Positions 1 to 49,875 of a stretch of DNA of 49,875 bases are shown here, in pieces. How positions within the stretch are numbered: position 1 is the stretch's first letter; each line of letters starts with the position of its first letter. Source of the stretch: Asterionella formosa (Eukaryota); assembly GCA_002256025.1 (NCBI GenBank), contig NKIB01002172.1, forward strand, positions 124,001-173,875, read 5' to 3'. The notes under the pieces are model-generated. The model did no database searches. It was not told the origin of the DNA and saw nothing but the letters and a program-made list of their open reading frames with translations. The position numbers and the translations under genes are program-made.

Positions 1-417
1 ACTTCACAAGGCTTTGAATCTTCTTCGTTAACAAAAAGAATGGATTAAATAATGCATCCTCGCCCGGCAAGCTATGATGACAGCCTCATTATTAGTAAAC
101 AATGTCTATACTACTGTATATTACCGGTAATAGAGAAAGTCACGCAAAATGCAGGACCAAACTTTCCTTGTAAGTATCAAATGATGATACTTTGGGTACC
201 TGGTACCAGGTATAGCAAACGGACTTGAATGTTTGCTACTCAAGGAGTCACTACCTGGTAGTCTCGTACAAAAAATTTTCCACAACAAAAATGCAAAGCA
301 TTTAGACGAAGCATGACAACATAATATCCTTTGACATGATAAAAGCACATTTGCAATAGGAAACTTCATTCTATTTACAACGGGGGAGTTCTCATTCCTC
401 GTCTGATGTCGACACAT

Positions 418-1283
418 TTAAAGACCAGCGTTGAAACCAGAGGGATGGGCAAGAAGACTGTTGATAATGTAAGGATCGCCTCCCATCTTTTCGTGAACCA
501 TCAATGCAAGAATGCCCATCTGAGCTGCACGTCCTTGGTTGAGTTCAATAGCCCTCTTGTTAATCTTTTCTTCCGCAGTGAAACGATCCCATCCAAAGTC
601 ATGGATTTCATTGGTGAAATCTCCAGGGAATTCAGCAGTTCCCTTGACATCCTTCATGATAAAGACTTCCAAAAAACCAATAAACGCAATGATTTGCGCA
701 AGTCCGGCGGCTGGGACATCCGAAAGGCCCGCCAAACCAGACTTGATGCTGGCAAAGCTAGTTCCACTGTAGTCAATGTCACCAGCGAGGCGGAATCCAC
801 TGGAGGTGGTAATATGACCGAGCACAGCAAGCATGGCGATACGTCCGTGCTTCACTTCAACATAACGCAACCGATCGAAACGTGCTTGGTCAGCATCGTT
901 GAGGAGGCCCAACGGATCCCAGGCTTCGCCACCAAAGTTCAAAGGAACTTGCACACCAACCTAGTGTGTTGGTAGTAGTTCGAAAGCAAAGGGCAGAGGA
1001 TTGCGAGAGGTTAGGAATCAACGTTCATAGCGCAGCTTCTGATTTTCAAAGCGTTCACAATAGTCTAGTATCGGAAGTTAATTCCAGAACCAGAACAAGG
1101 TCGAAGGGCATGGATTATTTTTGCTCGTCATATTATTAAAAAACATAAAGGGAGCAAATCACAAAAAACAAAACGTACCTCCTTATCAAAAGCCCCGGAA
1201 AGAGCAGTCGTAGACTGAGCAGTCTTGGATGGAGCGAAGGCAACAGTGCCGGCAATGAGGGAAGCAAAAACGGCAGTCTTCAT
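418..1283 (-). CDS. Lhcf: Fucoxanthin-chlorophyll a/c binding light-harvesting protein (Lhcf/FCP); 2 exons: 1283-1179, 960-418
   Basis: Exon 1 encodes MKTAVFASLIAGTVAFAP (signal + AFAP plastid motif). A GT..AG intron (1178-961) joins in frame to WDPLG, FDRLRYVEVKHGRIAMLA and ELNQGRAAQMG LHC motifs. Confidence 0.96.
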
Positions 1284-1926
1284 GGTAAAATCTTCAGAAA
1301 AGAGTGCGAGAATGGCAAATCTTTTTCCAGTAGTGGACCTTCAACTAACCTTCAGATAAATTATCCCCTCCTTTTAAATTGGGCTGAATCATGTTGTCTA
1401 ATGTTTAGGTCGTGTACCGGTACGACGATAAAAAACCGGTACTGATAAAGACCACTCCTTCTGCAAGATACACCGGACTAACAATTGCCTTTATAAGCTA
1501 AAAATATATATTATCAAGGATTCACAAATTTACATAGGAATTCACTTCTCACACCATGACGTGCAAAATTTTGTCTGATATCCAAAAACTTCATCAAAAT
1601 CAGGGTTCACTCTTGCAGTTGCAGGGAAGGTGCTCAAGAAATGATTACCAAGAATTCCATATTTTTCATAGCTAGAGTTACAATTTTGACTAGTACTATC
1701 ATACTCCCGAATTTGCAATGGAGTCAAAATTGGGAGGAAAATTTAGGATTAGTTTACAATTTTTCAGTCTGAAAGGCAAAATGTGTGGTTAGTTCCCTGG
1801 CATCTTGTTTTTGCTCGATTTTGTACCACATGTCGTGAAGTGCTCCATGTGATTGATTTTGCCCAGCACCAGAGGGAGGAGTACTACCAGCCAGGTGGTA
1901 CTAGCTACCAGGTACCTGGTACCACG

Positions 1927-2708
1927 ACCTAAAAATTGAGAGTCAACCTTATGGGTTCTTTTTTAAGACTGAGAGTCATCCTTTAACAGGGTAATCACAA
2001 GTTTTGGGACGAATATTAGAGATAAGTTGATTCTGTTTAAGACCAAGTTATTCCTTGTTGGCATGTATGGTTGAGAATTTTCTTCATGTATGTATTAGAA
2101 ACCAATATATTGAAGATAATGGCTTAGTTGGTTGAGAATGTTGCCTTTGATCTGAAGCTGTGTTGTTCGATTCCGCAATTTTTTAGAAGCAATTTCTGGG
2201 TTCGACTCCCACACTTCTTACTGTCCTGCATGGTCTTGCCTGGTATGCAAGAAATAGTGGGTTTGCCCCCCTACCAGCAGCTTGTGTCGCCCTCCTGGGC
2301 GGTCGGAGTTTCCCCCAATGTTGCGGCTAAGACAATCACCTTTTGCGAAAGGTGGTTGGGGACTCACCTACGCTAACAAAACTAGGGAAGCACAGTTCTT
2401 GTTGGCAGGTAACAGAATGAATACTTGCCTTGAAAAAGGGGAGTAGCTGTGAATGGGCTATAAAACAGATAATCATTAAAAACCAGCCAATATATTGAGA
2501 ATCATCCTTAGTAGGAGGCAAAATGATTACATAAAAAACTTTCATATCTCAAGAAATATTGACATCACCCAAATTATAATCAGACCTAGTTGTACCTGAG
2601 AGGACGACCTACAATAAGCTTTGTATTTGCTTCAACATTACCATCTAATCAGTCTAAAATAATTAGTCACAACAATGGGTAAATAAGGATGACTCTCAGT
2701 TTTTAGGT
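1927..2708. mobile_element. Non-autonomous TIR element (MITE-like) carrying a nested SINE
   Basis: ACCTAAAAATTGAGAGTCAACCTTA (1927-1951) matches the reverse complement of 2684-2708 at 23/25. An internal copy ACTGAGAGTCATCCTT starts at 1968. No coding capacity. Confidence 0.75.
2114..2486 (+). mobile_element. tRNA-derived SINE-like element, family A copy 1
   Basis: A-box-like TGGCTTAGTTGG and B-box GTTCGATTCC (2165-2174). Body alignable to the copies at 27436 and 37967. Flanking direct repeat CCAATATATTGA at 2102-2113 and 2487-2498. Confidence 0.8.
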
Positions 2709-3094
2709 GGTAACCAGGGTACCCCTATATTGCCTGATGTATAATTAAATGTAACATTGATTTAGACCCCCAGAGCACAGCCTGATTCTTACTCCTATGT
2801 ATGTATATACACATATATTTATATTATATACAGAGTCAAGGCCTAATAAATCATTGAGACGAATATTATATATACTGCTAGTCCAGTTCCAGTACAGCTC
2901 AAGAAATGACTGAGAATTGCAATTACAACTGAACGAAATGCATTTCAAGTTACTTCTTTTAAGTGATGCTATTCTAATGCAGCTAGTTGTGTTTTCATGG
3001 AATTACGAACGAAAATTCATGCTTAGACCATTTGGAGTCATCGTTCCTTGAGCGCAGATATGTAAATCTTGTTTGGAGAGACCCGGACCTTCAC

Positions 3095-4090
3095 TTATCC
3101 AATCATAGGGGGAAAAACAACAAGGTCTTGTTTGTTCACAATAACTCTGACACGGGTGAAAACGTAATCCATGGTCACTGCGCTCCCTTCTAGAACAATC
3201 TCGACACGGGTCAAACATGGCTCCGATGACTCAAGAAAGGCTTTGGCCTCTTCACCAGTTTTACCCACAAGATCTGGCCAAACGCTCATCGAACTGCAAC
3301 CAATAGGGTCAACAGCAGCAGGAGGGCTGGTAACTGTGATATCAACAGGGCAATTGGCGCTACACTTTATGGCAATAGTAGCGCATTCAAAAGTGTTTAC
3401 ATCCGTGCACGTGCACGTGGTTTCAGTAAAGCAATCACCACAGCAGCACACCGAGCCGTATCCGCATCGTTCGCCAATCACGAAATCAGCAGGACAGGAA
3501 TCACCTGTTCCTGGAACATCTGATGGGCAGAGATCTGCAAATCTTGGTACGTACGATTTGAAATCAGGGACACAAATACCTCCACAGTCAGCTCCACCAT
3601 TGTTTGGATCACAATCATCACTTGGATCATCAATGCATGTCAAATTATCAGGGCATGCCTTGCCAACAAAGCCGCCACATGTCTGTGAAGCATTGACACA
3701 GATCCCAAGACAGTCAGCCGCAATGCCACAGTTGGTAGGGTCATTCACACATAACAATCCATCAGGGCACTGAATGCCAAGAAGACCTGCACATGTTGGG
3801 GGAGGTAATTGGCCGTCAACCTGATTGCTAGCTGGAGGCAATGCGCCTCCAGCCTGGCTGAGCACTTTGGTTTTCTTGCTTTTTCCCTTCTTGAGATGTC
3901 TGGTTGCACTGACCATTTCCTTCAGTTCTTGCGGGCCTCCCATCTTTTGGGCATTAAGGATGCCGAAATCAATTGAGGAGGAAGCTTCAGCTGTTTCCGT
4001 GCTGGGAGCACGAAGATAATTCGATTTTTCCGCAGCAACGTTGAAGAGCAAGAGGCCTGAAGCTATCAAAAAGCGGATCAAGCGTGTCAT
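3095..4090 (-). CDS. Secreted Cys-rich multidomain protein with C-terminal potato inhibitor I (I13) domain
   Basis: Signal peptide MTRLIRFLIASGLLLFNVAA; two C-x-G-x2-G-x2-CP-x3-C-x2-DP...ADC-x-GICV repeats; a CCCGxC module; C-terminal WPDLVG...VTMDY..RVRVIV...PPMIG. An upstream start at 4129 is possible. Confidence 0.85.
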   Translation of the reverse strand: MTRLIRFLIASGLLLFNVAAEKSNYLRAPSTETAEASSSIDFGILNAQKMGGPQELKEMVSATRHLKKGKSKKTKVLSQAGGALPPASNQVDGQLPPPTCAGLLGIQCPDGLLCVNDPTNCGIAADCLGICVNASQTCGGFVGKACPDNLTCIDDPSDDCDPNNGGADCGGICVPDFKSYVPRFADLCPSDVPGTGDSCPADFVIGERCGYGSVCCCGDCFTETTCTCTDVNTFECATIAIKCSANCPVDITVTSPPAAVDPIGCSSMSVWPDLVGKTGEEAKAFLESSEPCLTRVEIVLEGSAVTMDYVFTRVRVIVNKQDLVVFPPMIG

Positions 4091-4902
4091 GTTTGCTGTT
4101 TGAATTGTTTTTCTGCGTCGTTGGTACATCGAGAGGGTAAGAGAAATTTATTGAGGAATCTACTATGACACGTAGCACAATACAAGTTTAGATGTCTGTT
4201 ATGTTTCCGGTACTCACCGCGTATTACCTGAAAAGAAAGGATGTAGTTTGTGAGCTTTTCTTAGTGCTCTTATGTAACAAGTTGTTGCAATCATCACGAC
4301 TTAAAGCCGTGAAAAAAGTCACAACAATAGTCGCTTGTGAAGACATGTAAATCAATTTGACACGATTGCCAAATATTCTAACGGGTACACTTACTATACA
4401 TTTTTGTGAACGGGCTTACCGGTACGTTGAGGGTATTGGGATTAGAGCATAAATTCTAGGTTGAAATTTGACACGATTGCCCAGATCTTGATCTAGGTCG
4501 TTAGCTTCACAGGTAACGTCCAAAACACCCTAACTCTCACTCTCACTCTCATTCCGTATTGATAAAAATATACAGGAACAGCTAAATATAGGCACACTTG
4601 AGTTGACTATAAGTTTTTAGGATGACTAGAGTAGGGTAGTGGACTGCCATTTGACACGATTGCAAAGTCTTTAAAGGTTACTCCAGCAAAGCCTACCTAG
4701 TATCACATAACTGTAAATTTCAACGAACTAAACCCTCACCAAACTCAACGCAAACGCTTGTATGCCTTCCAACGGGGTGCATGCTTTCTTAAGTTCATGA
4801 ACAAATAGAGGAAAGATTCGCTTAACGTAATTTAGTTGAAATGGAGAGTAGTTATATTCAATGTATTCAAGTAGAGACTATTATGCATTTACCTCTTCAC
4901 AT

Positions 4903-6831
4903 TTATGACTCTTTCGCCGTGGGCAAGAACCAAAATTGTCGTAAACCAAACCACGTTGTAGCCACCAACAACATACTTGCCGACGATTGCAGGGCGATAT
5001 GCAAGTCTCCTGACCAATCCGCCAGGGCACCCATGGATGTGGCTCCCACCAAAAATCCAACATCACCACTAGTCCGTAATAATGCAATTGCTTGAGCTCG
5101 TGTTTCCTCCGTCGCATGATCTGAAATGTACGCGACAGGTGCTGTCGATAGTATTGTGGAGCCAGTGGCCCATACCCCCAACACAGCGGCCAATTCGGGA
5201 ATTGTCGTTGTCATGGGTAACATTGCCATGCTGACGGATAGCAAGCCACATCCACAGAGAATGGCGCGTCCCTTACCAATGGCATCAACCCCTTTGGCCA
5301 GCACTGGATTGCCAAAGACTTGTACCAAACTCATTCCCATGTACACTTGACCAACTTGTGTGGCTGTCATGTTGAGACCCATTGGGTCTGTTAGTAAAAG
5401 TGGGAGTAATGTCATTTGACTGCCTGCCAAAGCAACCCAGTAAAAGCCATTCATCAAGAGGACATTTCGCAGTTTTGGTTTTGCTAAAAGTGGGACCCAT
5501 TGCCCCACTGCCTTTCGTACTGCTTGCGTCATGGTATCTGTGGGTGGTGCCTTTTTTGGCAGGTCTACTGGTTGCTGCCAGTCGAAGACAATTGGCTTGA
5601 TTTGTGTTTCGTGTAACAACCAATAGTTGACGGCAGTGAGTCCAAAATAGGATATTCCCACAGCATAAAATGTTGGATGTAAACCAATGTAATCTGCAAG
5701 TATGCCACCCAGGGCTGGTCCCAAGGCTGTCCCAGCGGCAAACGCGCTCATAATGGGTGCCATTGTAGTGGCTCGGTTTCGGGGGTTGGAAATGTCTGTA
5801 ATGCTCATGGTCGCTGCTGTAGAGAGCGCAGCAACCCCCAAACCAGTCAGTAGTCGACACACCCACAAGTGTTGAAACGAGGTCGCCAGTCCAATTCCAC
5901 CAACTCCCAATGCGATAACAGAAAGTGAATAGACAAGATATGGCTTACGGCCATGTCGTTCAACAAAAATGGCAGCCGGTATATTCCCTGCCATTTTGGC
6001 CAATGCAAAGGCGGATACTACCATTCCAAATTGTCCCGGGGACAAGCCAAGGTGCTCGACAATAAATGGCATAACTGGTGTAATGATACCTACAGAAGAT
6101 CCAACCAGAAGCATAGAAATGGTAATGGGCATGACCTTGTTTGTTTCCACAGCCGACGCAATCGCCATGAGACTTGTGGCAAACTCGTTTTTAGTGATGC
6201 TCAAACTTGCCTCTGGATATCCCCTAGAAGTGGCATTAAGCAGCGATAAAATGCGTTGTGCTTCGTTCCTTGCATATTTTTTCCTCAGCTGATCTGTCTC
6301 TTCATCTTGATGGCCATTTGGTAGTGAATTTTCGCCTTCCAAGGTTTGTATTCGTTTCAGCAGATACTCTGTAAGGTGGTCCAGTGTCATGATGCTATCA
6401 TTGATTTCGCCGGAATCGTTACTTGTGTAATCGCCTCCGTGGACTTCTGTAAAGTTCCGACTGGCAGCACAGTTGCGGAAATCTTCCTCCAAAGATGGAG
6501 GCCTCGGCATTGGCAAAGGCAGCTGCTGATGGATTTTATCAAAAAGTGCTTCAAATTCGTTTGTTGTGAAGCGGTCAAGTTGGAAGTATTTGTACATTCT
6601 TTTGCGTTCTATGGGTGGCTGCGTCGAGCTCCATCTCTTCTGATGCTGAAAACTGCAGTTTAAGTTCAGTGGAGTTGACGAATGGCGATGTAATAGTACA
6701 ATGCACGACTGATTTAACATCCCTCGTTTATTTCTAGCATGGAATGCCGAGACTGACGGCAGGGGCATTTGCAATGCACTCGGTCTCACTCGACTGGCTC
6801 TTTCTGCTATTAATCGGCACGAGGAATGCAT
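4903..6831 (-). CDS. Major facilitator superfamily transporter with a long N-terminal extension
   Basis: About 12 hydrophobic segments in the C-terminal ~410 aa; motif-A-like VERHGRK; RLLTGLG and GTALGPALGGILAD motifs. First ATG at 6831. Confidence 0.9.
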   Translation of the reverse strand: MHSSCRLIAERASRVRPSALQMPLPSVSAFHARNKRGMLNQSCIVLLHRHSSTPLNLNCSFQHQKRWSSTQPPIERKRMYKYFQLDRFTTNEFEALFDKIHQQLPLPMPRPPSLEEDFRNCAASRNFTEVHGGDYTSNDSGEINDSIMTLDHLTEYLLKRIQTLEGENSLPNGHQDEETDQLRKKYARNEAQRILSLLNATSRGYPEASLSITKNEFATSLMAIASAVETNKVMPITISMLLVGSSVGIITPVMPFIVEHLGLSPGQFGMVVSAFALAKMAGNIPAAIFVERHGRKPYLVYSLSVIALGVGGIGLATSFQHLWVCRLLTGLGVAALSTAATMSITDISNPRNRATTMAPIMSAFAAGTALGPALGGILADYIGLHPTFYAVGISYFGLTAVNYWLLHETQIKPIVFDWQQPVDLPKKAPPTDTMTQAVRKAVGQWVPLLAKPKLRNVLLMNGFYWVALAGSQMTLLPLLLTDPMGLNMTATQVGQVYMGMSLVQVFGNPVLAKGVDAIGKGRAILCGCGLLSVSMAMLPMTTTIPELAAVLGVWATGSTILSTAPVAYISDHATEETRAQAIALLRTSGDVGFLVGATSMGALADWSGDLHIALQSSASMLLVATTWFGLRQFWFLPTAKES

Positions 6832-7992
6832 TATTTTCAAGAATGGTTGTCAATGGAATGTAGTAGTCTACATTAGATGGCATGAATCTAAGCAGTGCAT
6901 TTATCAGTGAACCAAAATATTAAAATTTTCTTTTGCTGAACTACTGGTAATTCCACAAGCAAGTAGCCAAAATGACGTGGTTGTACATACATCGGAGATG
7001 GCAACCACCGGTAAAAATATGATTGTTAGTGGCCGCTCTTGCAAATTAAAAAATGAGCGAGCCAGTGGAAACAGTGAATATATGCACCAAGGTGGTTTCT
7101 TCTTGCTTCTTATTTGTACCAGGTAAATAAAAATGTACTGGTGATTATATCATTTCCATTACCAGTACCTGGTACCTGGTACCATATGCTACAAAACATG
7201 ATCTGTGGCTGGGAGGGAAACCATTGCCAGGTACAAGAATACAAAAGAACATACCGGTATGTACAGGATGATAAATATTGCATTTTTAATTTAATGACAA
7301 CACGCTGGGATGAACATTCCGAACTCAAGCATATCTACGCAGGTAGCTAACGTAGCCAGCCATGCTCACAACGCTGCTTTTCGAGCAGAGTTTAGAGTTA
7401 GGGCCAACCCAGCTATTTCTAAAAAACTACGTACGGCATACTGGAGTACTTTCCCTTATAGTAACGTCATTAATACGACTCAGTTAGGAACCGGTAGTTT
7501 ACGGAGCCACCTACAACACGCCGATCGGTCTGAGCTAGACGCACTCGCTTGCCCAAACAATTCGATTATAGCTAAACCCTTCAACACTGATTAGTTTTGA
7601 ATACATAGCGATGGCCGGCTTGCTCGACTTTTTATCGTAAGTTGTACCGGTATTCCAACACTCGACCAAAGTCACTGGTATGGTTCGTCGCAAGGCCGCC
7701 CAAAGATCAGCCTTCCAGCCATGTGAGAGCCGACGATAAAGGGGGATCAATATCTGCCTTTGCTTGCACAAAATGCATCTACAGTATTATTATCGTCCGC
7801 ATCAAAGGGAGCGATATAATAGTCTACCGGTATCTTTGTAACCATATACTTTGTGAGACTACCGGTATTAGGTCTACTAAATACCCGCAGGCTGTATTAC
7901 CGGTGCACAGATTCTTGATTTTTGTTTCAGCGCCTTGTTGAGAGTCAAGTGGTCTGATCCAAATCCCACTCCAGCTGTTGCATTTATACGAC

Positions 7993-10900
7993 ATGAGTGC
8001 CGCCTCCACATCCGACAATGCCACCCGCGTTTGGATTCAATCATCAGCCCTAGAAGCGATTCGGAATCCCAAGATTCCACGTTTTAGTCGGAACAACAGT
8101 CAACGAAGCAGCACGAACTCAACTGTGTCGGATTCGGAAAGCGAAAATCTGGACATGGGCCGACAAGCGGCATATGGATGGGTGCGGGGCGACTTGCTGT
8201 CCAACACGTCAGAGGGGATTGCCGTGGCGGTGGAAGGACAGTCCTACACTTTACCCAATGCCGCCATGATCAACAATATTGTAGTGCTGGACAATGACTT
8301 TGCTCTAGACAAGGACAACAAGTCGATCATTCCGGACGATTTGATCACTCTCACGCATTTGCACGAACCAGCAGTTGTGTTTTGCTTGCAACAGCGATAC
8401 ATGGACAATTTTATTTACACCAATACTGGACAAGTGCTGCTAGCATTGAATCCATTTGCATCGATTCGGGGACTTTATGGAGAGGCGATGATGAGGATTT
8501 ACAGTGACAACAGCCTATCGAACGCGTTGCCTCCTCATGTGTACCAAATCGCAGATGCCAGTTTTCGGAGCATGATGCGAGTGTTGGAGCAAAATATGGG
8601 ATGCTCTCAAGATCCAACCACTTCGAGTCCCAATCAATCCATTTTGGTATCGGGTGAATCGGGAGCTGGGAAAACAGTTACAACCAAATATGTCATGAAA
8701 TATTTGGCGGCCTTGAGTTCCAGAAGTGCAGCGGCGACACCGACCAAGCGTGCTTTTCAACGGGTGACAGATGCGCGGCAAAAAAGTCCTTCATCGAGAA
8801 ATCCTAGTCCGCCCAAGAATTTTGCCAGACCATCCCCCTCGGATTTACCGTCGGCGATTCATTCCAACTCGATTGAATCCCAAGTCCTTCAGAGTAACCC
8901 CATTTTGGAATCATTCGGCAATGCACGGACCGTCCGCAATGACAACAGTTCTAGGTTTGGAAAGTTTATTGAAATCCAATTCACTAAATCAGGACAACTC
9001 GTGGGTGCCACTATTGACGTATATTTACTAGAAAAGGTTCGACTCCTCTCACAGGCGGAAGGAGAACGAAACTACCACATTTATTACGAAATCCTATCTG
9101 GTGGCATGTCAGTGATCGAGTTGAGTCAGCTGTATTTGGCGCCCACCGCGACACCCGAGGACTTTAAAATGACGCATTCTGGGACGTATGATAGAAGGGA
9201 TGGAGTGACAGATAAAGAAACATACAAGGAGCTAAAGGCCGCCATGAACAGTATGAAATTCACGCTGAAAGAACAAATGAATATCTTTGCTGCAGCGGCT
9301 GCGTTACTCCATGGGAGTAATCTAGAATTCAATGCATTTGAGGATGGTCACAGTCAATTGGATATGGAAAATGACCATTTGGAACCAGTGTGTGGGTTAC
9401 TTGGTGTTACCCCGGAGAATCTGAATGAGGCATTGTGTACCTTTTCGATTCAAGCGGGTCGAGGGGAAGCATTGCGGCGTAGTCAAAGCAAACAAAAGGC
9501 AGAGAAGGGTCTTGAAGCATTGATTAAAGCGACATATGGGGCCCTTTTTACGTATTTGGTGACGCGTATAAATCAGTCCATTGCCTTCAAGACCTCCGAT
9601 GAAGAATCTTCCCTCCTTGAGGCGCCAGCAGCCACAATTGGTGTTCTGGACATTTTTGGCTTTGAATCTTTCACGACGAACTCGTTTGAACAATTGTGCA
9701 TCAACTACTGCAATGAGGCACTTCAGCAACAATTTAATGCGTTTTTGCTGAAGAATGAACAGGAAGAATATAACCGTGAAGGAATTGAATGGTCATTTAT
9801 TGAATTTCCAGAAAATCAGGACGTTTTGGATTTAATTGACAAGCGTGGTGCTGGCATTTTGAACATTCTAGATGATCAATGTCGGGCCCCAGGCACGTCG
9901 GACAAGTCCTTTGCAAGCGATATGTACAATAAGTGCAATGGTCATGTACGATTTCAAGCGAATCGCAAGCAGGTGGCGGCCTTGCAGTTCGAGGTTCATC
10001 ACTACGCAGGACCAGTCGAGTATACAACTCTTGGCTTTGTGGAAAAGAATCGAGATGAGTTACCAAAGGAGGCAACCGAATTGTTGCGGTCAAGTACCAA
10101 TGCGTTTATCCAACACTTATCCGAGATTTTGACTGGGCCAACCTCAGTCATTGCGAATGGTAATGCTTTAGCGCCGATTCCGTTTCGGCGTTCCGACTCG
10201 TCTGTGGTCGTTGGTGCGACGGTGGGAGGTCAATTTCGGCGCCAATTGAAGGATTTGCGATGCAAAATTGACCTGACTTCACCGCATTATGTGCGATGTT
10301 TGAAACCAAACGATCTTTTGGTGCCGGATCACTTTGATCCAGTCATTGTTTCTGAACAGCTCAAGTGCGGTGGTATTTTGGAGGCAGTGAGAGTCAGTCG
10401 AGCAGGCTTCACTCAGCATTATCCCCATGCCGATTTTGTTCGTCGATATCGGTGCTTGTCAGTTGACAGATTGAAAAGTAGATCCGCTCTAGTTAATAAA
10501 AGCCGGGCAAGCTGGAATGGTGACGGGCCTAGTTGGTCTGGGGCTTCGCCGTCCCCAATGTCATCGCCAAGGGCGAAATGGTCTCCACGGAATAGAGCCT
10601 CTCCATTTAAGAAAGATCTTGGTAGCAATGCTTTGACTCCACAAGTCATGGATGTTGATAACAAGGCTGTTTGCTTGGATTTATTAAAGGTAATATGTAA
10701 GAAGATTCAATCGTTTGAAGCAGACTACGGGAAGGAAAATATTCCCAACAAGACGCTACAAAAGGATGTACCACCTATAGTCAAAGCCAAGGCCTATGAA
10801 TATAAAGTGTCCACCCCTCCTCCAATCTGGTCCAAGGCAAGGACAAGTTCGTCACCTGCACCGACTGGGTTGCCTCCAACTCCCAAGGCTGCACAGATCA

Positions 10901-11448
10901 AGGCAAGGTACCGACAACGTGTTAAAGCACAAGAAACCCCACCTCAAACAGAAAGCTGCCGCAGCCCCACAAGTCCCGTTGGTCCTACCAATTTCGCAAA
11001 AGTTGGTGTTCAAATGGGCTTGACCAAAGTTTTTCTTCGACATGGCGCGTTTGAAACGCTCGAGAGAATACGCAGCCGCCACATTGCTACCCACGCGACA
11101 AAGCTGAATTCTGTTTTTCGAATGTACCTTTCACGCATGGCATATTTGCCAATTCGCGACGCGTTTCGTGAAGAGCGTCGTGGACGAGGTTTCCTTGAAG
11201 ACAATAAGGAGCACAAGGAAGAGCATCCTGATCGAGATCAGCCCAATCCCAATACCATCACGAGAACCAGTAGCAATCATTCAGCGATTCAGTTGATTAA
11301 GCAATTCGAAGCGCAATTCCGCCTAGGAATCCATAATCCATGTCAGCGGCTCAAAGAAAAAGGGCAGCAGTCTCCAGCCAAGATTTTTAAATGGATGCTG
11401 GTAGAGGGATTGTGGGTTAAGAACCCCATTTACATTGTTGAATCATGA
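7993..11448 (+). CDS. Myosin heavy chain (motor domain, one degenerate IQ, short tail)
   Basis: [12 protein letters not shown], P-loop [64 protein letters not shown]. Single long ORF. Confidence 0.97.
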   Translation: [1151 protein letters not shown]

Positions 11449-12053
11449 AGGTTTAGATGCTTATTTTACAACATTCTATACTACCGCAACATTCTATACT
11501 ACCGGTATTGATAGGACATTTAGAAGCATGTTCAACTATCAATGGTGTTTTGTCGCTTCACAAGAAGCCGATGCTCACCCGAGAAGCATTTTACCACCCT
11601 TTACCAATAATGCGTTGAGCATTCTACCTGTGTCTATTTATAGTCTCAACCCGGTTCGATTCGGCGTAATTAATGTTAAGTTCGACCATTTAACCCAAAT
11701 TGTTTGATCGGGGATAATGCCAAGTAGGTCCGACCGGTTTAGTCCACCCTGGCTGATCATTATCGCAGCCACCATGTCTATCACTCCACCCAATTTAAGG
11801 AGTTATTCGAAAGCACGTGACAACTAAAACATCAATCAACTACCGGTATGTAACATGAATCACAGCAAATGAACAAGAAGCAACAACAACTAGATGGTCA
11901 CTTATTGCTACTGTCTATTTTTATTAAGTCCACATAAAGGTTTCTCTTTTGCGCTGTGCTTGTTACTATAACTGTGACATGCATTCTAAAGATAAAACGT
12001 CGTCATAACCATTCCGCGTTACCAATCAACCGACCATCCATCTATCCAACATT

Positions 12054-13217
12054 TTATGCAACCTTTTTCTTTGCCTTTTTGGCTCCAGCAAAGTAACGGC
12101 CCACGAAGAATTGCATAAATAGGAACAAATAGCTTCCATACATGACAAATGCTGCCGTATTGTTTTCCCGTTCAATCTTACAATTTCCGTCAGGATCATT
12201 CATGAAGAAGTAAAATGCAACCAACGTTACCGCCACCCCGACAATCATTTGGCTTATTTGGAATGTAGTAATGATCATGGGATCGAACCACTTGGGACGC
12301 AGTTTTAGTGCCATGAGGGCATAATAGAAGTACATACTCGCGTGTACGGAGTAGTTCATGACAACAAAAAAGATTCCAGGTGGTGATGTGGTAACATAAG
12401 AATGCCAGCAGTAGAGCAGGACGGTAATGTGGTGGTACCAATGAAGGAAAATGAGTGGCTTCTTATGAATAATGATGAAAAAGGTGTCAAAGAGTTCACT
12501 GTGATGGGAGTGTTGCAAAGTGTGAGAACCGAATTCTTCGCCTCTGTGTAGGTTCTAGTCACCGCCCTAGCGGTAGTGTAATTGTACTCACGGAAATTTG
12601 CTCAAAATAAAGAGCTGTACCCACAAGCCTGTACTTCCACTTCCATAGGTAATTCTTGGATCAGTACATAAATTGTCCCTCAAGGAAAGAGTAGTCAAAT
12701 TATGCACTAACTGAGGAGCTGTTCTAAGCATGCCGATGGTTGAAAAAGCGGATAGGAACAAATTCCAGGCAGCCAATGTATTTCTCCACTTCCATGACTC
12801 TTTGTCTTTCAGCATGTACTGTCCCAGGAAAATCAAGACTCCGTAAAGCATAACTCCCACAATAGGAACAATGGGATGATCTCGCATCCAATTCAACACC
12901 GGAATGGGATCATATTTCTTTTCGAAGCTGTTGCCATGTTGGATCAAGGTGAAAGGGAGTCAGAAACCGTGGCAGAGATCATGGTCGATTTGGTAAGATC
13001 CAACCAAGTCACGCCAATCACGTGAAATTGTGTCATTGCTAAATAAATCGACACTTCCAAATCTGTTTGAAGTGTCGGCAATTTGGAACAACACTCTCGA
13101 AGGCGGAACTTACTCAAAGTAAAAACCTTCTAGCGCAGGATAAACACAAGAGAACTCTTCGTACTCGATGCCTTCGCCATTGACGGCGAAGCAGGGACTG
13201 CTATCTGAAACCAGCAT
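12054..13217 (-). CDS. Fatty acid elongase (ELO/GNS1/SUR4 family); 3 exons: 13217-13114, 12927-12592, 12498-12054
   Basis: SKFPELFDTFF, histidine box FLHWYHH, MNYSVHASMYFYY, TTFQISQM, C-terminal Lys-rich KKKVA. Two GT-AG introns give an 885-nt open frame. Confidence 0.94.
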
Positions 13218-13924
13218 TGTTTTTGTAGTTGTGACAGTATTTACAGGCGTCACTAATAACTGCCTAACCCTGGAGTACTTATTTGAATAAAGTGGAAGTA
13301 GTGTTTGTTGTGCCTTTTCAACGGTACTCCGAGTACGAGGTAATGGTGTACAAGGCTCCGGCCTGCCAGTACCTGCCTGGTACAGCTGTGTTCAGCTGCA
13401 GCACCGTGGTTGTCTGGTAAAGTACTGGGTATTGACACGATTGAGATTTTCGAAATTATAGGCAGGGAGGAGCAGCCAACGTGTGAAAGACAAGTTTTGT
13501 TCTTGGTTGCTCATCACGAGCTGTGTACGACCAAATTAGGCGCGAATAGTGCGCAAAGAAGGAAGCACAGTGGACGATAGCCGAGCCGGTGTTTCTCCTT
13601 CCTTCCCCTGTTGTCATGGATTCGTCCTCGGACAGACAATCCGTACGACAGCAAGAAGTTGAAGTCGAATCATACATGTCATACCTACCGTTACTATGCT
13701 CCCAGGTCCCAGGTACCGTACTATGGTACCTGGTACCTGGTACGACCAGCTCGTACCATACGACTGTTCACGAGAAGTGACATTCTGCCACTTCTTGTGC
13801 TTTGCCACTTTCCTGTGCATTTCGTAACCAACCAGTATTTGTCCTCATCATCGTCGGGGGATCAAAGGTACTATCACACTCGTTCTTGTCATCTATTGGA
13901 ATGCCACTTACGATTTATGCGACA

Positions 13925-15342
13925 ATGAACATCCTCCTTGCGCTCCTCCTTCCTACGCTGGCTTCCAGCTTCGCTGGTGGAATTTCCATGGCAGTCCAGC
14001 AACTCACAGTCGGCAAGGGAAAGACCAACGTGATTGCTGGCGCTACTGGATACATTGGAAAATCGGTGGTGAGAGAGTCGGTCAGACAAGGGTACAGAAC
14101 CATTGCCTTGGTGAGAGACACGAGCAAGATTGAAAGCGCGGATGGGAAGTTAATGTTCGGTGGATACTTTGATGGGGCAGAACTGATCGAATGTGATGTT
14201 TGCAATCCTAGCAATGTTGAGGAAGTAAGTGTCAGGATACCGTATTCTCTTGGCTTCACAAAAATCGACCTTGTGTAATGCCACCAACTGATCATTCCAT
14301 GTTCTAATTTGAACCTCCGTCATTCACATGCTGCATGTCCACTAATCTATTCTTCTAGGTGATGAAACAAATCACAGAAAAGGAAGGGACCAAAATAGAA
14401 TCCATCATTTCCTGCTTGGCCTCTCGGTCAGGCATCAAAAAGGACGCCTATGCTATCGACTATCAAGCCACTCTAAATTGCCTAAATGGTGGCAGAGCTA
14501 CGAAGGCCCGTCACTTCGTCATGTTAAGTGCCTTTTGCGTCAAGAACCCATGGCTACAATTTCAACAGGCCAAGTTAAAGTTTGAAGATGCCTTGACAAG
14601 TCAATCAGAAATGTCGTATACTATTGTGAGACCGACTGCCTTTTTCAAGTCAGTTTCCGGTCAACTTGAAGTTATTCAGAAAGGAGCGCCCTTCGTAATG
14701 TTTGGAGATGGTGAGGTCACGAGGTGTAATCCAATTGCGGAGGCGGATTTAGCTACATATTTGATTGATTGTATCGTTGACAAGAAACGAGAGAATGCTA
14801 TTATAAACTTGGGTGGACCTGATGAGCCTTTGACTATGAAGAAGCAAGGTGAAGTGAGTATAGGTAATGGTTGTGTCATCTTTTCTATGCTTTGTTTTCT
14901 GAATACTTCAATTGGGTCAGAACACGTGGTACTCACATATCCCTCTCATCACAGATGTTATACAAGGCGGTTGGCAAAGAACCCAACTTTTTCTACGCTC
15001 CCCTCTGGCTTTTTGATACTATTATTGATTCCCTACAATGGATTTCGGACACATTTAAAAGCGAAGCCTTCGAAAATGCTGCCGAATTGGGTCGGATTGG
15101 AAAATACTATGCAGTGGAGGACATGTTGACAACTGCTCCAGAGGAAAAGTTTGGAACAATCACATTGCAAGAGCATTATGACAAAATTGCCATAGAAGGA
15201 CAGGAATATGATCCCTACACTACCATGTAAGTATGAAGTGAGACGTGTACTGTACTTGAGATATGTATCATTTGAATGAATTACAAGCAGGAAACTCATC
15301 ATTTGCGTCAATTACAGGTTCGCATCAAAACCCAAGGCCTAG
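13925..15342 (+). CDS. DVR: 3,8-divinyl (proto)chlorophyllide a 8-vinyl reductase, plastid-targeted; exons 13925-14224, 14359-14853, 14955-15226, 15318-15342
   Basis: Signal + ASSF motif; Rossmann [63 protein letters not shown]. The last intron is optional (stop at 15230 if unspliced). Confidence 0.9.
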
Positions 15343-15460
15343 TGAAACATTTGGGTGCAGCTATAAGTGCTATACATAGTATAGTAGTAATAGGTGATTT
15401 CTGCATTGCTTCATCCCACTGTGACAGCACTGAAATGACAAATAATAATTTTCAAAACTA

Positions 15461-17895
15461 CCAGTTAAAAACTGTAAGCTACCGCTATGGTGACTTTTGA
15501 ACTGTAAACCACCGCTTAACAGAGTGAATGCACAGTTTGAACTTAGTTTGAAAGATATGCTATTTATTGTCACAAACAAGTTGTTGAGATTCATATAGCA
15601 AGTAAATATGTATGTACTTTTTTTGTTGCATTGTGTACATTGTTGATTAGATATTATCGCCCAAAGGTTGCTATTGATACGAAATTGTGGAAATTTTTTA
15701 ACATTAACTCTATTGAGCCAGCGTCACCTTTCATATACGTATTAAGGTATGGAATATTCTTCAGATAGAAAACAAGTTTAGCATCCCAAAATAGTTATTT
15801 AATATGGCTTTGACATCATTATTCTTTCGCTCATGCACCTTAAAAAAGTGATAAATTCACATTTGGAAAACATCAAATTGGAATTCCTGACACGCCCGAA
15901 TAATAGTACAAAATTGAAAAGGCATATACAACAATCACCCACAATACTAATCATCATGACATTAAAAGCACCTAAAAAGCAAGGAAATGCCTTGCCTAAA
16001 AAAATTGCCTTCTGAAGGGCTTGACAGCAGTCAGATTTGTCTTAACAATGTGATTAGGGAGCTAGAAGCTACTAAAAAGGCTAGTAAAAATGGTGGAAAA
16101 ATGCCTTGTGGTGCTATTTTTGATTTTCCCTTGGATATCTGTCAACCAAGTGAAAAATGAAAACGAAGTGCTAAACCTAGAAGTTAAGTCTACTACTATG
16201 ACGTACAAGGACCAGTCTGCGATATGGAAGAGAAACAATTGCCTGGATATTGCTGTGCTTTGGAAAACAACTCTACTTTCACTGCAGAGCTTCTGGTTGG
16301 AATGCTAAAGCACATGGACAACTCTGGCATATTTCCTCGAAACAATGGGCCCCCACCCTTCCTAATACATGATGGTCACAGGTCTCGATTTGACATTTTT
16401 TCCTCAAATGTTTACAACCCAGCTCACAATTGCACAGTCTGTATTGCTGGTGTTTCTTATGGTACAAGCTACTGGTAGGTTGGAGACAGTAGTGAGCAAA
16501 GCGGTTATTTCAAAATGAACATCTCAAAAGCAAAACGCGAATTCCTTAAAAGTAGATCACAGGCAAGAACTTACAATTAACAAAGTTGACATTGTTGGAC
16601 TGGTGGTGAATATGGCATCGGGAAATTCCTTTGCAAATATTGCGACAAAAGGAAAGTGTTTTGTTTCATGGTTCACCCTAAACTATAATGTCTTGCTGCA
16701 CCCTGAGATTCAATTGACTCAACCACAACAGAACATCATTGCGCACACAGAGACTACTGCTGCCCTCCCTCCTGATGAGTTGAACCTTCATACTGGCTTT
16801 GCTGGAACAAATGTTGGAAGAATTAACGAGTTTTGCAAACATGAGGATGTGTGAACCAGGAGGCCCAAGCTAGAAAGAGAAAGGAGACAGCAGATGCCCA
16901 CATCGAAGGACACACGAAAATGATAAACAGTAGTAGGACTACTGCTGGCCTCTGCACAAACATTTGCCCTTGGACCAAATATTCTTGCTGCTGCATTAGA
17001 ATGGAAGCGAAATTTCGACATTGCTATTAGTACAAAAGAAAACAAAAAGGCAAAAAGAATTCCATACTCTTCGAGAAAAAAATTACATTGAAGGGACAAA
17101 CAAAACAAAACAAAACAAAAGAAGAATTGTCAGTGTCAGAACTGAAATTGATTGTGCGTTTTTACAAAGAATCAGGTGATTTGCCTGTTCCACAAACTAA
17201 TTACAAGATTCGATGACATCAATCACCATTTTGACCACCACCAGCTGCCATTATCTCTCTATGCACCTCCTCCTGCTGTGATTGTTGTTGTTGCTGCTGC
17301 TTTGTCTGCTGCACATCCTCCTGTTGCAGTTTCTGCTACTGGTCCTACTAACGATCCACCAATCTGTGATGAAGTTTGAGACTCTGCGAGTAATTGAATG
17401 AGAAGCTCGTGATTTATGTAATTCATCAGAAGATTTCTCTGACAATGATGCTGCCCTGCAAAATTGTATAACGTAAAGTACTAAGAAAAAGAATTCACAT
17501 AGTATAAACGGAGTAAAAGTAAACACAGTTTTGGGGGGGGGGGGGGGGAGTTTTTTTTATTTAGGCATAATATATTTTTTTTTTTTTAACCCCCCGCCCC
17601 CCCCCCCCCCCTCCCCCCCCCCCCCCCCCCCCGCCCCCCCCCCCCCCAATATTTTCATATGCAGATAAAATATTATGTACTGTAAGCCACCGCTCTGCGG
17701 CAATCATAGTGAGTTGGGAAATTTTTTATCTTCATGGCTCAATACACAGAATCAAAACTGATTGCTTAAAAGTATAGCAGAGAGAATCTTCTAACATATA
17801 CTTTATGCTTGCATAAAGTTTTGATCGTTGTATTTAATAAATACTTTTAGTCGGAAGATAGAGTAAAATAGCAGTGGCTTACAGTTTTAAACTGG
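15461..17895 (+). mobile_element. Decayed pogo/Tc1-mariner-type DNA transposon with terminal inverted repeats
   Basis: Left TIR CCAGTTAAAAACTGTAAGCTACCGCTAT (15461-15488, preceded by TA) matches the reverse complement of 17868-17895 at about 25/28. Subterminal CTGTAA(A/G)CCACCGCT copies near 15503 and 17681. Frameshifted DDE_1-like fragments (PFLIHDGHRSRF, GVSYGTSYW*VGDSSEQ) at 16224-16560. Confidence 0.8.
17532..17647. repeat. Poly-G, poly-T and poly-C low-complexity tract
   Basis: A long G run, T runs, then about 55 nt of nearly pure C. Confidence 0.9.
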
Positions 17896-18275
17896 TGCAC
17901 AAATCATCTTTTAAAAAGCAACCATGGCAAAATTTTGCTTTATTGGCAGTCTGTACCTTCAATATGTAATAATCAAATGTTTGCCATCCAAGTACTTTCT
18001 AGCTTTCTTGAGTGAAAACCATAAATGGCTCTCCATATCATATCGGATACAGAGAGGTCAAAATACATGCTGTAGAATTTTGTATTCCCACTGAGGCAAA
18101 ACCGCGGTTTCCAAAAGTGCTGTTTCAAAACCAAAATGAAGACACAATGTAGCCGCACAAATTTGAATTCATCATAACGCCATAGCAGTAAACAATTTCA
18201 AAAAGGGCAACGCTAATACATAGTTGAATAAATATAAACCGCCCAACGAATACAAATACTTAAAATTTGATAACT

Positions 18276-20380
18276 CTATGAAAAATTGCAATTTGTGCAA
18301 CATTCTGGATATAAACATATGATTTGGGCAGTAATGCCACCGCAATCGGCCTGAAGTGACATCAAATCCGTATTCCGAAGGTTGCAGATCGCCGATGGCA
18401 TTGATCCTGATACTCCAGTTCCCTGGAGTTTCAATGATGTTAAAACTGTCAGCAATCCCAATTCGGATGGAATAGTATCATTTAAACCAGCATTATTCGA
18501 CAGAAGAAGATTTGTGAGCATAGTCAGAAGACCAAATTCGGATGGAATGCTCCCTTGAAGCGAGTTCCCATCTAAAGTCATGAAAGCTGAGAAAAATTGG
18601 TCTGAAAGTGAGAAAGCAATATTGATCTACCGAACGATTCTTGAATCAGGGAATAATACTTACACAATTCAACACATTTACCGAATGACGTCGGGATGGT
18701 TCCAATAAGTCCTGCAGAAAAAGCCGCGAATTCGGCTATTTAATAATAGAAAGCAGAGTCAGATATTAATCGTCATGCAAGAGGCTCAAGAAATAAAATC
18801 AGGAACAACTCACATAGCTTCTTCCAATTCCCTAACTCATTTGGAATCGACCCCGCAGAGCCTCGTACCCCCATCCCCCATGAAAATGTCGTCATTTCGG
18901 TAAGCATGCCCAGCTCGGAAGGCAATGGACCGCTGAATTTGTTATTGGCAAGTGTGAAGCTTTTGAGCATACTGCTCCGGGAAATTTCAATAGGGATGGT
19001 GCCTGTGAATAAGTTATTGCCAGCATCCAAAGAACTCAATTTTGGCCAATTAAGAGCAGTGTCTAAGATTGGACCTGAAAATTGGTTACTGGCAAAAAGA
19101 GCTTCGACGAGACTAGTCAAGTTCTTCATAGTCTTGGGAAGACTTCCAATAAATGAGTTGTCATCAAAATTAATTTGTCGCAAGTTGGAAAGGTCGCCAA
19201 TAGCGTCTGGCAGAACTCCACTCATTGCAGTTCCGTGAATGTCCAACTTTTCAAGACTTATCATTTGAGTGAGAATTGTGGGGAACACGTCTTCACTCAA
19301 AGCGTTTTCAGAAACATCAAATTCAAGCAACCGACTGAGCATTGATAGTTCCCTGACAAGAGTTCCCACCATTCCAACTTTATGGAGCGTTAAATTGCTC
19401 ACTGCATTAGTCACATCACAAACTACATAATCCCAATCGCACTCGCTCACTCCAGAGCCCCACTTTACTCCATCACGATAAATCCAGCTCTTTCCGTGAT
19501 TTTCAAAGTACATTGTCATGAGAATGAATCTCTGCATCAAGGTGGGGTCGTGTAAATCCAAGAATAATTCATCCTCGTAGACTAACCAGTTCAAAGATTG
19601 GGACTGCGCTGAATCTGGATTCTCTAATGCTTGATAGCCAGTAATATTTGCAATCGCACTCCGAAAAGAGTCATAAAGCGGCATTCTAGGCGAGGTCGGG
19701 GCCATTGTTGGTGGTGGAGGTGCTGATTTGACCAATGCCAATGGAATGCTCACTCCCAAGAGGACCACCACTAATAAGCAGCCTCCAGCGTATAGGGCTG
19801 TCTTGTCGATGGACTTCCAAAACGTTTTCTCCTCTGGAATCAACTCCCTGCTCACGGTCGGAATTCCAGTGTCCACGACTAACCCTGAATGAGCTCGTCC
19901 CATGCCTCGAGCCCGCTGTATGAATCCACCGGTAAACCATCCACCAGTTTTTGACCCTTTGACAGAGAAAGCTCCTGGTAATTTGGGTACAGCAGCTGCG
20001 CCGTCTTTTTTTTCCTTACCGTCCTCACCTTTCTTCTCTTTATCTTGTTTCATTGAACGAACTTGTTGGTTGAAGTAGTCGTCTGGGTTAATTTCTTGCT
20101 CATCTTCCTCGTTGACAAAGAGGTCATTCTGGACAAAGTGCGACTGCGATACCTTTTTCTGTAGGGCGGGGTCGTCTCCCACACCTTGAATAGCCCCCAC
20201 GGCAGCCGTTGGTGCAGCACGACTTGCCTTGCGAGCCACTCTTGAATCATCCGTCGCAACTACGGCACCCACCCCAGCCGCCGCAATTTTTTTCGCAATC
20301 TTGCTGTCCTTGTTGCGACTTACTGTCACTGTCCCTGGTTGCGCTGGTTCCTCGACCGATATTTGCACTAGACCCTGCAT
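18276..20380 (-). CDS. Single-pass membrane leucine-rich-repeat protein; exons 20380-18814, 18735-18664, 18586-18276
   Basis: PGAF motif, TM helix ALYAGGCLLVVVLLGVSIPLAL, SAQSQSLNWL / QRFILMTMYF / ECDW..VVC cap, plant-type LRRs (LxxNxFSGxLPSELG), C-terminal ADC...CCTNC. Two in-frame GT-AG introns. Start uncertain because the frame is open further upstream. Confidence 0.9.
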
Positions 20381-20759
20381 TACGACGGTGGAGCGAGCGT
20401 CCTTGCTGAATTTGCGAGTAACGCGAACGTCGGTTTTCAGATGAGGCAGTAGTCCCGACACCGCTAGCTTGAAGTTTGCGGTTCGTCTGTGAAAAAATGT
20501 TGCAGCATACCTATGAATGATGAAGTCATTTAATGGTGAACGTCAACAGTGGTACCTGGTACCTGGTAGTACCAGGTACCAGGTATGTTGGAAGATACAT
20601 ATGTCCAATACGTAGGTATGTGCCAGTACTTCAAGATATGGATTTATGACAGACAGCATTCTACTACCTGGTACCAGCAGTATGCTGACCCAACAAGGAA
20701 TGCAATAAATTTATATGGCTGGGTGCATGATCGAAGAACATACCGGTATACTGGAAGCT

Positions 20760-23035
20760 CTCGTAGGCCTGGTTCAAACCGCTATTTCTAAAAATATAGC
20801 TAAAAATTTTTGCGCGATGAATCTCTTGTTGTTACAACCATCACCATGTTGATTGCACTCGGTTGGTTCCCTTTGCTTCCCTTCAGTGCCCTGTGTTTTG
20901 CGATAAGTATTAGAACCGTGATCATAGTGCTGATCGGAAACCAAACTGCAAAACAAAAACAGATGACATCAAACTTTCAGTTGTTTGGACGATATTTTCT
21001 TTGCTGATGGCGGAGTCATCACTACGTGGCTGGGAACTGGATTTTGTGGAGATGTTCCTGATGATTGCGATGTCTATGAAGACTTATCAGCAAGACCAGG
21101 AGTTGTTGAGGACAGTGAAATAAACAACATCAGAGAACAGTTCCTTCTGACCTATGGTTTGACAAAGATCTCAATTTGTACAATTGCAAGGTGGATACAT
21201 GCAGTTGGATTCAACTATGAGACTCAAAGGAAACATTACTTTGTCGATGGTCATGAGAAGGCAGACACCTTAGCCTACCGTCGAATTTTCATTGCTGAAT
21301 ACTTCAAGCAAGAGGTTAATGCTCCAAGGTGGGTACATTTTACAGCAGAAAAATCTAAACTTCTAGAGTCACAACAAGGTTTAGTTGTCAAGAATACTGG
21401 ATTTCATTACAGTGACCATGATGGAATCTCTATGGTAGAATATCATGCAGACAACTTTGATACCTCACCGGATCTTCCAATGGGAGGCAATTGTAGTGTG
21501 CGAAAGAAAATGACGAGCAAACTGTTATGATTGTTGGACAGGATGAAGCAATATGCAAATAATTCTTGTTGAATTCCAAGATGTGGACAGGTCCAAATGG
21601 CAAGAGACCCCTACTACCAAAAGATGAGGGTGCTGGAGTAATAATCAGGTCATTTATCACTTGAGAGAATGGCTTGATAAGAGAAATCGATGACAATGAT
21701 CTTCTTACAATGGTCAATGCCAATAGACTTGGAGCAAGTTATGCAGATGAGAAAGCTGCAATTTGATGTACATCGGACCAAAAAGAAGAAGCTATTGACA
21801 AGAAAAATTCTCCATTCTTAGTCTATTTTGATTATGGAGAAAATCGGGATGGCTACTACTGGAATTACAATCACATGGTGTGTCAATTCGAAGGCACAAT
21901 TGATGTACTAAAAGTGATGCATCCACACTATAAGTTTGTTTATGTATTTGACCATTCAAGTGGACACAGCAAACATAAACCTGATGGATTGAGTTCAATC
22001 AGGATGAAAAAACCTTTTGTGGAAAAGGGTTGACCATGCAATCTACAATCATTGAACAAGAAGCAGGATTCCTTGGCCCGTTTCAAGAAAAATTACAGCC
22101 TGGTCAAACAAACACCTAACATTCCAACCTGATGATGTTGGCCCATGTTGGATGACTCCTGCTGAACAAGAAGCAAGTCGACATGATACCGTCATTGGAT
22201 TACCCAAGGAAATTCAAAGAAGTCGTGCCCAATTAATATTCGATCTTGCTGCTAAGGGAGCCAATACCAAAGGGAAGAATAAAAGCGATCTGGTGCTCCT
22301 CTGTCCACAACATCAAGTGCCAACATCGACACAAATTTCAAGGGTCAAGGAGAGTTGGGAAGGAAAATCTGAGGGATTGATTCAAGTGCTTTGGGAAAGG
22401 GGATTAATTGATGGAACAAAGTTGAATAGCTACACACTTACTGGTCGAAAAGATGCATTTGGCCTAATAGAGTGCAACACTAGTCTTCGACATCTTATGT
22501 ATGTCCTTGTGTTCTGACTTCTTGAATGAACAAGGCCTGATGCAATATATTGGGACCAAACTTGGAGTGTAAGTAATGCTAAACTCCAAAATGCCATGCC
22601 GAGATAGCTGGTGGGGAAGGTGTGGAATACATCATGTGGGCATGTGCCAAAGGCACATACCGGAACCTGGCACTGAAGGAAAAGAAGGGGAAATCGAATT
22701 TCATGGCAAGTGTTAGTAGAACATGTTTGTCAGCAGAAGTGATTACAGGAGCCCGAATGTTGGCTTACCATGCTCTTGATTCTGGCTTATTTGAACCAGA
22801 ACTGCAACAGCAGCGATCCAAGGATGGCCATGTCGAAATCGACGATCTTATAAAGAAGATGAAGATACATCGATGTGCCTTGGACTTCGATTACAAGTTT
22901 GTAATGAATGTAGATGAATAAAGCGATCGCTGATGTTGTTATATGCTTGTCAACATTACATAAACTCATGCACGCATATATTTATCCATAAAATATTCCC
23001 TATGCTAATTATCTATCATACTAGGGCTACGGTGG
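20760..23035 (+). mobile_element. Decayed DDE transposase element (IS630/Tc1-like relic)
   Basis: Interrupted fragments ISICTIARW, YFVDGHEK, GQDEA, LPKDEGAG, FDHSSGH, GLIQVLWERG, PKCHAEIAG.EGVEY.WACAK with many stops and frameshifts. Ends are tentative (weak TCGTAGGCCTGG / CTAGGGCTACGG inverted match). Confidence 0.75.
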
Positions 23036-24298
23036 TTACTATATGTACTCTGAGCATGATGAGCCATAAATGAAAATTATTTGAAGGGGCTAAAAATTAC
23101 TTAGAGTACTTCCCTTTTGTGTTTGACAAAAAGTACTATGATGACAGTAAGTAAGAGGTGACAGGTATGGTGAAAGGCTGCGTCAAGAAAGCGATTGTGC
23201 TTGCTTGAAGACATCATGCAAATACTAGGTACCTGGTACCACAGCAGGAAGCATCCCAGGTAATTTCACTACCGGTATCTTTCCCTTGTGAACAAGCATC
23301 ACATAGTATCTATCTGGTAGCAATACCGGTAATCAATTCTATAGTTTTGTTGTTAACACTTTTTTTCAGAGCCACTGGTATTGACTTGCAAGTGGACCAT
23401 TGGTCCAGGGGTGATAGATATATTTGTTTAAATTTTTTTGTCACAGGCATCCAGCTGTCCTACTAATCTAGCAGTTGCAAGCCATTGCTGGTACAAAGCT
23501 ATATGATTATATGAATTGTTAATTTATGCACAGGGCTGTACGAAGTGTTGTTGAGGAATGAAATAGTTGATATTCTTAGTTGTACTAAAGGGAAAATTTG
23601 TCTAGTTGGGGAGATTGGTAAAAAGTGGAGATGCATTGCTTGAGGTGGAAGATATTAGAGAGAGTCAGACAAAACATTTTTGTCAGTGTATTCACTCGAA
23701 TAGTGGCTAGAGTTTATGCTTCACGCTGAATTTAGGTCAGAAACATTTTGATGCATAACACGCAGCATATACATGCTAAGCGGCTTGTATTGGATATTTT
23801 TGTTGATCTGGTCATCATGATGATAAGGTTAAGTGCTATGGTCTGACATACTACCGGTAGTCACTTTGACCAAATTGCGGCTTTTTTGTGAAGGTTTTTC
23901 CACCCTGGACAATGGCTGTAAAATACATATTCCTTATTCGTAGCTAGCACATACCATCAGAGTTACCTCAATCATCAAAAAAAATTCTTTGACCATGTGA
24001 TATATTTCTAGATAAATCATTCACAACATCACTGATACCATCACATGGCCAAATCTGTCAAAAAAGGCTCATTGGACGACGATTTTGCCACAATCCACCA
24101 TTTCTTTTCTCCTTGTCCCTTAGCGTTGCCTATTTTGAGAAATGCGCAGATGCTTTCGTCGTGATTTGTTCTCAGCGCTTGTTTATATTTTGCTCACTAC
24201 ATAAGATCTAACGGTTCTACTCAGCACGCGGTATATGCTAAAAAGATATTGATCAAGCTACATTTTTTAAATATTATCATATTTTTGGTTTCTTATCC

Positions 24299-24386
24299 GC
24301 AAGTTGCGGTAATTTTGTTCAACTAAGGATTTAGCTTTTTTAAACCTATGTTAAATTGTTTACTTAAGCAAAATGACCGCATCTGG
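24299..24386 (-). mobile_element. ~90-bp mini-MITE, reverse-orientation copy
   Basis: Reverse complement aligns to 33884-33972 (GCGGTCATTTTGCTTAA...AAAGCTAAATC.TTAGTT...CCGCAACTTGC). Confidence 0.75.
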
Positions 24387-26181
24387 TTTATGTACCTGCA
24401 AGCAAAATAGTTTATTTCGGTTCATCTTTTCCTAATTTCATTCCAAGAAGTAAGGATTGTTGGGCTTGTATGCCCATGGTGGATCTTGTTTCTACTTCCT
24501 AAGAGCGTCTGGACGACTCTGCTATCGAATCTGATATACTAAATATGAATTCTCCCCTTTCCAAAGCAAAAGCAAAGGTAAATTAAAGGCAACTCCAGAC
24601 ATGGTGGTTGCCAATACAGAAGAAGTAGTCCATGACTTGTCAACAAGATGTCCGAAAATGTTGGAAGTGTCTGGAAAATTGATTTATCCCATTTATCCAG
24701 TAAGGAGTTGGAATTATTGAACAAGATATGGTTGCCAGTTTGGATGTAGTTCATGACTACTTGCCAACTATTTCCGAAACTCTTGGAATCACTGGGAAAG
24801 CAATTGAACAGGTCGAAAAGACAGGAGCTGATTTTTCCAGTAAGGATAAATCACTATTGAAATTATTGAATTTTTTTGATGAAGGAATTCATAAATATTT
24901 ACGCGAAACAGCAACGAGAAATGAAGAAACACATCAATTAATTTTATCGAAAGAATCGGTTAAGGGGAAAGGTAGCTGCCGCTGCTTCGGGATATGGCAT
25001 TTATAGTGTTACATCTTCTTTTTTGTGGAAAGCATGTCCTGCTGCCCATTCTGCGTGAATCGCCAACTTTTAACCGTTGTGCACTTAGAAACACTCATGT
25101 GCAAGTATGGTATTTTTTCGGTACGTATACAAAACTTGGCGCAGAACCATATGTGTGCGCGACACTCCCCAAAAAGTCACAGAAAGTGGTGCAGGTTGTT
25201 GTATAGGATCCTTCATAGAATCATTTCTTGAATGATTACCGGTAGTCAGTCTAGGTGACCATGGTAGTGCTCCTTTCATAGCGGTGACATAAGAGGCACA
25301 GTTACTGTACTCTGAGCATTATGTCAGTCCCAGTATACTTCCATAGTGTAAGTCTTACCGGTAAAATTCGACGGTATGTACAGGCACCAAAAATACGTGC
25401 TGGTGTACACCAGGGTTATGATAATTGGAAGTACATTTGTATTCCTGTTAAGTCTTGAATATTTTATCTAATCATCCATACTTGATGGTTATTAAATGTT
25501 CCTTTGAAATAGGTTATAGACATACAGAGATGTCATATGTCATATAGTATACATTAAAAAAAGAGGAAATGATGAGATATTATTAAGAAATTGATAATAC
25601 TTTCTAGTATTCCACACAAACTGATGAAGGAACAATGGGTATCGATAGCCTCCTACCGGTATCAAACCAAAAGGTGGGAAGAGGTAAGTTATATAATTGT
25701 TTCATTTCTCAACTGTGGCTACCAAAGGGCTTATGATTGGGGCTCAAACCTTTGACCGTCTGAAAACGGAAGCAAGCAGAACTATAAAATAGTATCGCTG
25801 TTCAATTGCGCTGCTAACATGATTCAAAGTTTCTACAGTTCTCCAATAGAAAGCAAGGGAAAAATGACCCTAAGTATGACGAGGTAAGAAACAGAACTTG
25901 ATATGTTCTTGCACAATGCTGGCGAAGGTTTGGAGTGTCTGTGTGCATTAATTAGGATTTCGACATTAATATTTTCTTTCCCTTCCTCCATAAATGCAGA
26001 CGTGAGAGTTAACAACAATACCATGATGTCACCCATCAATCAACAGTGAGACCATAGGTAAGTTACTATATGCTCACTTACTGCTCATTATATCGATCGA
26101 AACTCGAAGTTAAATGGACTTTTAATGTCATCGGTTTGTTGTACATGTGTGACTGGCGGAGATGCTTTAATCGTTTCAATA

Positions 26182-26494
26182 CTTTTGCTGACATTGTTAT
26201 TATCTCCTCAAAATGATACATGAAACTTGAAGAATGTGGCTTGTTGCCATTCTTAATGGTAGCAACAATCAACCATGAGAGCAAAGGTAAGTTATTTGCA
26301 CATTGCCTGCTCCAATGAAAATTGGAGCAAGTTTATTTGATTGTTTCGTCGCACATATCATGGCTGTGGAGATGGCTTCCTTGGCTGATGCAACACTTTT
26401 GCTCACATTGTTGTTATTTTTATCTCCTACAGGAAAATGATACGACAAGAACCTTGGAGAATGTGACTTGCTGCCATTCTCAATGCTGGTAGAA
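26182..26494 (+). repeat. Imperfect ~90-bp direct duplication
   Basis: TTTTGCT.ACATTGTT...TATCTCCT..AAAATGATAC...AGAATGTG.CTTG.TGCCATTCT.AATG at 26182-26265 and 26397-26494. Confidence 0.7.
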
Positions 26495-27435
26495 TTTTGA
26501 ATAAAGCATCATCAATTTCGCTTACTCTCTCATTTCATTTTGAATTAGCAATGATCTAAACAAACATCGCAACCGGAAGTGAAATTAAGGTATCGAAGCA
26601 AGACGATTGTGTGCTCATTCTGTTAGAGTATGCACAGTGGAAAGTATGCGTGACCAGAAGTATAATCAAGAGTATGAAATAGCGATCAATTTAATTCGAT
26701 TTGTGTTCATTTTTGATCGAACATGATAATAAGTTTTATCAATGATGGCAGGAATTTTTTAGATCAGTAGAAGTACACTTTAGATCGAAAGCTCAAATAC
26801 AATTTGATCACAGCATGCCAAAGGTTAGATCGAATGAATAGTTGATTGGATCTAACGATTACTATCTTTAGATAGTAAACCGAAAAATTATTTGATGAAA
26901 AGAATAAGTGTGCTGTGTTAACAGGAAGCGTATTGTTTGATCCATTAATCTGAAATTAATTGATATATACATGATGAGCGAGTGCATAATGAATAAGGCA
27001 GAATACTCATTGATGCGACATTGCAATTCATTGAATATTATATAATGCGTGTATGATCTATGATAAAGGTGAGCGTGTGTGATCAATTGTAAAGAAGTGA
27101 TTGATCAATGAGTTTTTCTGTATGATCAATCAAATTATGATACGTCATACCGCGATTTTTTTGGGGCAATGGATAATAGATTAAAACTTTTAGGCCTAAC
27201 TTTTTTTAATTTACAGACGTTAATCTTCAAGTCTCTGGAGGCTACAACTGAGGTTACTGTGCCAGGCCGAACATAGGCAGGCTCCAAAGAAGTGTCTACA
27301 GTATCTATGGATGCTCCTGACGGGTTCATGCTGCTAGCGTGATGTTTACGGTTTTTAGACTCTTATGGGCATAATTAGCCATCATGTATCATTTGCAAAA
27401 ATCAGTAAATGTATGTATATATATACAGTTGAACA

Positions 27436-27806
27436 GGGAATGGCTTAGCTAGTGGTTTACCATGTTGCCCTTGATTTGAGGAGGAGGTTGGGTGGTTCGA
27501 TTCCTACACCAAGTTTTTTGAGAAGCAATTGTTGGGTTCGACTCCCACACTCCTTACCATCCCGCACGGTCTCTCTCCCCCCCCTACAAGCAGCTTGTGC
27601 TCCTCCCTTCCTAGGTGGCTGAGAATCCCCTAACGCTGTGGCTAGTAAGACGATCATCTTTCGCGAAAGGTGGTTTGGGAGGGCTCACCTATGCTAACAA
27701 TTCTAGGGAATCACAAGTCTTTTTGGCAGGTAGTAGTAGGAGCACAAAGAAAAACTTTCCTTTCGACATAGGGGAAAACGAATGGGCTATAAAACATAAT
27801 AAATTT
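27436..27806 (+). mobile_element. tRNA-derived SINE-like element, family A copy 2
   Basis: Head GGGAATGGCTTAGCTAGTGG, B-box GGTTCGATTCC (27494-27504), shared body and 3' GAATGGGCTATAAAACA. Perfect 18-bp flanking repeat TATATATACAGTTGAACA at 27418-27435 and 27807-27824. Confidence 0.88.
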
Positions 27807-28392
27807 TATATATACAGTTGAACATTTGCATTTTTCAAAGACTCTCTTTATATCGCAAATCATGCGTATCCTATTATCAATTACGCTTATACGTAATTCA
27901 AATATATACAATGCACGATGATATCATTGTTTTCCACGACCTGATGTACTGTTTTTTTGAATTTTTTTCGTATCAACTTTTTTACCTAGTACAAGTCAGT
28001 GATTAAATTAAGCCCCTCAATTAATGGGAGTCATACTGCATTTTTCAAATTGTAGACATCATATAATTTTTTGATCATTCATTTTTTCATATCAATGAAA
28101 CTGTTCATGATTTGATTAATATCATTCCTTGATCAAATGTAGTATAAGATATACGAATCAAACTTCATCGATTATGGATCATACTTTCTGCCTGGTTGGA
28201 AATGATAACCAGTAAATTAGATAACTGATAACAATATTTATTTATTATGATCTTACTTCGCATTAAAATCATTTTATCCAACTAATCAAAATTAATTTTG
28301 ATAATTCATTTTTTCGTATCAATGACATCGTTTCTATCATATGATCAATTTGCTTTTTTTGAATGTATACTAAGATACTACCCTTTATCTGT

Positions 28393-28652
28393 TATGGATA
28401 TTACTAATGCTAGGTTATTCTATGTGACGCCATTATTGCTTACCCCCTCGCTCTGTTTGTTATGGATAACAATGGTAGGTTGTTTCTACATGATCGTTTT
28501 ATTGCTTAACCTCTTTCTGTTGCTTATAGATACCAATACTAGGTTGTTTCTAAATGACCGTGTTATTGCCTTTCCTCGATCACCTATAGATACCAATGCT
28601 AGGTTGCTTGCTTCTACGCGACTGTGTTATTGTGTACCCTCCATCACCTTAT
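28393..28652 (+). repeat. Degenerate minisatellite, four units of ~60-68 bp
   Basis: Each unit reads TAT(G/A)GATA..AAT..TAGGTT..TTCTA...GA....TTATTG. Confidence 0.8.
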
Positions 28653-28924
28653 AAAGTCTTCTAAACAGTTCTACTACTCACGAGCCCACGAGGCCCTTAA
28701 CATGGGAACAACTCTACCAGTACTACGGCAAGCCAACACGGCAAAACCAAGTCACTCCATCAAATAGCCGACATCGATATGGACTCCAATACTATGCATA
28801 ACACACCAAAAGACGACAATATTATCATTACAGCGATAACAGCAACAAATAAAAACTTGATATGAATATGCTCTACTTAAAGGTTGTTAGCAATAAAATG
28901 ACCTTTAATAAGTTCTGTAGTTAT

Positions 28925-29900
28925 TTATTGATTGATGTTTAATCGATTTTCAATGTTGCGTCTATCAAAGCCAACATGATTCCCTACATGGAAAACGTCG
29001 AGCCTCGTCTGCCTATCGATATCTCTTACCATCAGGTGAGCCCCTCCATGGCTGACATCAAAATCGACATGATTGATGCCAACGGCTGATCCCAAACCAC
29101 AGTTTTTGATATCTAGAACAACAAGCAAGTCCTCAGCCTATCATGTCTTGATTGAAGTTAGAACTGACATAAATGCAAACAACAGCTGAGCAATCCCACT
29201 GCTTGGTGGCCAAAAATGAAAATCAACATGGTTCCCAAAACTGATCCCACACCTTGGCCAATGTCCTAACCAATGCTATTGCCGCCAGCTTACCCTTCAG
29301 CTTGGCCGACATTGCTGCAACAGTTGACCCAACTTCTTTGGATGATGCAAATCTAAGCCAAGCTTGGTACCTACAGCTCCTGTTCATTGTGGCAACTTCT
29401 CACCACTCATTGTCACGCCTAGCAACCACAGTAACACGATTTGAATTTCCTGTTGTTCGAAGCCCAATCGTCCTTTGGCAATTGTTCGCCAAAGTTCGTG
29501 ATCCAAACATGTCAAAATTAATGTGTGTCTCATCAATATTGACAATGTTGTCAGCAGGAAACTCGAGCGCAGCAATTTGATTGTTAATATAGGCAACTAA
29601 ATCCTGAATCTTCTCCTCATCCAGCCATGTTTTTTTGAAGTCATGAGTCACACATCGGATGACAGCGTCTTTGAGGGCAAGCCAGCGCTTGATCCTCTTT
29701 TCAAGTGCCTTCAAAGACACACTTTTCTTCCCTGGTTGCCTCTTTATCTCAACGCTGAGTATTCTAGTGGTGCAGGCCCTATATTGAAGCCGCAAGTGGT
29801 CAAAAAGCTAGAATCCTCAAGCCTTTTGAGAATACCAATTATCAAACATACCTTTTTGATTTCGAGAACACAACATATTATGTAAACACTTCCATTTTGA
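28925..29900 (-). pseudogene. Decayed pogo-like (DDE_1) transposase
   Basis: IVNIDETHINFDM...TL...TIGLRTTGNSNRVTVV followed by frameshifted GEKLP; upstream HTH-like RIKRWL segment. Boundaries approximate. Confidence 0.65.
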
Positions 29901-29934
29901 TGTCACATGATAAAAAATTCATCTTGTCTTGCTA

Positions 29935-30180
29935 GGGGAATGGCATAGTAGTGGTTAACACACCTCATGACGAGGTGGCGGGTTCAATTCCTGCATTCTC
30001 CACCTGTTGTTCTTTTATGTAGTCCCTAGGGTTCCGGGGTGGTGTGTCACTGACACGGAGACAGGTCCCATTGTACTGTATAGACAAATAAAACAAGTAC
30101 AATTTGTGTCCATTTACTTGGGCGTGAGTGCGATTATTGGATAGCTTTAACATAGTATAAGATTTAATTAACAATTTTTT
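29935..30180 (+). mobile_element. tRNA-derived SINE-like element, family B
   Basis: Cloverleaf-like head 29935-30002. Flanking repeat TTCATC(T/A)TGTCTTGCTA at 29918-29934 and 30181-30197 (16/17 identical). Body unrelated to family A. Confidence 0.82.
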
Positions 30181-30289
30181 TTCATCATGTCTTGCTAAAG
30201 CCAGGCAGGTTGTGAATATAGGCTTGAATTATTAATTATATACCTTGTTGGATATTCAACATTTTTAAAATAATTCTCGCTATGTGTAT

Positions 30290-30845
30290 AACTGATACCA
30301 ATTTGGATTTCGCTATCATACATTCATATCTTGTTACTTATATCAATGATACCAATTTGGAAATCAAGAATCCAATTTGGTAGCAACATTTCAAACCCTA
30401 ATGCCAACAATAGAAACCGATTTGGAAACCCGATTGGTAGTAAAAATAAAATTGTTACGAATCTGAAACCAAATTAGTAGCAAATGATACCAATTTGGTA
30501 TTTCTGTGAAGCTAAATAAATATCTACATTAAGGTCAACAAAACCTTACAATTTTTGCCAAATTGGTAAAAAATCCCAATTTGGATTTCGGACATCGAGA
30601 AAAAAGCAGAAAAGTCTCGAAATCCCAATATGGAGTCCAAATTGGGTACTTCTCGGCTCCTGTCTACCGGGTACGCACATATGGAACTCAAAAAAATAAA
30701 ATGCTTTTTTTCGAATAAAACCCTACCCCCACGTAGAAAACCTTTGTGTTTTCGACGTAATCCGTCCTCAAAATAAGCTGTCGCCGCAAATCGCCGCAAT
30801 TGCTTGTTTCAACCAGCAAAATGCAGATGATGTACCAATTTGTAC
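30290..30845. repeat. Cluster of CCAATTTGG / CCAAATTGG motifs, probably transposon subterminal repeats
   Basis: About ten exact or near copies in both orientations, e.g. GATACCAATTTGG at 30294, 30348 and 30486. Confidence 0.7.
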
Positions 30846-31278
30846 ACCACAATGGAAGTGCTCGGTGTATACTTTATACATGCAGGCACTGTGTGTGTTT
30901 ATCATATGAAAAAATGCATTGAGATATACATAGCCCGTCACTTTAGAAGATAAGGATCGGTGCTTTCGCTCGCTATCCATCATCCAATCGACTCTTTACT
31001 CTTGAATCGATCCAAGCGCAGTAGGAAATACATTCTCAAAACAAGGCAATACAACGCAAGCAGATCAGATCAGATCAGAGCAGAGCAAAACAACATTCTG
31101 CTACAGCATCATTGTTATCGTGGTTTTGCTTGGCGTTGCTTCCATCATTGACTCTTCACAGTCGAAACCTTCGCCTCTCACCAAGCGACCCGACGAGCTT
31201 GTGCCATCGTTCTCGGAATCAGTTTGCTGCGGTTTCTACCAGTGCTTTGACGACGACGACTCCTTCAGTATAGCACGA

Positions 31279-32759
31279 ATGTTAAATTCCGAGCCAACCG
31301 TTCCTCCTGCCGTTGCCGCAGGTAACGTCAACACAACGGATACGCCGACCTTTGCAATAATTCCGCCACCCGATAGCGCGACGACGCCCCAAGAAAAGGC
31401 CAAGAAAGTCCTCTCCAAGGTCACTGAAAACACACAAAAAGCCATGGAGCAAACGTCCAAAACTCTGTCGTCGTGGATTCCGTCCGGGCTCAAGGCCATG
31501 ACCCAAGCCAAGTATACGCTCCCGGATAAAACGGTGGCGTCGCAAGTGTTAATGTATCGACAACTATTACATACCAAATGCCGACCGGGCTTGAGATTGA
31601 GTAGACCCTATCAAGGGACACCGGCACAGAAATGTGTTCTTCATATGCCGGTACGTACATTTCTTGCCTCCTGTCTCCTATACCTTTTGTCCATTCGTCA
31701 TGCTGCATCTCACCCTTTACTGCACTCACGTAAAAGTGGTGGGAGCAAGGAATTGAGGACTCTGGGAAAATGGTGATTTCATATGACAATCTTATTGTCC
31801 GCCTATGGATGAACGGTTCGATTATGCCCTTTGCTGGGGACGACTTGATCTCGGGAGGAGATATTGACACCATGATTGACGACAAGGGTTTACCTCCTGT
31901 CCCTCATAATTTTTGGGTAGAGAGACTAGGATTTCAACAGACTGACCCAGTTACGGACTTTAGGTCCGGTGGAGTCTTGAGTTTGGGCCTACTGGTTCAC
32001 ATGGTGGAGTCTCACCCCATAATTGTGACGCGCTTCATGGGTGATGGTGACGCCCACATGTTACCATTCGGTATCACATCAATTAATATTACGGATATGC
32101 TGGCCAAATTTTTAATGCTTGCCAAGAGTACAGATCGGATGGATGCCTTATTATCGCAAAAGCCCTTTTGGAGAATGTTTGCAGATCCGAATGCCATTTT
32201 AGCATGCCAAGAATTGAGCATGGACATGCTATGTGACGTCGTGGCGGAGATGAGCTTGGAGCGAACCGTAAATGTTGAAGGTACAACTTCATTGCCTGAA
32301 GAAGAAGCAAAGGAGGTACGTTTCGGCATGATACGGTCTCATTTGTTTGGAAAGAAATGACTCTTACACTGTCCCCCCACTGCCTGACAGATTACTGTCT
32401 TTGACTTTCCTAAAATTTTGGAAGTCACCGAACGACGCGTCCGTGATGACTTGCTAGGTGGTGGGCCTGGTTCGGTGGAAGACTTGCGCCTTCTTCACGC
32501 CAAATTAAAGATAAGGTACGATGCCGAAGCCAAGAAACGTCGAGACCCCGCCAAGAACATGATGCAACAGGTTGGAACGACAGTTGGATCGGCAGGCGCC
32601 AACTTAGTCGAACGCATCAAAACGACCAAAGTTGGATTCCCTAGTCCACTCACAGTATTGGGCCCGCCAAGCAGTGCTTTTGCCACTTTACCTAATCTCG
32701 AGTCCGGTTCGCAAGTTAAGACTACCGGTGATTTTTCCATTGACGATGACGATCTCTAA
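31279..32759 (+). CDS. ELMO/CED-12 domain protein (ELMOD-like); exons 31279-31650, 31737-32315, 32391-32759
   Basis: WVERLGFQQTDPVTDFRSGGVLSL and LPFGITSINIT are ELMO-domain motifs. Two GT-AG introns keep the frame. Start ATG tentative. Confidence 0.88.
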
Positions 32760-33081
32760 GGATCGAATTTTCCCGAGGAATTAGTAATTGTGAGATTTAT
32801 ATCGTAGACAATATAGATGTAGATTCACTCATCCTGACGAAACTCGACGTCGTTAGATGGGAAATGCACAGTCTCGTTACTAGTACTGTTGTGAGCGATG
32901 TGAGAAACAAAATGCAAAGGAATGGCCGGTAATAGGCTTTCGTAATAAACAAAGGGGCACCTATGTAATGTTATGTTCGCCTTGATCAATCATGCATGGT
33001 TCATGTCCATCTCACCCATTTACACACGGTACTGGAATGAATAGCTGTGGTGTAAATCCATACCATCGTGTTTTGTTTCAT

Positions 33082-33554
33082 TTAGAATTGATTAGGATCT
33101 GGTAAGTTGGACAAAATGACTCCAGCTGCACCAGCAAAGGCAGCCAATCCTCCTCCTGCGATAAGGAGCGAGCTGGTCTTTTCTTCACTTGACTTGGTTT
33201 CAACTTCTACCTTGGGTTCAATGGCCCAAACATTCGACTTTCCATCTTGGTCCACTGAAACACCTCGTTCAACTTTTGACACCATTTGGTAGTCGTCATT
33301 GTCACCGCTAGCCATGTTGATGCGTTGGATTCCAAAGGTAGCTGACGTCGTTGGTGCTGTATAAAATTAGGAGTTAGGGAGAAGGAGGGTGTGAGCAAAG
33401 CTGTGATTCGCAGTACGAAACAACAGATGACTACTAGCTGTGATTCGCAGCACGAAACGGACGGAACCAAAAGTGGAGAATAATACAACGTACTTGTGAA
33501 AGCATTGGCAGATGCAAAGAGAGAAAGAGCAACAATGGCTGAAATGCGGGACAT
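33082..33554 (-). CDS. Small plastid-targeted protein with C-terminal TM helix; exons 33554-33494, 33356-33082 (111 aa)
   Basis: MSRISAIVALSLFASANAFT signal + AF motif; in-frame GT-AG intron; hydrophobic LLIAGGGLAAFAGAAGVIL. Confidence 0.8.
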
Positions 33555-33883
33555 GGCAGAAGGAATGGGAAAGAAGAAAGTATATTCGAGAAAATGGGAA
33601 TGATGCTGGGGATCACGGAGATTATGACGACAGAGTGCTCGACGATCTGATTGTTTCTGTTCGTCGAGAGATGCGACGTTTTGATGACCAAGCTGCAAGC
33701 TACGACTGCGGCGGTCGAGATGCAAAAGTCAGAACGTGGCCACGTTAATGTAATTTTTACCCTGGCATTCTATGTACCGGCACCGTCACATACTACCGGT
33801 AGTTATAAGTACTTCTGGATATGTACATAAAAACCATTCATGTATATTCCTACATAAGCAAGGAATATTGTTTATATTCCTCT

Positions 33884-33972
33884 GCAAGTTGCGGTCATTT
33901 TGCTTAAATAGACAATTTTATCTAGGATAAAGAAAGCTAAATCTTTAGTTCTGAAATACATCCGCAACTTGC
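33884..33972 (+). mobile_element. ~90-bp mini-MITE
   Basis: Perfect 11-bp inverted ends GCAAGTTGCGG / CCGCAACTTGC; three further copies in the window. Confidence 0.8.
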
Positions 33973-34734
33973 CTGGCATGCATTAGATCATCTATATCAT
34001 ATATCGGGAGTATGCCGGTATACGAGTGTTGTAGGATAATACCCTTGACATGAATGATTTATTTACGGACAAATGAGCACGGTATCTGGTCCGACTTGGT
34101 AACCAGGTATCATGCCACCAAGGACTGTAAACGGGAGGGATATTCTAAGAATCACTGTTCGGGAGAAAATGATGTCATCACAAGAAATGGAGTCAGACGT
34201 GCGACTGCAATGATAAACCAGTACCAGGTACCTGGTACCAAGAACGACCCGCTGATGCACCGATATGGGTACCGGTACTCTAGTACATACAATAAGTACC
34301 AACCAGGTAACAGCGACCATTCGGACTGTGACTCATCATAAATACAGTGCGTACTACCGTTTAAATGTATGCTACCGACGGTGCGTGACAAGCAAAAGAG
34401 ATCTGTCATTACTGGTACCCCTAACCTTAATACTAGAAGTACATACGTATGTCATTTTTAGTGGGCACTATTCGTACATGAGTATGCACGCATGAGTTGA
34501 CATCCAGATGCATTTTTGTATATCTATACACAAATACCGGGTGTTCAGGACTTGTCTTCACATTTGTACGATGTACAATGGCTGGCTGGCTGGCTAATCG
34601 AAAGCAGCGGGCTTCCCTATAAATTTGCCGCTGTACACCAAACATATTTAGCAATGTGTAAAATGTGAACGAACCAGGGGTACCTGGTACCTGGTACAGT
34701 GTCCTTAGTAGCTGATGCTGGGTACCCCGAGTAA

Positions 34735-34830
34735 CAGCAATTTGCGGTCATTTTGCTTAAATAAACAATTTAATATGGGATAAAGACAGCTAAACCTTTA
34801 GTTTCAGCACAATCACCGCACAGCTGCTGG
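34735..34830 (+). mobile_element. ~90-bp mini-MITE
   Basis: Aligns to 33884-33972; ends GCTGG followed by TA. Confidence 0.75.
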
Positions 34831-35277
34831 TAGAGTCAAGGTACGAGGTTACCTCGGACTAGTAACAACTACGTATGTACGTCTGGTTTTGTTACCGCAG
34901 GTATCATGTCCTCTCTTGCTGCCTGGCTGCCCATTCAATCTACCGTACTTGCTTCAACACCACCACAGGGGTTGATTCGAATCAGATACTTGCTATCGTA
35001 CCTGGTACACGGAGTACATAAACTGACTGAGCAAGATCTGACCATGTTTTATGTACCTGTAGAGATAATGGCGACATGCGTACATCAAGTAGCGCTTTTT
35101 TATCATGTCAATATTTTACGTACATCAAGTATTATCCTTATTTCATCAGACTCGGCTGATAGTCAACGGTGTTGCTTCTTTACATTACTGGAGTTATTAA
35201 ATCCCTTTCATACTGTTCGTTGCAATTAGAGTCCCTCCCTCCATTTCACTGCAGAGAGAAACTCAAACGAAATAACC

Positions 35278-35796
35278 ATGGCATTCATCATCCAGTCACC
35301 CTGTCGGGCCCTTTTCCTCGCGCTCACACTCGTCAGCTTAACTTGCTCTTCTGCGTTTGCACCAAAGGCTCCATCCTTTGTAGGACGTCCATTCTTTGCC
35401 GAAGAAAAAGATGTCGTTGAGGACCGTCGTAACCCCGATCGTCCAGAATTGCCGGAACTCAAGGGAGACTTTGACTGGGATGAAAAGTTCGGAGCAGATG
35501 ACGACTGGATCACCGAAAACGTACCGGGTAAGATTGTTCTCAATGAATTGCAACTAGCTGCTCAAGTTGCAGCTCTCAACAAGCTGGAAGAAAAGTGGCG
35601 CAAAAAGCGGGCCAACGAAGAGTATGACGATGCTCGTTTGTTGGGATGGACGAAACAAGCCGAAACGTACAATGGACGGTTCGCCATGTTTTTCTTGGTG
35701 GTTGGGTTGTTGACGGAACTTTGGACAGGTATTTCGTTGCCAGGACAAGTCGAAGAGATGCTTCGAGTTGGAGGAGTGATCGGATTTGATGGATAA
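35278..35796 (+). CDS. One-helix LHC-like protein (OHP2-like / HLIP family), plastid-targeted
   Basis: Signal + SSAFAP; single LHC helix GWTKQAETYNGRFAMFFLVVGLLTELWTG followed by GQV...GVI. Confidence 0.9.
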   Translation: MAFIIQSPCRALFLALTLVSLTCSSAFAPKAPSFVGRPFFAEEKDVVEDRRNPDRPELPELKGDFDWDEKFGADDDWITENVPGKIVLNELQLAAQVAALNKLEEKWRKKRANEEYDDARLLGWTKQAETYNGRFAMFFLVVGLLTELWTGISLPGQVEEMLRVGGVIGFDG

Positions 35797-37966
35797 GGAA
35801 CTCGTTTGGTTGGTGGCTACAAGATTTATCAAGAGCGGAACAGGTATTAGAACGAATTTTAGAGCATATAAATCGGGTGGAAAGATGTTGCTTTCTCTAT
35901 GACTCATGAACAACTAGCTACAAAATACCATTGAACCGTAATATTACATGGATTCACATTCACAAAGCGATGACTTTATAACCCAAAATATGGTAGAGAA
36001 CAACATCACTCTACAGTTATCGCAAGTACAAATTTATGACTTTAAATTAGGATTAATTTGAATTCAATTTAATCTATCATGACACTATCGGTATCATGAT
36101 TTCAATGTAACCTCACACATTATTTAAATACTAAATCCTCTAGTTAGGAATGTAAAGGTCAATTAATTTTAGTAACAGTAAAATATTTCATTTCACTTAT
36201 TGTCTTCCTCATCCTTTCATAATTCTAGGAAGAAGCACAGCAACAACAAACCTTCATTTGATCGAGTTTCACACTATTAGGACATCCTTTGCATTCTCTA
36301 GAATGTCTTTTACCCTCAGGATGATATCTTCAAATATCTGTGGACTGCATCATTGCACTAGAATTATCGTCAAATTTGGTTCAGAGAACAACCTAACAAT
36401 AACAAGCAAATTTTTTCTGTATTACCATATCCCCTCTCATCTGTGGTCAAGACTGAAATTGCTGTCTCCAGATAGACAATGATAAGAGACTAAGACGACA
36501 AGATTTTATTACAGCATCACCAACCAAGAGGGTTAACCCAGGGTCAACAGAGAAAACCCAATCCCAGTGGTAGTGTTCTGGACTTGTATTATATTGGTTT
36601 TATCATGGACTGTTATTTTGCTGGTATCCTCTCCATCTTCACGTGGAACAATGTCGAAAACATTCATACGATTGCCAAATTGTAGTGTCTGAACTTGTGC
36701 GGCTTTGGTCCTTTTCTTTAAAGGTGAAGAAAAATCATTGTCAGATGGTGGAGATATGTCCATCATCTGCCTTCTTCCTGACCTATGTGTGGAACAGCTG
36801 CTGCCTTGTGGAACAACTCAGCTGTCTTACATTCATTGCAATGTTTGTAATGAAGGTTAAAAAATGGAAACTTCCTACTTAGCAAGCAGAAATCTTCATC
36901 GATGCTTCATGATAAAAACGATTAAACAATGATATTGGATTTGTATTATAGAAAAGACCGATTTTTTGACTGGTTGTTTGCAAAAAAAGAGAATATTTCA
37001 TTGAGTTGGATCATCCTCACCTTCTCTACTTGTTTTCTTCTTTTGACATATTGTGGTAGATAAAATTGTGCCTGTATACTCGATTGAGCTGTTCCAAGAA
37101 GGAGAAGTCCATGTGGAAGACCTCCTTTTCAACTCACAACAATGACATGCCGTGAACGAATACATTCTGAAGCTGTATATATATCATTGATTTTTACCAT
37201 CCTCAGGTCCTCATCATTTTATTCTTTTTTCATATTGAACTTGATAAAGTTATAATTTTTTACTTACCATCATAGCTGCTCTAAAAAGAGAAAATTATTG
37301 TAGCAGATCTCATTGAAAGACAACAAATATGATAACAGAAAGGGATAAATCATCTTGTTTTGTTACTAGCTATGATGGAAGTTTTACCAAGTCACTGCCA
37401 AGAAGGGGTCGTGGGCAATTTCCTGAAAAGATTCTCCGCTTGTCAGGGTGAATTCTATGGCAAAAGGGACAACCAGGTACTACAATGATCGTAAGACTAG
37501 TTCGCCTTCATGATGATCCATGATCAGTAGCACCTGAATTGCAGCACTGGGATAGACTAAATAAGGCAGAGTGAGCAGACCCATTTTTCAAATGATGAAA
37601 CAAGCACATTGATGTATGATATACACATTTCTCCTAAACTAAATGCCATATCGGATTTTAAGAACTCTTGTATGTTTCTGGGAAGTTGTGGTAAAAGATG
37701 ATACTTACAATGACTGAAACAAAACTAGTACATTTTTCGCCTACTGTAACTTGCTTAGTACTAAGGCAATCACTAGACCTACTACTTTCAGCATGCATAT
37801 TATGTAAGAAGTGCTACTCCCTCACATATCACGCAAATGATTCAAATTTGTTTACTAAAATGGTTCCCAACATTTAGCATCATGTTAAAATCAAGTTATA
37901 TAGTAACAAAAAAATATTGTTTTTTGAAGATCTTGCTATTGTTGGTATAGTATTCCCTGAGGGTTA

Positions 37967-38222
37967 GGGAATGGCTTACCGGTAGCGGTTAAGAATGTAG
38001 TCGTTATAAATGAAGTGGTTGGTTTTATTGCTGCTCCTTTTTTGAGAAGCAACTATTGTAGGGGCTCAATTCCCACATTCCTTACCATGCTAACTTCCTA
38101 AATGGTCGGAGTTCCCCTCCTCTAACACTTTGGCTAAGATGACCAGCTTTCATAAAATTGGGTTGGGGAATCACCAACAGGTACATTAATGAAACTAGGA
38201 AAGCAAAAGTCTTGCCAACAGG
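37967..38222 (+). mobile_element. tRNA-derived SINE-like element, family A copy 3 (old, degraded)
   Basis: GGGAATGGCTTA head, TTTTTTGAGAAGCAA, TCCCACA.TCCTTACCAT, GGTCGGAGTT, GGCTAAGA, GGTTGGGGA.TCACC and AAACTAGG.AAGCA are collinear with copies 1 and 2. No TSD found; 3' end uncertain. Confidence 0.75.
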
Positions 38223-38544
38223 CCATGCTCTGAAAAGCCATGTGCAACTAGGTAGAAGGTATTAGAAATTACATTATAAGCAATTTGAATTTACTGTCCA
38301 TCATGGATCATGAGAGCACACATTTCATTATCGAGTACATATCCGTTCAAGGAGTGACAAACTCAATGCCTAAAAGGATTCCTACCGGTAGATAGTAGAA
38401 AAAAATGTGACTATTCTGATAGTACAGGTCTGAGGTACAATAATGCTTGTTTGGCACAACAAGGAAGTTGCAACCCTCAAATAACTTGCCTCTCGACTGT
38501 TGAAAATGTTTCACATAGAGTGTATATTATTTCAATTAGCTAGC

Positions 38545-39465
38545 CTACAATGCCTGATTGGCTCGCTGGCACGCATTGACCGTATTTCTAAGCAGCATTG
38601 CAATTGTCATGGGTCCCACACCCCCAGGGACAGGAGTAATTTGAGCAGCTACTTGTTTAACTCCATCATAATCCACATCACCCACCAATCGGTATCCTCC
38701 TTTAGCGTGTTCATCATCCAATGAATTGATACCAACATCAATGATGACAGCACCAGGTTTGATCCACTCTCTCTTGACCATGAATGGTTTCCCCACTGCC
38801 GCCACGACAATATCAGCTTCACGTACCACTTGCTCAGTGTTTGTTGTTTTCGAATGCGCAATGGTGACAGTAGCATCTCGGTGCATTAGGAGCAAGGCTA
38901 CAGGCATACCCACCAGGTTGGATCGGCCAAGGACTACTGCCCGCTTGCCATGTATTTGAACTCCTGATCGATCCAAGAGTTCAATGCACCCTTGCGGTGT
39001 GCACGGCAGTGGAAAGGGTATGGAATTCAAGTCCGTCCAGTCCAGTTTCGTATTTCCGATATGAGTGGACGTCGATGATAGGTTTGCGACATTTACGGGG
39101 TGGAGTCCATCCACGTCCTTTTCTGGTCGAATGACATCCAGGACCTTGTGCTCGTCCATGTGCGCCGGGAGCGGCAATTGGACTAAAATGCCGTGTACCG
39201 TCGGCATAGCGTTGAGTTCTCTGATTTTGGCAATCACGTCAGCTTCTTCCGCTGTGTCATGAAAGTCGTATCCAAAGCTCGCAATGCCACATTCCGCACA
39301 TGCCTTCTTCTTCATCTTGACGTATGTTTGAGAATCCCGGCGAGCGCCTACCAAAATGACGGCCAGGCCAGGTTGGGCGGTCATGGTCTCCACGACTGTC
39401 TTGAGCTCTTTGCGAATCGTTGCGGCGATGGCCTTGCCGTCAATGTCTTTCGCTGTGGCAGACAT
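38545..39465 (-). CDS. folD: Bifunctional methylenetetrahydrofolate dehydrogenase/cyclohydrolase
   Basis: IDGKAIA, PGLAVILVG..DSQTYV.MK, HGILVQLPLP, EKDVDGLHP, PCTPQGC, GRSNLVGMP, ITPVPGGVGPMTIAMLL. First ATG at 39465; the frame is open upstream to about 39720. Confidence 0.97.
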   Translation of the reverse strand: MSATAKDIDGKAIAATIRKELKTVVETMTAQPGLAVILVGARRDSQTYVKMKKKACAECGIASFGYDFHDTAEEADVIAKIRELNAMPTVHGILVQLPLPAHMDEHKVLDVIRPEKDVDGLHPVNVANLSSTSTHIGNTKLDWTDLNSIPFPLPCTPQGCIELLDRSGVQIHGKRAVVLGRSNLVGMPVALLLMHRDATVTIAHSKTTNTEQVVREADIVVAAVGKPFMVKREWIKPGAVIIDVGINSLDDEHAKGGYRLVGDVDYDGVKQVAAQITPVPGGVGPMTIAMLLRNTVNACQRANQAL

Positions 39466-40189
39466 TTGATGGCGCTGTTGGGAATGCGTGGTGGTGGTCC
39501 GTGTCAAGAGTGAACAGCAAAATGCAGCGGATGCAGGCCGGAAGTAAAGCGGAGAAGGCAATAATAAGAGAATAGCGGCGATGACAATATTGCGTGGTGA
39601 GGAAATGATGGCGAATTTGATGAACCAAGATCTGGATCGTTTAGCAGCGAAAGGACTGTTCCTGGAAGATAACTGGTGATGCAATGACGATGTGTTTTGT
39701 AATGATGTGGTGCTGTAGGCTCAGGTACGAAGTGTTGGCCTGGCACATCACCTCGTCTTCACTCATCTTGAGGAGGAGGCTAAATCTGTTCGTCAAAATG
39801 ATATATACCAGTATAAAGACATATATGAATATATATTATACATCATCATGTGGAATTATTGCTGAAGTACGGGTACCTGGTATCATACCGGTAGTTAGAG
39901 AGTTGCTTACGGTAAGAAATTGGTGCGTGTGCGTTTGTTTGTTGTGTGGAAGAAGCAATGCCATATGCACCGGCATCATCAGACAGAGACAAAATAGACG
40001 AATGAACGCCACCAGTCAGTACTGGTACGTGTGAAGTAATATTAGAAAAATTAGTCTAAAAATATAATAGGTACAGTATGATCATTATGTACCGGTAAAA
40101 GAAAACACAATACAGACAGTTGTTGACAAATCACGAGGAAAAATCTACGTGTCACTGGAAACAGAGAAAAACGATTACCATTCCTTGAA

Positions 40190-41950
40190 TACTCCCCCTT
40201 CACCAGTAAGTTGCTAACCAAGGTATGATCAAAGAAAGAGAGTTGTTCACAAGTGTCACAAGATTACCCAGGTTTGCTATAGTACCAATCTTAAAGTGGG
40301 AGGACAAAGGTTCCCATTACATACTACTAGGTGTTAAGAGTTCTAGGAGTCACTTGCTTCTAGTCGCTCTGGTAGTAGTATTCCTTGTCTTTCCAGTGCT
40401 GCTTTCCCCATATGCGGAATGTCATAGTCGTTGTCGCTCTGCCTGTTAATCGCCTCCTCAAGAATTCCCTGTAAAGTAAGAAATGAACAATTCAAACTCG
40501 TCGGTTCAAACAATTCATACACCGCCATAGCTGCCTCCGCCAGCTCAGCCATATCATGATTAGCCTTCTCAACTGAATCCCACTGTCCACTTTGAAGCAC
40601 CAGAAAGAAGCTAAGATCATTTATGTTCATGTCAGGTGAGTTTGCTGGTTGCGCTGTCAACTTGATACCCCATTCATCCACAGTTAACTACTGCACTTAA
40701 AAAGGTAACAAATTTAGTACTTTGCTCCAAAATGAGTGCTTACATTGTCATGATGTATGTATACTGTCTTCTTGCCATCCCCGCCATTGACTACTGGCTA
40801 TTTCTCCCAAATCTCCGATATCACATTATTAATCACCATATCTGCATATTAGCTCTGTTTCGTTACGGCAACATTTGTTGTTATTATTGTTCCAGCTTGT
40901 CTGTGTATCTAATTCCTAAGCGCCGGAGTTTTCTGAATGAAGGTCCATTTACCTATCTTTCCATCAAACATACACACTCATACCTTGGATGAGCAATAAC
41001 TGAAAGAAACACTACCTTCTCTAAATGATCCTTGTGTTTGGTCCTGGGAACGGGGCCCCTCTCTCCCTCAGTCAAGTAGAATAGCTGTTTAAACCCCTGA
41101 TCATAAAACCATTTTTCATTGACATGAACTTGATCGCAAAAACCGTCGTAGAACCCAAAATAATTACTACCTGGGTCGAAAGCCACTTCGAGTGATGGGT
41201 GAAGTTGTTCAGGGTGATTCAACTGTAGTAGATGGTTAACGCAATTAAAAACCGACTAGTTCTACATTCTTCTGTTAACTTTGTATGGACAGCATTCATA
41301 TGTGCTCTAATGATGTCCGGGGTCATTGGCGATGTAGTATACTGTTGATTTTGGAACAAGGTTGAGTGCTGATGCAAGCTTGCAATATGTGGCACATTTG
41401 TGAAATAATGGCATTTTCATTATAGCAGATGATATAATGCATCTCATAATGATTACATTTCTGCGGCTGGCCAGCCATGTTTTATTTTGTGGGAAAGGAA
41501 GAAAGCAAAATTGTCACTATCACCTAAATAGTAATGGTATGTGCTCGATTCCATATACGTTGTACATTACTCCTATTCACATCTAACCTATGTGACAAGA
41601 ACACAACGGTTCCAGAAATAATTGAGAATCATTTGACGCTCGTCTAACTGTAAAATCCCTTCTCATATGCTTGTCAAGATTGAGTTGTGGCAAAAAATGG
41701 GGGGTCAGGCATCTGCATTTTGCTCGAGATGGGCAAAAGTGAAAATCGAAAAAGCCGAAAAAGGTTTTTTGAAAACATAGCTGCCAATTATAAATTTACT
41801 ATATTTATATTATGCATAGATCTGTATCTTTTAGGATGTCACACATTACTATGGCAAGCAATTGAAATTGAGAACATCGTATGAGTCAAAATGGCCCCAG
41901 ATAAATGTTAACATTTGACACATTTTGTTTTTGACCAGAGGGAGCGAGTA
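40190..41950 (-). mobile_element. Decayed mariner-like element of the plant/oomycete DD39D type
   Basis: Fragments VHVNEKWFY...KHKDHLEKVVFLSVIAHPRY (41222-40953) and QPANSPDMNINDLSFF...NDYDIPHMGKAALER (40681-40343). CTCCCTC-type terminus (GAGGGAG) near 41938-41944. Boundaries approximate. Confidence 0.75.
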
Positions 41951-41961
41951 CTAGGTACTTT

Positions 41962-42054
41962 GCAAGTTATGTTCATTTTGCTTAAATAGACAATTTAATT
42001 GGGGATTAAAGAAAGCTAAATCTTTAATTCAGCAAAATTACCGCAGATTGCTGG
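41962..42054 (+). mobile_element. ~90-bp mini-MITE
   Basis: Aligns to 33884-33972; ends CCGCAGATTGCTGG followed by TA. Confidence 0.75.
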
Positions 42055-42367
42055 TAACCATCAGCAACAGAGGCAGAGCAAGTTCCGGTAAATGAGCAAT
42101 TTAGCCATGATTTCATTATACTAAGAACATTCTTTTACCGCAACTCCATACTCTAGATTCTACTCGAGTACATAATATAAAGTATGAGTAAACGGCATAT
42201 GATAGTTATATATTATTTTGTGAGATCCCGTAAATCGTACTCCTACATGTATGTGTATCATTGTTCGGGATTGTTTTTTCATCGACCTCAAGTAATCAGG
42301 ACACCTTCAAATCCGGTTGTACCCCTTCTTCAACCATTGCTACCAGTACCAGAGCCACATACATAGC

Positions 42368-45300
42368 ATGCCTCAACTCAACATGATCCCGACAATGTTG
42401 CGCAAAGGAAAACGCTATAGATCGCAGCGGGCTGTGCGCCAAATGCAGGTTCCATCACACATTCCTACTCAGTGGACCCTGGCAAAAATCGGCCTGTTAT
42501 GTTTAGGAATAGCAGTTCTTGCCATTCTCATGCTGTCTCCAGTCATTTTGATGGAGATTCCTAAGGAAAATCAGGGACCTACACATGTTGGATTGGGGAG
42601 TTTGATGCAAACCTCTAAGTCCCTGCAACAGAATTGGAGGGAATTCATTGAAAAGGAGAAAGGCTACATCAAGGCTGAGCTGGAAAAGGACTTGCCCATG
42701 ATTTTCCATCATCACGAACAGCTTGCTCCGAAAGAAACGCTTCCACCTTCGCAAGACGACAACCTTGGTAGAGGAGTTGCCGGTTTGCCATTGGATCAGA
42801 CACCAGCCTTGCTAGGGGCGTCCCGGGGCAACCTTACCTGTGACGCCGACGTGGACATGGAAAGGCTGGTGTATTGGAATCAGCCACAAGGTTTGAGAGA
42901 TCGTGAGTTTCAAACAACATTTAGGGCTTCAGAAGAAAAGTTTTTAACTTTTGAACCGGATTGTGGAGGCTGGAACAATATCAGAATGAGGTGAGTCGAC
43001 TGTCTCGAGATATTTGCCAAACAGCGTTATGGATTTACGTGATTCACTGACAAAATCACGTTTCTATGCTCGCACAGTATGGAACTCATTTTCGTGTTGG
43101 CAGCTGCCTCGGGCCGGACACTGGTTTTGCCTCCAGATGCTCCCTTTTATCTCCTTGGAGTGGGCAAAGAAGGGGCTCGCTCGTTTGGAAATTTTTTTCC
43201 ACTTTTTGAACGAGACTTTTCAAGGCATGTTAAAATAATCTCCATGAAGGAGTTTATCGAGAAGCAAGGACAGAGGTTGCTGGGTCTGGATCGAAGCGAA
43301 GTCAGTCACTTGTTGCCATTGGCTAAATTGTGTGTGCATGCCAAGGATAGTCCTCAACATTGCAATATACTTTGGGAACACTTAAGGGAATCAGGATGGC
43401 AACCTCCATTGGAGGGACTAAGTGATTGTTTGATATTTGATGAGCGGGTCTTTGGGGGTAGCACCAACGTGCCAGAAGATACGGCTGAACAGGTACAGCG
43501 TTTTTGTGGTAAGGGGCGGCATGCGCATTTTTACAACAGTACATGGAGTGAACCGACCTTGCTGCATTGGAATGCGGGAGACGCCGAAGGTTTTCGGCTC
43601 TTGAATCACTTTTATACCTTTATTCACTTTACAGATCCTCTAACAGACAACTTCTACAAACGGTTTGTTAGGGATTTTTTGCATTACAATGATGACATCT
43701 ATTGCTCCGCTGGGAAGATTTTGAAGCAATTAAGAATCGATGCCGGCGATTCTGGCTTTAGTACGCTCCACATTCGACGAGGTGATTTCCAATACAAGGA
43801 GACAAGATTGGATGCTGAACAATGGTACAATAACACGAAAGAAATTTGGAAGCCTGGTGAGCTCTTGTATATTGCTACCGACGAACGCAACAGGACTTGG
43901 TTCGATCCTATCAAAAAACATCATCCAATCAAATTTCTAAATGATTACTGGGACATTGCCAAATTGGGGGATATTGATGACACATTTTTAGGCATGATTG
44001 ATACAATTATCGCCTCACAAGGGAGGACCTTTTCAGGGACGTGGCACTCTACCTTTTCTGGCTACATCAATCGCATGAGAGGTTATCTTGGATACAGCAT
44101 GAAGAGTTCGTGGTACTCATGGTTACCTCGAAAAACAGAAGTACAAGAATGGTCGTACCCGCACGGCAACTATCCGGCCCGAGAATGGGCGACATCCTGG
44201 ATAGGAATTGACGGAGATGAATTGATTGATCACGAATTGAATCATTTTCCGCAACCCTCAGGAGAGGAGCACACCAATGATTCTCGATTAGCCGAGACGT
44301 CAGTTGCTATTAAAAATTCTGGTGATCACAAAGTAATGGAGGGAAACCAGTCCGTGAAAGAAACACCAAAGACGGAAGGAAATAACACGACAAAAGATAC
44401 ACAGGGCGACGCGAACGGTTCTAATCCACTGAAACGAAATATACCCACGCTTTTCTTCTCTGACTTGAATCAAGATACAGGCTGGACTGCAAGGAAAATG
44501 GCTCGTGGGGTTTCTGGTCGGCCATTGAACGCGACACCAGCCTTGATTGGTGGGTCTCGTGGTCACATAGAGTGTGATGTGAATGTGGACTCACTAGCCT
44601 ACTGGAACAATCCTCAAGGAAAGCGCGACGTTTCGTTCAAGTCTCCGTTTGGTATCAAAGGAGAGACCAAATACTTATCCTTCTCGCCTGATCGTGGTGG
44701 ATGGAATAATGTACGCATGTCGATGGAGATAATTTTTGTCATTGCTGCTGCTAGTGGACGTACATTGGTTCTTCCTCCTGAATTCAACCTCTATTTACTG
44801 GATAGCAAGAAGAAAGATGGTCGTCAACACCACGGCTTTGCAGACTTTTTCCCACTTTACGACAAGGAGTTTCAAAACATTGTACCTGTGATTACGATGG
44901 AGGACTTTCTTAAGCGAGAAGGTGGAAGCAACGGTCGTGTGCCCATTCCCGAGAGCGACCGAGAAGCCGTTCTCGGAGCAGCGGCTTATTGTGAGATGCG
45001 GAGAAAGGCCCCTCAGTCATGCATGAAAATCTTTGATTTTCTGAATGAAGCTGGTCATGTTCCATCCTTTCGCGCAGAAGACTGCTGTGTCATTTTTGAT
45101 GAAGATGTGTATCGTGGGAAGCAAATATCGCCTGTCAACCTCATCGCGACCGAAGAATTTTGTGGAAAAAAGAATGTGACGTTCTGGGACGATGTATTCG
45201 TTGACCCCGTTCTGATTCATATTCGGGCTGGTGAGCCACGATGGCGTCTGTTAACCCATCATTATGCCATGATATTCTTCACTGACCCGTCGATCAACAA

Positions 45301-45925
45301 TTATTTCCGTCGATTTGTTCGAGACTTTTTGCATTATCACGATGAAATTTATTGTGCCGCTGGTAAGATTATCAAGGCCCTCCAATACGAAGGTATTCAA
45401 CGTGGATTCGCTCTGGACGACAACGGCGGTGGAGGGTTTTCAGCAATGCATATTCGTCGAGGTGACTTTCAATTTAAAGTAGTCAAACTTCCAGCCGAAG
45501 AATGGTATAACAATACCCGCGAGATTTGGAAAGCTAATGAGATTCTCTACATAGCCACGGACGAACGGAACAAATCTTGGTTCAATCCTATAGCTGAACA
45601 TCAAGACATACGCTTCTTGGACGACTATTGGGACTTCGCTGGTCTCGGCAAGCTCGACCCCAATTACATGGGCATGATTGACACGATTGTCGCCAGTAGA
45701 AGCCGAGCCTTCGCAGGAACATGGTTCTCGACATTTTCTGGCTACATTAATCGGATGCGAGGGTATCATGGAATGTCAATGAAAGACTCGTGGTATTCTT
45801 TCCTCCCAAAGAAAACTGCTGTTCACAGGTGGGACAATTCGACGCGAGGTCTATATGCATTCGAATGGCCAACAGGGTGGGTTGGTATTGATGCTGATAA
45901 ACCGGCCTCCACTGATGTCTTTTAA
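42368..45925 (+). CDS. Type II membrane GDP-fucose protein O-fucosyltransferase-like protein with two tandem catalytic domains; exons 42368-42990, 43078-45925
   Basis: N-terminal TM anchor. GGWNN(I/V)RMSME, GRTLVLPP, HIRRGDFQ, LYIATDE and GTW.STFSGYINRMRGY each occur twice. One GT-AG intron restores the frame. Confidence 0.9.
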
Positions 45926-46126
45926 TACTGTAGTCTAGAAGCGATGTGCCAACGCTTTCACGCTGGAGCGACTATTTTGCTATTTCTGAACGTAACTACT
46001 AATAATTTGTTCAATTTTGATCAAGAACAATATATAAAAGGGTTTGCAAACTTGTGCCATTCCTAGCGCTTTTCGCTATTGATATATTGCTTGATTACTG
46101 AACTTTCACTATTTTTCACAGCCCTT

Positions 46127-47776
46127 TCAGTGATTCCGAGTCTTGATTTTCTTCCATCGATTGCTCACTCGTCCTTTTAAAACTTTCCATCCTTGCTTGG
46201 CCATTTGTCGTAAGCTTGCTCTCTCCTCCTCTAAACTATGCACGTAATCCTCAATCTCCTCAATTTCCATTTTTGCAACCTTCAACTCCAATCCCATGTT
46301 TCGACACGACTCTTCCTTCGCCGTCAATTGATTCGTCGCGTCGACTTTTAGTTGTTGCATTTTCGTCTCATGTACACTCAACATCTCCTTGATTTTGCTC
46401 ATGTGAGTCTTCTGAAGTGCTTCCATGGCTAAAGTCAACTCATGCCCTTCTTTGATACGCCTATCTTGTTCCGCTTCTAAACGATCTTCCCAATCGTTGG
46501 CGTCTGTGGTGTATCGTTGTTTCAGGTCTTTCAGTTGCATTTCCAATGCGGAGCGCTCCTGGCGAAGGAGTTCGATTTCTTCATTCAATTTGGCTTCTTT
46601 GACCTCCTGCGCCTTCCTCAACGCAATTGCTCCTTTGTGGGCATCATATTTCACTGCTCTCAACTCACGGACAATGTCTTTGATGCGATTCTGTAACGTG
46701 ATTTCTTGTGATCTGGTTTCAAATGGAGCGAGTCTGTGAGACAGAGTGTTAAATGGAGATTAAGTGCAAAAGCAGAAGAAAAATCGTGCACGTACTTCAT
46801 CGCATCTTGAAGCTGCGCTACAAGCGCTTCTTGCTCAGCATCCTTGAGTTCGATTTCTTTCATCAGACATTCAATTGTGGTTTCTCGTCGTTCTTGCAGT
46901 TCATTGAATGCTTGTGCCTCCATAATGTCGTCGTTGACTTGTTCCAAATCAGGTTCCGGTGCATTTCTCAACCAAGCTGGTATGCAAGACCCCCTTTTGG
47001 CATCAGTAGCGATAGAGGACGCAGTCACAATCCATCCGTTTTGAGACTCCGTTTTTGCCTCCATCTCGTCGTGTACCTCATCGATATACTCAACATCTGG
47101 AGCATCTCGCAACCAAGCTGGGATGTAGCTTTTAACATGGGAATCCACTGCGTTCTCAGATTTGATGTAATTCATAGTGGTATCTATGATTTCTGGTGTA
47201 TGAGGCAAGAAATCGGACTTGATTTTCGTGTCCGTTCCTTTAGGTTCCACATCCGTTTGCCTCTCATGTTTCACTGATCGAAAGTCACGAACAAAGTCCC
47301 CGATGCGATCGGTCAACTTGATTTCTTGAGTTCTAGGGCCAGAAATAGAATAAGACGAGATACAAAAGAAATTAAGCGATTCATATTATAGAGAAAAGCT
47401 TGGCTTACCTCATGTCTTCTTCAACATTGGGCATTTCATGCACAGTCCCGTGCGCCCCATTGACTTGTTGCACATCAGAAACTGATTCATCACTCAACCA
47501 AGCCGGTATGTAAGATCTACCATTGGATTCCATGCTTAAATCTCCTTTGATAGAAGTCACAGTCACCATGCTAGACTTCGTTGACGACACTCCGTCGGCC
47601 AGAACTTGCCCTTGTTCCTCATGCACTCCGTTGATGTACGGCACATCAGGGGCATCGTTCAACCACGCTGGAATGTTTGCTTTCAAAGAGACCAATGGAC
47701 GAAGAAGCGCCGCAGGCGCCATCATGAACGCATTGCTGGATGCGAGGAAAGTAACCAACGCCAATGCCTTTCTCAT
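46127..47776 (-). CDS. Plastid-targeted protein with four IPAWL repeats and a C-terminal coiled coil; exons 47776-47409, 47332-46796, 46733-46127
   Basis: MRKALALVTFLASSNAF signal + AF motif; two GT-AG introns join three ORFs in frame; E/K/L heptad-rich C-terminus. Confidence 0.82.
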
Positions 47777-49764
47777 TGTTTCGGCCTAGAAAAAGGTAAA
47801 CGATCTTTGCTCAATATCCCAAAACAATGTTTGAAAAGGAACCACGTGATGCATTAAAAATATAATGGAACCGGGTAGTGAAGCAGAATTACTGACGACG
47901 ATGTGATGGAGAACGAAATTGATGATGACGTGAGCATGATGTGGATACTCAGACATCATAGGAAAGTACGGTAGTTAGTATATAGCGAAGCGTGAAGAAA
48001 CACGGTTTCAGCAAAGAAGAATCAACCACCACATCACATTTGGTATTGTAGTCGAGTCAGATTGACCACGTCATCGTGACATCAAGTTTTGAAGTCGTGA
48101 GAAACTTGATGGCGATCTCGAACACGTAAAGTACTTCATGCTGGCCCAGGTCGTTCGGCAGATGATTGTCCTCCTTGCTATAAGGGTACCTGGTACTGTC
48201 CTGTACGTAGTGAGTACCAGTGCCTGGTTGTATGTACCGGTACCAGGTACCTTGTACAATACATTTATGTAGGGCAGGTCTTGAAGTTGTGGCCAAACAA
48301 TTGTTACACATTGGGAGGTCTGTTCTTTCCCAAAACATATTTATGATGTACCTAAAATCCACACAGTACCGGTAAGTATGACTAAATAGAATAGTTGAAG
48401 GTAAAATGAGCTTTCACCAATCCTACCACTTTGCGTATGCTTAGATACAGTCATTGCTTGACTTCGGGGTATGCTCTATATTCAGATATGGTAAGGACCT
48501 CATTTCTGGAGAGAAACTGCAGTTATCCCTCTTGGAATCGTAACTATCCAAAAAGTAGTCAAAAAAAGGGGGCTATCAAGCTGTTTAAAAAATCTACAAG
48601 GGATAACAGTAGTTTCTCTCCAAAATTTAACTCCTGACTTTATAGGGTACATGGCTATCTTTTTTATCTTCATAAAACCCCGTAGATGTAGAGCAATCGT
48701 CCTCGAAAACGTCGACCCAATCGGCTTTTTCAACATTCACCAAAATATTGGAATCGGAATTTGTTCATGCGAAAACGTTCTTGTAGACATAGGAGTCTTG
48801 CGAAGGTATATTTTGCTGCATAGTTCACAGTCCAAAGAGACTCCAGGGTAAGTTGCCGCATCACTACAAATATTCTGATTGGTTGAATTGAATTTACTCA
48901 CCTGCTCCAGAATAGCTGAAGTATTCCGGTCTTGTAAAATCACGCCAGCCACACTTTAGAAACACGTCTGTACTGTATACTGCTGGTAGGTAAAATCAGT
49001 ACCGGGACACGAAAGGTACTAGTTTCATCCTGTCTGCCTTTCATTGTCATGAACCAAGATTACTATGTACTACCAGTATACTGCCGGCTCTCTGCTACTC
49101 TAGTAGTACTGATTTATATAAATACCGGTATATACCTTTGTGTGTGGAGTGACTACATACAGCACCATAGATTCAATATACACATATGAAAAACGAACCA
49201 TGAGCATAGATGTTTGCACACTCCTGATTTATATATGTGTTTTGGCGTTGAGTAAAATCATGTATACATTCAGCAACGTAGATATAGTATAAATGTTTCA
49301 ATATCATTTTTGTTTATTTAAAATGGAACTCTATCAATGATCTGGTGCCGATTCCTATTTACTTTAAAAATTCAAATGGACACTTGAATTATGGGAATTC
49401 GTAGCAGGAAACTCCCTGTTCCATGCCGTTTTTACAACCCTAGGGACGTATTCTCCAAACTAGCGGGGCCACAACCTTAACAGAGAAACAAAAGTTTAAA
49501 AAATGTTGCTCGGCCCAATTTTTTGTATCTCCAACATCTGGGTAGGATGTTGCTTCCCAGCAACACTCTTTTTGTAGCTCCGAAATGTGTATCTCTGTAG
49601 AAACAGCGTTAAGCAAAAATAATTTTATAAATTTTATACATGTCATGTAATTAAATTAATCAATGAAGACACCATTTTTGTCTCTAACGGCAACGATGGA
49701 AACGAATTTTGGGAGGAGGGATCTACAGCAATTCTTATATCTTCTCATGTAATTATGCTTTTCA

Positions 49765-49803
49765 TCACTTGTGATTGACTTGCGCTTGCGCTTGCGCTTC
49801 CGC

Positions 49804-49874
<71 letters not shown>

Positions 49875-49875
49875 G
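49765..49875 (-). repeat. (CAA)24+ microsatellite, possibly the polyQ C-terminus of a gene entering from beyond the window
   Basis: The minus strand reads Q24-AEAQAQAQVNHK-stop (TGA at 49767-49765). Confidence 0.6.

What the first reader, a model, noticed from the sequence alone, without database searches (positions are those of the whole stretch)
122..49130. Non-coding DNA is full of TA-CCGG-TA and TA-CC(A/T)GG-TA words that look like accumulated transposon excision footprints
Seen: TACCGGTA occurs at least about 20 times by eye (e.g. 122, 1415, 4417, 7252, 7645, 7824, 7860, 11500, 11841, 20741, 23270, 23325, 25237, 25356, 34270, 37977, 39886, 40090, 48367, 49123), where about one is expected for an 8-mer in 50 kb. 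I saw none in the long CDSs. TACC(A/T)GG units form chained arrays (195-212, 1906-1923, 7166-7183, 13724-13743, 20551-20585, 34222-34239, 34679-34696, 48235-48252). TIR elements in this window end in CCAG...CTGG next to TA (15461/17895; mini-MITE ends at 34830 and 42054). Established: Tc1/mariner elements duplicate TA and leave 2-3 terminal bases as footprints (Sleeping Beauty leaves TA-C(A/T)G-TA). Inference: CC(A)-ended elements would leave TA-CCGG-TA or TA-CC(A/T)GG-TA, and repeated insertion/excision at the new TAs would build the arrays, making transposition a genome-wide writer of short palindromes.
Basis: partly seen in the sequence, partly recalled or inferred. Interest (0 to 1): 0.8.

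Follow-up and report, generated by a model that had tools for sequence, protein, structure and literature searches.

The report
TA-bounded CCGG/CCWGG words in diatom spacers
The non-coding DNA of this freshwater diatom really is peppered with TACCGGTA and TACC(A/T)GGTA words, which look most like scars left by jumping genes whose tips read CCAG, although an almost identical palindrome is a proven gene-control site in a distant relative, so the two readings are not yet separated.

Summary
TACCGGTA occurs 25 times (0.27 expected) and TACC(A/T)GGTA 24 times (0.23 expected). None of the 49 lies in the about 40% of the window taken as coding.

The transposon-scar reading is partly supported.
- For it: the window holds CCAG...CTGG-ended, TA-flanked elements. 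One is a pogo-like 2.4-kb element. The other is a MITE whose read depth is about 80-230 times the single-copy level.
- The words share TAs in mixed chains, and the middle base is A or T in 24 of 26 cases.
- Contigs from two sequencing runs carry an allele in which a 33-bp array is replaced by a single TA.
- Four orthologous loci of distant diatoms (33.8 kb) hold none of these words.
- Two pairing registers of one 4-nt overhang, CCAG, would give both words. This is my inference.

Against it: no excision was seen, and the deletion in that allele could be slippage. The two word classes also sit in different flanks, GG/CC at 13 of 30 chain edges against 1 of 48.

In Phytophthora, TACCGGTA (M94) and TACATGTA (M93) are published promoter motifs. 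A MYB-related protein binds the latter.

My odds: transposon-end scars 0.45, regulatory palindrome 0.30, heptamer or TIR arrays 0.15.

The parts
122..129 (.). TACCGGTA
197..212 (.). chain TA-CCTGG-TA-CCAGG-TA (perfect 16-bp palindrome)
252..260 (.). TACCTGGTA
1415..1422 (.). TACCGGTA, 132 bp upstream of the FCP start codon
1906..1921 (.). chain TA-CCAGG-TA-CCTGG-TA
4417..4424 (.). TACCGGTA
7117..7125 (.). TACCAGGTA
7160..7181 (.). mixed chain TA-CCAG-TA-CCTGG-TA-CCTGG-TA
7252..7259 (.). TACCGGTA
7645..7652 (.). TACCGGTA
7825..7832 (.). TACCGGTA
7860..7867 (.). TACCGGTA
11497..11507 (.). TA-C-TA-CCGG-TA, in the convergent 3'/3' spacer between the myosin and ELO genes
11841..11848 (.). TACCGGTA, same convergent spacer
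13727..13742 (.). chain TA-CCTGG-TA-CCTGG-TA
20553..20585 (.). 33-bp chain TA-CCTGG-TA-CCTGG-TA-G-TA-CCAGG-TA-CCAGG-TA. Contigs in runs X1 and X3 skip 20552-20582, leaving ...CAGTGG-TA-TGTTGG
20662..20673 (.). TA-C-TA-CCTGG-TA
20741..20748 (.). TACCGGTA
23230..23238 (.). TACCTGGTA
23270..23277 (.). TACCGGTA
23324..23331 (.). TACCGGTA
23849..23859 (.). TA-C-TA-CCGG-TA
25237..25244 (.). TACCGGTA
25356..25363 (.). TACCGGTA
25654..25661 (.). TACCGGTA
33791..33801 (.). TA-C-TA-CCGG-TA
34222..34237 (.). chain TA-CCAGG-TA-CCTGG-TA
34270..34277 (.). TACCGGTA
34681..34696 (.). chain TA-CCTGG-TA-CCTGG-TA, 37 bp from a MITE-A copy
34999..35007 (.). TACCTGGTA
37977..37984 (.). TACCGGTA
38383..38390 (.). 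TACCGGTA
39874..39893 (.). TACCTGGTA, then TACCGGTA 3 bp further on
40090..40097 (.). TACCGGTA
48187..48195 (.). TACCTGGTA
48235..48249 (.). mixed chain TA-CCGG-TA-CCAGG-TA
48367..48374 (.). TACCGGTA
49123..49130 (.). TACCGGTA
15461..17895 (+). TE1: a decayed 2.4-kb inverted-repeat transposon. Ends are CCAGTTAAAAACTG... and ...CAGTTTTAAACTGG, with flanks TA and TG. The transposase remnant includes ORF 16188-16478
   Evidence: Atlas features point to DDE_1, the pogo type. A 723-aa full-length relative is P0268
24293..24384 (-). MITE-A copy 1
33882..33975 (+). MITE-A copy 2 (right end ...CCTGG, then CA)
34733..34830 (+). MITE-A copy 3: TA|ACAGCAA...GCTGCTGG|TA
41959..42054 (+). MITE-A copy 4: TA|CTTTGCAAG...TTGCTGG|TA

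Best explanation
The words are short scars built from the outermost bases of cut-and-paste transposons. These elements duplicate a TA on insertion and have ends that read CCAG...CTGG (more generally CCWG).

Proposed mechanism (inference). On excision each flank keeps its TA plus a four-base 3' overhang, 5'-CCAG. The two overhangs can pair in two registers, each with two good base pairs.
- With all four bases overlapping, the outer C:G pairs hold and the two inner C.A mismatches are each repaired. This gives TA-CCGG-TA when repair favours G:C, and otherwise TA-CCAG-TA, TA-CTGG-TA or TA-CTAG-TA.
- With three bases overlapping, an A.A mismatch sits in the middle and one base is filled in on each side. 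This gives TA-CC(A/T)GG-TA.

Each scar ends in a new TA, so chains can grow by re-insertion. Once two units stand in tandem, chains can also grow by slippage in steps of 7 bp.

Shown here: the words, their TA bounds and their chains; the CCAG-ended, TA-flanked elements; the high read depth of one such family; one presence/absence polymorphism; and absence of the words from distant diatom loci.

Inferred: the four-base stagger, the two registers, the repair bias, and that excision is the source at all. Some scars may since have been taken over as protein-binding sites; that would not contradict this origin.
For: 1. Structure.
- 25 of 32 ACCGGT in the window carry T before and A after.
- The middle base of the 9-mer is A or T in 24 of 26 cases.
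- Different words share TAs in a single chain: 7160 is CCAG+CCTGG+CCTGG, 48235 is CCGG+CCAGG, and 20553 runs 33 bp.
- Of 8 adjacent unit pairs, 5 have the same middle base and 3 are mixed. Pure slippage does not produce that.

2. Donor elements.
- MITE-A has four copies. Two have TA on both sides, with ends ...CTGG|TA.
- In run X1 the two depth bins that hold MITE-A copies and arrays reach 72,663 and 213,257, against about 700-1,200 for single-copy bins.
- The letters before position 33884 in other copies end ...TACCA, from 14 records with agreement of only 0.47.
- TE1 reads TA|CCAG...CTGG|TG with 21 of 24 matching terminal bases. Its ORF scores 0.95 for DDE_1 clusters in the Atlas.

3. Physical link. 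Contigs from 1 to 4 runs join arrays directly to MITE-A sequence: joints 20568/20569 to 33882, 24326 to 34679, and 34239 to 34741.

4. Polymorphism. One contig in X1 (depth 957) and one in X3 (depth 190) skip 20552-20582. Both depths are at single-copy level. The result is ...GG-TA-TG....

5. Counts of TAC-NN-GTA. CG 25, CA 5, TG 4, TA 1. Independent repair of two mismatches, keeping C with p = 0.83, predicts 24.3: 4.9: 4.9: 1.0 (my arithmetic).

6. Lineage. There are 0 words in 33.8 kb around the MFS orthologue in four other diatoms at 46-51% protein identity.

7. Cross-lineage pattern. The outer TA-C...G-TA frame stays the same while the inner pair differs by lineage. It is CG here and AT in Phytophthora M93. 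In contig L118 of unknown origin it is TT, TC, CG, GA or CA.

8. Precedent. The canonical Sleeping Beauty footprints are cag/ctg between TAs. A pogo-type element leaves 0-4 bp. taCATGta is cited as a Tc1 footprint.
Against: - No excision event and no filled-versus-scarred pair was seen.
- The one empty allele is bounded by a 4-nt GGTA repeat, so a slippage deletion fits it equally well. The tool also marks that joint 'between: not known'.
- Chains containing TACCWGGTA have GG before or CC after at 13 of 30 edges. TACCGGTA-only chains have this at 1 of 48 (read). If both words came from the same events at the same targets, the flanks should match.
- The excess of TACCAGTA/TACTGGTA (8 against 0.84 expected) is also what CpG decay of TACCGGTA would give.
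- A four-base stagger is not shown for these elements. TE1's membership in the pogo group rests on Atlas features only: Pfam and PDB sequence searches found nothing.
- About one word per kb implies far more excisions than there are extant copies.
- There are no words in 25,655-30,600 (about 5 kb of repeats) or inside TE1.
- Array depth suggests hundreds of long arrays in the genome. Serial re-insertion alone can hardly account for that.
- The identical 8-mer is a predicted promoter motif in Phytophthora, and its sister palindrome binds a MYB-related factor.
Confidence: 0.45

Rival explanations
1. The words are binding sites of a dimeric transcription factor, for example a MYB-related one, and are kept in promoters by selection. 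They have no transposon origin. TACCGGTA would be the diatom counterpart of Phytophthora motif M94, and GGTACC-W-GGTACC would be a second site type or a homotypic array.
For: - Roy et al. 2013 list M94 TACCGGTA and M93 TACATGTA as high-confidence palindromic promoter motifs. M93 occurs 4,150 times in P. infestans promoters (PMC3597505; passages and section 12 read).
- Seidl et al. 2012 find TACATGTA upstream of 12,070 Phytophthora genes. They explicitly reject a Tc1-footprint origin because the motif is conserved and abundant (PMC3520976; passages).
- PsMyb37 binds TACATGTA in yeast one-hybrid and gel-shift assays, and its knockout lowers effector expression (PMC11134190; abstract and passages).
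- In the window, all words lie outside coding sequence.
- 11 of 13 genes have a word within 1 kb upstream of the first in-frame ATG. For 8 of the 13 the nearest word lies 132-288 bp upstream. 0 of 43 distances fall within the first 100 bp.
- Words cluster in divergent promoters, for example 8 words in 6850-7941.
- No words occur in TE1 or in the repeat block at 25.7-30.6 kb.
- The motif is very sharp.
Against: - M93 and M94 were not among the six motifs tested by reporter in Roy et al.. Binding is shown only for TACATGTA, not TACCGGTA, and only in an oomycete.
- TACATGTA is not enriched here: 1 against 0.8 expected.
- Four other diatoms have none of the words at the orthologous locus.
- Two words lie in a convergent 3'/3' spacer (11497, 11841).
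- Units overlapping at 7-bp spacing and sharing TAs could not all be occupied by dimers.
- A dimer that tolerates spacing 0 or 1, but only with A or T as the extra base, is unusual.
- Direct junctions between arrays and MITE ends have no place in this reading.
- With the words removed, the half-sites TACC and GGTA are only 1.3-1.5 times over expectation.
Confidence: 0.3
2. The arrays are heptanucleotide tandem repeats (GGTACCW)n. Alternatively they are the repeat-built inverted ends of a foldback-type element. They are born and resized by slippage, and single words are their eroded remnants. No excision is involved.
For: - 19 consecutive GTAC pairs are exactly 7 bp apart, against 2-5 for every other spacing from 4 to 14 that occurs.
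- Chain edges are frayed at arbitrary phase: GG before and CC(A) after.
- Depth over the array is several hundred times single copy, and other copies run on as longer arrays (loose ends at 34697).
- Contig lengths in other runs differ from the window by +7 (X3 and X7 in 33926-34575) and -7 (X3 in 30480-31203). The positions of these differences were not shown.
- The array at 20553-20585 is an inverted repeat of two-unit arms.
- The same heptamer forms tandem arrays in unrelated bacterial genomes.
Against: - It does not explain TACCGGTA. That is the more frequent word, is never in heptamer phase, lacks GG/CC flanks, and mostly stands alone (23 of 25 alone or with only a one-base TA-C-TA unit beside it; one, at 48235, shares a TA with a CCAGG unit; one, at 39886, lies 3 bp from a TACCTGGTA).
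- 3 of 8 adjacent units differ at exactly the W position while all other positions are identical.
- No full element with such ends was found in the window.
Confidence: 0.15

Closest known systems
Excision footprints of Tc1/mariner-superfamily transposons (Sleeping Beauty TA-C(A/T)G-TA; Tc1 taCATGta; pogo-type Passer, 0-4 bp)
   Same: A TA on both sides. The inner letters equal the outermost bases of the element. The central A/T ambiguity arises from a mismatch between the two overhangs (SB 'cag' or 'ctg', PMC5224488 figure legend). CCAG-ended, TA-flanked elements are present in the window.
   Different: The words here need four retained bases and two pairing registers, which is not shown for these elements. 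The scars would outnumber the elements by orders of magnitude and would be the commonest 7-mer pair and among the commonest 8-mers of the window. My searches found no report of that. Chains and arrays are not a known feature of footprints. The 2-nt (Tc1/Tc3), 3-nt (mariner) and 4-nt (Minos) staggers are recalled from memory, not read here.
Phytophthora promoter palindromes M93 / motif-1 / AM-20 (TACATGTA) and M94 (TACCGGTA), and the MYB-related factor PsMyb37
   Same: M94 is letter for letter the main word here. Both are 8-bp TA-C..G-TA palindromes, abundant upstream of genes in a stramenopile.
   Different: The organism is an oomycete, not a diatom. There the AT-centred word dominates; here only the CG-centred one is enriched. 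Binding is shown only for TACATGTA, and M94 was never tested. No 9-mer words or 7-bp chains are described there. Roy et al. do not mention transposons (0 hits for 'transpos'). Seidl et al. considered a footprint origin and rejected it. I did not open the supplements of these papers; their motif tables may bear on the counts.
Stowaway-type MITEs (TA-duplicating miniature elements mobilised by Tc1/mariner-type transposases)
   Same: MITE-A is about 95 bp long, has inverted ends, has TA on both sides in 2 of 4 copies, and shows very high read depth.
   Different: No sequence likeness to Stowaway was tested. Its inverted ends share only CCAG with TE1, so its autonomous partner is unknown.

Membership tests
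Tc1/mariner-type excision footprint | A TA dinucleotide on both sides of a short insert | tested here: met
   All 49 words meet this by definition. More tellingly, 25 of 32 ACCGGT cores have T before and A after.
Tc1/mariner-type excision footprint | The insert equals the terminal bases of a resident TA-duplicating element | tested here: met
   MITE-A and TE1 end in CCAG...CTGG beside TA. CC+GG and CCAG/CTGG are these letters.
Tc1/mariner-type excision footprint | An allele or orthologue with a single TA at the same place (empty site) | tested here: inconclusive
   One locus only. Contigs in X1 and X3 skip 20552-20582 and leave GG-TA-TG. The direction of the change is unknown and a GGTA microhomology allows slippage. 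68 of 80 indel rows and 118 of 133 joint rows were not shown.
Tc1/mariner-type excision footprint | A filled site (element still present) at the same TA in another allele or strain | not tested
   No whole genome is held.
Tc1/mariner-type excision footprint | The scar is produced in an excision assay | not testable with these tools
   Needs a bench experiment.
pogo / Tc1-mariner superfamily (TE1 transposase) | A DDE_1-type catalytic domain | tested here: inconclusive
   In the Atlas feature search the rows shown score 0.95, and 26 of 30 hits belong to the DDE_1 set of clusters, of which only 20-22% of members carry PF03184. Pfam finds nothing in the ORF or in relatives P0268 and P0270. The PDB sequence search found nothing. 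The D / DGH / P..TS..Q..D motifs were seen by eye in P0268.
pogo / Tc1-mariner superfamily (TE1) | TA target-site duplication | tested here: inconclusive
   One copy only, with TA on the left and TG on the right.
TA-duplicating MITE (MITE-A) | Short, with inverted ends, TA on both sides, and many copies | tested here: met
   Four copies of about 95 bp. TA lies on both sides in copies 3 and 4. Depth in the two bins that hold copies is 72,663 and 213,257, against about 700-1,200 for single copy in X1; those bins also hold arrays.
Transcription-factor binding site of the Phytophthora M93/M94 kind | Same sequence as a described motif | tested here: met
   M94 = TACCGGTA (PMC3597505).
Transcription-factor binding site of the Phytophthora M93/M94 kind | Positional bias relative to gene starts | tested here: inconclusive
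   0 of 43 distances fall below 100 bp, and for 8 of 13 genes the nearest word lies 132-288 bp from the first in-frame ATG. No transcription starts are known, and the pattern is close to what three random sites per spacer would give. Clusters run at 1.9 per kb in spacers containing a 5' end and 0.8 per kb in 3'-only spacers, which is not significant (my count).
Transcription-factor binding site of the Phytophthora M93/M94 kind | Conservation in orthologous promoters | tested here: not met
   0 words in four diatom orthologue loci, 33.8 kb in all. At 46-51% protein identity they may be too distant to count.
Transcription-factor binding site of the Phytophthora M93/M94 kind | Protein binding or reporter effect | not testable with these tools
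   Needs a bench experiment.
Heptanucleotide tandem repeat | Identical units head to tail, with length changes in multiples of the unit | tested here: inconclusive
   5 of 8 adjacent units are identical and 3 differ at W. Contig-length differences of +7 and -7 exist, but their position is unknown.

The most novel reading that the evidence does not exclude
Excision scars of TA-duplicating transposons are the raw material of the abundant TA-C..G-TA palindromes in stramenopile promoters. The inner two bases record the tips of whichever element family was active in a lineage: CC/GG in this diatom, CA/TG in Phytophthora. MYB-related factors have taken some of these scars over as binding sites. On this reading transposition writes regulatory palindromes genome-wide, and it also seeds 7-bp minisatellites.
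Probability: 0.2. Interest if true: 0.85.

Novelty: new variant of a known kind. Interest (0 to 1): 0.62.

Why it matters
If the scar reading is right, cut-and-paste transposition is a major writer of short palindromes in a diatom genome, at about one per kb. It would leave a countable record of past excisions. It would also give a mechanical origin for a class of promoter palindromes that oomycete work treats purely as transcription-factor sites, an origin those authors considered and set aside.

If the regulatory reading is right, TACCGGTA is one of the most abundant promoter elements seen in any diatom, and a ready handle on diatom transcription control.

Either way, the words and their 7-bp chains are a strong and simple genome signature. 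I found no paper that describes it for diatoms.

Tried and rejected
1. TE2 as donor. I first read 20572-23236 as an element with ends built of two CCWGGTA units. I dropped this for three reasons. Only about 15 terminal bases match. The contig that lacks the array still runs into the same right-hand sequence. The high-depth part seems to end near 23175. A direct-repeat relation between 20540-20800 and 23170-23400 was also tested and not found.

2. Complete TA|CC...GG|TA elements in the window. A search found only array-to-array matches. A looser CCWG...CWGG search found only TE1.

3. More DNA of this organism.
- No whole genome is held.
- The single metagenome scan, with the MFS protein, gave four distant orthologues and no alleles.
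- Scans for the TE2 transposase in genome contigs and viral contigs gave nothing.
- The array pattern in genome contigs returned bacterial heptamer arrays.
- The array pattern and a MITE-A 17-mer in viral contigs gave unrelated contigs with no further words.
- TACCGGTA is not enriched in four bacterial MAGs that held array matches: 33-65 hits each, against 61-102 for the reversed control.

4. Classifying the transposases. Pfam gave no family for the TE1 or TE2 ORFs or for their full-length relatives. PDB sequence searches gave nothing meaningful.

5. Paralogous repeat copies. I looked for a copy with a word paired with a copy without one. No word lies inside a repeat pair within the window.

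6. Earlier notes of the scan. None on this genome, on these words or on the TE2 protein.

7. The diatom transposable-element preprint 10.1101/2025.10.24.684338 has no passage on mariner, MITEs, footprints or excision.

Full report
What the window is.
It is nuclear DNA of a diatom. It encodes a fucoxanthin-chlorophyll-type antenna protein (418-1283, minus strand), an MFS transporter, a myosin, an ELO elongase, an NmrA-like protein, an LRR protein, an ELMO-domain protein, a folate dehydrogenase/cyclohydrolase and an O-fucosyltransferase. Sequencing runs that hold it are labelled algae, freshwater, lake or river metagenomes. Relatives of one of its transposases are named in Fragilaria crotonensis and Nitzschia inconspicua. 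No whole genome is held for the window.

- TACCGGTA occurs 25 times against 0.27 expected, and TACCWGGTA 24 times against 0.23.
Five more were missed.
- ACCGGTA/TACCGGT is the commonest 7-mer pair of the window.
- Among all TA-N2..6-TA words, nothing else approaches these ratios.
- Only spacings 0 and 1 between TACC and GGTA are enriched (25 and 26). The extra base is A or T in 24 of 26 cases.
- None of the 49 words (31 clusters) lies in the roughly 40% of the window that I masked as coding. Under uniform placement the chance of this is about 1e-7.

Grammar of the words.
- Words chain by sharing TAs, and different words mix in a single chain. Examples are TA-CCAG-TA-CCTGG-TA-CCTGG-TA at 7160, TA-CCGG-TA-CCAGG-TA at 48235, and a 33-bp chain at 20553.
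- Of 8 adjacent heptamer units, 5 have the same middle base and 3 differ only there.
- Among TAC-NN-GTA words the counts are CG 25, CA 5, TG 4, TA 1 and AT 1.
- One-mismatch neighbours of TACCGGTA form a modest halo: 17 against 4.7 expected for the non-CpG changes. The two CpG-transition neighbours stand out at 8 against 0.84.
- The two word classes sit in different contexts. Chains with CCWGG have GG before or CC after at 13 of 30 edges. TACCGGTA-only chains have this at 1 of 48 (read).

Mobile elements with the right ends.
- TE1 (15461-17895) has inverted ends CCAGTTAAAAACTG..., with 21 of 24 bases matching and flanks TA and TG.
- TE1's decayed transposase has a 723-aa relative, P0268, with D, DGH and P..TS..Q..D motifs. 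It scores 0.95 for DDE_1 (pogo-type) clusters in the Atlas. Pfam and PDB sequence searches find nothing, so membership stays a lead.
- MITE-A is about 95 bp long and has four copies. Its ends are ...CTGG followed by TA, and TA lies on both sides in two copies.
- In run X1 the two depth bins that hold MITE-A copies (33840-34506 and 34507-35173) reach 72,663 and 213,257, against about 700-1,200 in single-copy bins. Those bins also hold arrays, so the figure is not MITE-A's alone.
- The refutation clause 'no CC/CCA-ended TA-targeting element exists' is therefore not met.

Evidence from other runs (contigs of X1, X2, X3 and X7 laid on 20500-40499).
- Contigs in up to four runs join arrays directly to MITE-A sequence: joints 20568/20569 to 33882, 24326 to 34679, and 34239 to 34741 (positions read).
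- One contig in X1 (depth 957) and one in X3 (depth 190) skip 20552-20582, both at single-copy level. This turns ...CAGTGG-[31 bp]-TA-TGTTGG into ...CAGTGG-TA-TGTTGG. The whole array is thus a TA-bounded presence/absence variant.
- Caveats on that variant: the joint is flagged 'between: not known', and the ends share GGTA, so a slippage deletion fits as well.
- Only 12 of 80 indel rows and 15 of 133 joints were displayed, so I cannot say how the other word sites behave.
- Contig lengths differ from the window by +7 (X3 and X7, 33926-34575), -7 (X3, 30480-31203) and +6 (X7, 39160-40404). The positions of these differences were not shown.

Lineage.
- The only metagenome scan gave four loci around the MFS orthologue from other diatoms, at 46-51% protein identity. 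They hold 0 words in 33.8 kb, where the window's density would give about 33.
- A 3-kb contig of unknown origin binned in a bacterial MAG (L118) holds 21 TAC-NN-GTA words against 0.9 expected. Their inner pairs are varied: TT 5, CG 4, TC 4, CA 2, GA 2.

A mechanism that fits (my inference).
If excision leaves the TA plus a four-base 3' overhang CCAG on each flank, the overhangs can pair in two registers.
- Full overlap gives two outer C:G pairs and two inner C.A mismatches. Independent repair that keeps C with p = 0.83 predicts CCGG : CCAG : CTGG : CTAG = 24.3 : 4.9 : 4.9 : 1.0. The observed counts are 25 : 5 : 4 : 1.
- A shift by one base gives C:G, A.A and G:C with one base filled on each side. 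The product is CC(A/T)GG.
This explains both words and the A/T restriction from a single overhang. It parallels the published C(A/T)G footprint of Sleeping Beauty (PMC5224488, figure legend seen). The stagger sizes of Tc1, mariner and Minos, and the G:C bias of mismatch repair, are recalled from memory and were not read here. The same four counts would also arise from CpG decay of CCGG.

The rival gained weight from the literature.
- In Phytophthora infestans, Roy et al. 2013 (PMC3597505; passages and section 12 read) list M93 TACATGTA and M94 TACCGGTA as high-confidence palindromic promoter motifs. M93 occurs 4,150 times in promoters.
- Neither motif was among the six tested with reporters, and the paper never mentions transposons.
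- Seidl et al. 2012 (PMC3520976; passages) found TACATGTA upstream of 12,070 Phytophthora genes. They noted that it is a Tc1 footprint in C. elegans and rejected that origin because the motif is conserved and abundant.
- A 2024 paper (PMC11134190; abstract and passages) shows that the MYB-related PsMyb37 binds TACATGTA and is needed for effector expression.
- In the window, 11 of 13 genes have a word within 1 kb upstream. The nearest lies 132-288 bp from the first in-frame ATG for 8 of the 13 genes, and none lies within 100 bp.
- Against this reading: two words sit in a convergent 3'/3' spacer, the words mix in overlapping chains, and arrays abut MITE ends.
- With so few spacers, the 5' against 3' contrast (1.9 against 0.8 clusters per kb, my count) is not significant.

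Verdict.
- The words are real, lineage-specific, TA-bounded units that behave at one locus as a whole-unit indel. They are physically tied to CCAG-ended TA-duplicating elements.
- I rate an origin as transposon-end scars at 0.45, a purely regulatory palindrome at 0.30, and heptamer or foldback-type arrays without excision at 0.15.
- The first two are not exclusive. The boldest reading still open is that scars seed the TA-C..G-TA promoter palindromes of stramenopiles.
- What is missing is a genome-wide, polarised indel survey and an excision assay.
- The different flanks of the two word classes remain unexplained under every reading.

Noticed in passing
window 20586-23170 (ORFs 20967-21530, 21767-22033, 22056-22517, 22583-22921, + strand): TE2 is a repeat whose summed contig depth is well over 100 times single copy in run X1. 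It encodes, in four frame-broken pieces, a transposase-like protein with a family-wide GQDE / FDHSxGH / ELAGEGIEYxW pattern. Its 400-1000-aa relatives match no Pfam family and no solved structure by sequence. The family has 562 hits, many from freshwater metagenomes, Fragilaria crotonensis and Nitzschia inconspicua. Its ends and target duplication could not be defined.
   Followed up: partly
window 2118-2467, 27439-27796, 38016-38088: Three copies of a repeat with a tRNA-like GGTTCGA(C/T)TCC box, probably a tRNA-derived SINE. Many contigs in the runs diverge at 27510-27572.
   Followed up: no
window 17590-17654: A run of about 65 C (with a few G or T) inside TE1, preceded by a G run at 17534-17550.
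   Followed up: no
window 29400-29807 (- strand): An ORF with an N.DET..NFD motif, like the first catalytic region of pogo-type transposases. It lies in a block of repeats (27.9-30.5 kb) that holds no TACCGGTA or TACCWGGTA. Pfam finds nothing.
   Followed up: no
L118 (G001:C77, 3,022 bp) and L085 (484 bp), contigs binned in a Chitinophagales MAG: AT-rich contigs (GC 0.38-0.41) of unknown origin. They share homologous segments and hold dense GTAC-rich blocks: 60 GTAC against 10 expected, and TAC-NN-GTA 21 against 0.9. These blocks include ACTACCGGTAGT and GGTACCTGGTACC, and sit between tandem AAAGCACCGTGCTTTATTTTTT repeats. The contigs look like contamination from another organism with the same kind of words.
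   Followed up: partly
L005-L109 (genome contigs), e.g. L080 1543-1581, L071 10001-10039, L095: Tandem heptamer arrays (GGTACCT)n, up to 7 or more units, occur in many unrelated bacterial genomes and MAGs (Acidimicrobiia, Gemmatimonadaceae, a complete Cellulomonas chromosome, Bacteroidota). They are often beside other GTAC-containing heptamers.
   Followed up: no
window 20550-20585: A second X1 contig (depth 1,054) replaces 20551-20584 by the three letters AGC. It may be a third allele or a paralogue of this junction.
   Followed up: no
window 49781-49875: The window ends in a long (TTG)n / (CAA)n-type trinucleotide run.
   Followed up: no

Follow-up and report, generated by a model that had tools for sequence, protein, structure and literature searches.

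A probable tRNA-derived SINE family with a doubled T-arm in the diatom Asterionella formosa

Three similar stretches lie within the 49,875 nucleotides of Asterionella formosa DNA analysed here (the window), and the question they raise is what kind of element they represent and how it spread. They are best explained as copies of a tRNA-type SINE, a retroposon that does not move autonomously, with target-site duplications (TSDs), a tRNA-like head, a structured non-coding body and a 3′ stem-loop, a reading to which a probability of about 0.87 is given. That the host is a diatom is supported by positions 418-960, where a gene for a fucoxanthin-chlorophyll protein lies; its top match among solved structures was FCPI-12 (E 8e-82).

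The coordinates that an earlier note, made from the letters of the window, had given for three collinear copies proved to be exact:

2114-2486, forward strand: copy 1, full length (373 bp), by profile and alignment; 87.6% identity to the metagenome copy L005 over 322 columns
27436-27806, forward strand: copy 2, full length (371 bp), a single-copy locus
37967-38222, forward strand: copy 3, older, head kept; the profile envelope reaches 38243

These copies are collinear, interspersed and non-tandem, dispersed at distances of 25 and 10 kb. Alignment gave 68.7% identity over 386 columns between copies 1 and 2 (E 6e-39) and 75% over 76 nt between copies 3 and 2 (E 1e-8). In copy 3 some 60 nt are missing internally, together with the entire 3′ end, and copy 2 carries a body deletion of about 21-23 nt after 27572 relative to the family. 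Copy 2 apparently landed in another repeat. A fourth copy was not found in the window with a profile built from the three, and the ORF check revealed no coding frame of at least 90 aa in the window copies. Two further copies, L005 (family sequence at 565-891) and L001, were identified in metagenome contigs with unrelated flanks; the other three of the five metagenome loci (L002-L004, mutually identical) were dropped as chance, their matches extending over only 26-28 bp. No family copy was detected in viral contigs (0 matches), prokaryote genomes (0) or E. coli; phages gave none in one search and in another only short matches at E 0.4 or worse, and plasmids gave matches at E 3 or worse.

Both TSDs claimed earlier were perfect:

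2102-2113, forward strand: left TSD of copy 1, 12 bp, exact repeat
2487-2498, forward strand: right TSD of copy 1, 12 bp, exact repeat
27418-27435, forward strand: left TSD of copy 2, 18 bp, exact repeat
27807-27824, forward strand: right TSD of copy 2, 18 bp, exact repeat

TSDs of variable length (12 and 18 bp) are found in two of the four copies with both flanks present, and a search around copy 3 and L005 gave none. When search boxes of similar size were placed at random window positions, an exact repeat of at least 12 bp was obtained in 3 of 1000 trials, and one longer than 12 bp in none of 1000. The objection that a perfect TSD is too improbable on a decayed copy was dismissed, as non-CpG divergence is only 8-10%; the probability of a TSD staying perfect was 0.14-0.38 for 12 bp and 0.02-0.16 for 18 bp. 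The 5′ junction of copy 2 was crossed unchanged by contigs of runs X1, X6 and X11, with no joint skipping the element; an empty allele was not seen among four runs, whose contigs show presence, not absence. Of 20 runs containing the sequence, these four served as evidence, the other 16 having small shares.

All 16 flank pairs compared proved unrelated, with scores of 16-23 where the background had a median of 18 and a 95th percentile of 23, and the ends showed no LTR-type or TIR-type structure, so that two refuting cases named in the earlier note, shared flanks from a segmental duplication and an LTR, both failed. A MITE, a solo LTR or a segmental duplication with fortuitous tRNA-like motifs is extremely improbable, since the TSDs of 12 and 18 bp are not of a single short fixed length, a terminal inverted repeat is as absent as any relation between the flanks, and the tRNA likeness covers the whole head and not 18 nt, even if the conserved end segment ends in CA and the tRNA 3′ end on the minus strand resembles a primer-binding site.

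The head of the element was delimited in copy 2 by shuffle test, motifs and pairing, and showed the following features:

27436-27559, forward strand: tRNA-like head of copy 2
27436-27442 and 27548-27554, forward strand: 5′ and 3′ acceptor strands of copy 2, 6/7 pairs
27441-27455, 27494-27503 and 27535-27544, forward strand: A box, B box 1 and B box 2 of copy 2
27556-27559, forward strand: ACCA after the 3′ acceptor strand of copy 2
2120-2131, 2164-2173 and 2199-2208, forward strand: A box, decayed first B box and second B box of copy 1
2179-2184, 27514-27519 and 38038-38043, forward strand: six-T run between the B boxes in copies 1, 2 and 3

The A and B boxes were assigned by box motifs, and they stand at tRNA spacing in copies 1 and 2. 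The head is doubled, with two T-arms and their B boxes about 40 nt apart, followed by the acceptor strand and ACCA; the single B-box unit implied earlier has to be replaced by two, the earlier note having overlooked both the T-arm doubling and the six-T run. The claim of intact B boxes in copies 1 and 2 holds for both boxes of copy 2, but in copy 1 only for the second, the first being without its first G. Acceptor pairing between the 5′ end and the strand that follows the second T-arm reached 6/7 in copy 2 and 7/7 in copy 3, whose head retains ACCA, and only 4/7 in copy 1.

Comparison of the heads with a panel of 105 phage tRNAs, chosen without regard to motifs, gave best scores of 44.5-58.6, with shuffled means of 29-31 and shuffled maxima of 35-44; the head is tRNA-like beyond shuffled sequences. 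Gapped alignments to the phage tRNAs, in which long gaps were needed, showed 57/73 and 61/84 identities for copy 2 and 50/73 for copy 1, the SINEBase tRNA criterion being at least 60% identity over at least 60 nt. The Rfam tRNA models returned nothing significant (best tRNA-Sec, 20.6 bits, E 0.045 with a 156-nt query), and ARAGORN at its default threshold called 0 genes. At relaxed thresholds ARAGORN called Ser, Ile, Leu, Tyr, Lys or Pro for the same heads, and therefore the parent tRNA cannot be named; the phage panel placed Leu first and Ala mid-table, a longer head favouring long tRNAs. Internal A and B boxes are an indication, not proof, of a tRNA-SINE (SINEBase, PMC3531059).

The internal duplication amounted to 23/35 matches at offset 41 in copy 2, reached by 0/300 shuffles, and to 22/35 at offset 38 in L005, reached by 1/300; in copies 1 and 3 it did not reach significance (65/300 and 237/300 shuffles). 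Part of this identity is the T-arm motif common to any two tRNA arms. The head would derive from one tRNA, perhaps in its mature form because ACCA is present, and a later internal duplication of about 40 nt would have doubled the T-arm and B box. In jerboa and rodent B1 SINEs with a doubled B box the internal duplication is 7-29 nt long. According to the available part of PMC8466645, the jerboa elements Dip_a2 and Dip_b2 and rodent B1 likewise gained a second B box by internal duplication; lengths of 7 and 16 nt are given there, whereas here about 40 nt and the whole T-arm are involved, with a T run between, and a common origin is not implied. The term 'quasidimeric' (PMC3531059) fits the internal duplication of this element, which is so placed by definitions and not by sequence comparison.

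The body and the 3′ end contained these features:

27652-27675, forward strand: central 10-bp hairpin of the body in copy 2, also in copy 1 and L005
27756-27777 and 27780-27796, forward strand: 3′ stem-loop and conserved end segment of copy 2, candidate LINE recognition region
2422-2445 and 2451-2467, forward strand: 3′ stem-loop and conserved end segment of copy 1

The common 3′ segment reported previously was borne out by 17 nt identical at 2451-2467 and 27780-27796. Ahead of the tail, the 3′ stem-loop folds in 4/4 copies having the region. The folding of the body as a whole did not surpass that of shuffled sequences (z 1.22, -0.30 and -1.22), with negligible covariation (2/62 pairs). A simple-repeat or poly(A) tail was absent, the end being only degenerate and A/T-rich, and neither a LINE nor a LINE-like tail was found in the window, nor any LINE tail match in viral contigs. 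Stringent-type SINE/LINE pairs, as described in the available part of PMC3747384, are alike in lacking poly(A) and in carrying a conserved hairpin that lies 25-50 nt from the 3′ end. The TSDs fit LINE-type insertion, and the element would have been inserted by a LINE.

In the best-matching public run (X1), 137 contigs diverged at 27572 into a body segment absent from copy 2, and 132 diverged at 27510-27515 into the family head. The locus's own contigs had depths of 689-1155 and the element bins of 19,700 to 1,465,900; the summed element depth was 17 to 2,100 times single-copy depth, a range and not a copy number. The 137 contigs at one point, among which alleles could double-count, together with this depth excess indirectly indicate a high-copy family, in agreement with the abundance that the earlier note had inferred. 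A young subfamily of copy 2 was rejected, since the contig of copy 2 has the depth of a single-copy sequence (689) and its diagnostic sites set it apart from nearly all the others.

In RNA run X20, an RNA library from a community in which DNA or a further species may be present, the element bins reached 1.7-2.8e-3 of their X1 depth, against 4-6e-5 in four of the five bins from neighbouring repeats, an enrichment of the element of about 25-60-fold over neighbouring repeats. This is a weak hint of element transcription; the RNA contigs cover the element without information on start, strand or polymerase. The RNA enrichment and several neat body hairpins would also suit processed pseudogenes of an undescribed cellular structured RNA, composed of a tRNA-like leader and a hairpin-rich domain or bearing a ribozyme, and the stretch after the second T-arm looks by eye like the P3-L3-P1-GG core of HDV-like ribozymes. 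Such an origin is nevertheless very improbable, as Rfam 15 yielded no match at gathering score, the folding energy is at shuffle level, and the copy number is far above that usual for RNA pseudogenes under the SINEBase definitions (PMC3531059). A known ncRNA gene, also foreseen as a refuting case, thus failed, no Rfam family being matched. An HDV-like ribozyme was rejected after a descriptor search with 0 strict matches, the relaxed matches arising in 15/100 and 69/100 shuffles, and a hammerhead was rejected because its core is absent from both strands of L005.

The dispersal, TSDs, tRNA-like head, lack of coding frames and copy number thus uphold the SINE reading of the earlier note, of which LINE mobilisation and Pol III transcription are inferred parts. 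Source copies would be transcribed by Pol III via the internal A and B boxes, the reverse transcriptase of a resident LINE would bind the transcript, the 3′ stem-loop being the likeliest site, and target-primed reverse transcription into a staggered nick would give the 12-18 bp duplication.

Three of the four copies covering the site have the six-T run some 80 nt from the start of the element; in L005, the most consensus-like copy, it is broken by a G. A run of five Ts is enough to terminate Pol III almost completely in mammalian cells (PMC8466645, available part); on diatom Pol III terminators nothing was found in the literature, the available part of PMC5121945 being silent on Pol III terminators. 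By analogy, the run should stop Pol III, which would be odd within an element. Most simply, the run may have arisen by decay of one that is interrupted in the source copies, as suggested by the G in L005, or it may be partly read through. It is unlikely that the tract belongs to the active element, with read-through by diatom Pol III, or re-start or anti-termination at B box 2, giving two RNAs. In that case an 80-nt tRNA-like head RNA would be made besides a full-length, CCA-bearing, hairpin-rich RNA, the latter copied by the LINE, the run would be an attenuator of SINE copying built into the element, and this would be the first SINE family in diatoms to be described by structure.

Quite improbable is a LINE-mobilised retroposon in which Pol III halts at the run and the copied RNA arises by Pol II read-through or from an upstream promoter; it would insert like a SINE yet fail the Pol III definition. 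Copies 2 and 3 begin at tRNA position 1, as Pol III initiation predicts, and the interrupted run of the most consensus-like copy also argues against this reading, to which the run in 3/4 copies and the commonest family contigs of run X1 (69 of the 132 loose ends), joined where a six-letter run would place them, lend some support. Relative to DNA, the RNA cover is equal to either side of the run, as for copies inside mRNAs, but even RNA cover equally fits full-length Pol III transcripts of a SINE.

The family resembles the tRNA-derived SINEs of SINEBase (PMC3531059) in its length below 700 bp, interspersed position, many copies, head-body-tail organisation and A and B boxes. For a long time SINEs were regarded as rare among single-celled eukaryotes, and putative ones are recorded, in the available parts of the sources, for Phaeodactylum tricornutum (13 copies, 1,454 bp; PMC5859163, which with PMC7466962 also gives the former view), Cyclotella cryptica (PMC7466962), Skeletonema costatum (cited in PMC8147415) and Pleurosigma pacificum (PMC12803021). 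In those parts they are pipeline classes whose head, TSD and tail are not described, and supplements may hold sequences; the present family, at 370 bp against an average of about 110 bp in P. tricornutum, is also far more abundant. The description of SINEs as poorly documented in diatoms was fair on these sources, though reports of them exist for at least four diatom genomes, and a tRNA-derived SINE in a diatom is an element of a well-known kind, barely described in this group. As a concrete diatom SINE, the family combines TSDs and a defined head with a copy number of hundreds or more, and it offers a natural test of the site at which diatom Pol III terminates, with no general principle changed; its possible uses include insertion markers for freshwater populations and access to the CpG methylation of repeats in diatoms.

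Relative to L005, CpG positions were changed in 7/28, 7/28 and 12/22 cases in the three copies, as compared with 8, 10 and 17% elsewhere. All three copies in the window are old passengers and not source genes; inserted copies would have been methylated and then decayed, and 24 of the 26 changed CpG positions are C>T or G>A.

The three copies of a tRNA-headed SINE of ~370 bp (family A) which an earlier note had proposed from the sequence were all recovered in their places, and the target-site duplications (TSDs) ascribed there to copies 1 and 2 proved to be exact:

2114-2486, copy 1, exact 12-bp repeat on both flanks
27436-27806, copy 2, exact 18-bp repeat on both flanks
37967-38222, copy 3, no flanking repeat

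Copies 1 and 2 were 68.7% identical over 386 alignment columns (E 6e-39), and a search with a profile built from the three copies revealed no fourth copy in the window. In a chance control with search boxes of similar size, an exact 12-bp repeat was found at 3 of 1000 random window positions and a longer one at none. The flanks of the window copies and of two further copies in metagenome contigs outside the window (L005 and L001) were compared in 16 pairs, every one of which scored at background; the copies are therefore dispersed, and segmental duplication, which the note had held to be a possible refutation if flanks were shared, was ruled out. The 10-mer ATGTATGTAT is present at 2086-2095, shortly before the left TSD of copy 1, and at 27409-27418, on the edge of that of copy 2, and a target preference is possible from these two cases. 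The gene at 418-960 matched FCP proteins (best E 8e-82); the host is a fucoxanthin-bearing alga, consistent with a diatom. Of the public runs which contain the region and name their source, most carry the label freshwater, lake or algae metagenome.

A single pattern scan across metagenome contigs yielded five loci, three of which were dropped as copies, the match spanning 26-28 bp only. The remaining two were L005, with 87.6% identity to copy 1 over 322 columns and 76% to copy 2, and L001, a 3' part of the element with 78% identity to copy 1. The contigs of 4 of the 24 listed public runs were compared with 26900-28300, and in all four the loose ends of family contigs enter a body segment present in L005 and missing from copy 2, which makes L005 the most suitable proxy for the family consensus. 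In the best-matching run, X1, contigs of the copy 2 locus itself had a depth of 689-1155, and the element bins summed to a depth of 19,700-1,465,900 (17 to ~2,100 times that of the locus's own contigs; 11-700 times in a second run, X6), sums which are not copy numbers, the top figure being inflated by overlapping short contigs and the low ones deflated by the 80% threshold applied against copy 2, itself diverged. A firmer floor was given by the distinct contigs diverging from copy 2, 132 at 27510-27515 and 137 at 27572, in line with the high copy number anticipated in the note. The family is abundant, and we infer hundreds to low thousands of copies. A short palindromic GGTACC-rich repeat lies at the contig start of L005 (20-48), with such repeats also at 13686-13772 and 20541-20585 of the window, which suggests that L005 stems from this species or a near relative.

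The first 7 nt of the head, adjoining the TSD, pair in acceptor fashion with the stretch that follows the second T-arm (6 of 7 pairs in copy 2, all 7 in copy 3 and 4 in copy 1), and ACCA stands two bases beyond the 3' pairing strand in copies 2 and 3 and L005. The A box is located at +6 of the element, and there are two B boxes, spaced by 41 nt in copy 2. Two units of the head resembled each other when offset by 38-41 nt in copy 2 (23/35, 0 of 300 shuffles) and L005 (22/35, 1 of 300), the likeness in copies 1 and 3 not being significant against shuffles; the simplest reading would be a single head of tRNA origin in which ~40 nt were duplicated internally. The head is tRNA-like: against 105 phage tRNAs, not selected by motif, each of four heads (window copies and L005) outscored all 40 of its shuffles. 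No single parent tRNA stood out: ARAGORN found no tRNA in the heads by default and gave conflicting isotypes when relaxed, and Rfam gave only sub-threshold tRNA-Sec matches (none in one query). L005 has neither A box nor TSD, and the first 35 nt of its head (528-565) are strongly unlike the window copies at the usual head length; either its head is of a different variant or the copy is truncated.

The body, non-coding in the window copies, contains a central hairpin of 10 bp. A stem-loop, which folds in all four copies that retain the region, closes it, with 17 invariant nt and a short, A/T-rich end lacking poly(A) downstream. Whole-body folding was no better than in shuffles, covariation was almost nil (2 of 62 pairs) and no Rfam family matched the body, which answers the note's other proviso, a known ncRNA gene. 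A ribozyme-bearing element was rejected, descriptor matches in the body not being above chance.

The family is real, and it resembles a tRNA-SINE in its mode of working. In the points compared, it agrees with the SINEBase criteria as outlined in PMC3531059, the tRNA-identity rule and Pol III transcription set apart. Doubled B boxes are described for Dip and B1 SINEs in the relevant part of PMC8466645, and a 3' stem-loop like that of this family is given as typical of stringent SINE/LINE pairs in a passage of PMC3747384. SINEs are reported in four diatoms, the main-text portions at hand carrying no structural description (PMC5859163, PMC7466962, PMC8147415, PMC12803021), and SINEs are also known from oomycetes. 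No described diatom SINE family was found in the mostly open-access literature covered.

The best reading, with a probability of about 0.87, is that source copies would be transcribed by Pol III from the internal boxes, that the reverse transcriptase of a putative LINE partner would bind the 3' stem-loop of the element RNA, and that the DNA copy would be inserted at a staggered nick. No LINE tail match was present within the window. The weak point of the Pol III reading is a six-T run between the B boxes in all three window copies, since five Ts stop Pol III almost fully in mammalian cells, according to the part of PMC8466645 concerned; nothing on diatom Pol III terminators was found in the literature. 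Either the run is interrupted in the source copies, as in L005, where a G breaks it, or the polymerase reads through it, or the RNA that is copied does not come from Pol III, a reading which we consider quite improbable.

In the RNA run X20 (one community library, assembled contigs), depth relative to X1 was 1.7-2.8e-3 in six element bins and 4-6e-5 in four of five bins of the neighbouring high-copy repeats (1.8e-4 in the remaining one); relative to X6, the ratios were 0.42-1.41 and 0.03-0.07, respectively. DNA carry-over would affect this repeat and its neighbours equally, and transcription of the family is therefore probable, with start, strand and polymerase not visible in contigs. A related alga with the SINE and without the neighbouring repeats could also give this pattern. 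Two other repeats of very high copy number flank copy 2 (27088-27181, X1 summed depth to 3.5e5; 27810-28060, to 1.1e6); each occurs once in the window and has little cover in the RNA run.

The copies are decayed. Non-CpG differences from L005 amounted to 7.8% in copy 1, 9.8% in copy 2 and 16.9% in copy 3, rates at which perfect TSDs are unsurprising, and 7/28, 7/28 and 12/22 CpG positions, respectively, were changed. An excess of C>T and G>A at CpG is a mark of CpG methylation, and 24 of the 26 CpG-position changes were of these types. Copy 2 as a young subfamily was rejected, copy 2 being a single locus. Its 5' junction was unchanged in contigs of X1, X6 and a further run, X11, and no joint skipping copy 2 was found among the contigs of the four runs. 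Two contigs, one from X20 and one from X1, extend from the right TSD into a high-copy repeat in one direction and into unaligned sequence in the other. In the X20 contig, the terminal 20 letters of the loose end could be aligned with 27391-27411, close upstream of the left TSD, with 15 matches in 21 columns and a single gap, by eye and in AT-rich sequence of one contig. Both contigs hint at a related empty site, and thus copy 2 may be nested in an older repeat, the one at 27810-28060.

Other features of the window were as follows:

24293-24384 (-), 33880-33972, 34737-34832, 41958-42056, second dispersed family of ~90-95 bp, four copies, 81-90% identity
26177-26258 and 26391-26485, duplicated 90-bp unit, 76%
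28390-28650, tandem array, 64-bp period
16188-16854, 20967-22921, 29400-29807, 40343-41255, broken frames
46127-47785, coiled-coil-like frames, partial internal duplications 46644-46714/47264-47334 and 46934-46989/47460-47515
43043-45925, 960-aa frame, internal duplication 43769-44092 versus 45449-45772, 67%

The second family has short inverted ends and is MITE-like. We take the broken frames, by eye, to resemble decayed DDE transposases; Pfam at E 0.001 gave no match in six scanned pieces of them, nor in two scanned coiled-coil-like frames. At 26738-26809 there is a sub-threshold C/D snoRNA match (snoR66, 32.6 bits versus 43, E 0.0057), and at 17531-17647 a long run of G precedes a long run of C, a hairpin-capable pair which yields spurious miRNA matches. 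The internal duplication of the 960-aa frame is such that its product would comprise two similar domains in tandem.
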